From positions 199,603,764 to 199,667,763 of the forward strand of contig NC_052147.1 in assembly GCF_902713615.1 (NCBI RefSeq): a stretch of DNA of 64,000 bases. The letters run 5' to 3'. Shown in pieces: positions 1 through 64,000 of this stretch (position 1 is its first letter; every line of letters starts with the position of its first letter). The notes beneath the pieces are model-generated. The model was not told the DNA's origin. It searched no databases and saw only the letters and a list, made by a program, of their open reading frames with translations. A program made the translations under genes and the position numbers. Origin of the DNA: Scyliorhinus canicula (lineage: Eukaryota).

Positions 1-10
1 AGAAACTCAC

Positions 11-90
11 CACTGATTTTTTTTCTATCTGCTTTTCGTTGGATTGGATTTGGAATCTGTCCAGATTGATCAGAGGACACTGGCTTTGTT
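11..90 (-). other. Putative non-coding 5'UTR exon (80 nt), probably of HoxD3
   Basis: Minus strand reads ttacattttctgctttcAG|AACAAAGCC...AATCAGTG|GTGAGT: a clean acceptor and consensus donor. It lies 3' of HoxD4, where Hox3 leader exons are expected. Confidence 0.55.
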
Positions 91-1460
91 CTGAAAGCAG
101 AAAATGTAATTAAATACTTTCAAGGACACTAATAGCATTTTTCTATATCCTATATATTTCAGGCCATCTTCTTGACTGCTATCAAACAAAGAAGGAAAGG
201 ATCTTGCAACAGGCCGCGTTTTGTTCAATGTATTTCTTTGTTTTTTGCATAAAATGTGTCGGAAAAATATGTTTCCTCGTGAGCTTTAATCAAACGGCTA
301 AGTGATTTGGTATATTTTATGAAAAAATAAAACGATGTTCACTTGTTTTGCTCCAGAAATGAGAAATTTGATGCTATTCAATAGCAACGCTGTGTGATTA
401 ATGAGCCGAGTTGCATTGTCAGTGAATTAAAAAAGATAGAAGGGAAGAAGGGGTTAAATACATTTACAATCGGTAAAGATTGGGATAAGACATTTGGCTT
501 CCTTTTAAAAGAAAATTGCCGAAGAAACGCCTCCGGAGAATTTGAATACACAATAACAAAGAATTTCTTCCCAGCGATTTTCCTAATCCAAATTGTTATT
601 GCGGAAACATTAAGCTATTAATAGCATCAAGCATTTTAGATCGGAACTTCCATTTAAAGTACCAGAAATGTGCCTCGAGGGTGGGCTTATTACACACCGA
701 ACAATATATTTTGGGGCCTACTGTATTGGTAGGGAAATAGATCATTCTGTGGAGCCTTTTAATGGAGAATGGGCCTGAACGGAGCATTAAACAAGTATCA
801 CTATTTTACATCATGCAGTCTTTTGGTTTCCACGAACTCACTCCAAACCAGTATTCGGAAACTGGCTGTATTGACATTCTTCATAATAAAAATATAAGCG
901 TCTATTTCTTTTCCTGTTGAAGTTTAAATCAACGCGTTTAAGCAGAAATTGCCACCGTTGTCGAACATTTTATAGCCAGCTAACATAACAATACAAATAT
1001 GGAGGTTAGCAAGAAAGGGCCTGGCGCCATATATAAAGCTCATGAATAATGTATTATATTGACAGGCGGTTATGCTTTGTCATTGGGATATCAAACATCA
1101 TGTAATATTTTACATCGATTAGGCAGGCTCATAATGCTCGATATAAAAAGCTTGTTTATGCAAAAAGTAACTAAAATGCAATAACACAGCACCGCCGAAA
1201 CCCGCAAACAGGCTCCATCTCCAAATCAATCTGCAAGGAGCAGATGGAAGGTGGAAGGAAGCTGAAGTCAGGCAGAAACTGATTTTTAGGGAATGTTGAA
1301 TCAATTCAAAGCACATGCTTTAAATTTGAAAATATATTTAAGGGAAAAAAACAGCAACTGTGGCAGATCAGATGGACAAAGAAATCGCCGTCATTAGCTG
1401 ACAATATGTAAGAATCATAAGGCTTTGAAATGACCTTTGGCTTGTACAGCAATAACTCAC

Positions 1461-1730
1461 CACTTAATGAACAACGAACGGAAGCGCCTCCACTACCTCA
1501 CAATACAGCCCATCACACAACTTCACCATGGCTTTTCTATCCCTCTTTAATCCCACTAAGACGCAGCACTTTACAAACTAGTCTCACCAACTTGTGTCGA
1601 TATAGTTTGAAGTTAGAAGAGGATCCAACTCACAGTCGGCAAGACATCGCGTCCTCGGTCCAATGCCTCCCACCATAATGTGTGTAATGTATTCACGTGG
1701 CCATACGTCAATTTAAAAGGTTTTATTTCT
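1461..1730 (-). other. Putative non-coding 5'UTR exon / promoter region of HoxD3
   Basis: Acceptor cttaac...ttacAG at 1732-1731 and donor AGTG|GTGAGT at 1460. Contains a CACGTG E-box (~1694) and CCAAT (~1660), as in the other Hox promoters in this window. Confidence 0.45.
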
Positions 1731-4700
1731 CTGTAATCACGGGAAGTAAGTTAAGTATTTGCAGGACAAAGTCGCTACTTTTCGAGAAAGCAAGAACAGT
1801 GGACAAGCTTTAAACACTTGGTTGCTTTCAAACAGTTACTGATAACTTAAGTGCCCAGCTCTGATCTGGACGGTAAGTTTTTAAGCATCTTATTAATTTC
1901 GCAGCAGTGTAAGGGAGCTCTCATACTACCAACCTAAAAGGTATAAACAGATTATCCGTGTCAATAGGGTTAGCAGGATGAATATGTCGGAAAGTTTTGA
2001 AAACTTTTTTTTTGTGTCACGTTCCTAAATTTGCTGAACTGATTAGAGAACAATTACTTGTTTATTACTTTCGGTGTCCACCAAAGCACAACTCATGAGC
2101 CCAGGGCGGTTACTGTACGTGGTGCCTGAAAAAGTTTACACTTTCTGCAGAGATGAAAAATTTTAGTTGATAGTTACCATGGCTTGAGCTGAGGAGAGCG
2201 GTTTATTGAAATTTTAGGTGAAGTTATAAGTGAGTGGCCCCATCGAGCAAAATGAAATGCTCCTCAGAGTAATTGGATTCAGCTGACTAACATGGCAGCC
2301 CAGCAGCTTCCAGGCATGCAGCAATGAAAAATGCTCCACGCAAAAGTTTTCACCGAGCAAAACACATATGCAGACTGCAAAACAATGCTTATACCTGTGG
2401 ACATTCCGAGAAAATGTCCAAATCTGCATACAACAACTTGAATTTGGACAATTTATGTTTTCATTAAGAAAAAACGACCTCCATTATTAATATTCAGATT
2501 ACAGCGAATAACACAGTTGTTATATTAACTTAAAACGCAATTTCCAAAACAAACAACTTTAATCATATTCCCGATCCTACCTTAGATTAACTTCAGACCA
2601 ACGTTTTATGAACATTAATTATGAACAGTAATTAACAAAATTAAGATATATTTAAAAGTAGGAATTATTATAAAATTGAAAACAGTACAGTTGTATTCTT
2701 GGTTGCAATTAATAAGAGCAATTGAAGCGTTTCTAGAACTGAAAGAGAAAAAACAAGTTAACAATTAAATTTCACTTTCACTGTAACAAAGCCGCTCAGA
2801 TCCCATGATTTAAATGTGATGGTTCGTTTTTGAAATTTTCCCAAACTGGTTAATAGTGAAGTGCAAAAATATTGAATTGAATATAGAGACTATCTTCTGA
2901 CGCGAGTGTGAGTTAAAATAATATTCGATATTTGATGTCTAAATACATGTAAAAATACGGATATGCTGATTTCCTGGAAATTCGCAAATTGTTTTCCATG
3001 AAGGACAATAGCATTAATTGAGAAATAATTTATACAGGCTGCTGCAATAACTTTAGCCCGCAATATATTTCTGAAGCGCATAAATCAAAGAAGACTGCAG
3101 CCTGACGATAAGCTAGAGACAACAAATTAATGTGATTTACGATCTAAGTTTGCTAGTGACAGTTTGGAAAGTTCCCTGGGTTTCTGTGCCTTTTGATTTC
3201 GTTTTCCTTTTACATAAAACTGCAGAATCAGCTAAAATGAATCCACAAGACAAATCTGGGACACCTCTGGTTTGTCCGGTATAACCTTTCTCAAATTGCG
3301 CACTTTCGTGAAAGAGCAAATGTTTTTCTTCTCTATAAATCGCCATTCTTTGCTACAAAATCATTTTTTTCTGGTCTGCTACTGAAATGGAAATAATGCA
3401 CTAGTTTCCGTCAGAATTTCATACAATTTGGCATGAATAATTTGTCCTCTTGCTGAAGGCATTATCCAAACCTACTGCTAAAGGTTGCATATTATCATAC
3501 GATTGCTTACCTGTGTGTCAATTTATCATAAATCTATGCTTCTGAAACTCATTTTCTTAGCCTGCAGCTGCGAATAATATCCTGCGCCGTTTGTCTGGAG
3601 GCAGTGCAGTCTTAAACCAGATCTTGCGGTTTTACAGACATTTCGATACGAAATGCAGACGGTATTCCCGATAGAAATGGCTTCAGTCTCAGGGACAACT
3701 ACCAATAAAAACGGCGCACAGAGATGCTTTAGCTTTTAGATCTCAGCCGAGACTTTAGAATCGAGCATCCGACGAAGAAATTATATTTATAAACCGGTAG
3801 GTATTCCTTTAAAAAGTAGAAATTTATGAATTTTATAGTGCAACGGATACCTTTTATAATCAGAAAATATAGGCGCTGCCTTAAGATACAGGCATATTTG
3901 TTCACGTGATCTGTGTTACCAGATTGTTCTGATTGAGCCAGTAAGTTGAGCCAGCGTTACCTCACTAACATCTATTTAATATGGATTGTTTGGCGCTTTG
4001 AGTCACTTCTTACATTAACACTAATGAAGAGCTGAATGAAAATGAAACATTCGATGCTGCATTTGAAAAAGCATTGCGAGGTAGCTTCTTTCAGAACAGT
4101 GCCACGTTCACTAAATTGAACAATAGATTTCTATTTTATTGCCATTTCATAGCCTCTAGGTTGAACGTTGCTTATCATTCCTTCTAGTGTATTGAGTTGA
4201 TTATTGCACTCATTTATTTAATCTAACAAGTAGTACTTATGGAAGAACGGATTCTGTGTACACACACACACATACAAAACCAAGGAAGTGTATTTCTATA
4301 AAACATTTCATTCGGTTTAAAACATTTTAGTATTTGAAAGCAATCAGCGAGTCTCAAAAACAACACAAAAGATTAGAATAAAACGACAAAATATGTAATG
4401 TAACTACAACAGGCATATGTTTAGGTTAAATGTTGTGAGGTGATCACATTGAAATCTGGCCAATGAATTGGACTTCCTATTCATCCCGTTCAGGGTTGAA
4501 CTAGTTGAGTGAAGCCGTTAAAGAAATGCTGCAGCAGATACGATTTCTGTGAAACTCAATCTCCTCTTTTCCAGGAGCAGAAATTAATCATCGTTGGTAA
4601 CGGCAGTTTTATGCAATGAACTTGATGTCGGTGGACTAGGAATTAATGTGGCATTTTTCCCCTTTCTCTTTCAGGAGGTGCAGCTAAATCACAAGGACCA

Positions 4701-7699
4701 GTGACAATGTCTGGTTATACAAATGCCTCACAAAACCAGGCGTTGGAGGATGTCGTTTCATTTTGACTGTTCTTATTTTGTATTTACCCCCAAAAATGTT
4801 TTGTTGAAAGATCGTGCTTTTAGTTAGGAGAAATTAATTTCCAGTTACATTCTATCGAATTGCTTAATATTTCTGTTAAATGTTACTTACAACTTGCTCG
4901 AAATATCTGAAACATTTGTCTGTAATTTAATAGCAATAAAAAACATTTCTATTGACAGTAATGCATGACCTTATTGCACCGAGCGCTGGCTTAACGCAAC
5001 ATTTATCTAAATTACTTTACCCTCTGTGGCTTATATGGTCGTTATAAAAATATTGCTTTGCAATTACTGCATTATAAATTATTTAAAAGAAAATAAGGAT
5101 TACATCTCAGTGTTTAACTAAGGCGCCACTTTTGGTCAAAATCTATGTTGAGCGAATTCGAAACTCTGCGTTTTGACGATTGTTCATAACATTACGATTG
5201 TTGTGGGATTTCTAAAACAGACACATCTTTTATATGGTTCAAATTGTCCCATGTTCGCGACTTTTCATGTAATGTCTGTTAAAGTATTGCTCGATCCCCA
5301 AAGTGTAAATTGACCATTTTATCACGGCAAGATTCCCCTTGCCTGATAATTTTATGAGACTAAGATGAAGCAACTAAGTGTTAATGCTCGCCACTGTGGG
5401 AACTCAACTTTACGGGAAATATAATCAAATGGGGCTCCGAAGACGGCTTCGACTGCAGCATATGTTCATACAGCAATAAAAAGGAGAGATTTACAATCTT
5501 CGCCTGGCCTCGGCAGCCTTGCAGCCTTTCAGGAATTACGAGTAGTGATTTATAACAGTGGAAAATTGTTGACCCCACCCCCAACAACAACTTTCTTCCG
5601 ATTTAATGAAAAAGTTGTAATTAAAGCGTTTTCATTGATTCGTGTCTGCCTAGTTCTTCGCTGGATTGGGATTGGGATTTAACGGTAGACGAAACGGAGT
5701 TGACGAGAGAGCCGGCAAAATAGTAACTTGGCGATAGGACCGCAGTTTTGTCATCAGTAAAACAGCGCTGCATTTGTCATCGGCGAATAACTGAATTAAT
5801 AGGTTATTGTTTTAATGCATAATTTATTAAAAAAGGAAACGAGCGTTGACTTTACACACGTGACGACAGCACAAATTCAATTTCCATAAGTGTTTTGTGA
5901 CTAAAGCAACGGAAGCAATAAATGCAGAGGTCCATGTTGTAAAGTATCTCCAACCAACTTAATAAAATCCTTTTTCAAAGGATATCTGCGTTTGCCACAG
6001 TAATTTATGCAGTTTAATTACAGCTTTAGAAAGAAGTTTAGGAACTGATCTGCCATATATGCAACTCCGACACTACAACTATAATTTAGGTTAAGGTCTG
6101 ATGCAACGTTACACCTTAAAATGTTTATTTACAATTTGTTTTTAATCTTTACCCTAATAATAACACTTTTGCTCATTATTATTAAACGACCAACAATAGA
6201 AAGCTAGATCGTGTTTGTACCTTATTGCGTTGCATTATCTATATTATACATGTGAGGCAGAGTTTAATACGACATCCTATTATTATCATTCTAACCTCAA
6301 ATCAGCAAATCAGAATATGCCACTTTATTACATTAGAACATGTACCGATAGTGAAAATACACTTTGTTTCTGTGCCGGGTAGAAATCACAACCGTTTATT
6401 ATTTAAATCAGTCAAGTACGCTCTTCTAGTTTTGTGGACAATCATTAAACAGACTGCTGTAGGAAAGACAGAAACTCATTTTCTGTCAAATAAAATCCCG
6501 GTAGATTCAAATGAGACATTTGTTTCACCTTTTAAACAAAACATCTATTAAAAAATGAAGCACCAAACGCTCATGAATATAGTTCCTGTACATGAGTACC
6601 TGCAATTGCCCTAATTGAATCTTATTTACAGACTTTCCATTACATCTCAAAAGAAAACAAAATATATAACTCGTGGTATTCAACATAAACGCAGGCCTCT
6701 ATTTCGCTGTGTACAAATAGGCAGCAGATGTCATGACAGCCGGCATTGTTTGCAATAAAGCACAACTAAACCGTAAAATCTACGCCATTTCATGACACTC
6801 AACTACGCCTTAATAACAACCTCATCGCAGTCTTACTAACGTTTACCCCCACCTCCAAAATGCAGCCGGTACAAATTTCTGCATCTGAAGTTTATCATAG
6901 TTGCTCCAAAATGTTAAGCCTAATCCGGATAGAAGGTCAGTATATCTGCCTACTACAACTTATGACTGTCGCCTGGTAGCACAGAGTATGAAGCAAAGGG
7001 CGCTATTCATCAAATATATATGACAGTTACATTCATTTGCTACCTTAGCAGAAACAAAACTAAAATTGTTTACCTACCAAGCTCCCATTTTTCAGTTTCT
7101 GGCAACGAACCACAACAGCAAAGTGAAATAGCGGACCATTTGTATATAATATTCTTGGGATCTGTTCACTTTTCAAGTGTGATAGAGTCCTTTGCTTGGC
7201 CGATTAATGACGACGCCGTGTTTCTTTCGGGACGTACTGCATTAATTATTTAGTAAATCACGTGGCCGAATCAAATATAAAAGGATACATAAAATCTTGC
7301 CACTTCTTCTGGACATAATCATAAAATGCATACGTCTTTAGCATTTGAGAAATATTTGGTTGGTAAATATGTTTTAAAATTCGAAAGGGGAAGACTAACA
7401 AATATGGCTGTTTAGTAGCGTTGGGTTGCATCAGCTTTGTCCCATTTTGAATGACCAGCCTATGGCATGGTCGGATTGACTCTTTGCCTTCCTTTCCGCT
7501 CTTTCTCTTTCCACACTAGAAGCGGATTAACGGGGCGGTGTACATACAACAATAACAGTGCAGTGAACATTTCTCATTTAAGTTTATTCGGATTTATTCA
7601 AAGAAACTAAATAGTAAGATCATTTTATTTTTAAGAAAGTTAAATCATAAGAGGTGGGTCATTTAATGCATGTTTTTGCCCCTGATATGTGGATAGAGC

Positions 7700-7900
7700 T
7701 AAACACATGCGCGTACTGAAAGTACGCATGTACATTATCGCATACGCACCCACGCATATATACATTCATGCATATATCTATACATACACGCGGCCATATC
7801 CACATATGTACACAAGCACACGTGCATATGTACATAAATGCACACACACAAAAACACACGCATGCATAGGAAAACAGATACATGCAAACAAACAAACAGC
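7700..7900. repeat. Degenerate (CA/TA)n low-complexity microsatellite
   Basis: Alternating purine-pyrimidine tract (cacacatgcatatatac...). It produces spurious Cys/Val/Met-rich ORFs. Confidence 0.85.
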
Positions 7901-9470
7901 ACGCAGCTAGATATAAGGGGTATGTGCAGCCGTGGGAGCTGTGTTGTGCGTCGATAGATATAAATATGCAAGTTGATTGATTGTGATTGATATTACATGT
8001 GACGTTGTGAATTTTGAATGATATAACAGTTCAGAAATCATGATGTTGTTTACTTTTATGTTCTGTGCTTCCCTTGTTTGCGTACTCGATATTAATGTGA
8101 CAAATTACACAATGAAAGAACTTGAAAATAATTAAGATGCTGAATTTAAAACATTTGAATTATAAATTGTAACCAGTGCCTGCACAAGTACATGTAGCTG
8201 GATAGGTTAAATATTGATAAATTACATGACTAAATGAATATGAGACGTTATCAATTGACCTTGGTGGTAACTGCGGTTAAAAGTAGACTGCTTTTCAAGG
8301 AGATAGGTGTTGCACAAAAGTCAAAGTCATACACTGCTTACAGCTTCTTGTGGCATATATGCTCTGGTAATTTAGATTGTACCTCAGAAAAGACAACACT
8401 TGCAGCTGATTAATTGCTACTTATTTGGGCGTTTCGCATGCATGTGTCTCGCTTTCAGTGATCACTGATTTACCAAGTATTTACAAAACATTTTAACAAG
8501 TTCGTTCAGTTTCACTTTTCTTGGGTAGTTGTTAAATTGAGAGGGAAACTCCATTGCTCTCAACTCTCATAGTAGACGATGCAAATTGTTTATTTTTTTG
8601 GTGGGGGTGGGTGTATGATTATGAGTTATAACTTGGCAATAACATGGGACCAGATCAAAACACCTACATGGCAGGATGCTGTGTCCACTTTGTGGCAAAA
8701 ATGTGACTTCTTTAATGAAAACAAATGAATAATGACAAAATTATGTAGACGCTATCCATAATAAAGATGCAACGGTGCTTGTGGATATAATTATTTCCAA
8801 CTGTATAACTGGATTTTTTGTAATTTTTTTTGTTTTACTGTTGTACATGCTGCTATATTATTTAGCTAAAAGGAATTCAATCCTGCTTTGACAAACCAAT
8901 ATGGACAGCTATTCGACACAAACACCAACCACTGCAACATGAGTTCGAGTATTTTTAGCATATCAATGAATGTGGCAAAATTATATTTTCATGGCGCCTA
9001 TGTGGAGATAGAATTTAGTGTGAATCGCAATGCAAATATTAAGAATTGAATGCCTTGGAGTGTTTCTGAGGATTTTCATTATTCAAGCATCATTGAAAGG
9101 TAAGCAGGAACATACTGAGTTGAAAATAGGCCACTTCAAAAGCTGAGTCAATGAACAACTTCTACGTTGTATGGTTAGAGGTAAAGTGTAGACAATGGCT
9201 GAAGTGTCACTTCTGTGAAGGTGCGGGAGAAAAGTGGGGTTTAGAAGCATCGTGCATGATTCTAAAATCTGCATCTCCTGAGAATGGATGCAAAAGTACC
9301 CTGTAGAAATTGGAGCAGTTCATACGTGAGAAACTGTTTCAACTGGCTTTAACTAGAGGGTGTCTGTGTTAAAACACATAGAAAAGGCGAAGGGTAGGAT
9401 TGAGTCCAAAAGGTCAAGGGTTTAGAGGTCAGTCCTCCAGGCTGAAATACAGCTAATCGAATAGAAAATT

Positions 9471-9487
9471 TGTCCTCTTGGTGAACC
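9471..9487 (-). promoter_or_regulatory. DR5 retinoic acid response element, HoxD4 3' neural enhancer type
   Basis: Minus strand GGTTCA-CCAAG-AGGACA, about 2.5 kb 3' of the HoxD4 stop. Form and position match the known Hox4 3' RAREs. Confidence 0.8.
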
Positions 9488-11293
9488 TGTTTCTACAGTT
9501 TAGCCGAACTTCAGTAAAAATACCTTTTCAGCTTCTCAACATGAAGGCGTCAGAAAAGGACATCTTTGCTACGCGTGAACCTTAGTGTTTTGTACTGGAG
9601 ACAATGATTTAAATGGTATAGAGAATATCACTCATTTATAATATCAAGACGTGGATATATTATAGTAATGTCATGTGCAAGTCTGAGAACTACAAGGCTT
9701 ATCCTAAAAAGAACAAAGAATCTTGGAATTTGCCTTTTCAAGCAGCCCATGTCCAGCTAAGCCAGCTGCAGGCTTGCAGGGCACTAAAGGGACAAGGAGA
9801 AAGAGCTGCGCCGCCAACTTTCTTTTGTTACTGAATGCGACAAAACCGAGTTGAGCATCGAAATTCTCCCGAAACAGATTTTCTTCACTACTTGTATTTG
9901 GACGGAATTCTGGCATTTCCAGCTAAATTGCTGTGTGATTGCGATAATGATTTCCTGAGAGTTGGTTAGGCACGGCTTCCTTTTAGCGGATTAGAAAGCC
10001 CACTAACACGAACCCCTCCGGACTTTTTCCCTTTACATAGCCTTTCTACCTAGAGCTTCGATTATTTGAAGGCAGTATTGTGCTCATTCGCCATCTTTCT
10101 TTTCTAAAGCTCCAATTTTGCAGATCGGAGAAAAATAAAGCGATAGAAATCTAAGGCACCTAACATGTGTTCGCGGTTTTAATAATACGAAAGGCAAGAA
10201 CCCTCAATTGTAATCACACAACTACACACAATGCCGTCCCCCCTCCCATTTCTCTCTCGCATGACCATCAGAATTCCGAGAAAACACGCTTCAGTGTGAG
10301 GAGGCTGTGGAATCAAATTCCTCACAAAACAAAACTTACATTAACTGTGCCCGGAAGGGTTTTGTGAGCATTTTAAAAATGTCTCTTCATATTTAGCTGA
10401 TGGAGGTAATATTCTGATGAAAACGGTAAGGCATGTTCGAATAACTAATGAACTGTTCCTTCGTGTCACAAAGGGGCTTCATTCCGTTTCAGCATCTGGA
10501 TATCCAACAATGAATGACCGTTTTAAAACATTGCATAGAAGAACTGAATGCGAAATCTCCATGACATACCAATGTGCCACTGATTGATATCGTGAGAATA
10601 TTGGCACATAACAGCCAGTCTTGTATTTCAGGAAGTTCTGACTCGTTTCGCCTGATTGTAACATTACATTAGCTTCCTTAAAACTGCCAGAAACAAGAAT
10701 CTTCAGCAATTTGTGTTTAGGTGTAAATTACCTAATTGAAGAGCCTCTCGGCTATTGTCCCTGCCCCTCTAAATCAACCACCAGTGTGTCTTTACAGATT
10801 AATAGGCTGGAAAAACGAACAGGGCTCTTCACTAAGCAAAATATACACGGTGTCGAGCATTTCTGTTTCTAAACTGTGTACCTTGTCGCATTGTTGTTCG
10901 CTCATCCGTTTTGAAGAAAATCGAAAGGAAACGCATTCCCACTTGTAATACTAAACGTTCACAGATTGGTGTAACTAACTTACTCATTTATCAACCAACA
11001 ACCCGAGAAGCAGAGTTGACCAAGCACCCTGAACACAAAGTATTGTTGCAATATTTCACTAACCGCACTTTTATTTCCGAAATCTTGCTTTAGATCACAT
11101 CGGGTGGCGTTTTTTGATTGCCTATTTGATATTGAATTGGAAGTCACTGGATTTGTGGCATTTTGTATTCCTGCATCTTCATGACATTTGCACACGACAG
11201 CGTTGTAACAGGAGCGGGAGTCACATATAAGAATCCATTTCCAGATATCAAGAAAGGAAAACAACTCACGCTATTCAGCTTATTACTACTAAA

Positions 11294-11299
11294 TTTATT
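11294..11299 (-). terminator. Candidate HoxD4 polyadenylation signal
   Basis: AATAAA on the minus strand about 660 nt after the stop codon. Confidence 0.45.
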
Positions 11300-11956
11300 T
11301 CTTGAACTTTAGTAGTGCGTACGAATTTTGGTATCGTTCTTGAACATAAAAATGTATGCAATCTTGCAGTGTAGACTTGTAACAATAATCCATCCAGCAG
11401 CACAATTACAAATACCATTTTCTCATTTTAAATAAAGAAACCACATAACACTATCTAATTCCTGATCACAATAAATCTCGAATACCAACACAACATACAC
11501 AAAGGATGGAATCGCAAAAATACACATTACAAGCAAAAATAGTTGTGGAAATCAAGAATTGCCACAACAAATCATTGGGCCTTCATTGTAAAATAAAAAA
11601 GACCATGAACACGCGTCGCAGCCTTTCATTTTCATGCGAGCAGACTACACATGTAGCTTCCTAGTGTGCACCTCACCATATCTTCAGGGGGCACTTGTTA
11701 AGGTTACTAAGGTGTGCTGTATGAAAAGAATAGCCACTGGCTAAAATCGCAACGCTTTCAGCTGCAACTATGGTGATTTTCTCCTTTTTGTTTCATTTCC
11801 TACATTTGAGAACAAAGGTGAGGCACAAGACAAGGTCCCTTCAATGCCATAAAAATCAGCAGGAAAGCACCTACAAGCCATGTTATCGGTACATGCAATT
11901 TCTGCCTGGAAATGTCTCAATATATACACTTAAAGAGCCACTTAGAAGATGTGCTT

Positions 11957-12267
11957 CTATAAACTTGTGAGGTCTGTTTGGTGGTCCTTGGAAACAGTTT
12001 GTAACTGTTGATTGGAAGTCGAGGAAGGACCAGATGATCTGGTCTTTGTGTTAGGCAGTTTGTGATCTTTTTTCCACTTCATTCTTCGGTTCTGAAACCA
12101 AATTTTGATCTGGCGTTCGGAAAGACATAAAGTGTGAGCTATTTCAATCCGACGTCGTCTTGTCAGATACCTGTTAAAATGGAATTCCTTTTCCAGTTCT
12201 AAAACCTGCTGCCTTGTGTAGGCAGTTCGTGAACGTTTTGGTTCCCCTCCTGTGTAATTAGGGTTCA
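11957..12267 (-). CDS. HOXD4: Homeobox protein Hox-D4, exon 2 (homeodomain); full protein 240 aa
   Basis: Encodes [75 protein letters not shown]. Acceptor tttttcAG at 12269-12268; TAG stop at 11959-11957. Confidence 0.97.
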
Positions 12268-12529
12268 CTGAAAAACAAAACAATTCAAAAGCCATTCAAA
12301 TCCGGACCTAAAGTTTGTCAGCCGCTTTCACCAGTCAGCCCTAAAGGCAACGCCTGCACGCACGCTGCACTGTAATAGTATCTCTGATAAGAAGTTCAAA
12401 TATATAGATATTGGTACTGAGGATCACTTTAAAGTGCTTTCGGAATTGGGGATATAACATATCCCTGTTACTCTCAGGCTCGAGTTTTCACATGGAGTCA
12501 GCCACATGGCTAGCGGCCTATTTCCTCAG

Positions 12530-12630
12530 CAATAAAATTTATGATGGGTGTAATTGTCGGTCTTTTTAAAAACCGCTCATAAATCCTCCCTTGAAGGAGT
12601 TATTTACGGTAGACCTGTATCAATGGGTCA
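12530..12630. promoter_or_regulatory. Conserved Hox4 intronic homeodomain-binding element (HB1-type)
   Basis: caataaaatttatgatgggtgtaattg plus nearby cataaa and tttacgg motifs in the HoxD4 intron: clustered Cdx/Hox sites typical of group-4 introns. Confidence 0.7.
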
Positions 12631-12756
12631 CAAATATTTGCTAGGGATGGCGATGCAGCAGGGGGGTGGGGAAAGAGATAGGGGGTTGGGGGTGGTGGTG
12701 GGGGTGGTGGGGGGGGGGGGGGGGGGTCGAAAGAGAAACCAAAAAGTGCATCTTAC

Positions 12757-13168
12757 CCGTGTTAACGTGGACTTTCTTCATCCAAGGGTAAACCACTGCT
12801 GGTTGTTTGGTTGCTGTGCCGTTTTGGTTCTTTGGATTATGTTGCTGCTGGCTGCAAGGCCGGCCTATGGACACTTGGAGCGGTGCAACGGGCTCCCCCT
12901 GCCCTGTGAGGTGGTCCTGGAGAGCGGGCTGTGCCTGCAGTTGACCCCTCTGCTGCACTGGAGAGCCCCGAGCATTGCTGCAGCTGTACGGCTGGCCGCT
13001 GTAGTTTGACCGTGGATAGATTCCTTGGTGCTGAAAATCTGAATCCTGCGCCTGGCTGTAATACTCTGAGCAGTGGTCAGGTATGTAGTTATTTTGCGAG
13101 TATTCCTCGCAAGGTGGAAATTTGGGATCCACATATTTAGTGTTCATCAAATACGAACTCATGGTCAT
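12757..13168 (-). CDS. HOXD4: Homeobox protein Hox-D4, exon 1
   Basis: N-terminus [23 protein letters not shown] and hexapeptide region [13 protein letters not shown]. Donor G|GTAAGA at 12756, phase 1, in frame with exon 2. Confidence 0.97.
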
Positions 13169-13249
13169 TAATTTCTGAAGGTGGAAAATACTAATTTTTC
13201 TCCAGTTGTCTTTTTTTCCCGTTCCATAAAGCCCTCCTACTTGCTGTCA

Positions 13250-13325
13250 ACTGAATAAAGTTAGTCACCCATGTGACCATACGAGCCAATGGCGAGGTCG
13301 GGCCCGATTCCCGGATAAGGAAACA
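13250..13325 (-). promoter_or_regulatory. HoxD4 proximal conserved element (overlapping NFY/YY1 motif and E-box)
   Basis: Minus strand TCGCCATTGGCTC (13295-13283) followed by GGTCACATGG, the same arrangement as Hox4 proximal promoters. Confidence 0.65.
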
Positions 13326-14513
13326 GCTAATGACAATTTTTTACAAACTTCGTCCAGAAAACCTTGATTTAAAAATAAATTAAAAACTGCAAGGTCTTGA
13401 TTCCCCCCCCAGCAGCCACTAAGTATTTGAAACAGATTCCGGAAAATGCATACAATAGAGGTTTCCATTTGGAGAGAATAATGACCACTCACTGAGCGCC
13501 CGAATATTGCTCAGGTAATTTCTCTTTTGTCCAAAAGAGAATTTTCCACCATTCTTGCCGCTTTTCAAATAAAACAAGGGGAGCGATTGCATGCGGCCTG
13601 TTGGTATCTGTTGTTGCTGTTTCTTCCCCGGGAGCAGCAGGACAATAGCGAGGGTTCCTGGAGAAACGGCCAGCAATCCAACGTACGCAGGGTGACAAAG
13701 GAAGCATCCAGCTAGCCAAGAAAAGGAATAACGGAGCTGAGGGAAATAATTACAGCCATTACCGATTCAGAAAGGTCTTTTGGACAAAGTTATTCAAAGG
13801 CAAACATGGCCTGCTCCGATAGAGTCAGAACATGGACTTCCCGTATCACATAAAGCACTTTGCACATGTTGCTTAAGGACATTGTAAGATGAAACATACT
13901 TTGTTCTGAAAGTTTAAAAAAATGGAAGACTGGAATATAAGTTTAATATCTGACGATCCGAAGCATTTGTGTTCCAATTTCTTCACAATTCGTTGTTTTT
14001 CCCTCTCACGTGCACTCACAGCTATTATCTCCTTAAACTATTTCAATAGCTAACTCTTACATTTGTAATATGCACAATTCGAATTTCAAGTTTTGAACTA
14101 AGGGACGTTCTAGTCCGTTTTAATTGCAAAGCATCGTGTGATACGAAACCGCCAGCCAATCTTTGTAGATAATTTATCGTCATCGCCATGGAAACAGGCA
14201 GCTTGAGAAAGAAATACTTCAGTTTCAGTAATCTTAGATTTCCTGAGAGTAAATCCGGAAGTTTAGAAACGACTACATTCGCACTAATGATCAGTAAATC
14301 AACACGTTAAACATCACAGTTCGATTGCAAAGGGGAGCTGAAATAAACCATTCATTGTTAAGCGGCGAGAGCTAAAAGCCTACTCAATATTGAAAAGTGG
14401 ATTCAAAACAAAAAGAGGCCATTCCTAATCAAATCATTCAGTATTACTGAGAACGTAATCACTCTAAGCAGTAAAGGCCACGAGGAGCAAATTGCTGATT
14501 TTCGTAGTGTTGG

Positions 14514-14596
14514 CATCGACCATAGACTCCCCTAGAAACGAATCTGTGACCGAAACATCACACAAATTCGGTTCTACAGGGTATATATAGACGACG
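14514..14596 (-). ncRNA. MIR10B: microRNA mir-10b precursor (mature 5p at 14561-14583)
   Basis: Minus strand TACCCTGTAGAACCGAATTTGTG is miR-10b-5p. The 3p arm ACAGATTCGTTTCTAGGGGAGT (14547-14526) pairs with it. Canonical position 1.4 kb upstream of the HoxD4 ATG. Confidence 0.97.
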
Positions 14597-16217
14597 GGTT
14601 GCAAATAAATTCGGTGACTAATTACGATATGGGAAAGTAGTTTTAAAAGCTACAGTTGCAAGCGGACTCCAAGGAGTTAATGGCTTGCAATATTAATAAA
14701 TAAGAAAAGAAAATTCAGACAAAGCGACTGGTCAACAATTTAATTGTTTGGCCACTGAAAAATAATAGAAGTCGTCCTTTATAACAGGTCGGTGATAGCG
14801 AACATTTCTACGTGCGTTGTTCGGCAGTGGCAGCAACGTGAATCAGCGTGCATACAGTGTACAAGGCAGAAGTTATTATTTGTTACTCTGCATATGAGCC
14901 CTTGGTATTTCACAGAGATTTTATAGGAAACAGTTTGTACCGATCCGCTCCAGCTAACATTACTAAGTGCCCCAGCGTGAATCAATAATTGCTCCAGATG
15001 CTAATAATTTGAACTCACCACTAACAAACCGCAGGATGTTATAACAAATATCACCCGGACTAAACAATTCCTAAATCTAATCAAAAACAAGTTATACATG
15101 ATAGCACAAATATTAGTTTATTTCAAAGTGTTCTGCACTCATTGCTACTTCCATAAAATGATAGCAGCGCAGGAAAATAACGATTGTTTGTTCTATTCTA
15201 ATCTCTACCTCGGAGCTGGATAATATAATACTGCAGGCAGGCCTGGCAATCTGCTTTAAATTCTAATTAGCAACAGTCAATTGGATCGTCACATGCCGGG
15301 AAAAAATATGTACAATTTAGTATGACAACTAACCAGGATTCCCTTTGCCTCGAACATGTCTAAGGTGGTTTCTAAACTCTAGTGCATTGTAGATTCCTTA
15401 CTTTGCTCTCCCCACTGTCCCCGCAGTGTCACCGCGTTGTGTGTTAAAGGCCGAAGGGCACCGGGGTCAGACTGAAATCATTTACAAACACCTCGCAAAG
15501 TTGCATTATTATTTTCACTTTAGGGAGCGCCACACGCCTGACCTTTTATAAATGTGTGAATCTAGCCGAACTAACTATTCAGCTAAGTTTACAGTAATTC
15601 TGTCCTTCTGACTCGAGTTGGAATAAAAGGCACACGAGAGGCTGAGGACAATTCTAAACGTACGCCAACGAAACCGAGTAAGTGGATTCGACAGCACAAA
15701 GGCTAGGTTGAAATGTTTTTGGCTGCACTGGTTAACAAAGTAATACTGAAACTGTACTTTCTGACAGCAAATGGGAATCTTCACTTTATTTCTCTGCTAC
15801 TTCTGCCGAGCACAATAACGCTTTCGCTGCATGGACGCTTTATTGCAGAGCAGCCAAACTAAAGCTCTATAAATGTGCAACCTCATGTTTAATCCCGAAG
15901 TAAATTTCTGTTTTGATGATTTTACCTTCTGTAAAAAAAAATCCAAAGCGTCGCTAAAAGTCTGGTTTATTTACCTGTGATTTTTTTTCCTTCACCCCAG
16001 TGCATTAGGAAAGAAAAAGGCTAAACAGTTTTCGACAACCAATGACGCCAACGAATGCACCGGCGGTGAATTCTGCTTTTAAAAGCCTTTTTGCAAAGAA
16101 AATCCCAGATATCGTTACATCATCCGCTAATTGAAAAGCCAAATGTCTTTACTGTTCAAATTATCGCAGATAGTGAAGCTGATTGGTGCTACACATTTTA
16201 ATATTTGTTAGACGCTG

Positions 16218-16234
16218 TGACCTGCATTTCACCT
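16218..16234 (-). promoter_or_regulatory. DR5 retinoic acid response element, HoxD4 5' RARE
   Basis: Minus strand AGGTGA-AATGC-AGGTCA, as I recall the mammalian Hoxd4 upstream RARE, about 3 kb upstream of the ATG. Confidence 0.88.
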
Positions 16235-17979
16235 TACTGCTCGACTCGTTCAGACAGGTCAATGCCAAAGAGTTATTGATGAACAAACCCGATTAAAATT
16301 CACCTCTTTTTTAACTGCCCACACAAGTGCTGCGACTTTTGATCTAGCAGATTTTGACCTAGAGAATGTCAATGCAAAGTAAGTGTTTGGGAAGTGAACC
16401 CTATATTTATTCATAGATTCAGTGGTTCAATGAAAGCTATTATTGCCATGAGTCTGCTAAGGGCCTTCCTGCGTATAAATACAACGATTTAAAAACCAAA
16501 ATTGAATTTTTAAAAAGTTCACCTTTCTAGTGACCCAGAAAGTCATTTTCTTGCAGAAGTCCGCTCAGCATAAGGGCGACTGTTTTGCTTTTCAGTGGCA
16601 ATTACCCTTGATTACTTATCAACGCCTAGAGATTCACATTGTAAAACTTAGTGCTGAAACGAAGGAGCCATTGCGCTGGCCCATTGCTTTGCCAATACCG
16701 GTTAAACGTTATCGGGATCTATTTAAAGTGAGTTATTGTTTGACGTTTATCTCGTGGCGTAATTACTCGTTACTTGGTGGGCAATAATATTGGATATTAA
16801 GTGTAGAGATAGACTAGTATCTGTAAATGTCTGCATTTGATACCCTTAGCAGTGCTTACAATTAGCTGAGGTGCAGGAGCAATAGTCGATCGAAGGTGAA
16901 AAGAAACATTCAAAGTCCCTTGTGTGGGACATGTCTATTACTGCCTTGCGATAGCCAGATAGTAATTTAACTCAAGATGTTTTACTACTGTCCGTTTGAA
17001 ATAAAGACTTGAACCTATCTAATTTGACGTGCGGTTTTGGTTACTTTGATATTATTAGTTTTTCCTTAAAAAACTACAGTCTGAAGTTAATAGTTTCAGA
17101 TTATCTTCATAAACCTATACATAGGGAATTTTATTTACTGTATCTTTCATGGTAAACAAAAGACAATAAACTTTTGAAACATGCTCTCATTTAAAAAGCA
17201 ATTACATTTTGCAATAAGTTATACGAACTTTTGACGACAACTATTCCCCAAGCGACCTGGCGGACCTTTACAAAAAAACATTTTAATTCATAAAAGGTAA
17301 GCCTCGCCGATAAATAACCCATCAAAGGAATGCTGTGCTTCACTTAAATTAATAGTTAATTTTTTGCCCTGGCAGCCATAAGGCTTGATTTTTGGCCTAC
17401 ATGTTTACAGTGACTGTGATATCTGAAGAGCTTTAACATTTGCTTTCGCCCACACGCCTCTGTAGGCTCAGTAAGTGTCGACTTTAAATAGCTGCTATAA
17501 TTATTGCCACGTCATTCGACAAAGCGAGTTTACAGATGTTTATTGAAACCGGAACAATAATTTTCCTCCAAATGACCTTTTACAGATGCACCCTTGCACT
17601 GGGAGGCGCTGTGTTGTACATTACCAGTTCAAAATAACAACCCAGCTAAATCGGACTCTGGATATACACTGTCACAGATAGAGTTGAGCACAATAATATT
17701 TTAACTGACTTTACTCTGTACCTATAAAGATCGTAACCCTTTCAGGGAAATTGAATGTACCAGCATAATTTCTCCCATGCCGTTATACAAATTAAGCAGA
17801 GTACCAGGAAGGATGTAAGCTGTGCACAATTGTTACTAAAATCCGTTTCCAATCCACAGAACCGCTCCCTTTAGACCCACAATGTGACGATTTCGTTTTC
17901 CACATAAACCACATCCGGAAAAAAACAATCGCTTCCAACTATTCACCACACATTTAAGAAATAACACACAGTTACTTAC

Positions 17980-18006
17980 GGAAGAACCTCCTCCATTCTG
18001 CCAGAC
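17980..18006 (-). other. Putative 27-nt non-coding micro-exon
   Basis: tctaac branch point + tttgattttattttattgcAG | GTCTGGCAGAATGGAGGAGGTTCTTCC | GTAAGT. Confidence 0.6.
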
Positions 18007-21000
18007 CTGCAATAAAATAAAATCAAAGTTAGATTGAACAGTTCAGACTCAGTAAATCACACAATGAAGATGGGAATCAGTGCGATATATACCCACAATG
18101 GCTTTCTGATATTAAAGTAACTGAAATACTGTTAACTTCGCGAGTTCAGGTAAGCGATCTTCATGATATTACTTTCGAATGCAAAGATTGTCAATACGAT
18201 CTACAATATAATTTATGTTACCATGAGAACAACAGCTCTGTATTGTCATGGTGCGACGTTTTAAGCAAAAATATCGATCATTTATATACGGCGTATTTTA
18301 CTCTGGCCTACTAATTGATATGACACCACTCGTTTCACTTTACATTGTTTAAGCACAGGAAACTCATGTAATGTCATATGTTCTTGGTAAACAGTAATTT
18401 GAATATTGGTTTCACATTGTCCTCCACGCCGTGTCTGTCAAGGCACTTTCAACTATCCTTCACTAGTTAACCTGGTCATACATTGAACTTTAAAAATGTA
18501 TACATGCATAAAGCGTCGATTTGTAATGACATTATGAAAACTACACCTTCTCCGTGGGCCGTTATCCACTCTCAAATATGTTCTCCAATATCTTGGCAGG
18601 GGCTTTTTCAGCGTTCTGTTTGCAATTTTTTCAATTGCGAATTTTATTGAACATTTCGAGTGCCGAAAAAATCGTTCATCCGAGATGCTAAACCACCTCG
18701 ATTGTTTTGAAGATTTTCGAAATCTTTATTTTTCAAATATTAACAAAATATTTCCAAAATTCTCCATTGAACTGAATTAGCTAAAAAGGGCAGAACGTGC
18801 TATAGTTTTATTGTTTAAAAGCCAATCCGAATTATTTATGGGTGAATTACTCACATTTCCAGTTGTCAGTAAACATTTTTCATCTCAGCTCTTTGGGCTG
18901 AGCCTGTCCCCTGTCATGTTTGATATTTATTAATTTTCTTTTGCATTTTGGTTCCCATCTCGCACGGTTTACGATTTCATTGCCCCTCCCCCTCCCCTTC
19001 CTCTTGAAACCTTGTCATATCATTCTACATTTTCAGCAACATTTAAGTAGGCCACACATAATGTCAACGTGTCACAAAAACAATTAATAAGCTTAGTTTA
19101 TTTGGCAGTGCCTCGCTATATGTGGGCCACATGAGTAGTCAAAAAAGAATTCCGAACTAAATTATCAGCAACTGCAGTGAGTGTTCAGACTGCATTGTTT
19201 TTAAAAAAATGAAGATATTTTTTCAGCGGCTTTTTGAAGAAAAAGAAAATAGATTAAGCAGCAAACTGTTCATCATTGTTCAATAATTCTGTTCCAAATT
19301 GTTCGCAATTTGGGACTCCGAACCGTGATACCTAGAACCGAACTAATTAGCTAACCTCAGTGAATTAAGAGGAGGTTCAGCAAAGCATATGTAGTAAATG
19401 TTTGATTCTTCTTTGAACTTGCAGAACTAGTCCTTAAATTAGCTAATATCCCCAAAATATTTTCGGTCAAACTCGCAGACTATAGAGTAGCAATTTGTAT
19501 CCTCTGCAGAGCTTTGGTTCTCTGACCTCCGATTTTTAAAAACAAGATCGATTTTCAACGTATGAAAGTGTTATAAGGCTAGTGCAGTTAATATCTTTCA
19601 GAGCTGGCTGAATTAAAATACACGTGATCAAACTGTACAAAAGCTCCTTGTTTTTGTAAAGAACCCAATTTAAACGGTTTATTTCTGAATTGTTCATTTA
19701 ACTGTATAATATGATTATGACGCACAACATTCTTCATGATTAAGCATTTGAAATTGTAGTTGGAAATTTAGTAGCATGCAAAGTTTATAATTTATTTCGA
19801 ATATTGCAATATCATTTTCATAATTGAACACAGATATGTTATAACCGGTATCTGTTGAAACTGAACTCATGCAGTACTCTGTCTTTCTAGTTTTTGGCTG
19901 GCCAAGAAGTAGTGCATGCGCCCAAGAGGCCCGAATGACATCAGGTGTCACGCAATCACCAGCTCTGTTGCCGATTAGAAATAACTTACTTGCTGTTTTT
20001 CCAGCGCAAAGGTATTAGGACCCTAGGACACTGCCAATGCGAACAGGACCGCTTGCTTCTTGGTGTCACTTTCCACAGACCCTCTCAAAAACACGAACCC
20101 ATCTGCACTTGCCTGCTCTTAACCTAATATATGATGTGAATTATATTTTGGCTTGTCAACTCCCCTAACCATAAAACAAAGTTTAATGACATCACGTGCC
20201 CCTCTATAGCCAGTCAGAAACAGGCTCTGTGGCGTCCATATAAATAACGCTTAAACTTTAAAACTTTTATTCACTAAAGACAGTCATGTTCATCGAAATG
20301 CTGTCTCAGTAATATAAAGCTAAACATCTGAGTGCCCAGAGGACGCGTTCTTTGGAGAATAAGTTACCTTTACTTTAAAACGCAGCTTGGGCAGTTCTTA
20401 TACAACCACGGGGATCTATTAGATTTGGTAAGTGTAAATACACTAGATGTATACGTGACCGATAGGGTCTGAGCTACAGTGAAATGGAAATTGGTCGATT
20501 GAAAAATAAGACAAGATGCCCTTTTAACAGTTATAACGCCCTATGACTTTGTTTCTCTATTTCTGTCGCTTCAGCAATATAAGTTCCTACTGCTTTAGTC
20601 ATAAGCGTTCGGTAGAACAAGTATTCTCAGTGCAGTTAACCTGGTAAGTTATTCAATGCAATGCAACCTGATATCAAGTATTAATACGTTCCATAGCTCT
20701 TCCAAACAAATCCCAACTCTGGATATGTATGTTTTTCAAATATGTATGTTAATATTCATGAATAAAAGTAAATTATTCCATTAAATAACAGGCTTTCAAA
20801 CTATCTTTTCAAAATTACCATGTCTGTAATCTAGGTGCTGAAGTTTCTCAAGCATGACTCATGTTAAATAAAGTTATTGGAATAAGTATAAACTCGGCCA
20901 ACACGTCTTGCCAATAATAATATTTTTTTAATTCAGAAAACGTTCAAAGACGATTCAGCCCAAGGAACTTTTATGAGTTCTGAAACATTGGGGCTAGTAT

Positions 21001-21785
21001 TAGGTGAATCTGGATGTTAAAGGAAAAAGATGCAAAGTGAGAAAGTGAAATGGCGTTTGGTTCTTTCACAAGTCACCAATTGCTAGTGCCTTTGTATACC
21101 CATTAGAGCTAAGCAAGAAAAAGTAAGCTGAACAAAACGCCAGGTGGAATGATTTTTGATAAAACTGAATTTATTTCAATGTTGTAGGCAAAAAAACACT
21201 TTTTTCATGTACATAGGACAAAGCCAGATACTTAAACGTTATATATGTACAGAATATACATGACAAGATATACCTGGGACCACAGCAACATTCGTGCCAT
21301 ACACATTCCAATGAATCATCAAACAAATGATCACTTTTATTGTAAAAAGAGATGAAAGAAACAATATTTATCTATGTTTATAAAACATTTTTAAAAATTA
21401 GAATCTTAGCGAAGCTATAATCTGGTCTAGAATGTGTTTGTTCAGCAACCAGATATATAGCACAATTTCCTTCTGCTCTCAAAGACAAATGGTTTGCTTG
21501 GTTACATTACATCGGTTGACCCCTGTCTTACTCTCCTACAATCTAAATTAAAGCATGGATGTTAGCATCAATGTATTAAAAACATGATTTAACATATGTT
21601 GATGACAACTGATAAATTGTACCCTTGCCTTTATAAATTGATAGCAAGACGTTGAACCCACACGAGAACAACATATCAATCGTATCTCATCGAGAAGCAC
21701 TTAATGTGGCCAAGCAACCTTTCCTATTGCAACTTTAAAACATCATCTGGATAGTCATATTATACAGCCAGTTAGGTGAAACACG

Positions 21786-22037
<252 letters not shown>

Positions 22038-22400
22038 TTAAGAAAAAGTTAAAAGATGTATTAGCATCAGTACAACGGAAATTATGAAGTTATACAATTT
22101 CAGACAAATGCGTTCATGCTTAATGCTAGGATAAAATCTTCAATTGTTTGGGTCTACGTGTTAAAATAATGTAAAATATTTTCAGTTTCAAGAGGTATGG
22201 TGCGGAGCATGGTGCACCTTTCGGCATAATTGCTGTTATAATTTATAGCAGCAGTTTGATATTCCGATATCATTCAAACTGTCATATTTTGATGAGTAGT
22301 CGTCATATTTAGCTCATGCTTGTTATTTTGCTATTTTGTTCCTCAGTCTGAAAATTAATTGGATCAAAATTAAACCGCGTCAAAAGGCTGAATGTAGTAC

Positions 22401-22908
22401 CTTGGTTAAGGTGCATCTTTTTCATCCATGGGTATATCTGCAACTGTCGGGCTGGATCCTTGTCTAGTTGTTCACTTTCCGGTTTGGGGCTGTTAGTCCC
22501 CTTAGGATGTCCATCGTTAAGCGGTGAAGTGTCCTGGTCACCGCTGTATGAGTGACTAGACTCTGTGATAGCGGCCCCCGTCTTGATTGCCCTGTCTGAT
22601 GGGTTTATTAAAGATGCCGAGCAGAAGGCAGGATCTGGAGACTTCATTTTCATCTCATTTGAGCTCTGAAAGGTGTTGCTGGCTGTTTGCAGGTAGTTAG
22701 CAGACCTTTCACTGTCTCCACACAGATTTGAGTTAGAACGAGTCATGCTGAGATCTATCCCCGTGTAATCATAGCCATACCTGGCGGAGAGCACCGTCGG
22801 CTCCCTAAAATGCTCGCCCACAGAAGCAGCATTTCCATAACTCTGCAACTGATAATCGTGGCCATTTTGGTAGCGACCTGAGAAGGAGTTTAAAAAGTAG
22901 GAACTCAT
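22401..22908 (-). CDS. HOXD5: Homeobox protein Hox-D5, exon 1
   Basis: Group-5 N-terminus [21 protein letters not shown], the [11 protein letters not shown] motif and hexapeptide [10 protein letters not shown]. Donor CAAG|GTACT at 22400, phase 1. Confidence 0.95.
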
Positions 22909-22964
22909 CTGCCTTTTAGGGGTTTGATTTGTGGTCTTAGACGTTTATTCGCCACTAGACCGCG

Positions 22965-23085
22965 CGATATATAATGAAATATGGAAATAAAAGGCACATG
23001 TCATTTCTCTGCCTTCTACGTATGCAACCAAATATGGGACACAAGTTTAGATCACGTGTTTTTGTTGACCAGTCGTAAATTCTTG
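22965..23085 (-). promoter_or_regulatory. Conserved Hox5 proximal promoter
   Basis: Minus strand AATTTACGACTGGTCAACAAAAACACGTGAT...CCCATATTTGG...TACGTAG...TTTCCATA, a block resembling the Hoxa5/b5/c5 promoters. Confidence 0.75.
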
Positions 23086-23150
23086 TGCCTGACCCTGGGG
23101 GTAATTCATGCAGTGAGAATATTTGCTGCGATTTAACGAGCATGGTCCTA

Positions 23151-23169
23151 TAGCGCCTCCTGCTGGCAA
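23151..23169 (-). promoter_or_regulatory. CTCF-binding motif at the Hox5|6 position
   Basis: Minus strand TTGCCAGCAGGAGGCGCTA closely fits CCASYAGRKGGCRS; about 245 bp upstream of the HoxD5 ATG. Confidence 0.75.
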
Positions 23170-26100
23170 ATGTGAAGAAAGCCAGGTTCATATCAACAAA
23201 GCAAAATCCAAAAGAGGCTTTGACGTTTACACGGTTTGCTAAATATTTTTCGAAGCAGGTTCATTTCTAAAAGTGTTCATGGTTTAAGATATAATAAAAT
23301 TTGGGTATCAATGCTGCTTCCTATTACTGTAATTATGAGTTATGTAGCTGGTGACAAGATACAAAATGTTTCTGTAAATACAAGCATCCTATTTAATAAT
23401 ATTATTCGAGTATATGCTTGTGTGCAATACACGTGTAAAGTAAATAGCCGAATTGGCTTTAGCTGCCGCAAAGCACAACCACTTAAAAACTGCAAATGTT
23501 TATCCAATGCTTTATTTGTGAAAAAACTAGTGCAATAATTCAACTCATTTAGTGAGACAATTAGTCGCTCTTGTTCTAATTCAGTTGAGTAAGAACACCC
23601 TCCCTTCGTATTTACTGTGTACTTGACCCCTTAGTTCGATGCTGACTGTAAATAAATAATTAGATTCTCGGCGAACTGTTTGGTTGGAAATAAATAATAC
23701 GTACTCGCAGTATTGATTTCAAATACAGGTATCCGATTCTGACTTTTACTCAAAGATTTTGGATTTTTAGATTCTTTTTCGTGCGGGGAACAAGGCCGGG
23801 GACAGTATTTTCTGGGGAAGGAAGCGTATTCAAGTATGCGAATCATAAGGCAGCCTCCCCGCATTTTCACATACGGTCTTGGTGCCTGGGGTTTAGAATG
23901 ATTCGAATGGACTATGTTTGTAGAATACGGCGTTGAGATTATTTATACATTAGTTTCATGTCCTTAAAGATGGCACATTGAATCGGCTTTACAATGTTCC
24001 CCATTAGCTTTCATATGCACAAACATGTTCCGTCTTTTGCTGCACCCTGCCCACTATATTCCGGATTCTACATAAATATGTGTTCCCTGTTGTCATTGGT
24101 AACTTGTTTTAAAAAACAAAACTACAAGTGAACGTTGCATTTTATTTTGTGACTGGTTAGGTCGACGCTGACACTAGTCCCGACAGTACACACTGAGAAA
24201 CTAAGCGCAGTGTGTGATATGTTTATTTCTATTTTCACTACCCAATTAACCGTGGATGTTATTGTTCTTTCCCTCTATACAACCTATATTTTGCACTGTC
24301 GCGGTATTTGTTTAATGGTCTGGGGCCTGATGTACATTCGATGTATATGCTAAGCTCATTCAAAATAGTTCTTGCAGAAAGATCGCCTTCAGCAAATTGA
24401 TCCACATTTGGAAGAGGAATGGTTGCGGACTGCAGTAGTTGCACCCTTGGTCTGTTGCCATTCTCCACAGTGGTAGCTTCTACTCCAAACATATCCAGCC
24501 AGAAATGCAAGAAAACTCAGAGAGCAATAAATGTCATATTTAAAATCAAGATTTTTTTTCGGTTTCATTAATAAGCAGCGTATAAATTCATGATTGTGAT
24601 CGGGAAAGGCATAGTTAACGAGGGGTAGCGATGTCAAATATCGACTATGTTCATGTGAGCCTGAAAACCGTGACAAAAGTTCGCCCAGGATCGCAGTAAT
24701 GTTTAATCAGGTGGATTACATCTAAATGTTTACACTTGTTTGCCAGTTGTTTTCACTGATGTAAAAATAGTGTCCCTCTGACCACTTTAATAAGCGTATT
24801 AATCAGCAGTACAGTAGGATCCTCCTGTTATATGACCCGACCAGACCATGTACGCTTGTTTCTCATACAAAAAAAATATTTGATTCCTGAGCTCTGGCAG
24901 AAATGTTCCTTTACATATTTCCTGCTCCGGAGCGCTGGACACTGGGAGTGTTATGGTGCTCGCTTTCCAAATACCTGTCACTAGAATTTTAAAATGAAAT
25001 TAAATTAAAATCGCTTGTCGTCACAAGTAGGCTTCAAATGAAGTTACTGTGAAACGCCCCTAGTCGCCACATTCTGGCGCCTGTTCAGGGAGGCTGGTAC
25101 GGAAATTGAACGGTTGTGCTATTTAGCCTTGTGCTAAACCAGCCCCAACACAAACAAGGGGACAAAAGTATTACCAAAAAATTCAAGTCTGAGCATATTT
25201 GAAAGAAAATAGGCAGGAACTGTATCGTCATAGCCCACGGCAGAAGCACGCCAGTTCCAAATACAGACTGAATCCGGAGTCATTGGGGCAGTTTCAACCA
25301 TACAGTTTTAGTGGAGGACCGCATAGGCCTCAGATTGAAAGTGCTCGGATCCGAGGACCGTCATGTGTTCCAAATTATAACTTGCGCCGAGTTAAGCTTA
25401 TGTACAAGAAAACGTAATCTTTTAACAAGCACATTTTTGATAAAGGGTAATTCTTTCGGTGCGGTTTTATTTTTTCTTTGTGAGATCTGATTTGTGTACC
25501 ATTCTTAAATTCTGATCTGAGAACCTGGTTGTTACACAGACCAAGTGACTCTGCTGCTCGTCAATCTAACGTTGCAGCAGCCATGTGACAGCCTGTGGAA
25601 GAAATATTGCCTTTGTCCTGTATTAACAAATCAGGCCGCTCTTACAGAACACTCGATCGAATAATATGAGTTCTAGTACTGACTTCGACTAATTCTTTTA
25701 AAAATAAGTAATGTTCCAGGCTGCTGTCCGCTTTTATCCTTGAAACGTTTGAGATAGGATAGCCAGCATATAAACAGTCCCCCCTTACTGGGGGAGACCG
25801 TGAATTATATTCACACCGTGAAATGAAGAAATTGATGCGTGTATGATATACCAATCATTTTTGTTGATTTTCAATTTACAGTGCGTTCTTCCTCGTAACA
25901 AATCCAGGAGAAGGTCCGAAATTCGTTTGTTTCCCTAACCTGCAAAGAGCGATCAGTTTCTGGAATTCCAACCGATTATTCCCGTTGAACTCGAGATTAA
26001 ATCTCTTGTGGGGCTTTCGTGTGAAGAATTCTTTATATTTGGAAACTGATGTTAAAAAGGATTTGGAAAAAAAAGTGTAATCATTTTTTAAGTGCTGAAC

Positions 26101-26304
26101 GTTGGCGGCGATCTGATTACTTTTTGAGACAGACGTTAAGTTGAAAAGTTGTTTGCATTAAATAAATAATTTTAATATTTTGTTGTTGTTCTATTGAAAT
26201 TGGAAATTATATCTGAGCATTGTCGGTGTAGAAGATACACTGTCAGCAAAGTCGCACAGGTTGAAGGTTCTAAATGAACCGCTAGATACTGACTAAATCA
26301 ATTC

Positions 26305-26730
26305 ATGCACGCACATATACACGTATACACATGCAGGCACACAATTTGCACATACACATACACAGACGGACATATACATACGGAGACATAAACACACACA
26401 GGTAGACACATATACATACGGGCAGACATACAAGCACGCGCAGATACACACAAATACAGACACACGTATATATACAGACAAACATACACATAAATGCACA
26501 GACACAGATAGACATAGACAAACATATAAACGCACACGTAAAGATACGCATATATTTATACACACATACATAGATACACATATACACACACATGCACACA
26601 CACACACATACACATAAACCCACACAGATACGGACACAAATATACATCATGACAAACGTACACACATAAACGCACAGGCATACAGACACACAAACACACA
26701 CATGTACATACATACACACACATACACATA
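26305..26730. repeat. Long degenerate (CA)n/(TACA)n microsatellite
   Basis: About 425 bp of acacatacacagacacatata-type repeat; source of three spurious V/C/Y-rich ORFs. Confidence 0.9.
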
Positions 26731-29439
26731 GAGTGGCATTCCTGCGGAGTATTTTAGCACTTTTAGCAAGATTGTGAACTTCGTGACATTTAAGAGCATA
26801 AATTAAATAATTCGTTCTTAAAAATTGTAACTCTCATTGAATTAATAAATAAGCCTTTTCTAATGATTATGTTTATTATTTTTTCGTTGTTCTTTTTCAT
26901 GCGTTTACACTGAATTATGTATTGTCAAGAAAATTGATAAATCACAAATCAGTCTTTCCAAGTATTATAAAAAGATCAGAGTGTAGCTATCGCATACCTC
27001 CAGGTAAACAGCCTGGGTTTATTGAATATTATAGCTAAACAAATATTCATCTCGTTTAATTATGTAACAGAGACGAAAGGAGCTTGATTGATAAAACCTG
27101 CATAAGAATTCTTGTCTGCATCATTAACACACAGGAATTAACATGGACGATGCTTTGAGAATTATATGAAAATATACGATGAACACAATTACTAGCAATT
27201 GTTGCTTGTGAAATGAGGTAAAATGAAACTACTTTCTCAATAGGGCAATGAACACCTCTCCCAATCTTTTTTTAAATTTTTTTTATTACTTTATCTTAGC
27301 TACAAAGCCAGGGCTCAGAGTGTGGACAGAGGCGAACCCCTAATCCAGCTCCTTGCCTGCTCCAAAAACCAATTCAAATTGAATCCAATTCATGGCCCCC
27401 ATAAAGGAGACATACCAGATCTGAGCCAAAAGGCTCAATCTACGCTCGATCTTAGCCCTCTCCCAATCTGATATATCCGAGTATGATACATTTCTGTTTG
27501 TCGACCTGTTCTAAAAATAAATAATTGATATTGACACACTTACAATGTTATAAATAATAGTACGATTTAATTGCAAATGTTACAATATCTTTACACATGT
27601 ATTTGATTCTAGCAACAATTTGCAATATTATTTTAAGCAGTTTCTGTGTCCCTTTGACAAAATACCTGTTGGTCTATGCGGTAGATACAGGCAAGTATAG
27701 ATCAGCAGTTTGAAAATATCTCTTTCATTTGCCAATACATTTCAGATGCTAAAAAATTGAACCAATATTACTATAATTGTACGCCGCATGGATACTCAAA
27801 CCAATCCATTGCATTTTATCTACCAGTTAAAATAATCTAGAGACTGAAGGAATTCAAACATGTGACAGATATGACAATTTCAAATGGATGCAATTGCAAT
27901 CTCCCTCGATTCACTTTAATGTTAAGTGTGAGAAATCATAACCAATCCCTCTGGATATTTAATCACTGGGAATGGATACAAAGAAATGCCTTGGAAAATA
28001 TAACATCTCGCCCGCCCTTTTTCTGCGCATATTTCTACAGCAAGATGTTGCACCTAAATGGAAACGATGGTGGTGGGGGGGGGGGGGGGGGGGGGGGGGG
28101 AGAGAGAGAGAGTTGCGGGAACGGGACCCAGTATTTCTTTCGTGACCGTTACGTGCGAGCAATTATCATGGGTTTGGAATTTTTCCTACCAAATTAAAAC
28201 ACCCCGAAGTCTGCAGAGGTTAGAGTTTTGATATAGGTAACATCCAATTTAGGTACAACTTGTTGCAGTAAATGAGTCATCAGATGGGCGAGCTGCTATT
28301 ATTTGAAACATTTGCATTAAAAATACCGCAGTTAAATATTTATTGAATGGGCTGCTGATTACTAGCACATTAAAACCACAGTCTGTTATCGACTGCAGGG
28401 TAATTATTGCAAGAGTACCACTCATTTGTGCAAAGTTCTGTCACGTGGTTGGTCATCATGAAAATGTTGGCCAAACATTTCTTCTAAATTCTGATCGTTT
28501 CTATGATTACTGCACGGAATTATCCGGATCATTAACACAAGGCGCATCATTCATCTCTGCAATTCATCCTCAGCGTAAAAGAGTCCAACTAACATCCTCG
28601 TCCGAAAGACGCGGAAAAGCACACACTGACAAAAGGAGAAACAAGGCGCCAATCACCAATAACGATCAGATTTCACTCCCGCAAAATAACAGGAACAATT
28701 GTATTGCTATTGGCAGGAACAATAATCATTATCCCATGAGTAAACGACACACCCTGATTAATCTCCGCTCTGGATCATATGAGAAAATATCAGCTGCTTT
28801 GTAGAGAAGCTTTCATACCAAAAATTGACAAGAATCGCAACTCTTCGTCCCTATTGCGGAAAAGAAATATTTAATTCATCTGCGCCACTAGTCCCCATTT
28901 GAATTGAAATGACCACCCGTACACGGTTTGAATCTGTCTTGTTTGTTCATTTATGTCGAATGCTTCTCGACCTCCCAAACAGTTGCCTGCAACTCGACCA
29001 ACGAAACAAACGCCCTTCCCTCCTCTGTCCAGCGCTGTTATCTGCGACAGCAGAGAATAGAAAAACACAGCACTTACCCGCTTCCGGGCGGTTCCCCAGA
29101 ATAGTAACCAGCTGGATGTAGTATTCCATTTCGACTTTTTCGACAATAAAGGAACTTAAAAAAAGGTAAAGCGAAACTGAAGGGCAAACGGAACACTGTA
29201 AACAGACGTCAGCGGTCTGTGAGAGTGATCAGGTTGCTAAATCCCAGCATGGGTCGAATGACTTCCTCATAGTTGCACAGAAAAGGACTGAATAGCGCGA
29301 ATACAGCGGAAAGTCTCCTTTTTTGCAAGCAGCTGGCGTCAAATACCAACGACAAAAGCAGGCAAGGGCAGATACTGACAGAAAAGACGATTTGAGACGA
29401 GTTAGCAGCGGAATGCAGTGAAATATTCACAAGGGAAAT

Positions 29440-29570
29440 CATGAAAAGGCCATGAACGCAGTTACTAGGTTCACGTGACCCATGGCAGCCAATAGGAACG
29501 TCGCCTTCGTCGTAAAAGGTCCATTACAAAGTTGTAAATTTTCTTCAAACAAAAAGGAATTCGCAGCAAT
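29440..29570 (-). promoter_or_regulatory. Orphan Hox-type promoter between HoxD8 and HoxD5 (probably the element conserved in all four clusters between groups 8/7 and 6)
   Basis: Minus strand ATTTACAAC-TAATGG-TTTTACGAC-ATTGG-GTCACGTGA in tight array, with no coding exon after it. Strong donor CGG|GTAAGT at 29077. Confidence 0.6.
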
Positions 29571-32500
29571 TCCTTGCGGATTTCACAAGTACAGCTCACA
29601 AGCGCCATGTTTCCTTTAACGAGTTCTTTGCTGCAGCTATTTGTTACCCTGTGTATTGTAACGAACGCCTTAACTAACTATATAAGCGGAAATGCCGCGC
29701 CAACATAGAGGGAGACATCTCCCACAGCAATGGGCATTCCGCAGTCTAGCAATTAAATCGCTACAATTTGTTTGTACATCCATAGTTATGTTAGTTCGTG
29801 GTTCGAATAAGTTAATGAGTGTCAGTTGTATTTTTTTTGGGGTGCGGGAAAGCAAGTTCAACAAATAATTAAACGTGTAATGATCACAGTTCCTAATGCC
29901 GCCAGTTATGTAACTGAAAGCTGCTCTTTTTGGGATTTTTGCCTTGATTTTCACTGGCCATTCGATATGGCCGAGGCCAAGAGTAGGAAATAAGCGAAGC
30001 AGAAGGGTGTTCGTCTGTTAAATAAATATCAAAACTGCGGCGGCCGCCTTCCTTCAAATAGTAATCAATAATAAAAGCAATGTATTAATTTATTCTTAAT
30101 GTTGCACGGTGCATTCTGCACAGGTGAGAGGTTGAAGATGAAGTATCGGTGCATATGTAGCTACCTAATTATACCTTGTATTTCCATTCCAATCACATGG
30201 AGTGTGATACCCTTCCTGTCTCCATTATGGGCAGAAAATGGTTCTATATCAAATGTAAAAACACATCCAAGTGGTCAATAAGGCTTGCCTAAGCCGGATA
30301 AAATAGATTCTGGGTTAACACATTGGGGAGAATGAAAATGAATCAGTTCGTTCAGTATTTTCTCCCTTCAATGGCGGGGAGCGGACTCTGCGATGAAATA
30401 CTCCACCGTGTACAATTCACGTCAACTCCATTCATGGGGACGGGGACGGGGGGGGGGGGGGGGAGATGGCTCGTCGATATTTGATAACCATAATTTTACC
30501 CCCTATCCGCATATATCCCGGGGGTTTAACTCGGGAGAAAGGCCATCACTTGGTTGCTCTATTGCTTTGAGCTAATCTTACTGGGGGGGGGGGGGGGGGG
30601 GGGTGTAGAAATCATGACCGCTTAACCTGATCCGTGTCGGTATCTGATTTTCAATTTATGGTAAGGAAAACACTACCAGAAATGTCGCGTCAAAATTGCA
30701 AGGATTCTGACCAGAACGGCCAAGCCAGCAAGTTACCCTCAGTGTGGATGTGCAAAGTCTGGGTGTGCGCTGGGTGGTATAGGAGGAGGCTGAGTGCTGC
30801 AGGAGTGTCTGCAGAGGTTTATACACGGGATTGAACCGAAAAGAGCCTTTTACAATGATTGAGAAGGGAGGATTTTTTAATGTATATAATGTTGGAATTT
30901 TTTCATCTCCATTGTTTGTTTAAAAAAAAATCAATGGAGGCAACGCTCACATGTACGTGCGAATTCCAAACAAAGCTTCGTCATTCTGTGCACCGTCTTT
31001 CGGGAGATTTCAACGGGAGATTCCTACTATCTCAGACAATTATTAATCTGGCCCTGCCCTGGTGCATCACTTGGTGGTCGCTATTCCGGTGAAGACCCGA
31101 TTTGATCGCCCAACTTTTAAATGGGAGCAGATGCAAAATGGACTTAAAAAAAATGTTTCGGGCCATAGGACGTTTTAATAACAGATTTATTGAAACTTGA
31201 TATCAGTACGTTTTCTAAAAGCGGTCAGTGCAAATATATTGAGGGGGGGGGGGGGGTATCTGGCTAGAGAGCAAGAGAGACTTGTGAAAACATGTTAATT
31301 TTGGACAGAGCACTCCCCTCCGATGCCTAAATGCAATTTCAAAAATAAACACTATTATTTCTTTATTTCGAGTTGATTTATTCTGCAAAATTACTTATCC
31401 GTTTTGACCGGGTACTGATTGTGGCATTGAATATACTTCCAAAATATATTTGCATTCAAATACAACATGATGCCATTGAGTTCAGGATGCATCAAATTGA
31501 CAATATGAAAATGTTTGAACAAAATTGGAATTTCCCAATTGTTGTCCGTCTTGAATGAGATAATATTTCACACGCTCACACTACCTGATAGAATGAGGAT
31601 GTTTTGGAAGTTTGACTTTTTGTTATGTAACATTTAATTCCATTCGATTACAAATCCGAACTGTACGGTGAAGCGGAAATTATTATAGTTATGGAATCTG
31701 GAGACCGCTGGTCAAATGTATAATGCCATCTTTAGTTTTACAGATAAACGCGGCATTTTAATTGTTTGTTTAACATTTGAAATACAATGTTTGCTTTTTC
31801 TCCCCCTGTTGATTGTTTCCTGTTTGCTCTTATCAATATTTTCCGTGATTCAGGCTGATCGTGTGCGCAAAGAAAAAGAGAGATTGGAAATTGCCGATTC
31901 CTGCGGTTGACGTTTATATGCAACATGCACGCACTGATCCTCTTCAAATTTCTACTTGGCTCGACCGCGGATGAAGGAAAATGTCATGAAAAGTTGGACG
32001 GTTAAGCAACAGCTGAATATTCTCCTTTCGCTCCCAGCCTTTAAACCAGGGAGGAATAAAATGGAGGCCAGAAATCCGCAGTTTGTCCAGTGATTTGTAG
32101 TATTAGAACTTTTATTGTCGGTTTTACGAGATTTGCTGATATACGTGTACAGTAGACCGCAGTTTAACACCAAACACTAACTTTTACAACGGAGGTTTAG
32201 CCACACATGAGCCAGGCATGTGATCTGATTAACCAATGGTAATTCGAAAGACTTTTAACTTGAGGCATAGATAAACTAATATTCTAATCATCAGCTATAT
32301 CATTAACTTTTATAACTACATATAAAGAATTACGCCATCTTCAGGCTTTCGCATCCCTGTAACAGGGCGGCGATGCTGTATTGCAGGCATGCACCTTGTG
32401 GCCACAGAAATAGACAAACACAAATAAAGTACATCTGATTTCACCGTAAAGAACACAATCTCGAAACCGCCAGACACTAGCTGGCGAGCTAGTGATCCAG

Positions 32501-32860
32501 CCATTGAGCTGATACTCTCAGTGCAAGCGTAAATATATCTACTTGGATTTGCTTTTGGGACACCCGGCGTTGAATGAAACAAGTACGCAATTAAATTTAA
32601 TCAACATTTATTAATTTAATCACATTCGACCATCATAAAAAGTGACTATTGCTGCGGAATACCTTGTAATTTATTTTATTTTTTTTGCTTGTGTTTATAA
32701 TATGCGTATCAGAGATAGGTAATGGTTGAGAATTTCTAGCCGTAATACACCACCAATTATTTCACACGCACAGTAATTAAGACACATCGTTAAGTGCAGG
32801 GGTTTTTTTTCTATCATTAATTAAGTGTGTTCGCAATACATTCCAAATTATCCATTCTAT

Positions 32861-32881
32861 TAGGCAGTTCATGTTGTTGGG
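32861..32881 (-). promoter_or_regulatory. miR-196 target site in HoxD8 3'UTR
   Basis: mRNA sense CCCAACAACAUGAACUGCCUA is complementary to miR-196a (UAGGUAGUUUCAUGUUGUUGGG) except for one G:U pair and one bulged U. Confidence 0.9.
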
Positions 32882-33251
32882 TATAATCACAAAAATGCTA
32901 ACTAAAATCAGCAAACTAAATCAATCACCACATCATTTCATATTCTCGTCTTATTAAAAAGCAATAAAATCTTTATTCAAAATGGCTTTTTCTTCTGAGA
33001 TTTTGCCACTTTCCACTTTTAAAGGGAGCTGCAAAATTGATTTGTCAGAGTGTGATTGAAAAGGTTAAAATTATGCGCACAGAATTCATTAGAAATAATG
33101 TGGAATTAAGACTCTAAAGAGCTTAAAAACCAGATGGACTGTTTACAGGAAACCAGCTATCAAAGTGCTGGAGAATTCATTCTATACACGTTTAACAGTG
33201 GATTTAGCACAAACTGAATGACGTTTCGCTTGGAGGCCAAAGGAGGTAAAG

Positions 33252-33547
33252 TTACTTTGTCTCTTTTTCTGTTGTCTCCTGTTCAGGTTCTTCCTGTTCT
33301 TTCTTCACCTCTTCCTCTTCCTCGTCGTTCCTGGAGGTTGGAAATTTGTCCTTGTTGTTTTCCTTTTTCCATTTCATCCTCCTGTTTTGAAACCATATCT
33401 TCACCTGTCTCTCAGTTAGTCCCAGAGCATGTGAAACCTCGATCCTTCGCTTCCGAGTCAGATACGGATTGAAGAGGAATTCTTTCTCCAGCTCCAGGGT
33501 TTGGAATCGGCTGTAAGTCTGTCTCCCTCTGCGTCTACCGGGCGCTG
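33252..33547 (-). CDS. HOXD8: Homeobox protein Hox-D8, exon 2 (homeodomain); full protein 240 aa
   Basis: Manual translation: [73 protein letters not shown] followed by an acidic tail. TAA at 33254-33252. Confidence 0.96.
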
Positions 33548-33777
33548 CTAAAGAACACGGGAATCACAAAGACAATCATTATGGCATCAAATGCATACAA
33601 CCAAATAGCGACAAACTAGGAACAAGAAGGGCAAAACTTTGCTTTGGACGGTAATGCCATACAAAGAAAGTGCTCCTATAAAAGCGGAGAGACTATTATA
33701 GACAGCGTTAAACACCTTGGCGATATAACTGAGCAGCAGTAAAACGTGAGATGGAAGTTAATTCTAATATATCCAAC

Positions 33778-34204
33778 CTTGAGGTCTCATCCAGGGAAAC
33801 ATTTGAGTAGGAGACGAGTTCTGATTTAAGTGCTCTGGTTCTTCGCCAATATTACTGCTAGACGATTTACAGTCAGGATATTGTACCAGATCGGCCTCTT
33901 GCTGTGTCGTAAAAATTTGCTGTCTTTGTAAGTTATCGTATCCGTAAAATTTAGAGGGGTCACCATGACACGTAATTCCACAAGGATTCTGTTGAAAGCC
34001 AGCGTTAGGAAGTGCAGATGTCCCATGGTGGTAAAAATCTTGAACTTGAGCTGGGTGCTGGAAGCTTGCGCCGGTGCTGGGACCATAGACCACAGCGTGC
34101 CTGCTCGTCACGTCTTGAGGAAACCGGCAGTCGTAGTAAGTGGGACTGAGAGCTTCTCCGGGTTTGTATTTGGGGTAGAATGGATTCACAAAATATGAAC
34201 TCAT
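33778..34204 (-). CDS. HOXD8: Homeobox protein Hox-D8, exon 1
   Basis: [14 protein letters not shown]...[11 protein letters not shown]...LVQYPDCK...[17 protein letters not shown]. Donor CAAG|GTTGG at 33777. Confidence 0.96.
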
Positions 34205-34853
34205 CTGTGCAGACTCTGGAATGGCCAATGAATATCAACAAAATAAATGTTAAACAATACAGCAGTGATGTTATTGGGTCCCCCGGTCTACAGACTGCTC
34301 ATGATGGCAATGCAGGTCCAGTATGCACTGATGCCCCTGTGGAACATACTCGCTAATACTGTAGGTACACAACTGCCTCACGGCTCTGGCTGCTACACTC
34401 TGAAACCGCAGATCAGGAGTAAAGCAGCAGGCAAGGTTTTTGCCTGCCCTTTACTGTTACCGCTTTCACGGGCAACACGTCTCTGCTGGAAAATGATATA
34501 TTTTAAAAGAAAATGTAGAGGGCATACAGATCGGAAAAAAAAGATAACATGCGGATTAATATATTCGGCACACTCTCATTACAATTAGGCGGGCCGCATC
34601 ACAGAAAACATGAAATACGTGCGCCACTCAACTGAGGAGAGATGAAGCTGGCCTGGTTACAGCACAGCAATTAGATTTTAGAACACAACAAGGTGAGATT
34701 GGTTTCAAGGTCAAGACATAGTCAAAAATGGGGAGAATAAGCCACAGGACCAAAAGGCTAAGGTTAGAATGAAGATCAGGGATTATTTTTTATTGCCTGT
34801 TTCTGTAAATCTTGTCGGATCTGCGTGGTCTGTCAATCTGTCTGTCTACCTAG

Positions 34854-35271
34854 NNNNNNNNNNNNNNNNNNNNNNNNNNNNNNNNNNNNNNNNNNNNNNN
34901 NNNNNNNNNNNNNNNNNNNNNNNNNNNNNNNNNNNNNNNNNNNNNNNNNNNNNNNNNNNNNNNNNNNNNNNNNNNNNNNNNNNNNNNNNNNNNNNNNNNN
35001 NNNNNNNNNNNNNNNNNNNNNNNNNNNNNNNNNNNNNNNNNNNNNNNNNNNNNNNNNNNNNNNNNNNNNNNNNNNNNNNNNNNNNNNNNNNNNNNNNNNN
35101 NNNNNNNNNNNNNNNNNNNNNNNNNNNNNNNNNNNNNNNNNNNNNNNNNNNNNNNNNNNNNNNNNNNNNNNNNNNNNNNNNNNNNNNNNNNNNNNNNNNN
35201 NNNNNNNNNNNNNNNNNNNNNNNNNNNNNNNNNNNNNNNNNNNNNNNNNNNNNNNNNNNNNNNNNNNNNNN
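34854..35271. other. Assembly gap (418 N)
   Basis: Run of N preceded by tctgtctgtcta, suggesting an unresolved microsatellite. Confidence 0.99.
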
Positions 35272-36438
35272 GTTTCCATGCTTAACTTTAGTTGACGCAC
35301 AGATACTTTTAAAAGTTACATATAAACTGTTAACAATCAGCAACAATTCTAATTGTTGGTTTAAATAGCCGGCAGATAAACATAAATGGAACCTTGCTCA
35401 GACAAATACATCAGGCAGCATTAAGATGCTATAGGTGAAATATCCCTTCTACAAAGAAGGCGAAGAAATAGTTACCCTTGCCTCAGATTTGAAAAAAACC
35501 GGCTCGCTTGACTGAGATTTGGAGGTTAATTGCTAGCTAATGAAAATCATGCTTGTGAATACAATTTCCATCATTTCAGCCCCGATACACGTCATTGCTG
35601 AGAAAAGCTGCCCGGGTCTCCGGGCAAACACAAAGTTCGTAGCTTGAGGTTGAAATTTCATCAACAACTTGGGCATCGAGAGGAACAGCAAGCCTGAGAT
35701 GGCAGGCGTGCAGTTCCCCAGCTTTAGTTGTTGATAGCTCAGCCGCTCATGGATAAAGTGAATCACAATTTCTTTGCTTCAAGCAACTGTGTTTAAAGTT
35801 TAAACGAATAGAGCCCTTGATCTGTTAAACATGCATCCAGCAGTGAACTTTGTTCCTCACGCTCCGGTGGTTGCCTCAACTCTCCAGACTGCTTCAGGGA
35901 AATAAAGTCAGAAATGTCTTCACTGGCTGCTTCCACTTGTACTTTAGCGACTGCAGAATATGGTCATTCAAAACTCAGTCCTGAATGTGCGGGAGCGACC
36001 TTCCTTTCCAGTAACTTTTCATTTATTTGCATGAAGCAAAAGCAGTGAGCAGAAAAGCCACAATTCAAACCGCGCTATGATTGTTTAATTATAATAGTGT
36101 CCATGAATTTATACCTTAAAATAGAAATAAAAGCTGCCGTTGGCCCTGTTTGAACTGCACGATAGCACCAAGGCGAAAATCGCATTCTACGTTACAAAAA
36201 CCTCCAGAAAACTTCCACAAGGATTAAAAAAAACCCCATCAACTGCAGTGCGATGAATAGGCGGCATATTAATATTGCTGTGTACAGATTTACAAATGTG
36301 AATTTACATTAGGCAAAAATCCATTCCACCATCAGGGTTACTGCGATTAAGCAAATTTCTAAAGGAGGAATGACGTGAGATATTCTGTTTCCCATTTGTT
36401 TTTACACAAAGCATTCAAATCAATATATTACTTTAAAC

Positions 36439-37094
36439 AAAACTGACCCATTAGGTTGGGAAGCTTAAATATACATCTGGCTGTTAATTTCACTGTATTT
36501 ATTAGCTCTGTTTGACTTTTCTTTGTGTGTTCTAACCGAAGGGTAGAGGCGCCAGAATTTGGAGAGAATAAGTTAACACTTGTCGGGTTTATTGAATAAT
36601 TCCTCAATGATCAGCGGCCACTACGTGTATCTGATATTTGTTGTAAGAAGTCAGTGGACGTGCAGGGTATCTGACTAATATAGAGCAATGAAGTATCATT
36701 TTTTAAAATAAAAAGAACGGCGGCCAGGGAATTTTTTTTGCCGAAATTTTGGGAACGTTATTTTTCAAATAGCGCCTCCATCCTCACTCTGTAGATACAA
36801 TTTAAAATTTAACTTCAATTATCATTCATCTTCCTCTCTGGAATATTTATAAAATTGTAGCTAATTGATTCCGGGTGGCGGGTATGCAACGAGCTGACAG
36901 AAGTCAAATCAATGTGCAGTTCAGTTTATTTTGCTTCACAATCTGTAACTGATCTCAAACGCTTGAAAGATATTTCAGGACCTAGTACATGTCCTGTAAG
37001 ATTAGCCGCTAGCGGCTATTGTATTACTTTTTAAAAACTGGCCCATAAGGTTGGGAAGCTTAAATATGCATCTGGCTGTTAATATCACTGTATT
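36439..37094 (+). repeat. Dispersed direct repeat: 61-bp copies at 36439-36499 and 37034-37094
   Basis: 57/61 identical by manual alignment; offset 595 bp. Confidence 0.9.
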
Positions 37095-40000
37095 GTTTTG
37101 GATTATTGTTTTGGAGACCGGAATGCACAATGAAATAAATAAATGTTTACCCCTGTAAAAGTCAATTATTACACAGCTTGCTAAGGTTAGCTGCAAATAC
37201 ATTCCATTTGTTGTTTTCCTGCTATACTACATGCTAACCTTTAAGTTTCAGAATAGTGAATTTTTAAATTAAAATTGAGGAATGAAAAATCTGTCACCCT
37301 TAATCTGGAAATCCACACCGAATTATCTGGCTGTGACTGTACAACGTGACCATTGTACAAAGATCATATTTTACAGTTTCACCGAAGGAACATTATTCGA
37401 ACAAAGGAGAAAGCAGACAAACATGTGGATTTTTTTTGTGAAAACTTAACTTTTAACTGGTGCAAATTACGAGTCACTCTTCAGTTTGTTCTCACAAATA
37501 TTTTACGACCAAATGTCTGCCCTATGCAACAATTTAATGGTAAATTTAAAGAAAAAAGTCATGTGGAACTTCTAACCTTTAAGCGAGCACATGGTCACAC
37601 GTCTTTGATTTTGAACGTTCTTTCTGAGTATTTGCAATTGTAACATTAAACTTACATTTTGAAATTTCTCATACAAACAAGTTTCAGATATTACTGTTTT
37701 TCATGTTTTCTAAATTTAAACGGACTGTGAGAAAATATTACTGTCCTTTTAACCGATTTACAATGTATCTGTTGTCATTTGCAGGTTCCCAATTTGGTAT
37801 AGTGGAGCGACAGCACCGCCCAGTGGATAATGTAATGAACTGCGATTCAAGTGGAACGGGGGCGACTTCGGTTCATTTTTGTGAGGAATCATTTAAGAAT
37901 CAGTTAAAATTCTTGTGAAGATACGAGGCATAAAAGGAACTCCATTAGATCTCATTAAATGTTTTAAAAATATTTTTATGTGGAATGATTCAGAATTGTC
38001 AGTGCAGTTTGTCTGATTAGCCTTGCACGACTTTAACTTGGCATTTAGCATTCTCAAGCGAAATCACAGCGTTCAAAAAGTTAGATGATACCGTGAAACT
38101 TTACAAACTTGGTATTTGACAGAAAACAGTCGACTAATTATATATTATTTCCCTCATGACTGTATAAAAGAACTGTAAGTTAAATTAGTTGACTGCCTAT
38201 ATGTAAATTACTGAAGTAGCAAAAAGTATTCAGAGGTAATAATCTGAATAAAAACGCGGGGGTGGGGAGATATGGTTGACTGCACGTGTATACTAAGACA
38301 AAGAAAGTAACAGAGAAATACAGACCATCAGCGACTATTCAATGTATGGTAATATCTAAATATGTTTGCTATAGTTTGAGAAAGGGATTTTCCGGATGTG
38401 CTGTATTTGCTGCTGCTACATTAAAAAAAACATTGTGAATAAATGTGTGTGTGCACATGGGCGCGACGAGAAACGTTCATTTAGATTCAAAATTCGATAA
38501 ATTCAGAAGGCGGGAGCTGTATTCAGTTTAGTCTTCACTCGTCATTTATCAACCCCATATCCGCCTATTCATCATTTGCATCTTGCATGATAAAATAAAT
38601 TGAACGTAAATATTATTTATTTAGGGGTCTGTTTTCTTTTCCAGCGCCTGCCTTTTCAGTTCACAAAGTAACCCTATCGATTTGTACCATATTGTTATTT
38701 GACTGGTCATTTGGATTAATATTAAATGTAAATTTGACGTACAGTGGAGTGTATTTCACTTCATTGTACTTCCTATATGTCTGTTTGGGAATTGAGTCGA
38801 TTGTCCACGCTGAAGAGTCAACGCGGAATTAATTGTCCTCGTTCCTTTAACTAGTGTCTGCGTTTTTGTTTGTCATCAACAGACAAAACATCTGAATTGG
38901 CTGATTTCAAAGGAGCCCGTAATTACATGAAAAAAACTGTAAAGTCATTAAGGTCAGGCGTCTAGCCAGGAGTGGGGTTTATTGTACCCCGTTCCTTCCG
39001 GTTCTAAGTACTGTATGTAGAATAGTGGCAATAGATGGCGTTGCAATTCAACACCTTCAGAGCTGTAAAGTTTTCAGAGGAATCTCCAGAAGGAATGAAG
39101 TTCTAGATTTACCAGTGCGCGCAATTGCTTTCAGCTTGAAACATTAATGAAACAGTGGCGTGATGTAAAATGAATCTGTCTGTGCTCAGGGCCCATTTAT
39201 GTCCACAGTTAAAATAAATCCGCACCCACTGTTTTGCCAAGAATGTGTACTTTGTTGTTTATTTTCGTACCTTTAACTCATGTATCCAGTGTGTTGTAAC
39301 TATGAATCATTGCAACGTGCTACACGTCGGATATCCGCGATAATAATATAAATAACATTGTTCAAACGACAAAGGAGAAACTATAAAACAGCTTCGTGCA
39401 CAAAAGACCGAAAGTAACTTCCAACAGAGAGCATCGTACAGTAAGGAAATGAAGAAAATGCATCGAACAAAACAGATTTTGTTTGAAAGGATACTAGATC
39501 CACATTATTTATAATATGCACGTGTATCAGCACGTGATTAGTGGATAACTGCTAATTACTGCAATCCAGAGGAGGGAAAAAACAAGATTTCAGATTTGTT
39601 TTGATAATCTACACAACCAGTGGTCTTTACCCACCGGGGTCAATATTAGTTTGTTGATTTGAACGAACTCCACTTTGGACCATCGTAATATTAGCAATTC
39701 CGGCTGTGGGAACGTAGTACCCCTCTAAAGAAACATATTGCTATGCAATCCCTCCTGAAATTGTTAAAGATCACATTCAACGGTGTTAATCGTAAATCAT
39801 AAATGACTTTTCAAGCAGTCAGCAAATCTGAAATGTTTATAAATTTTATTGTTAGCGTAACGTGAGGTACAAACCAGCGGGCTGGGGTGGAACTTTCTGC
39901 TTTAGCCGCTTGACTTCTGCAGTGCTGCATGGCTTTAACTTTCACATCTCTGGCAGCTGTTAAATACTGCAGAGGACCTGGGAGTAAGTCGAAAACTACT

Positions 40001-40889
40001 GTCATGTTATATTTTCTCATTATTTTCATATTTTTACATTAATTACATTGGATTTGACTTACGTAATGATCCCAGTAACCGCATCTTTATGACATTATTG
40101 AAATCGACGCAATAAACACAGAATGAAAGCAGGTCATATTCACTTGTCACTAACATAAGCTTGCTTCAGATTGTCCCAAACGCACAAAAAATGTTCACAG
40201 CTGTTGGAAAAGTAACAAAATTTAGACATCTTTCTATTTCTCTCTGTTCCGTCGTCAAGGTGCCTGTAGCTTCATGGCACGTTCAGCTTATTGAGAGTGT
40301 GTCTTATAGTCCCATAGTGACCATGCCGCTCTGCTAATTTAACTTGAAATATTTTAAATAAATAGTACATTGGCTTGACACCCTTTATCAGCACAGTGAT
40401 AGTGTCATTGCACTTGTAAATATTTGAATAATGTACAGACAGTGGCGCCTTTATTACATTTCACCGAGTAACCGGCAGACAAACTGAATTGAGACAAAAG
40501 GTCTGCATTTCTCTATATTTCGATCTAAGTGATACACTAACAATACAGCGGAAACACAACGATTTACAGGTTGCACAACCAAAGAAAATGTTGAAGAATG
40601 CGTGCTTTATTTATGTATAAAACAAATATATTCTAATAATGGTGTCAAAGTTTTAGCGAAATACAACCAATGTGCTGACATCTGTTTAAATTCCGTTTAA
40701 TGTAACCAAATAGCAGCAAATCAGGGGGTCTCTACACAAATGTCAGTTGTTTAAACACAGGATTCTCCGGAGCAGTACAACACTAGGAAACATAGACCGT
40801 GCTTTGAATAAGCACCACTAGATAGACAAAACACTTTTTACACAGTCTGTAGGATTTTCAGATCTATCACTTCAAATACGGATGATCAC

Positions 40890-41131
40890 TTAAGGTTCTT
40901 CGTTATTTTTCACCTTGTTCATCTTTTTCATTTTCATTCTTCTGTTTTGAAACCAAATCTTTACCTGTCTCTCGGTAAGATTTAAAATTCTAGCAACTTC
41001 ATAACGCCGGTCTCTGGTGAGGTACATATTAAATAAAAACTCCTTTTCTAATTCAAGCGTCTGGTACTTGGTGTAAGGGCAGCGTTTCTTCCTGGTAGAG
41101 CGAGCGTGGATCCAATTTGCAGCAGGGTGAT
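40890..41131 (-). CDS. HOXD9: Homeobox protein Hox-D9, exon 2 (homeodomain); full protein 262 aa
   Basis: Manual translation: [85 protein letters not shown] fits D9. Acceptor ccttctAG. Confidence 0.96.
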
Positions 41132-41695
41132 CTAGAAGGAATGGAGGGGCGGGAAAAATAAAGAATTAAAATCTGAACATCTTCTGGATATTTTCCGCGG
41201 GATTTCAGACATCCTCAAGAATTTCCACAATCATAATACTATTAATCAAAGCTGCTGTTTTCTTTTCTCACTGGTCACTTGTCAAGTTCAGCGAGGTTTC
41301 ATGCATTAAGAAATTGAGACAGCGATTGATTTCAGTCTCTTTGGGATTGTTTTGAAATGGGTTGTTACAAAATGGGGGGGGGGGCGTCTTTGAAGGGAAG
41401 AATAGAAAGAATACAGTTTAAAATGTTGAAATGAGAAATATGTATTCCGCCTTGGGCTATCCGATAGTGCTGCACGCTGCTATGAGGAGGGATGCATCAA
41501 CGTTTTACAATCTTGTCACACAAATTTGTGTGTAAAAAAAATCCCTGTAAACAATATAAACTCTTTACAGCTGGCTGTGCGTTTTCAGACTTGGGGAGGC
41601 GTCTAGACATCTTTATAGGTTTGTAAAACCATCAGCGTTGCACACTCGGGTCTGCAGGTTCGGGTTGTAAATCAAGTTGCAATTTTTGCACTTAC

Positions 41696-42242
41696 TTGGG
41701 TCAAGTTGCTGCTGTTTCTCCTCCTTGCGCTCACTGTTGCTCGTCGTCTCGGAGCTGGTGCAGCCAATCTCCTTGGGAAGCTTCTCTGGATACGAGCCGC
41801 AAGCGAATTCTGGAAGGCTGAGGGGTTGCAGCTGAAAGGAAGAGCACTCAGCCGTCTTCCCTGATAAAGTTTCTGGCTTGATCCCGTAATGTCGGCCGTT
41901 GGGATGGAATCCGGGGAAGGAGACTGAACTGGAAAGTGGTTCCAGCCAGGAGCGCACGTACCTGCTGTCCCCAGCTGCAAGATGCGACTGGTGCATGTAA
42001 GGGTGATAGATCCCTGCCACGGCGGCAGAGGGCTGAGGATGAACAGCAGACCAGGGACTAGAAAATGCGGTTGACTTGGGGGTGAAACTGCAGGAAGAGA
42101 AATCGGAACTGTCTGCTACACCTGATGGTCTTGGAGCTGTGCTGTGTGATCCTTGAGCAAATCTAGCCGCGTATAAGTCCTCTGCCTCCTGGCCTATCAA
42201 AGAATCAACATAATAATTCTGTATAGTGCCACTGGTCGACAT
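41696..42242 (-). CDS. HOXD9: Homeobox protein Hox-D9, exon 1
   Basis: MSTSGTIQNYYVDSLIG...RYVRSWLEP...RHYGIKPE...QQQLDP. Donor CCAA|GTAAGT at 41695. Confidence 0.96.
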
Positions 42243-42339
42243 TTTAGGCTCTCTCGCTTTCATAGAAAAGGTTACACTGGAACGTGTATCTGATACCTTC
42301 ACTCAGAACAATCATAGTATTTTGCCGACTACAGTTGCA

Positions 42340-42400
42340 GCTATTGGTTGCGGGCCTCACGTGATTGTATTTACCAATACAGCGAGTAAATCAATCCGCT
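42340..42400 (-). promoter_or_regulatory. HoxD9 proximal promoter (E-box flanked by CCAAT boxes, Pbx/Hox-like site)
   Basis: attgg (42343), tcacgtga (42357), ccaat (42374) and gtaaatca (TGATTTAC on the minus strand). Confidence 0.65.
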
Positions 42401-45400
42401 TACCAGTCTGACCGCAACTGGGCCTGGCCCAGCTTTTAATGAGATAGATTTCTATTTTTAAAAAGCGCATTATCAATGCGCAAAGCAAAATCACTTGAGC
42501 AGGATTGTTGGAAACGTTTTGCTGGATACAAAGGAACAATGTCTCCAAGAGCGGTTAAACCAGCGCCCGGAGAAGCAGGGGACTATTTTCCCCGTAAGCT
42601 AATTAATGTCTGTCACTCATTTCATAATCAGTAGTGCGTAGTCCATGATCTATGTCAGGAGCAAATATCTGTTAGCTTTAGTGCAATAAAGCGGCAAGAA
42701 AACACCTTCGAGGTATGTTGGTGTTTTTATACTGTATATTCCCCTGTTTAGAAAAGAGCTTTTACAGACCATTGACTGGCTTCTCCCATAAAAAAGTAAA
42801 CGATACGCTGCAAAATGAGGAGTTTGAGCTATTTAAAAAACATTCTGGAGTACAGGAACTTGCAGAGTTTCTTTCCCACTCTTCGAATGTTCTTCGGCTA
42901 ATACTTACATTTGTTTTAAATATCACTGCATTTGAAGTAAAGGGTTCCTCGCCCCTTTATAGTCTGTACTCAGAAGCCACCATAAATGCTTTTATGTCTA
43001 TCAATAAAATTTTTATGAGGTGCATTTGATTATACATTAATGTGTCTTTAATAAAACAGGCCTCTTTTGGCATAGTAAAGTATGCTTAACCAAAACTGGA
43101 CGCCAAAAGGTTCCCACAAAGGTACAAGTATTCCAGCCTATAAATATGTTTCTCTCTCATCGCCTGTTAATAGCAATTCAGTGTACCATAGTCTACAAAA
43201 GGGGAGAATGTGTTCGCTGTTTGGAACACAAACCCATTACCCAGCTCCAATGCGGGTTTCAGTGCCCTCGCTAGTCGATACAATTGCAGTGAGTCTAAGG
43301 GTAAAGTTCGACAAGTTTGAGTTTTAAGAGATGATAACCATTAAAGATCTGCAGGGAAACTGCGTGCGTCTTCAGTGACCGTCCACCATGACACCAATCA
43401 GGCAAACCTCGTTTGTGATGAAGGAAATAAGTTTAATTCTACGTTTTAAAAAGAAAACTAGGCATTTTTACTTTGACTCTTTTTTTCGCATTGAACTTTT
43501 TTTTTGAATGCACAATAAGTGCGCAGCAATCTTGGCTTTCACCGTGACGAGTTTAGTCACTGAGTCCATCTCAGGGACGATTCAGATACACTACTTGTTA
43601 TTGAAAAATGCTTAATTCTTATCGGCTCATTTTCCTCACTTGTTTCTGAGCTGATACTTGCTATTTGTAATAGCTGCAAAATAAACCAGTAGGAAATCTC
43701 TTTCATATACCGTGTCGAATGTTCAAAATCTAAAGATAAGAAAGGCAAAGCATGAGGCACGTCAGTGACCGTTCAAGTCAACTTTGCTGCCGCATGGACC
43801 GTTATATATTACTGCCTCGCCTTACTGCACTCCAGTCGCTTTTTAAAAACAATTTACAATAATTAAAGGGGAAACTTTAATTTCTCTTTTCCAAATTCAG
43901 TTTCTCCTGATTTAAGATTACGCAAATAATAATTTTGCCGAATTTAGACAGCAGGCCACCGCACAGATTTAATTGGCTGATTTTCGCAAGACACCAGTCT
44001 TTGCTAAATTGAAAGAATAGAGTAACATTCCTTGCTAATGTTTTATGACATTTGCAAATTAAAAATACGGGTTTTTCCTTTCTTGGTTATGAATTACTTT
44101 AAAAATAAGAGATGATATCTATGCTGCAGTTAGGTGCTGCAATTGCTATAGCTAAACCAAAGAGTGGATTTCCGGTTAACATTATTTAAGAAAAGCGTAA
44201 AAAACATCACATTTCTGCAACATTCGTGTTTATAACATTTACTGCATTTCATATACGGAAATGTCGCCGGGAAGATCATTCGCTAGCTGCAATTTTACAG
44301 CACTTTAAGTAATACATTTTTTTTTACAGAATTAAAAATGGTTAAGATTGACTATCAACCGCTCCCCCACCCCTCAACAAATTAACTTAGAAAACGTACG
44401 TTGCAGTTTAAATGTCGGACAAACAGAGCACTAGTGATTAAAGATTATTTTCTTTGTAAATTCCCTGTGGTAATACGGAAAACACAAAAAAAAGTTTCTA
44501 ATATTTTAAGCGTGTACAAAATTCTGAGGCGAATCATCATTTTAACTGCAACTGTAATCAAGGATAAATAACTAATTTCACCCGCTAGTAACTTTAGCCC
44601 GGCTAATTGATATTAATTTAATTATTTTTCTCATTTGTACATACAAAGGGAGTGACTAAAACGAATTGGGAAGAGTGTTTTCTCCTCCGGACAAATCAAG
44701 AGAAAACAATTTCTATTTAGTATTTGTGGGATTGGTAAACAATCACTGCAGGATGTGCATTTTGCATTGTGTAAAAACAATGCTTTATTTCAAACTTGGA
44801 CTTGATTGAGCCGGTGGCTGAATTTAATTTGGTTTCATTTTTAGACGAGTTTTCTCAGTGACCTTGCACACTGTCATTTTAGATGTTTCATGTCTTTTCA
44901 CCTGTGTAAAGTCTTATAAATGTTTAATGTGATCACTTTCTAATCTTTGTGACACTAAGCTGTTATCGAAGGATTTTTGTAATTTTGATCAACAGTAAGT
45001 GTCAGTAATCCTTTTTGTTACTGTTGGATCCAGGTATTTTTGTCTACACTTATTCAGCCTGTTCCATATAATTAGAGGAAAAAACTAGTAATTCGGTATA
45101 TTTTGAAAAGACATACATCTGTAAATGTAAATGTCAGTTTGACTCCTTAAACATTTTATTAATTGATTAGCACCTTCTCCATTAAAAATAATGCACCAAA
45201 TGAAGCCAGTAAACGGCCGATCTTTTCGGTCCATTCTATACTGACAGCTCTTTAGATAGATTTTGTTTGCATCTATTAAACTTAGATTAAGTAATTTTAC
45301 CCTATTAATACCCCTGAAGAAATATTAGAAAACTATGCGAAATTCGTTATTTTGTGTGCTAAAAATATCAAAGACCTCATCGAGTTACTAAAATTATTTC

Positions 45401-45889
45401 CCCTTTGATTCTTGCCACGAGTGACATTTAGGAGATACAGCTGTGCATGCTAAATGAAAGGAGCACTGAATTCATGATGTCTGACCCTCACTCCAACCAA
45501 ATATTCTCAGTATTTCGGACTGGATAATAACAACACGTGAGCTTAACAATTGGCATTTGCATTGAATATTTGGGAAGTCGGAATTACTAGTCTTCTGCTT
45601 ATTAACACCAAGGATGCAATAAGAACAGTAGTTTTGATATCCCGGTTAAGGTCAAACCCAAATAATTGAGAACCGTACCGAAAGCCTTATTTTTCGTTAA
45701 TAAAGCAAGTTACTATTTACCCTATATATTTCTATCGCAAAAGTAAACGTTTTGATTCGAAATTCCAATTGTTACTTTAGACGCATCCCTTCTCTGTCCC
45801 TGCAGAAGATTGAATAAAAAGGAAAACTTCGGTTCCTATTAACACAAGTTACAGCTCCGGAAGCGACAAAGCAGAAATAAATATGGAAT

Positions 45890-46072
45890 AAACAGAGAAC
45901 ATGCTGGAACTGCTCAGCAGGTCAGGCAGCATCGGCGGAGAGAGAAACAGGTCGATCGACCTGACGGTTCAACTGTTTCTCTCTCCACAGAGGCTGCCTT
46001 GCATATTGAGCATTTTACAGCATTTTCCCTTTCTATTTCAGATCTCCCAGCGCCCGCACCATTTTGTTTTTC
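45890..46072. mobile_element. V-SINE/MER6-like palindromic repeat relic
   Basis: Left arm atgctggaactgctcagcaggtcaggcagcatcggcggagagagaaacag has a diverged inverted copy at ~45973-46035, followed by a tttcagat.tcca tail. Resembles the abundant chondrichthyan V-domain repeat (family assignment from memory). Confidence 0.75.
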
Positions 46073-47140
46073 AATAAGGAAATGTGCACATGTTTATTGG
46101 ACCATTTCCTTATATATGTCTTGTTTTTCCAAAAATAGAAGCCAAAGAACAATAATTTGATAAATAAATAGGAACGTTTACAAGTTTGGTGACTTGTATC
46201 AAGCTGAACGCACTGTCCGCTCTACTCGTCTTGTTTGTTTTCATTTGGACTAGAACTCATTTAACCATTTAGCGCTGGTCGGCTGAATGTTGCGGGAACG
46301 TAATGTTCTCAAGTATGAGGGAAGGAATTCGAATTCATCTCCACATTGCACCATTGCATTACATTTATTCAACCTTTAATGCATCGTGAGAAGTATTACG
46401 TTTGCTGTGGTTAAATCACTTTGCTGTACTGTCTACGAGTAATTGATCAATTTCGCCTGAGGCCGTTTGCGAAGGTTTCCCAAATTGTAAAATGGGTTGA
46501 AGAAATTGATATCTAATTTAGAGTTGATTGTTTATATCTATATTTATATATTTATATTTATATATATATACGTGCAACAGACACATGCATATAAATAGAC
46601 ATGAAAATGTGCATCACGACTGCATTACATACTTCAAATAATGGACCTAAGAACCTCTTCTACAGACCTGATTATTTTAACACTGTACTTTATATGGGCC
46701 ACTGTATAACTATGTTACAAACAATTCAAGCCGAGTGTTTCTAATGCGATGATTGTTCATGAGATTGTCACATTTGATTTGCAATTGCTAAATAAATGTA
46801 ATTTTGTTTCTGAATATAGTGATTTTTGTAAAACGTGATGTCCTGGTGTACGCTTGCCCCCCAAATAGCCCGAACAGCTGTCCCATGTAAAATTACCGAA
46901 GGCCTACTTACTAAACAAAGTAAATAATTTGTCCCGTATTAGATAGGACAATTTCCTAGAAAAAAAATCTTGCTAAGGTAAACGTGCTAATTTGTACTTT
47001 CAAACAACCATAACACTAAAATGGTTAAATCTGGATAATTGACAATATCCCAGAGTGGCCCAACAGCAGGGTTCAAATGTCCCCACTAAACTGCCACAGT
47101 ATCAAATGTGTTGGATGACGGGGGAATCCGTATCCCACGC

Positions 47141-47412
47141 TCATGAGAAGGTGAGGTTAGTGGTCAGTTCTCGGATTCGGGTTTCTCTATTCATTTTCTT
47201 CAGCTTCATCCTACGATTTTGAAACCAAATCTTGACTTGTCTGTCGGTCAGATTCACGCTCTTACTTATCTCTAGACGGCGCTCACGAGTCAGATACATA
47301 TTAAATAAAAATTCTTTCTCTAATTCCAGTGTTTGATATTTTGTATAAGGACATCTCTTCTTCCGTCCACTTTTTGCTGTTAGCCAGTTGCTTATCGGAG
47401 TTTTGAGCTTTT
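47141..47412 (-). CDS. HOXD10: Homeobox protein Hox-D10, exon 2 (homeodomain); full protein 336 aa
   Basis: Manual translation: [90 protein letters not shown]. The NLTFS C-terminus fits D10. Confidence 0.97.
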
Positions 47413-48369
47413 CTATCAGAAGTAAGAAACGAGAGATAAGATTTTAGCAAACACGTCCCCATAACAACCAAACTTCAAATCAGTCTCAGTGCGGTTATGC
47501 GCACAATTGGCATTTTAAGTTACACACAGTAACCTAATACATGCTCTTTATATTTTGCCAATTGTCAAGCAAATATACACATAAATTGGTGCAATTCAAA
47601 GCGAAAATCGCCGAATAGAGCAAGGAAGCTAAAACTATGATTTTAGAGATTGACAAATAGGATGATACAATATGCTATTTACTGCAATGCACATTTTGGG
47701 ATAGGTTTCTCAGTGAATTATAAAATATATGCCAAGCGATTTAAGGTGCACTGAAAACAAACAATTTGTTAACATTGGATGATTAGTGGGCAATGCTATT
47801 ACGTGTGAACAGAATTTAAAGCTGTGGGTTGCAATGCACCAACAGGATTTTCACCAATAGGTCATTTTTTTCAATTTCATAGCTTAAATTTACAGATTGT
47901 GAAATCCTGACAATACAAACGTATGTGGCCATGATAATAATTCCGGAGCTAAATCTTAGGCTATTAAACATACTACCGCTGCCTCTTACAGAGCAGGTTA
48001 ATTGGAATTTATGTGCTATGTGTGCTAGTAATATTTCATATTCTACCAATGGAACTTTTATCACTGCGTATAGTGAGCAATATGTTATATATCTAACAAA
48101 CTATTTAAGGGAAAGCGACGATTCTATCTACGACCAATACTTCCACACTCACTATTTCCAAGTCAGCAAATTATGCAAATAACCAATTTCCCTTCAAAAG
48201 ACCGAGTACAACTAGCTCGTGTTGTAGTGCTAAATATATTAATAATTACTTTGAATATGCTGCATGCCGTGCGTTGCACTAACCGATTCATATAGTATCT
48301 TAGGGTTCTCATTATCTAAAACATACAAACACCAAGGTGAAACTATCCATGTTATACATGTTATACTAT

Positions 48370-48422
48370 CCGTTTATCAGAATTATACATGCAGCAAGTG
48401 CTTTCCTCCTTTACGCTAGCAG
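48370..48422 (+). repeat. Exact 53-bp copy of HoxD10 exon-1 coding sequence (49056-49108) inside the HoxD10 intron
   Basis: ccgtttatcagaattatacatgcagcaagtgctttcctcctttacgctagcag occurs at both positions. Confidence 0.95.
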
Positions 48423-48676
48423 AAAAAATGGTTTGCCGGCCTTTACTACGTCATTAACAATTTCATGGAATTGTTGAGCACATTTTGTAAAATCTAATTG
48501 TCACAAAAGAAAACTGTCTTTTTATTCAAGGTTAATGCCGAGGTTGCATTTTCTTTGTACATTTAGTGAACAGAAATACACATAACCTGCCAAACATATG
48601 ACTGTGATAAAGTTACGCCGTGTTATGTAAGCTTTATGATGTTGCAATGTTCACATTAAATCTTTGAAATGCTCAC

Positions 48677-49415
48677 CTTTAGTCTCATTGTCCGATAGTT
48701 CCGAGCTAGATTCGGCTTCCTCAGCGGTTGCGCTGACCTCCACTAACCTCGGCTTTGGCTCAGGAGTTTCCACATATATACCCTTAGTGGGTTCCTGTGC
48801 GTCTGGCTTCTCGTTTATTTTCCTTTCCATTGTAGGCTGGCTGGATACCTGGAGTTTACTGATAAGCCCTAGATTTGACTGCGGCATTACATTTGCACTG
48901 ATTTCCCCAGCGTGATTATAGTCCAGGCTTTTCTCCAATGGATAAGCCTGACAGAGTCTGAAATATCCCGGGATGGGAATCTCAGGACTTTCAATGGAAC
49001 AGTTTTCTGTGATCAACCTGGGATAGGCGGGAATTGCGGTAGGAGTGAGTTTTGCCCGTTTATCAGAATTATACATGCAGCAAGTGCTTTCCTCCTTTAC
49101 GCTAGCAGGAAATGTGCACGTGGGCATCTGTGGAGTAACAGGTTGTTCAATTCGGCATGGTCTTGAAGGGTCAGCCCAGCCATCCACCTGAGATAAATAC
49201 GGATGAACGCTGATGCTCATATTTTGATGGCTAACCTCTCCTCGTTTAGTCATGGTCGGGAGCAGTCCACAGGTCTGCATTCCGTAAGTTCCCATATCCG
49301 TGCTCGATGGCATGTACATGGAGCTGGTTGAATAGAACCCGTCACCCCTGCAAGCACTAATCAGGGAATCGACTAAAAACGAGTTAGTAGCGGGAGAGCT
49401 GCTGGAACAGGACAT
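48677..49415 (-). CDS. HOXD10: Homeobox protein Hox-D10, exon 1
   Basis: MSCSSSSPATNSFLVDSLISACRGD...YGMQTCGLLP...VKEESTCCMY...IPGYFRLCQAY. Donor AAAG|GTGAG at 48676. Confidence 0.97.
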
Positions 49416-52400
49416 TTTGGAGAGTAATTTGAAGAAGGCAGATGATGTCCTTTGTAAGCCGACATCTCTAACAAAACATTCCCTGTGTAATTGTGGATGC
49501 CTCTGTACAACCACATGACTATTGAGCCAATGGAATTTGAAAATGGCCTTGAAGCACTACCTCCTGGCACATCACATGATCCACATTCGGTTGAATTTGA
49601 GCTTAACTGTGGACAACAGCGACACCTACAAATGCAATTCCAAAGTGGCGGTCGCTCCAGCGCATCGTAATCCCCACACAGACCCCGGTTCAAACCTTTC
49701 ATCATATTCATACTGCAGATCGTATAATCTCATCCCAGCCACCAGTCGTAAAATAATTCGCATTCTGTTTGTAAAACACAACCAGCATTTTTCTGATAGG
49801 ACAAAAAAATAGACTCGAAGAGGAATAAAAATCGCTGCAATTCCTGACCATGGGGGAGTAAAAGCGGAGTTATTGGTAGAAAATGTCGTCGAAATGAGAT
49901 GAGTGCGGAGCAGGTTTATGATCTGAATGTCTTGATAATTTCAGGGACCCCGGAGCAGCCAGGGGCATTTCATTGTATACATTCTACACAACTTGCCTAT
50001 TATCCGCATAACCAGCCGCATCATCCACTTTGTTTTGATATAAACCAAACATTTGATGAAATCTATGAATGGATTCAAAATGTTGCAGACTTATCAGCAT
50101 TCATTTGATACATGTCTTGCTGGGCGGAACTACGCTCTATTTAGCTGTGTAGAAGTATTTAATGCATAATAAAACCAATCTTCACGAGTAAAATTGATGA
50201 TTACGAGCCGCCATAACAGTGTTCACATTTGAATTATTGTAATCTTCCTCCCGCTCTGTCTTTACCATTACAATGGTTGGCGTGCAGACATACTGGTGTT
50301 AATATCACACGCTTCTATAACTTAACTGTATTCGAACATTTGCACAGACACCCTCCAAGATGTAAGACCCTGGATGAAGAAAAGAAGCAACTTGCGTTTC
50401 TTGCCATTACTTCCCCCCCCCCCCCCCCCCCCACAATTTAATAATCATTATTAGAGTTCAGAGTTTATTGCCCTATCCTAAAATTTCCACCTTAGCTTTG
50501 GAACTCTAACACATCTCACTGCAGATGGGTGGCTTCTCTGTTGACCATCAATAGAATCACTCTAGAAAAATAGGCCGGAAATGTATCCGCTCTCGTTGGC
50601 CGAAAAACAAGGGAAAGACACACAGCGGGTCTGTCTGCTTTCCAAGGCGACTGGCCGTGCTGACTGTTTTCGGGATTCAGCTGGGTTGATGGAGTTGCAA
50701 TCTCGTGTTGCCTCCGCGCACAGTCGATTTTTCGAACATCCCTAAATGGAGAAAATGTGCCAGTGAACAAGTCATGAACATGTCCGGTCATAGGGAGAAC
50801 CCTCGATGGTTCATGAAAATTCACTTTGTGAGCAGCACCGGCTATGGAGGAGCAATGTGACATTCACACAAAGCCAGCGAAAATTTACACTTAACAAGAA
50901 GAGCCGCGAAGGGGACAGTGTCAGGGTCAAGGCTGTCTTCATTTCTCTGTTTATTTTGCAATGTAAATGTAATCTTCAGAGTGTTTTCGGATTATGTGAA
51001 TATTAGTCTTGCACTAAATGTCTAAATTCCTACAAATGTTGAAAAGTAACAGGCATTAGATATAAGCACTAAATACTTGCGGGTGGTGGAAGTTATATTT
51101 ACAACTATTTTCGCAGATCGTTTGCGGCTGTTTATTCACGCATCATTATTTCGGATTTGCTAGAATTTGTAGTCCAAATCTTTACAATCAATGTTATGGG
51201 GGCCCTGCATTTTAAGATTTGCGTTTGATTTCTGCTGACACCGATTCAAATCCAGAACATAATTTCGTTCACAACACCTCGATACTGAGTAGCTTATCTC
51301 CGCCATTCCGAGGGAAACATACTTATCTGAAAGGTAGAGCATTTATATTTCTCCAAAATATATCGCAATCCTCTCCTTAACAGCCAACCCGGTATCAAGG
51401 CTTACAAAGGGCACTAGAATTGGGCCTTAAATGTTATTAAACTATGCTCTTTCCGTCTAAAACTATTTTGCCATGTTTTAAAAACGACCTTAAAGACGAG
51501 CGCTATGACATGGCAAGCAATGTGACCAACTGAGAACATCATACATTATTGATAAAGTTCAGATTAATTTATTCAGCGTCTTGTTTTAATTGAAAATGGG
51601 AGTAGGCATGCTTTGATGTAAAGTTAGTTAACCGGGCAAAGGAGAAAAGATTACTGTTCTTGGGCGTTTGAAATCCTGGCCACATTTATGTGTAACATGA
51701 GTGAATATGTGCAAAATACAGAAACAAGATTGATGCTACCTTCTATTCTTGACTCCTTTATTATTTCCTCCGTCAAATACCTCCATTAGCCGAGAAGCTT
51801 AATGCCCATTCAGCCTAAACCATGACTCCGTTTATATTCTAGTAAAATAAAACACAATACGCCAGTGCTGTTTTACTACTGATACGAGATACTATTCAAT
51901 AAACACGTGTAGATAGCAGGGCTATATCTGGAATAATATGATGCTTCAAGAACTTTTCGATGTAATAGACTGACCTCAATGATTTGTTTACAATAAGCAG
52001 TGAATCGTTGAATGAGAGTCAACAATGCGCTCCAGTCCACAGCGCTTCCCCATATTATAAACAATATTCATATTCACGGCAAGGTCACCCCCACAGTGAT
52101 TTTTCCTGTAAGCGATCAAAGCCAAATAAGCTGGCGGCAGTGTTTTTGCAAGTAGGCAGGCAAGAACCAGCGCTGCTCTATTTCCAGAACACAGATAGTT
52201 GCAGCCTTGAACGAGAGAATCCTCCGCGATTTTGAGGCCTGCACAGTACAAAACTGGTATTTATGTACAAATTGCGAGCTCAAAGTTAAACAGCCCTCAA
52301 AAGGTGAACGGCCTCGATGTTGGAATAGGCAATGCCGAGCTCAAACGTGTTTTAGTCAAGAAGAATTTGTTTTTCACTCAACGCAAGGCAATCCGTTGCT

Positions 52401-55400
52401 CAGTAGCCGTGACTTATGCCGCCATTTATTTGTAGTTCCATTCCCCGTCACATTGTATGGGATAGCTAAAGTGAAGCAACGTTAGTTATCGGAATGTTAC
52501 ATCGGGAGGCATTACTGCAGTCGTTTGTACTTAGGCGAATGTTCAGCAGATATACATGGCTATGTAGGAAATTTGTGACATTTACAAAGCCACTTTAACA
52601 TTCCCGCCTGCATGTATTACTTATTTACGCACGAACAATTGATTATATCAATATGTTTATCAACACACAATGATAGGGGGTTATCGTATGAAGTATCGCT
52701 TATGTTCACACTGCACCAATCCCACGCCAAGTAAACAAAACAACATAATTGTACCAAGCGGGCCTCCATGATATACCATAAATGTTCGTTTCAATGTACT
52801 CAAATAAAATTATAAGTCTGTAAACCTGTATCATACGACCCCTAGTATGCCAAAAATACCCTCATAAAATATTACGACTGCACACACACGAGAATTAACA
52901 GCTATGAAATCTTTGAACTATAAAGTGTCCTGGTATGCAGCGGGGAAGATTGCAATATCAAACACAGTTATCATGAGGGTACACTCAACTCACGCAGAGC
53001 CTAGTTTTAGTAAAAGGAAGGTTATATTAATAGCAACTAGAAGGGGAACTGACTGATTAGTCTCCGAACGATACTTTAACGTTTAATAACGTAGTTATAA
53101 GCCGTTTATGGGAGAAATGTTACACACAATCCTCCTTAAATTAGTTCTAATGATGGAGATTAATTAAAATCTCGTAATGCATTTAAGCGCCAACATGGAA
53201 TGTGATTTGCTGGAAGGATTTTATATCAGACAAGCTTAATGAATATTAGATTTAAACAGGAACATGAAGCAACAGTGTTGCATTTGCATCGATTTGCAAT
53301 ATAACACGAAGCAACATTTCCGCTGCACACACATCACCAACAACATGTATATTGTTAAAATGAGGCAAACTATTGGAAAATCAGATCAAATCCCCCCCCC
53401 CCAAATAAATTATGCGAACAATTTTAAATCACTGTAGTCACTTCAAACGTTTGGATAAAACGGTGTGTTTCTTTGTTCATCTTGCCGTGTTAACTATTGC
53501 CCCCATGCTTTGATAGAGGCTCACACTTCCCCCATTACACTTCCCACTAGTGTAAACCGGTATGCTCCTGTGGCCATCAAAACCACCAGCCACTTGTACC
53601 TTCACTTTCACCTTGAATTCTTCACCATGCTTAGAACTCAGAATTAAAGGAGTCACCGCGTAGCGTGTGTCGGTAGTTTCGCCGTTCTTGTTTAGTTTAT
53701 CAGGCAAATGTAGAAAAGTTTGAAAGAAAGATTGAATATTCCACAAGCACCCGATTAAAGTGCACGTGGAGCTTTCGTCCGCCTAACTTTGTTTGCCATC
53801 AAACAAAACGTTGCCGATAACAAAACGTTTGCCCTAATTTCACACCGCCTGCAGATATTTGGAAAATATGTTTGGTCGCTGGACATTTCCAGTTGAATTG
53901 TATGAAAGCCGAATGATAATTCACAGGACCGCGCTTTCATTGTGCCCGACTACAAATTGCAAAGGACCAACAACGGAGTCCAACGTAATTAAATCACTTC
54001 ACTCCTTGTCACATTAAACAAGCTATTGTGATATTTGTTATCAGTAAACGGGTATCAACAAGCAATTGCCTCTATCGGAATATTAGCCTTCCTATGTTTT
54101 AAATTATATGCGTTCGTGTATTTCAATTGCGTTTAATCTGAATAAAAATCAGACCACATTATCATCCTATAAACAAGTAGAGAGGAAATATGTTTCCTGC
54201 AAACAGGTTTTCGGCACTTAGAATTACAATAGTAATAAAGAGCAAAATAAAAGTTCCTCACACAACTCCACTGAATGTATGGGACTGAATGGAAAATAGT
54301 TGACAAGTATGACCCGGACAGCATTGCCACGAAAAATTAAGACTCGCTTGGGCGATTAGCTCATGTTCTGAAATCTTCAGGCCAGATCGGAAACTTAAAG
54401 CAAAACTACCCATTTAATGCACATACTATTAATGACAAAGAAGCGGATATTAGTTCTAGTTACTGCGATCGGCCGCCTTGACAATTTAAAACTATGTTGC
54501 AGCAAGAAATTAAAGAGTATCACTTTCCATATTAGAATATTTCAAATTGCTGTAACTCTCGGGAAAAGAGGTATGCAAATTCTGCATGTTTAGTATGTCC
54601 AGCGGGCGGTGTCTTTGATTCCACTCAAATGGTTCGCCGAATATTGCCATCAAATATTCCTTGTTTCCACACCGGGAGAAAATGGGGTAGTTATTGATTT
54701 TCCTCCTCGAAGTCAGCTCTCCAGCCTACAGCATCCTTTTTCACTTCTACAGAGGGTAGGTATTTAACAGACAAGAAGAGTGTGAGCGGCGTTGCTTTGT
54801 CCAAATAAAACAGAAACGAATACTGTAGTTAAACATAGCGTCATTATCGAGGTGAAATATATACCCGGAAATATTATTTGACGGTGCAGTACAATTGCCT
54901 TCACGATCTTGTTAAATGTGTCTGGATTGTGGAGGCGCCCCAAAAGGAAAGCAGTACTGAGAAAGGGCTGATTTAGATATTGTGCTGCCATGTAAGCCGA
55001 CTGCATCGTCAGGATGTGAACAGAACTATTTAGGATTTTTCCATACAGCGCCTGTTTGATTTCGCAATTTCCACCCAGTTACATTGTTCAGCATAGTTTT
55101 TCTCAAATAGAGTGTGATGTATTCCCTCAGTTTCCTTTTCACATTCATAATGTTATTTGGTGGCTGTTACAGATAATACACCAGGTCTGATATGATCTTT
55201 GAGTTGGATGTCACAAAACCTTTGTAACCTCGGCGAATCTGACGAAAAGGCTAAGCGAATATACCGACTAACTGCTAATATAACGGCCATAGTAATGTCA
55301 TTGGAAGGTGAATTTTGCTCATTCTTTACTCTTTGCGACGAAAAAGTAACGCCTTAATCTTTAAAGAGAGCAATAAACCAAATACACTTACATTTGCAAT

Positions 55401-55570
55401 GAACTGACTTGTATTTAATTCCACACTTCGACATGATGTTCCAGATAAATGGCAGGAACAAAGATAACTTTATTGTTTGGAATACTTACATTATTTCGGT
55501 TTATTTTATATTCAACTCTGAAAGCCATTATCACAGCATTGCTGGCTGGGCTGCAGCTTGGTGCTACAGT

Positions 55571-55587
55571 GCGCCGCCGTGTGGCCA
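55571..55587 (-). promoter_or_regulatory. CTCF-binding motif between HoxD11 and HoxD10
   Basis: Minus strand TGGCCACACGGCGGCGC resembles the CTCF core; a GC-rich spot in AT-rich context. Confidence 0.55.
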
Positions 55588-56973
55588 TTTGCAGAGTTAA
55601 CTATCCCGGCAATGAATATCACTAAACTAGTTTCGCTGTTTAGACACTTTTTTTAATGAACCTAATCAAATTATATATGTCATGGCTATTTAAGTAAGAT
55701 ACGCAAACAGTAAAATCATACTTAGATCAGTATTGTGTATTACAAGGATACAGAGAATGTCTAGGTTTGCATCGGAAATTCTATTGAATCGTAAATTACA
55801 TTTTCACTCATTACCATGGAAACCGACATATTGGTGGGCGATTGGTATAGTGTTTGGACGTATGATGAACATTTTTGACTCGTTCAGCTTGCATGAGAAT
55901 GACCTATGTGGAAAGATGTTGCTCCTATCAACTAAGCATAGAAGAACAAAGGAGCCTTATTAATGTGCAAAAATACTTGGGCGAGTATTACTCAATGTGA
56001 CTTTTGGAGACGCACAAATACTCAGTTAAAATAGTCAGATCAAGGAAATACAATTTTCACATTGGACTGTTTGTGGCCTTTAGCATGTGCACTTTAGTAA
56101 CACATTATTGTTGTTGAAGTTTTTGTATTCCTTAAGGAGGGAAGCTGCAAGAACAACCCAGCAACCACCAGGCGCCTACGTCTTCAAAAAGGTTACAGGT
56201 GATGACCTTGACATTATAGAAGTTCAAAGACAACATTATAAGAATTCTCTTTTCAAACTATACCTCGGCATGCGTACGAAGAGAGTTACTTTGTCAGTAG
56301 CCCTGGTCTTCATTAAGTTCAACAAATTTATTTGACGTAACTTACGTGAGATGCAGATTTAAAAAAAATCAAATGGCAGACTTAATCAATTGAATTATTC
56401 TTGCGTCCGTGTTCCCGTTTAAAATCTATTGACTTTGATTTCTTTCGATTCTGCTGCTTGGTATGTAGTGCGGGAGCATTTCATAGGGACTAGAAGGTGT
56501 AATACGTCGCCATCAAGCTGGCTAGAGCAGTGAACTTTACGACGTTGTCTAGACAGTTCAAGGTTTTGTAAACAGCAATGCTATGCCATGCGGCACGGAA
56601 ACTTGGCAATTGGGTTTTCAAAAAAACTTTAACGTTTTGAGAAGTCGTATTTACTGTGTCACGGGAACATTGGGGTTGACTTCAAGTTATATATTGTTTA
56701 CACATTTATGTACTTGCTTCTGTAAAAAAAATCGTTTAATTATAACTATACGTTGACATCGCCTTTTCTCTCACCGTGCAATATAAACAGATTTGTCAAT
56801 TAATTTCCAGATGTAAATATGTTTAATCCAATTATTATTTTAAAATAAAAATAAATTGCAACTAACTGTCATGTTTATCGGCGAACCGCCAGGTCAACTT
56901 TCGACTTTTGCTTTTAAAACAGAAACATTTGTGGAGACGCATAATACATGAGCCAGGCAGTAATCTGTAATAT

Positions 56974-57060
56974 AAACAAAAAAATGCTGGAAATGCTCAG
57001 CAGATGAGACACCATCTGTTATACTTCAGATTTCCAACATCCGCATTACTTTGCCTTTTG
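56974..57060. mobile_element. Internally deleted copy of the same V-SINE/MER6-like element
   Basis: aaacaaaaaaatgctggaaatgctcagcag...ttcagatttccaacatccgcattactttgc shares both ends with 45890-46072. Confidence 0.65.
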
Positions 57061-57829
57061 CGCAGTAAATTGCAATGTTTGCATTGTGTTTGGGAGATAA
57101 ACAATATTTGTATCTTCCCAATCAATTGGTGACCCTAAATTTGGTTAACTTACTCAAATTGTTTATTCGTTTTAAAAAAAAATCTTTATTTATAAGATTT
57201 CTTAGAAGGTTTGTATTCATTTGAGACAAAAAAACACATTCTAACACATGCATTTATCATGAAATGTCAACTAGTTTGTAACCTTAAAACAGAATTAGCA
57301 TTGCAACAGCTTTAAACACCTAGCTACGATATGCTATTGTTAATGAATGAAATACAAGAGAAAAAGTAAAGTAATAAATATGCATTTCTTCTTTTCTCAA
57401 CTTGAACAAGAATGGTTAGTTTGGCTATGCAATGACTAAAACAGAAATAGAAAATGCTATATTATATGATTGACCTATTGCTGTGAACGAACGATTGCTC
57501 CATTCCAATCCTCAATTACCTCGGTTTATTGTTTAAAATGAGCACGCTGCTCCTTTATGCCATGAATCAATCCTCTTCCGTTGGAATTGAATAACACAAA
57601 TACTGAGGTAAGAATGTTTCCTAATTATCATTACGGCCACGTTTCCTGCACAACCGTGTCACCTTAAATTCGATTCTACGTCGATCGTATTAAGGGGCAG
57701 TCTGTTTCCACAGAAGAAAAACAAAGCTATTCCCTCACACTTATAAGTCACTCCTTCTGCAAATAAATATTGACTAAGGCAACAGAGAGTTGGCCGGAGA
57801 GAATCCACCAGAGTTAAGTTGTATCATAG

Positions 57830-58062
57830 TCACAGTAAGGGATTGCCAGTAAAAAAGTGCAGGCGGTCTCTGCTAAGTTTCTTTTCCTTCATTCTTCGGT
57901 TCTGGAACCAAATTTTGACTTGTCGATCGGTGAGGTTTAGCATTCTCGACAACTGCAAACGTTTTTCTTTGTTTATGTAAACATTGAAGAAAAATTCTCG
58001 TTCAAGTTCCCGGATCTGATATTTGGTATAAGGACATCTTTTCTTTCTGCATCGCAGGTTAG
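57830..58062 (-). CDS. HOXD11: Homeobox protein Hox-D11, exon 2 (homeodomain); full protein about 278 aa
   Basis: [72 protein letters not shown]. Acceptor cctccatcAG at 58064-58063. Confidence 0.96.
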
Positions 58063-58620
58063 CTGATGGAGGCACATTTGAAAATAAGGTTACAAAGTAT
58101 CATATACCAACACACATGTTCTTAATTCCTTGTACTTAAATTCGACACCAAATTATGAAAAAAAACTTCCTGATTCGACTTGCCCAGTACACCCTGAGAG
58201 TACTATTTATTTATTGATAACTTTTTTAAATGAATATGCTTATTACGTTTTCTTTTATATTTTCATTGCATTCATATTGAAACCGACAATCGCCGGGGAA
58301 ACTATCATAAGTAAAATGTCGTCTTGTTACTCTGAAAGAAAACGCATTTGCTTTGAACAGAAATAGTAAAAAAAAAACTCCGGTCGTATTGCAATGACGG
58401 CTTTGAAATCATTATAGAAAGTTAAAATCGACTATTCGTGATTTTGCATATTCAAAAAGCCCACCTGAACCGATTTCCCGTCGTAAACAACCTTTACAAC
58501 TTTAAAGCAGATCTTATAGGGTATATAAAATCCTTCGTCTGCTTATAAAATCTCACATAAAATCTGTGAGACAAAATGTGTTGGCCCTGTATTCTAACCC
58601 CGGGTTACTACTGCACCTAC

Positions 58621-59224
58621 TGGATAGGCTGTTTTTGTCGCCCACACTGTTACCGGAGGACTCCACGGTGCTCTTTTGCGTTGCACTCTCTTGCTCCTGG
58701 CCCGGAGAAACTTTCTCAGATGGGGTGATAGTCTGGCACGCCGACACGGACTTTTCGGTCAACTGTTCATAGTTAGAGGTGTCCGAAACCCCATAAGGCG
58801 TCTCAAAGAACTGGTCAAAGCCTTGCGGAAGTATTCCATTCCTGCCAACTGAAGTGTAGAAATTGCAAGCTGGATTTGAACTTCCACGCTGGCTGTATAC
58901 AGAATCATTTTTAAACAGAATCCCCGTCCTGCCCGGCGGTTGTATATATTCTCTGTGCATTATTTCTTCTGCAGAGCAATAAGGAGCATAATTGCTCCTA
59001 TAATGCCACTTGGTCGGACGTTCCAAACCGTAATCTCGGAACGCCACTTCACGGATAGGTTGAACCTGGGTTAAATTGGAGGAGTAAGGAAATGTCATTT
59101 GGCAAGAAGTGCTCTGCGGTAAAAATGTTGACACTGTGGAGAAATCTGGGGCTGAAACATAGTACGTGCAGTTAGGCAGATACATACTCGAGGCGCAGCT
59201 ACCAACGTCTTCAAACTCTGTCAT
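58621..59224 (-). CDS. HOXD11: Homeobox protein Hox-D11, exon 1
   Basis: [29 protein letters not shown]...[16 protein letters not shown]...[15 protein letters not shown]. Phase-1 donor CCA|GTAGGT at 58620; the donor choice is inferred from frame. Confidence 0.94.
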
Positions 59225-62200
59225 ATTTTGCTTTCGGAGTTGCGAGGCCGAATTATCAGGATTGATGATGTTAAACATGCTCCATCTATTCTACCCTAAA
59301 AGCGTATGAACAGGGTCGGCGAAAAAAAAATTGGAAACGCAAGCTGACGTGCAATTCATCTTGATTGATTCTTAGGGTAAACGAGTCATGTGATCCAATG
59401 TAGAAATTACCATAGATCAGTTTTGGTCATTAAGATCCATCCTTTGGAACTCCAAGGCAATACAGGCAAAATTAGCCTATCGGTTTTCAGGCTCTGCTAG
59501 GTAGCTGCGTTCGCCTCCCTGTGCCAAGGATTTGTCCTGTGACTAAGGATAAAGCAAACACAGTAACAAATAATTTAATTTACAGTCTGTCACAGACATC
59601 TTTCTATATTTGGAAACTTCAAAAACATCAGCGCTGTTTCATTAACTGTTGAGGTCATGAGCATTATATTGAACCATATTCTGCCAACAAGGCAGATTGC
59701 ACAACCTTATAGTTTAAAATGTAAAACTTTATTTTAATACGTGTATTAATACGAGTAAAAAAAGAGTCCCCCTCCATTTCGCAGTGGTGAACCGAATTAC
59801 AAGATACTGCCTGAACACCATTTCAAGGTCGGATTGACACGTTATCAGAAGTTTCCTTATATATCTCAGAGTAAAGAAATTAGATAGAATATATCTAGTA
59901 AAGGACGATAGTGACATTATTCACTTTTATTCAGAAGCTGGTGGTTTCCAACATTTCGCTTAGATTTATAAGACCGGCCTCTGGCATATCCTATAGCCAA
60001 GAATATACACACGATAAAATCATTCCCTACTTCTGAGCTTCATTATGTTGCAGCCCATAACAATTTTCTCCATTAATTATCCAGATATCATTATTTACAT
60101 CACGCAAATGAACCGTCCAATGATCGTGCGAGTTTAACATTATCTTCGACATAAATCGTAAGTATGCAAATTAGACAAGGGTTTGGAGTTTAGTGCCTCG
60201 AGAACTGCATCGCTACTCTTGTATTAACATCAGAATACGGCCGCACTACAATATTTCAATAATTACTAAAATACTGGGCTTGCTCGAGGCGTACAATTCC
60301 CATAGAAATTTCAAAAGCTCATATTTTTGATTTGCACAAATGATAAATTGCATGTGGAGATTCAGTGTGGCAAGTAAACATTGTGAGTTCAGAAGACTGA
60401 GAATTCAAACTAGCGCAGAGCCGAGTTATTCCGTCGCCTTCCCCATTGGCACAGCCTAATGTGTGTAGCCTAATTAAATAGGTCGATCTGCGGGGAGTGA
60501 GCTTCTTGTCTGAAAAGGACTCGAATCTGTAAATGTGAACCATCCTCGGCACCTTTAACTGAAGGGCAATCAAGCGAAAGGCAGTCCTAAGGGGCGGGGA
60601 GACGGAGCGGAGGCCGCTCCACAGAGAAAAAGAAAATCATATTTAATTATGGGGGGAATCTACTCATGTTTCAATTTGCTTTAATGCACTCATTAAATAT
60701 CGCTTGTCATTATCTCTGGTTACATTTATCCCGCAAGACCAAGCAGGCGGCAGCACTCTGATCAATATTTGTTTACTTTGGTCAGATTGAAATGCACAAA
60801 TGGTATTGTTCGTAACTACAAATTAGACAGAGATTCGGTACCATGAACTCGAATAATCTGATGATAACTCCCCAAGTCCCTCTTCTCTGAACGGAAACAT
60901 AATAAAAACGTAAATGTTGTTGAGTTTAAAAGTAACACTTGTTCGGTTGTAGAGTAATTTCCCCAAATATGGATCAGAGTGAAAGATTTGAAATCCACCA
61001 ATGTTTTGATTTTCGATCTGTTCGCTCCTTTCGCGCGCCAAGCTCGCATACTGGTTGCTAAAATGTGATACTCGGTTGTTGCCAGTAGAAAGTGTGTGGC
61101 CTGGTATTGTTTTAATTAAAGGGATCTAAAACAGTATTTGTTTATTTGTTATAAAATAATAATGATAACTCACCTCAAATTAAACCAAAATTTGGAACCT
61201 CCTCATGCAACACGGCCGAATGATCCAGTATGTCGCCCGTGCTCACGGATACAGCAGAATAAGCCACACTTAAATCTGGATAGCGTACCCAGCATTATCC
61301 AAACACAATCATTTCTTATAAGAAACATTTAGCTTATATATATACTGATCCATTTCAAATTTTCGTCTTCTTGAATGTAGTATATCATTTGTATAGTTAA
61401 TTAAAAACAAATATCGTTGCGTGTTCTACCCATACATTACGGAACTCGCTTAAGCATGCGTTGGTTATAATATGACTCGTTTTTCTGTATAATAGTAAAG
61501 CTCAAATGCATTGGCAAAAGGGCTCGATGTTATTTCCAAGCATTACCCGTTATGAAGATACGTACTAATTCAATCACATAACATTAGTATATGTTTTAAA
61601 AGGCCCGCTTCAATGCTGTGGCAATGGCTGTATATGGGAAGGGAATTAAAAGTGCCCTTTGTTCTCATCTCGTGTTCAAATGACCAATTGGGCCTGTATT
61701 CAATATTAAATGCGGACAAATATCTAACAAGTTGTTTAACATCGATGGGGCGGGGGTGTGGGAGCAAAGGCGGTTCTGCTGTGCCAAGGAAAGAGTTTTA
61801 TAGGATATAAGTTAGGATCATTATTCTCTTACATACATAGAGCAAAAGGCGACGGACGGGGAAAGTTTGGCTGCCGTATTTCTTTCCTACTCATTTCTTC
61901 AAATCAGCGACCTGTTCTTTCACGTTGCCCTTCACGTTGCGAAATATGAGCGTCTTCTTTGTTTTTTTGAACAACGCACGCATTAAGTATTTCGAATGTG
62001 AAAAAAACTCATTAGTCAAACAAAGTCCACGATCAGTTGGTATGTTAGACTTGTGCAATCCAAAAAGAGACACTAACTTGACCTTAACTTTGTTATGGCG
62101 CCCCCAGTATCTGGAGAACATGCACAGACTCTGTCTGGCAGCTCGACCCATAAAAGTGAGATGAAAAAGAGATTCCGAGCGGTTTCCACGTAATGTCGGA

Positions 62201-64000
62201 CAAATTTCCAAAGCTCTGGGTTATACTACTGCAAACACGACAGCTTTGATGCAACAATACATTTTGGTCTTAGTAATTTATTTTCGTCACAATTATCGAA
62301 CAAAATGAATGTAAAGAACATGCAGGCAGGATGTAGCACATTTATTTCCACAGGCGGTATACTATTTAAAGGGGGGGGGGGCGGTTCAGAAATTCAGCAC
62401 CATACTCAGGTCTCTCCATCCCCCAAACACAGCAGCAGCAATTGGAAAAGGAGTGCCTAAGCCATTTTCATCCCATATGTAATTCAATTAGAAAGTCAAC
62501 TTGCAATGCCGAAAAGCTGGGGTCTCTGTATATTTTAAATTAATGCTGGAAATAGAACTAGAAATGTCAACACGCTGATGACGGGAACATTTTCAACATC
62601 AGCGAATGCATAGCTTCATAGATTTAAAAACGAAACTTATATATTGATGAATGCGCATTAAAATGTTTAGGACCTTCTAGAGACCGGCTCGACATCCTTA
62701 ATTTCCGATGAATTGGCGGCTGTATTTGTTTCGCGTTATTTTCTAATGTGGCGCTTGCGGGCGTCCTTCTGATGTCTCGTGGAATCTCCCTCAGAACTAC
62801 CCTTCCATACTGCAGACCTACGTGGTGTTTTTATTAGATCATAGTGCTTCTAACAAGCTCACCAAAATCAATGGCTTCCAAGTCCACATTTACGCCAATT
62901 CTAACCAACTTTCGAACTAACGTAGCCGTTTTCATTGTATGTCTAAGTACATGCAATTTAATGCAAAAAGTTCAGAACACTGGTGCAATAGAATTTGATG
63001 AGAGCTGTCGTCACTTAAATACATATCTTACTTCTGGTGCAAATGGAACAGCCTTCATTTCAGAATAGCGTAGTTTAAGCGTTCTTTCACATAACACCTG
63101 CCTTTTTCAAATACACAATAGTCTCCACGGTAATAACGACTTTTCCGTCAATTTCCATCGACCAAGCATTGATGGAAAATGTAGTTCAGTGCAACGTCTG
63201 GGCTGCAGACATTTATTTCTCTGACCTGATACCAACAATCACAGGGACCAGGGGCATGGAAAGTCGCTTTCACGCTACCAAATTATTGAATGCCAACCTA
63301 GCATCAAAGTAATGTAATTAAAATAATTTAAAATGGATGTGCGCATTGTTTGCATCGTAAGTCGTATTTACATATCCCGCCTAAAAAAACATTCATTTTT
63401 GGTCTAATTCTCGATATACAGTTTATTTATTTTTTAAACTGGATATATTTAAGGCCTATTGCTAATGAACCCCACTTTCGGTACTTTCGGTAAAATGGCC
63501 AGAATGAAATCTCCATATACCATTAATCGGACCACATTTATTTGCGTTGATGTATTTCATTAAAGTTCCTTAAAGGGTCCATGAATCGCACGGTGCATGT
63601 TTAATTAATCGGAGTCCAGGCAAATGGCGGGGATAGAAGTAATGGCTGCTTCTGCCCACCCACGTCCTGATTTGCTGGAATGAGAAGCGCAGTGACTGCA
63701 ACTCATTCATTCTCGTTTACATCTTCTGCTAATGCCCAGACTCAAGTGCAAAGGCTTTCTCGACTGAGCCTCATTTTAATAAACATGATTTCTTCACGTC
63801 AAAATAAAACTTCCCACTATTAAGTTAGTTAAAAATCCGCCACGCTTGAAACCGTCAAGAAAATTGAACGAAGCGGGCATTGCCATAAAAAAGAAAGTGC
63901 AATAATAATTATCATGAGATTGATAGCACTTGACTCCATTATCTATAAGAAGAAATATTATTTCCAAAGTTCTGACCTGGTCCAAGAAATATATGTCCCA

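Follow-up and report, generated by a model that had tools for sequence, protein, structure and literature searches.

Promoter-like elements and probable small leader exons between HoxD8 and HoxD3 in the catshark Scyliorhinus canicula

HoxD genes, mir-10 and two conserved promoter-like blocks

The stretch of DNA analysed here (the window, 64,000 nucleotides) represents the HoxD cluster of Scyliorhinus canicula, in which mir-10 and the genes from D11 to D4 are all encoded by the minus strand. This is the Hox-sense strand, and all features described below were read on it; positions 16190-16246 were left out of later sequence searches and local comparisons of the window. HoxD5 and HoxD4 were 99-100% identical to S. 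canicula proteins. The HoxD5 coding region (21789-22908; exon 1 22908-22402, exon 2 22037-21789) is intact and was 100% identical to Hox-D5 X1 (P0019), while the two exons of HoxD4 (11957-13168; exon 1 13168-12758, exon 2 about 12271-11960, with the stop codon extending to 11957) showed 100% and 99% identity to Hox-D4a (P0146). Skate mRNA contigs placed the proximal transcription start of HoxD5 near the window equivalent of 23004-23049 and its poly(A) site near 21150. The mir-10 (miR-10b) hairpin lies at 14519-14590 (Rfam RF00104, 69.5 bits, E 1.7e-15). Only the ordinary Hox-D5 X1/X2 and Hox-D4a were returned as S. canicula proteins, so current models may lack leader exons, and the splice coordinates given here are supplied for catshark annotation.

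An initial annotation of the window had proposed orphan promoters and non-coding exons that splice across HoxD5 and HoxD4, and a check of the sequence found every one of its motifs in place on the minus strand. GTAAGT occurs at only seven sites on this strand below 30 kb, three of which are the donors that it had named. The first promoter-like conserved block (29441-29640) contains a CCAAT box in inverted orientation (29493-29489) as well as an E-box, CACGTG (29477-29472). Across 29640-29500 the catshark and little skate sequences were 93.6% identical, with the CCAAT box invariant and the E-box reading CATGTG in skates, and the block was recognisable in gar (L022:13120-13353; 75% identity, E 7e-39). 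The second block (20171-20330; CACGTG at 20198-20193) lies downstream of HoxD5, about 0.9 kb past its poly(A) site. Positions 20199-20050 were 92-95% identical to skate and chimaera, and the core, which has Hox/Pbx/Meis-like motifs, was conserved in gar (L022:18063-18317, E 1e-28). Motifs and conservation suggest the 29.5-kb element as a candidate promoter, and the 20.2-kb element is likewise promoter-like on both counts; an upstream exon may also splice into either of them. CpG content did not single out the promoter blocks within the cluster of the window and was uninformative for promoters because the whole cluster is CpG-rich.

The ATTGG-N-TCAYRTG module of the 29.5-kb block was also found upstream of HoxD10, HoxD9 and HoxD4. 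A decidedly unlikely reading of this element is that it is what remains, as promoter and first-exon stub, of a HoxD6 or HoxD7 gene that has been lost. It would then have been kept for more than 400 million years, as seen in catshark, skates and gar, because a unit serving HoxD5, HoxD4, miR-10b, HoxD3 and HoxD2 took it over as a common start, and mammalian HOXD3 would have this very element as its distant first exon. The element sits at the expected place of a group 6-7 gene, which fits this reading, while two results speak against it: the spacing from the module to the first ATG differs, and local BLAST of the orphan elements against the other Hox 5' regions of the window returned only chance matches of 10-15 nt (E 0.4-0.9).

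Leader exon 1, the 20-kb exon and the 27-nt micro-exon

Junctions in relatives were taken from predicted (XP_) RefSeq models of S. torazame, Mustelus, Carcharodon, Mobula and Hypanus, and splice sites were compared with skates for the exon-1 donor and with both skate and chimaera for the 20-kb and 27-nt exons. Leader exon 1 (29078-29440, the 5' end being putative) ends at the donor CGG/GTAAGT (GT 29077-29076), and positions 29440-29200 were 91% identical between catshark and skate. Its donor, proposed by the initial annotation, was invariant in two skates (G/GTAAGTG), and the junction was matched in predicted isoforms of relatives. A small ORF runs from ATG 29129 (MEYYIQLVTILGNRPEA plus 1 nt to the donor), and predicted isoforms of S. 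torazame (P0012, P0013), Mustelus asterias (P0001, P0014) and Mobula birostris (P0160, P0165) begin with its peptide. Small ORFs of skate exon 1, used as queries, matched no RNA contigs.

Joining 29078 to 22877, the first base after an internal acceptor AG in HoxD5 coding exon 1 (22879-22878, ctccttctcAG/GTCGC), keeps the reading frame. In S. torazame and Mustelus, HoxD5-type isoforms open with the MEY.. peptide (window 29129-29079), joined at RYQNGH (...PEAG/RYQNGH). The S. torazame isoforms bear the gene name Hox-D3a, and their coding span of 7,093 nt fits window 29129-21789. Since the models of two shark species splice exon 1 in frame into HoxD5, the upstream promoter would also be an alternative HoxD5 promoter, possibly yielding a HoxD5 variant without the conserved N-terminal MSSYF motif. 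The proposed skipping of an intact HoxD5 therefore needs widening: the gene is intact and is skipped in models of relatives, and exon 1 also enters it at 22877 in the models of those two species.

These in-frame models raise the alternative that the 29.5-kb element is essentially a distal HoxD5 promoter, comparable to the distal promoters of mouse Hoxa5, with its joins to the 27-nt exon and anterior genes being rare functionless by-products. We consider this unlikely. The phase-1 ORF from ATG 29129 to the donor is kept in catshark, skates, Mobula, Mustelus and gar, and the HoxD2-directed models, which are without HoxD2 exon 1, would encode truncated proteins; both points speak for the alternative. 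However, the exon-1 peptide itself is poorly conserved between species, and gar has lost HoxD5 yet retains both the promoter block and the donor-bearing exon. In addition, a unit serving only HoxD5 would have no use for the 27-nt exon, yet three chondrichthyan lineages show no change at either of its splice sites.

The 20-kb leader exon (19990-20170, putative 5' end) terminates at the donor CAA/GTAAGT (GT 19989-19988), of which AA/GTAAG was unchanged across catshark, skate, chimaera and gar. In rays, isoforms P0162 and P0167 start with MHCKCPS.FYLCAG.AAN, the translated 3' end of this exon (window YLCAGKTA; skate ATGCATTGG...), joined to the 27-nt exon. The initial annotation had named this donor, and both its invariance and the junction in relatives bear it out.

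The 27-nt internal micro-exon (17980-18006; acceptor ttattgcAG, donor GTAAGTA) had been proposed as well. In catshark, skate and chimaera its acceptor and donor were invariant and its length was exactly 27 nt, whereas the flanks were only 46-57% identical, and models of relatives use junctions at both of its ends. It is translated in P0160, P0162 and P0167 (..VTEWR.. against ..LAEWRR.. in the window), whereas P0164 reads it in a different frame (MEEATQ). In gar, no convincing copy of the exon came out of a pattern search. All three of these exons have GT/AG boundaries that were invariant in each chondrichthyan locus available for the site, and peptide junctions were concordant in five other species (predicted models). 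According to these models, HoxD5-type and HoxD2-directed isoforms alike begin with the exon-1 peptide, and models with two different first exons have the 27-nt exon in common.

The whole HoxD cluster is about 70% identical between catshark and chimaera, and therefore exons and enhancers are inseparable by conservation alone. It could be argued that the elements are conserved enhancers, and that transcriptional noise or artefacts of annotation, not a real leader-exon system, lie behind the splice-like motifs and predicted isoforms. Hox clusters are rich in conserved non-coding blocks (this half of the window has over 30), Hox/Pbx/Meis-like motifs occur in the 20-kb core, and the junction evidence comes entirely from predicted models or a contig break-point; several of the predicted isoforms are odd fusion or truncated proteins, as splicing noise would also give. 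Against this, the annotations of S. torazame, Mustelus, Carcharodon, Mobula and Hypanus arrive at the same junctions independently of one another, conservation around the 27-nt exon peaks at the splice sites and not in the flanks, and homologous units are experimentally documented in mouse and zebrafish. We regard the enhancer-and-noise explanation as highly improbable.

The probable HoxD4 leader acceptor, miR-10b and the proposed exons towards HoxD3

The initial annotation had placed the HoxD4 leader acceptor at AG 13713-13712 (exon start 13711). This AG is present 543 nt before the HoxD4 ATG (13168) and has a strong pyrimidine tract (16/20), but it is specific to catshark, the aligned bases being AA in skate and chimaera. 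Of the sites proposed for alignment, the donors 29078, 19990 and 17980 and the acceptor 18006 proved invariant (in skates, and in chimaera for all but 29078), which was not the case for this acceptor. A second AG lies 25 nt further upstream (13738-13737; exon start 13736, 568 nt before the ATG) and is kept in catshark and skate. Five little-skate RNA contigs begin exactly at the base aligned with 13736 (L002:9433), and in a sixth this base is preceded by GAA, the last 3 nt of the skate 27-nt exon. The leader acceptor is therefore probably AG 13738-13737, as the skate contigs favour. In chimaera, AA stands at this position too, leaving it without either candidate AG upstream of HoxD4. Small ORFs of the catshark HoxD4 leader, used as queries, matched no RNA contigs.

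The mir-10 hairpin is intronic to any transcript joining 17980 to a downstream acceptor. By geometry, 17980>13736 spans mir-10, 29078>18006 spans HoxD5, and 17980>90 would enclose both mir-10 and HoxD4. The intronic position of miR-10b, part of the original proposal, agrees with models of relatives that join the 27-nt exon to exon 90-11 or to far-downstream Hox exons; since these models pass over HoxD5 and HoxD4, miR-10b would lie in an intron. The block at 14880-15140 (GTGAGT at 15018) was considered as a further exon and rejected; it was read as an enhancer-type element because conservation continues through the 'donor' and chimaera has GTGGGT.

Two exons had been proposed between HoxD4 and HoxD3, one of which gained support. 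For the 80-nt leader exon 90-11 (acceptor tttcAG/A, donor G/GTGAGT), both ends coincide with isoform junctions. Its translation, TKPVSSDQSGQIPNPIQRKADRKKISG, was 78-81% identical to residues 166-197 of P0161 (Mustelus) and P0163 (Carcharodon) and 45% identical to P0164 (Hypanus), with start and end matching in each case. The candidate exon 1730-1461 (AG/1730...1461/GTGAGT), which might instead be a further promoter with first exon (CACGTG 1699-1694, ATTGG near 1664), has splice-like motifs only, and no isoform peptide from the predicted isoforms of relatives maps there. A donor GT also lies within the HoxD4 homeobox (12170-12169, CAG/GTATCT; last exon base 12171). The 209-aa isoforms P0161 and P0163, as well as the ray X1-type isoforms, join 12171 to exon 90-11 (...EFHFNR/TKP...), and in one model of a relative 17980 is joined straight to 90. 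Neither the Mobula P0158 N-terminus nor the C-terminal exon of P0161/P0163 had a match in the window.

The composition of the ray models extends the chain. P0160 (Mobula) comprises exon 1, the 27-nt exon and HoxD2 exon 2; P0162 and P0167 comprise the 20-kb exon, the 27-nt exon and HoxD2 exon 2; and P0164 comprises the 27-nt exon, exon 90-11 and HoxD2 exon 2. A chain leading to HoxD4, miR-10b and HoxD3, as first described, is thus visible in outline in the models of relatives and is incomplete as a description, since the ray models reach HoxD2 exon 2. Among catshark sequencing runs, X23, X28 and X30 contained 0.17-0.24 of the sampled words of 28800-29600, and X23 contained only 0.04 of those of 14650-20300; this evidence is weak because the library type was only guessed.

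A proposed shared transcription unit and known Hox units

Taken together, these results partly confirm that the small non-coding exons between catshark HoxD8 and HoxD3 are mostly real and very old. Four of them (exon 1, the 20-kb exon, the 27-nt exon and exon 90-11) have strong indirect support. From the sequences, their conservation and the junctions predicted for related species, it appears probable that the anterior-central HoxD region of the catshark forms one overlapping multi-promoter transcription unit, with two promoter-like elements, a micro-exon and routes to HoxD5, HoxD4 and the anterior genes; we infer that catshark RNA uses the junctions of its relatives and that both elements act as start sites. 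Weighing against the unit are the ordinary forms alone among the S. canicula proteins returned, the odd fusion or truncated products of several models, the absence of both candidate AGs from chimaera and the failure to find the 27-nt exon in gar. Transcription would begin at the two conserved promoter-like elements, near 29.5 kb (between HoxD8 and HoxD5) and 20.2 kb (just 3' of HoxD5), each having a non-coding first exon with a strong donor. Exon 1 would either splice in frame to the internal HoxD5 acceptor, replacing the 11-letter protein start by MEYYIQLVTILGNRPEAG, or skip HoxD5 and join the 27-nt micro-exon, which the 20-kb exon would also join. The micro-exon would then splice into the HoxD4 leader, probably at AG 13738-13737, or pass HoxD4 to reach exon 90-11 and subsequently the HoxD3 and HoxD2 exons outside the window. 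With miR-10b in the excised leader intron, HoxD4-leader transcripts would double as pri-miR-10b. Such a unit might provide the anterior genes and miR-10b with a posterior, Hox5-8-like component of expression, and the sharing of transcripts would explain in concrete terms what keeps these genes and miR-10b from drifting apart.

The term 'ancestral' used in the initial annotation is fair, as both promoter blocks are conserved as far as gar. The blocks would date to an ancestor shared with ray-finned fishes, and specific leader exons, including the micro-exon, together with the two orphan blocks, at least to the ancestor that sharks, rays and chimaeras have in common. Long multi-exon Hox3/Hox4 leaders would accordingly not be peculiar to mammals or teleosts.

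Shared Hox transcription units are already known from mammals and zebrafish, and the catshark would be a new case. A polycistronic Hox unit is defined by at least two Hox genes transcribed from one promoter with a non-coding exon in common (PMC1831499). The mammalian HOXD4-HOXD3-miR-10b unit (Mainguy et al. 2007, PMC1831499) and the mouse Hoxd4 P2/pri-miR-10b transcript (Phua et al. 2011, PMC3185001) resemble the layout proposed for catshark: an upstream promoter (a candidate in catshark) is followed by several short exons that are non-coding, the last leader intron holds miR-10b, and an acceptor lies a few hundred nucleotides upstream of the HoxD4 ATG; in the mammalian unit, as proposed for catshark, D4 and D3 share a non-coding exon. 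In contrast, the catshark unit would also hold an intact HoxD5, skipped or entered at an internal acceptor, and ray models reach HoxD2; the likeness is one of layout.

Zebrafish hoxb3a splv2, with promoter sharing between hoxb3a and hoxb4a (Hadrys et al. 2004, 2006, as described in Woltering and Durston 2008, PMC2148072), starts just 3' of Hox5, places one exon in the Hox5-Hox4 interval and two in the Hox4-Hox3 interval, and carries miR-10 within its primary transcript. As described there, this layout is nearly that of the catshark 20-kb exon, 27-nt exon and exon 90-11, although it belongs to a paralogous cluster (HoxBa, not HoxD) and only one of the two D4-D3 exons is supported in the window. 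In the human HOXC4/C5/C6 common-promoter unit (Simeone et al. 1988, cited in PMC1831499), a single upstream non-coding exon is alternatively spliced to several downstream Hox genes, as proposed for catshark, but the cluster and genes differ and the unit, as cited, is without a miRNA. For S. canicula itself, alternative HoxD3 transcripts were reported by Oulion et al. 2010, as stated in PMC9456325. Mouse Hoxa5, with its distal promoters and long transcripts (Coulombe et al. 2010, PMC2868907), is described with a proximal promoter and distal promoters in the group 6-7 zone, similar to the arrangement proposed at catshark HoxD5, whereas the distal catshark exon would alter the predicted HoxD5 N-terminus.

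Gene content and candidate start elements

An ORF listing combined with a homeodomain scan identified six Hox genes in the window, all on the minus strand: HoxD11 (near 59.3 kb), HoxD10 (near 49.5 kb), HoxD9 (near 42.3 kb), HoxD8 (near 34.2 kb), HoxD5 (ATG 22908, stop 21789) and HoxD4 (ATG 13168, stop 11957). Rfam placed mir-10 on the same strand at 14590-14519 (69.5 bits). Because the HoxD5 exons matched S. canicula Hox-D5 X1 (P0019) at 100% identity and the HoxD4 exons matched S. canicula Hox-D4a (P0146) at 100% and 99%, the window was assigned to the HoxD cluster of the small-spotted catshark, with HoxD3 falling outside the window, past coordinate 1. A run of 418 N just upstream of HoxD8 (34854-35271) is either a gap in the assembly or masked sequence, and two low-complexity, TG/CA-rich tracts (26290-26720 and 7660-7970) give rise, on both strands, to long Cys/Val-rich ORFs that are artefacts.

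The initial annotation had proposed a chain of orphan promoters and leader exons splicing into HoxD4, miR-10b and HoxD3, and every motif it named was found in place on the minus strand. The 29.5-kb element carries an inverted CCAAT box (29493-29489) and CACGTG (29477-29472) upstream of exon 1 (29440-29078, 5' end provisional), whose donor is CGG|GTAAGT with GT at 29077. The 20.2-kb element (20330-20171) carries CACGTG (20198-20193) and precedes the 20-kb exon (20170-19990, 5' end likewise provisional), which ends at CAA|GTAAGT with GT at 19989. Further downstream lie a 27-nt exon (18006-17980, flanked by ttattgcAG and GTAAGT), a proposed acceptor AG at 13713-13712, 543 nt before the HoxD4 ATG, a candidate exon at 1730-1461 (AG|1730...1461|GTGAGT) and exon 90-11 (AG|90...11|GTGAGT). 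The minus strand contains seven GTAAGT sites below 30 kb, three of which are the proposed donors. CpG content was not informative for the proposed promoters, since the entire cluster is CpG-rich. Some catshark sequencing runs, guessed to be RNA, contained 0.17-0.24 of the sampled words of 28800-29600; one of these runs, X23, contained only 0.04 of those of 14650-20300.

An ATTGG-N-TCACATG module in Hox sense (32237-32204, minus strand), located between the 29.5-kb element and the 3' end of HoxD8, has a motif pair identical in kind to those of the HoxD10, HoxD9 and HoxD4 promoters and the 29.5-kb element; it may mark a further orphan promoter or have arisen by chance.

Leader-exon joins in gene models of relatives

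The most informative source in this analysis was the set of gene models of relatives, which are predicted (XP_) isoforms, among them XP_072332954/962 of S. torazame, XP_078084585-90 of Mustelus, XP_072117903-11 of Mobula and XP_059822693-713 of Hypanus. We searched with HoxD5 exon 1 and listed its 90% cluster. The results revealed that two isoforms of S. torazame (P0012, P0013) and two of Mustelus asterias (P0001, P0014) have an N-terminus that differs from the ordinary HoxD5 start, namely MEYNIQLVTILG(N/K)R(P/L)E(A/P)G followed by RYQNGH... In the window, the stretch from ATG 29129 to the donor after 29078 encodes MEYYIQLVTILGNRPEA plus one base, and HoxD5 exon 1 contains an internal acceptor (ctccttctcAG|GTCGC, exon part from 22877), so that the 29078-to-22877 join is in frame. 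The S. torazame isoforms, named Hox-D3a, have a coding span of 7,093 nt between HoxD8 and HoxD4, against 7,341 nt for the comparable window span (29129-21789). The Mustelus accessions and isoform numbers form one unbroken series that passes from Hox-D5 X2/X3 to Hox-D4a X4/X5, suggesting that the annotation pipeline merged the two genes because their transcripts share exons.

In catshark, two skates, Mobula, Mustelus and gar, the small ORF between the conserved ATG and the exon-1 donor (29129-29078; skate L020:15075-15126; gar L022 about 13600-13650) stays uninterrupted and finishes in phase 1, with poorly conserved amino acids; it may represent a conserved upstream ORF or be coincidental.

A second set of isoforms came from HoxD4 cluster listings. 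Mobula P0160 consists of the exon-1 peptide, DVTEWREHRK and the HoxD2 homeodomain exon; DVTEWREHRK corresponds to the 27-nt exon, in the reading frame that yields GLAEWRRFF in catshark. P0165 goes from exon 1 straight into exon 2 of HoxD2. MHCKCPS.FYLCAG.AAN, the 20-kb exon's 3' end (YLCAGKTA in the window up to the donor after 19990, with the ATG present in skate DNA), opens both Mobula P0162 and Hypanus P0167, which then continue into the same 27-nt exon. Hypanus P0164 begins with MEEATQ, the 27-nt exon translated from an ATG within it (MEEVLP in the window), followed by TKPAAPGQ..., the orthologue of exon 90-11; this is the counterpart of a 17980>90 junction. The 209-aa models of Mustelus (P0161) and Carcharodon (P0163) start with HoxD4 exon 1 and extend into the HoxD4 homeobox up to FHFNR, where the window shows a CAG|GTATCT that resembles a donor (12169-12171, minus strand, last exon base 12171); the peptide that follows is 78-81% identical to the 90-11 translation and ends at G|GTGAGT in the window.

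Junctions in predicted models of five other elasmobranch species therefore fall at the donors following 29078, 19990 and 17980, at the acceptor preceding 18006 and at either end of exon 90-11. No isoform peptide of the relatives maps to 1730-1461, leaving that exon unsupported despite its splice-like motifs. The proposed skipping of HoxD5 agrees with models that join exon 1 to the 27-nt exon, but it is incomplete as a description, because S. torazame and Mustelus models also enter HoxD5, in frame. The site equivalent to 12171 joins HoxD4 to exon 90-11 in predicted isoforms of Mustelus, Carcharodon, Hypanus and Mobula, and the product is either a protein of 209 aa whose homeodomain is truncated or a 444-aa reading frame that fuses HoxD4 to HoxD2.

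Conservation of the splice sites and the probable HoxD4 acceptor

We aligned the window beyond position 2300, leaving out positions 16190-16246, with loci of chimaera (L001), skate (L002 and L020) and thorny skate (L019). Chimaera and skate loci aligned almost continuously (about 60-78% identity in the main blocks), so general conservation is a weak argument alone; the claimed elements stand out above it. Identity reached 92-95% across 20199-20050, and the AA|GTAAG donor of the 20-kb exon was unchanged in catshark, skate, chimaera and gar. The 27-nt exon kept its length and both splice sites, with flanks dropping to 46-57% identity. Catshark and skate agreed at 91-94% of positions in blocks 29640-29500 and 29440-29200, and neither the CCAAT box nor the exon-1 donor differed. 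The GT/AG dinucleotides of exon 1, the 20-kb exon and the 27-nt exon were thus retained in every chondrichthyan locus available for the site in question, namely skates for exon 1 and skate and chimaera for the other two. In gar, which has no HoxD5 at this locus, both promoter-like blocks lie downstream of HoxD8 in the same order (L022:13120-13353 and L022:18063-18317), and near the first of them a small ORF opened by an ATG runs, in the same phase, into a GTAAGTG donor. A search of the gar locus for the 27-nt exon did not find it.

Non-coding blocks between the 27-nt exon and mir-10 (14880-15140, with Hox/Pbx-like motifs, and 16247-16370, directly adjoining the omitted 16190-16246) were 87-99% identical to skate and chimaera. 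The HoxD4-HoxD3 intergenic region (2980-11020) holds more than 12 blocks of at least 87% identity to both (for example 9350-9720, 6620-7480 and 4900-5100), which are probably the known Hox4/Hox3 enhancers.

For the little-skate HoxD4 protein we obtained nine Logan RNA contigs and the genomic locus L002. Two of them, L003 and L004, follow the genomic sequence without a break to a point far upstream of the HoxD4 ATG and are therefore unspliced. Four contigs from four different runs (L005-L008) all begin exactly at L002:9433, and one further contig begins 3 nt earlier, with the genomic CAG. In L010, GAA precedes base L002:9433, and the skate 27-nt exon ends in ...CGGAA. Such a break is the pattern expected of an assembly graph at an acceptor reached from both the intron and an upstream exon. 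L002:9433 aligns with window 13736, right after AG 13738-13737 (ttatttccctcAG|CTCCG), which lies 25 nt upstream of the AG proposed in the initial annotation, is common to catshark and skate, and is AA in chimaera. The acceptor at 13713-13712 was therefore probably misplaced, as it is AA in both skate and chimaera and the skate contigs break at the 13736 equivalent.

The start of L003 (L002:8637), an unspliced skate HoxD4 RNA, corresponds to about window 14505, 15 nt 3' of the match to the mir-10 hairpin; this single contig end weakly recalls the Drosha-cut 'P1' Hoxd4 RNA of mouse. In skate, the HoxD5 mRNA contigs begin some 100-140 nt ahead of the ATG and are polyadenylated at the equivalent of ~21150, so the 20.2-kb element lies ~0.9 kb past the HoxD5 mRNA end and is not part of that mRNA.

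Proposed working of the unit and comparison with known Hox units

Most likely, two conserved start elements supply one common set of short leader exons. The 29.5-kb element would yield a HoxD5 variant or bypass HoxD5, and transcripts from both elements would run through the 27-nt exon. From there, splicing to the HoxD4 leader would place miR-10b within an intron, so that one primary transcript could give both HoxD4 mRNA and miR-10b; an alternative route would pass over HoxD4 to exon 90-11, then HoxD3 and HoxD2. By analogy with mouse and zebrafish, the expected outcome would be a more posterior expression component for anterior genes, within the miR-10 domain; exon-1 transcripts would be predicted to have a posterior anterior boundary, resembling that of HoxD5-8. 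The initial observation is largely correct, and its interpretation holds in outline, apart from the acceptor, exon 1730-1461 and the account of HoxD5 skipping.

In mouse, Hoxd4 is served by an upstream promoter, P2, and by four non-coding exons; intron 4 harbours miR-10b, and an acceptor follows about 0.7 kb beyond the hairpin (PMC3185001). Mainguy et al. described a D4-D3-mir-10b polycistronic cluster conserved in human and mouse, and also mention a HOXC4/5/6 common promoter (PMC1831499). Zebrafish hoxb3a splv2 starts 3' of hoxb5a and contains miR-10c; one of its exons lies in the b5a-b4a interval and two lie in the b4a-b3a interval (PMC2148072). Alternative HoxD3 transcripts of S. canicula were reported by Oulion et al. 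2010, according to a review (PMC9456325). Within HoxD, the catshark layout is the counterpart of these mammalian and zebrafish units; it is no new kind of system, and its junctions are already present in the automated annotation of sister species. Unlike those units, the catshark unit contains an intact HoxD5 with in-frame entry into it, the ray models extend to HoxD2, and the age of individual exons is demonstrated here.

What the first reader, a model, noticed from the sequence alone, without database searches (positions are those of the whole stretch)
48370..49108. HoxD10 intron carries a perfect 53-bp copy of its own coding exon, overlapping a candidate poison acceptor
Seen: 48370-48422 is identical to 49056-49108 (codons for PASVKEESTCCMYNSDKR, a conserved Hox10 motif), 686 bp away and in the same orientation. 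In the intron the sense strand reads ccattttttctgctAG|CGTAAAGG. Splicing the phase-1 exon-1 donor to this AG (48417-48416) gives G+CG TAA (Ala-stop), i.e. a homeodomain-less HoxD10 or an NMD substrate. Perfect identity means a very recent templated insertion, ongoing gene conversion, selection on a duplicated exonic cis-element, or a local assembly error. I know of no description of this arrangement.
Basis: partly seen in the sequence, partly recalled or inferred. Interest (0 to 1): 0.75.

Follow-up and report, generated by a model that had tools for sequence, protein, structure and literature searches.

The report
Young templated insertion in HoxD10 intron
A 52-base piece of the catshark HoxD10 coding exon was copied into the gene's own intron, most likely by error-prone DNA repair; it is real and apparently species-specific, but nothing shows that it changes splicing.

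Summary
48370-48422 is identical to 49056-49108 (53 nt; 57 nt with one mismatch), against 11.9 nt on average (16 at most) in simulated 5-kb stretches. The gene is Scyliorhinus canicula HoxD10, on the minus strand.

It is not an assembly error. Contigs built from the reads of two separate studies carry the intron flank joined to the copy.

It is a derived insertion. Chiloscyllium, Heptranchias and Callorhinchus all show a clean 52-nt gap at that spot. The S. torazame intron is 65 nt shorter.

The copy carries GTA (Val), a state found in S. canicula but not in S. torazame (Ile). It was therefore probably made after those two species split.

Source and target share short matches at both junctions: CATTT on the left, and ACGG against ancestral ACAG on the right. 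There is no target-site duplication. This is the signature of a microhomology-mediated templated insertion, a known class of mutation.

The insertion splits the most conserved block of the intron, which is shared by sharks and a chimaera.

The "poison acceptor" arithmetic is correct (G+CG TAA). However, the AG ranks only 8th of 60 intronic AGs on a crude score, has two AGs just upstream, and has no RNA support. The one read-laying run gave no junctions.

Earlier notes of this scan report other local templated copies in this genome (s1-207464, s1-203790, s1-228687). They are unchecked.

The parts
48677..49415 (-). HoxD10 exon 1 (ATG at 49415; last base 48677; phase 1)
   Evidence: Translation is 100% identical to S. 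canicula HoxD10. The donor AAG|GTGAGC is read.
49056..49108 (-). Source of the copy: codons for PASVKEESTCCMYNSDKR in exon 1
   Evidence: This stretch is conserved in all HoxD10 proteins aligned and in the DNA of three outgroups, so the copy went from exon to intron.
47413..48676 (-). The single HoxD10 intron, 1264 nt
   Evidence: Intron lengths in relatives, from gene spans minus the coding length: S. torazame 1199, Chiloscyllium 1198, Heptranchias 1200, Heterodontus 1205, Cetorhinus 1223.
48370..48422 (-). Intronic copy, identical to the exon over 53 nt, starting 255 nt downstream of the donor
   Evidence: Contigs from reads support it: X3 48263-48422 and 48393-49075; X7 48235-48422.
48374..48425 (-). 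Net 52-nt gain relative to Chiloscyllium, Heptranchias and Callorhinchus, as MAFFT places the gap
   Evidence: a clean 52-column gap in all three outgroups between CCATTT and ACAG/ACGG.
48426..48430 (-). Left-junction microhomology CATTT. It stands at the target site and also directly before the source in the exon (49110-49114). Two to three T of unclear origin lie between it and the copy.
   Evidence: The exon CATTT (codons ACA TTT) is specific to S. canicula; the outgroups read TCC TTT or TTC.
48370..48373 (-). Right junction: ACGG in S. canicula, where all three outgroups have ACAG. The G matches the exon template, so this is an imperfect microhomology of 3 in 4.
48416..48417 (-). Candidate cryptic acceptor AG inside the copy (ccattttttctgctAG|CGTAAAGG)
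   Evidence: Arithmetic confirmed. Crude PWM rank is 8 of 60 intronic AGs; AGs at 48447 and 48442 lie just upstream. No junction was seen, but RNA was effectively not sampled.
48343..48369 (-). Flank just 3' of the insertion that also differs from the outgroups: 6 substitutions plus 6 extra nt, with a tandem 9-mer GTATAACAT x2 (48366-48349)
   Evidence: Whether this belongs to the same event is inference.
48310..48500 (-). Intronic block conserved between sharks and Callorhinchus and split by the insertion
   Evidence: identity across the three outgroups is 0.70-0.75 (Heptranchias = Callorhinchus 0.85-0.93) just 5' of the site, and 0.55-0.60 just 3' of it, against about 0.3 in most of the 5' half of the intron. 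The block was not found in gar or python.
47141..47412 (-). HoxD10 exon 2 (homeodomain and stop)

Best explanation
This is a real, evolutionarily young insertion in the Scyliorhinus canicula lineage. About 50 nt of HoxD10 exon 1 were copied, in the same orientation, into the gene's intron 686 nt downstream. The most likely mechanism is microhomology-primed DNA synthesis at a break or a stalled fork. That means polymerase-theta-type end joining with a templated insert, or a replicative template switch of the MMBIR/FoSTeS type.

Inferred steps: a break arose between CATTT and ACAG in the intron. A 3' end paired with ACGG at the end of the exon segment. About 50 nt were copied. The new end then re-paired with the CATTT / T-run on the other side of the break and was sealed, leaving 2-3 T of uncertain origin.

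Shown: the copy is real, it went from exon to intron, it is absent in outgroups, the junctions share microhomology, and it carries a canicula-specific state. Inferred: the repair pathway, and neutrality. The copy most likely has no function. Its AG is an ordinary cryptic site.
For: Reality: X3 (study P2, 2024) has a contig at 48263-48422, which is unique flank plus the whole copy. It has another at 48393-49075, which runs from the last 30 nt of the copy through the unique intron and donor into exon 1. X7 (study P3, 2019) has a contig at 48235-48422. The contig breaks at 48393, 48422 and 49079 are where a k=31 graph branches at a 53-nt exact repeat. No contig lacks the copy, and the depths of the junction contigs equal those of the flanks.

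Derived state: there is a clean 52-nt gap in Chiloscyllium, Heptranchias and Callorhinchus, inside well-aligned flanks.

Age: the copy carries GTA (Val106). S. torazame, Cetorhinus, Chiloscyllium, Heptranchias and the rays have Ile there. The S. torazame gene span is 2210 nt against 2275 nt. Only 4 nt of that difference lie in 47373-47840. The intron is 1198-1205 nt in four of the five other sharks and 1223 nt in Cetorhinus.

Mechanism: CATTT precedes both source and target, and ACGG/ACAG ends both. There is no target-site duplication and no transposon feature. Germline templated inserts with microhomology are an established class (PMC4490562, PMC8421209, PMC7165422).

No function: the AG ranks 8 of 60 and the AG-free zone is violated. 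There is no RNA structure signal, z = +0.86. There is no Rfam match in the intron.
Against: The left junction is not clean: 2-3 extra T and a C/T mismatch need slippage, untemplated addition or a later mutation.

A 50-nt insert copied from 686 nt away is larger and more distant than typical polymerase-theta inserts, as I recall them. This is why a replicative template switch cannot be separated from end joining.

S. torazame DNA at the site itself was not seen. The file was too large, and the relative's contigs covered only 47373-47840. Absence there rests on intron length and on the Val/Ile state.

Neutrality is not shown. The insertion sits inside the most conserved intronic block, and no RNA data were obtained.

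One of the two DNA studies may be the source of the assembly.
Confidence: 0.75

Rival explanations
1. The insertion created a working alternative (poison) acceptor. Splicing 48677>48415 would give a homeodomain-less HoxD10 (246 aa + Ala) or, with a downstream donor, an NMD-targeted transcript that tunes HoxD10 dosage in S. canicula.
For: The arithmetic is right. A run of six T precedes CTGCTAG. A YNYURAY-like TGTTAAT lies about 38 nt upstream. A purine-rich AAAGGAGGAAAG (exonic-enhancer-like) follows the AG, read directly. Possible downstream donors exist at 48152 (ATA|GTGAGT) and 48283.
Against: On a crude PWM the AG ranks 8 of 60 (0.67 against 3.77 for the true acceptor). Two AGs (48447, 48442) lie between the best branch-point candidate and the AG, whereas the true acceptor has none in 50 nt. 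The downstream donors are weak (2.0 or less against 7.6). The site is lineage-specific, so there is no conservation to suggest use. No junction was seen, although RNA was not really sampled.
Confidence: 0.07
2. The insertion matters through what it breaks, not what it carries. It splits an intronic regulatory element conserved across cartilaginous fishes and changes HoxD10 or neighbouring Hox regulation in S. canicula.
For: The target block is the best conserved part of the intron (Heptranchias = Callorhinchus 0.85-0.93). The 30 nt after the site are 28/30 identical between Heptranchias and Callorhinchus, but in S. canicula carry 6 substitutions plus 6 extra nt, including loss of the CAGATG motif.
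Against: No function is known for the block. It is not found in gar or python. Chiloscyllium also has 4 changes in those 30 nt, so constraint is not absolute. Many conserved elements tolerate insertions, and no expression data were used here.
Confidence: 0.12
3. Assembly artefact: the intronic copy does not exist in the animal.
For: Perfect identity over a short span is what some polishing or collapse errors look like.
Against: Contigs built from the reads of two studies and two samples contain the unique intron flank joined to the copy on one side. In X3 they do so on both sides.
Confidence: 0.02
4. An older duplication kept identical by gene conversion between exon and intron copies.
For: Zero differences over 53 nt.
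Against: The copy is absent in all three outgroups, and the intron is shorter in S. torazame. From general knowledge, 53 nt is well below the tract length at which vertebrate conversion is efficient. At the 3.8% intron divergence seen between the two Scyliorhinus (18 mismatches in 468 nt), only about one difference is expected even at the maximum age, so identity needs no special force.
Confidence: 0.03
5. Same event, but templated by RNA: the nascent HoxD10 pre-mRNA served as the template for break repair in the intron.
For: Source and target lie in one transcription unit in the same orientation. Polymerase theta can reverse-transcribe (general knowledge, not checked here).
Against: Nothing distinguishes it from a DNA template. 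The copied piece does not cross a splice junction, so it carries no RNA-specific mark. HoxD10 would have to be transcribed in the germ line.
Confidence: 0.04

Closest known systems
[quoted passage not shown]
   Same: The insert is identical to nearby sequence. Short homologies lie at the junctions. It is heritable and accumulates in natural lineages (PMC4490562; PMC7165422).
   Different: At about 50 nt copied from 686 nt away, it is larger and more distant than the inserts I recall for TMEJ (general knowledge). No accompanying deletion is evident. Polymerase dependence cannot be tested.
MMBIR / FoSTeS templated insertions (MMB-TI)
   Same: A template switch at microhomology or imperfect microhomology copies a nearby stretch and returns. 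Such events are found as germline variants and can be complex (PMC8421209). The remodelled flank with a 9-nt tandem repeat would fit a multi-step event.
   Different: In the yeast system of that paper, templates lay within 100 bp of the insertion. Here only one clear template is seen, and the second patch (shared CATGTATAA) is uncertain.
Poison exons and cryptic 3' splice sites; homeodomain-less Hox isoforms
   Same: An in-intron AG, once used, gives an immediate stop before the homeodomain. Truncated Hox isoforms made by alternative splicing are described for other Hox genes (general knowledge, not checked here).
   Different: There is no evidence of use, no conservation, a weak score and a violated AG-free zone.
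Short-range segmental or tandem duplication, or transposon insertion
   Same: Two direct copies lie within 1 kb.
   Different: Only 53 nt were copied and the 633 nt between the copies were not. There is no target-site duplication, terminal repeat or poly-A.

Membership tests
Microhomology-mediated templated insertion (TMEJ / MMBIR class) | Inserted sequence is identical to a nearby template | tested here: met
   53/53 identity to exon 1, 686 nt away, in the same orientation.
Microhomology-mediated templated insertion (TMEJ / MMBIR class) | It is a derived insertion: the empty site exists in relatives | tested here: met
   A clean 52-nt gap in Chiloscyllium, Heptranchias and Callorhinchus. The S. 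torazame intron is 65 nt shorter.
Microhomology-mediated templated insertion (TMEJ / MMBIR class) | Microhomology between the target site and the template ends at both junctions | tested here: met
   Left: CATTT in both, offset by 2-3 T. Right: ACGG in the template against ancestral ACAG at the target. The left match is about 1e-3 by chance. The right match is weak on its own.
Microhomology-mediated templated insertion (TMEJ / MMBIR class) | No transposon hallmarks (target-site duplication, terminal repeats, poly-A) | tested here: met
   The flanks read show none.
Microhomology-mediated templated insertion (TMEJ / MMBIR class) | Dependence on polymerase theta or on break-induced replication | not testable with these tools
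   This needs genetics. The pathway is inferred from the scar only.
Poison exon / functional alternative acceptor | Junction reads in RNA | tested here: inconclusive
   No joints. However, all four runs were contigs, and the presumed RNA run (X14) covered only 47512-47682.
Poison exon / functional alternative acceptor | Competitive splice signals (pyrimidine tract, branch point, AG-free zone, downstream donor) | tested here: not met
   Rank 8 of 60 on a crude PWM recalled from memory. AGs at 48447 and 48442 lie upstream. The best downstream donor scores 2.0 against 7.6 for the true one. This is not a MaxEnt-grade test.
Poison exon / functional alternative acceptor | Premature stop after the junction | tested here: met
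   G+CG TAA.
Poison exon / functional alternative acceptor | Conservation across species | tested here: not met
   The copy is absent from three outgroups.
Assembly artefact | Junctions absent from raw data | tested here: not met
   The junctions are present in contigs of runs from studies P2 and P3.

The most novel reading that the evidence does not exclude
A single repair accident gave S. canicula both a split of an intronic element conserved across cartilaginous fishes and a new AG followed by a purine-rich exon-derived enhancer. This could yield a species-specific homeodomain-less or NMD-regulated HoxD10 isoform and a changed HoxD10 output. It would be a dated, one-step origin of a Hox regulatory novelty in a model shark.
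Probability: 0.06. Interest if true: 0.6.

Novelty: new member of a known kind. Interest (0 to 1): 0.3.

Why it matters
It is a clean, datable example of a germline templated insertion in a vertebrate. Template, target, junction homologies, outgroup empty sites and a lineage-specific marker are all visible in one gene.

It interrupts an intronic block conserved between sharks and a chimaera. It is therefore a natural test of how much such elements tolerate.

It also matters in practice:
- Reads of 53 nt or less from this part of HoxD10 map to two places.
- k=31 assemblies break HoxD10 exon 1 here, as seen.
- Probes, primers or CRISPR guides placed in this stretch have a second target 686 nt away.

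It does not, on present evidence, reveal a new regulatory mechanism.

Tried and rejected
RNA evidence. The single read-laying run returned no joints. All four runs were contigs. The presumed RNA run X14 gave one intronic contig (47512-47682) and nothing on exon 1, probably because conserved contigs are filtered. The splice question is therefore open, not answered.

S. torazame DNA. Its HoxD10 locus was found, but no DNA was served because the file was too large. The same happened for Cetorhinus, Heterodontus, Hemitrygon and the newer Chiloscyllium assembly. The coded relative X15 covered only 47373-47840.

The S. canicula protein P0001 is not on record as a called gene.

Deeper conservation of the target block. 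blastn against the gar and python HoxD10 loci gave only chance-level hits.

RNA element in the intron. Rfam found nothing there, and folding gave z = +0.86.

A local excess of copy-paste events. Only one other short-range duplicate was found in the window.

Substitution clusters. I considered whether the S. canicula-specific substitutions next to the source (ACA TTT for TCC TTT, and GTA for ATA) mark the same event. Two of the four protein differences from S. torazame lie within 6 residues, which has roughly a 0.2 probability by chance, so this is not evidence. The 9-mer CATGTATAA is shared between the insert and the remodelled flank and may be a second templated patch, but part of it is ancestral, so I left it as a note.

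Full report
**Observation**

The two stretches 48370-48422 and 49056-49108 are identical over 53 nt. They lie in the same orientation, 686 nt apart, and the match extends to 57 nt with one mismatch. No third copy exists in the window, even allowing 15 mismatches. In 100 Markov simulations of the surrounding 5 kb, the longest exact repeat averaged 11.9 nt and never exceeded 16 nt. Chance is therefore excluded.

The gene lies on the minus strand:
- Exon 1 is 49415-48677 (739 nt, phase 1, donor AAG|GTGAGC).
- The single intron is 48676-47413 (1264 nt).
- Exon 2 is 47412-47141 and holds the homeodomain.

The exon-1 translation is 100% identical to HoxD10 of Scyliorhinus canicula. Homeoboxes of the neighbouring Hox genes lie on the same strand on both sides.

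**Is it an assembly error? No.**

Runs of the same species from several studies hold this stretch. I laid contigs of two of them, from different samples and years, on 47372-49450.
- Run X3 has a contig at 48263-48422, which is 107 nt of unique intron plus the whole copy.
- X3 has another at 48393-49075. It runs from the last 30 nt of the copy through unique intron and the donor into exon 1.
- X3 has a third starting at 49079.
- Run X7 has a contig at 48235-48422.

The breaks at 48393, 48422 and 49079 are where a 31-mer graph must branch at an exact 53-nt repeat. Every 31-mer of such contigs comes from reads, so both junctions of the intronic copy exist in raw data. No contig skipping the copy was reported. 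The junction contigs are as deep as their neighbours. One of the two studies may be the source of the assembly, so I count at least one independent confirmation.

**Direction and age**

I fetched the HoxD10 loci of Chiloscyllium punctatum (L001), Heptranchias perlo (L002) and Callorhinchus milii (L003) and aligned them with the window. The intron is alignable, at 70%, 75% and 56% identity. At the copy all three show one clean 52-column gap:
- S. canicula reads ...AAACCATTT[TTTCTGCTAGCG...CTGATAA]ACGGATAG...
- The outgroups read ...AAA(C/T)CATT(T/G)ACAGATGTCA...

The exon segment is present and conserved in all three. The copy therefore went from exon to intron, within the catshark lineage.

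The protein alignment narrows the age. S. canicula has Val106 (GTA). S. torazame, Cetorhinus, Chiloscyllium, Heptranchias and the rays have Ile (ATA in the outgroup DNA). The intronic copy carries GTA. It was therefore copied after that substitution, and so probably after the split of the two Scyliorhinus species.

Lengths agree with this. The ATG-to-stop span is 2275 nt here and 2210 nt in S. torazame, with proteins of equal length. Only 4 nt of the difference lie in 47373-47840, the part of the relative's intron that I could see. The intron is 1199 nt in S. torazame, 1198 in Chiloscyllium, 1200 in Heptranchias and 1205 in Heterodontus. It is 1264 nt here.

I could not read the S. torazame site itself, so absence there is a strong inference, not an observation. 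Perfect identity adds little. At the 3.8% intron divergence between the two species, only about one difference would be expected even at the maximum age.

**Mechanism**

The source in the exon is preceded by CATTT and ends in ACGG. The target site is CATTT|ACAG. So there is a 5-nt match at the left junction and a 3-of-4 match at the right junction. The G of ACGG agrees with the template rather than with the ancestral intron. There is no target-site duplication, terminal repeat or poly-A.

This is the scar of a microhomology-mediated templated insertion. Such inserts are documented as heritable products of polymerase-theta end joining that accumulate in natural lineages (PMC4490562; PMC7165422). 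They are also documented as MMBIR-type template switches present as germline variants (PMC8421209).

My reconstruction is inferred, not shown. After a break between CATTT and ACAG and resection, the 3' end of the downstream side paired with ACGG on the exposed upstream strand, 686 nt away. It was extended by about 50 nt, released, and then re-paired at the T-run of the other end.

The left junction is untidy. It has six T followed by C, where CATTT+CC would be expected. This needs slippage, untemplated T or a later C>T change. The size and distance of the copy are on the high side for end joining as I know it, so a replicative template switch is equally possible. An RNA template cannot be excluded or supported.

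**What it landed in**

The insertion lies in the middle of the most conserved block of the intron, roughly 48500-48310. Just 5' of the site the three outgroups are 70-75% identical in every column, and Heptranchias matches Callorhinchus at 85-93%. Just 3' of the site the three-way figure is 55-60%. In most of the 5' half of the intron it is about 30%.

The 30 nt after the site are 28/30 identical between Heptranchias and Callorhinchus. In S. canicula they carry 6 substitutions and 6 extra nt, including a tandem GTATAACAT x2 and loss of a CAGATG motif. Chiloscyllium has 4 changes there, so the constraint is not absolute. I cannot tell whether the catshark changes belong to the same event. The block was not detectable in gar or python. 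Its function is unknown.

**The poison-acceptor idea**

The AG is preceded by a good T-run and followed by a purine-rich stretch, and it would give an immediate stop. Several points count against it:
- I used a crude position matrix with frequencies recalled from memory, not MaxEntScan.
- On that matrix the true acceptor ranks first of the 60 intronic AGs (3.77), while this AG ranks 8th (0.67).
- Two AGs, at 48447 and 48442, lie between the best branch-point candidate and the site. The true acceptor has no AG in 50 nt.
- Downstream donors are weak, at 2.0 or less against 7.6.

The site is lineage-specific. There is no RNA evidence either way, because the one read-laying run gave no joints and the presumed RNA run had no contig on exon 1. 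I put functional use at well under 10%.

**Comparison and novelty**

This is a new instance of a known class of mutation, not a new kind of element. A full-text search for S. canicula together with Hoxd10 gave 13 papers. None of the 10 listed deals with this arrangement, judged by title and abstract.

Three unchecked first-stage notes of this scan report other locally templated copies in the same genome. One of them lies upstream of HoxD13, about 13 kb beyond this window. In this window I found only one other short-range duplicate, which is older: 36439-36499 against 37034-37094, at 93% identity.

**Verdict**

The origin is a young templated insertion with junction microhomology, very probably specific to S. 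canicula. It splits a conserved intronic block. Function through splicing is unsupported. Interest is modest: a neat case study and a practical caveat for mapping, assembly and reagent design in catshark HoxD10.

Noticed in passing
window 36439-36499 and 37034-37094: A second short-range direct duplicate (61 nt, 93% identical, 595 nt apart) lies between the Hox8-like and Hox9-like genes. It is older than the HoxD10 copy, and similarity seems to continue a few nt upstream.
   Followed up: partly
window 14519-14590, minus strand: A mir-10 precursor (Rfam RF00104, 69.5 bits) lies in its expected place in the cluster.
   Followed up: no
window 47930-48030, minus strand: A second block of the HoxD10 intron is conserved from sharks to Callorhinchus (three-outgroup identity 0.68-0.72). 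It is probably a regulatory element. Function unknown.
   Followed up: partly
window 49085-49120, minus strand: There is a cluster of S. canicula-specific changes at the 5' edge of the copied exon segment. ACA TTT replaces TCC TTT/TTC (Thr101 for Ser), and GTA replaces ATA (Val106 for Ile). These are two of only four protein differences from S. torazame. This could be chance (about 0.2).
   Followed up: partly
window 48343-48369, minus strand: A tandem 9-mer GTATAACAT x2 and 6 substitutions lie right after the insertion. The 9-mer CATGTATAA is shared with the inserted piece, which may be a second small templated patch.
   Followed up: partly
window 45908-46015: An imperfect hairpin has 43-nt arms, 79% complementary, with a 22-nt loop, downstream of HoxD10.
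   Followed up: no
window 12645-12738, 28065-28113, 30435-30611, 31239-31270; 26349-26750: Long poly-G runs (up to about 27 G) recur in the cluster, and there is a 400-nt CA-rich microsatellite field.
   Followed up: no
window 47602, 47734, 48286, 49338: Runs of the same species differ from the window here. 47602 C>A appears in X3 and X14. One G is put in behind 47734 in X3. 48286 A>T appears in X3 and X7. 49338 C>A appears in X3 and lies in exon 1. They are probably polymorphisms, or at 48286 possibly an assembly base error.
   Followed up: no
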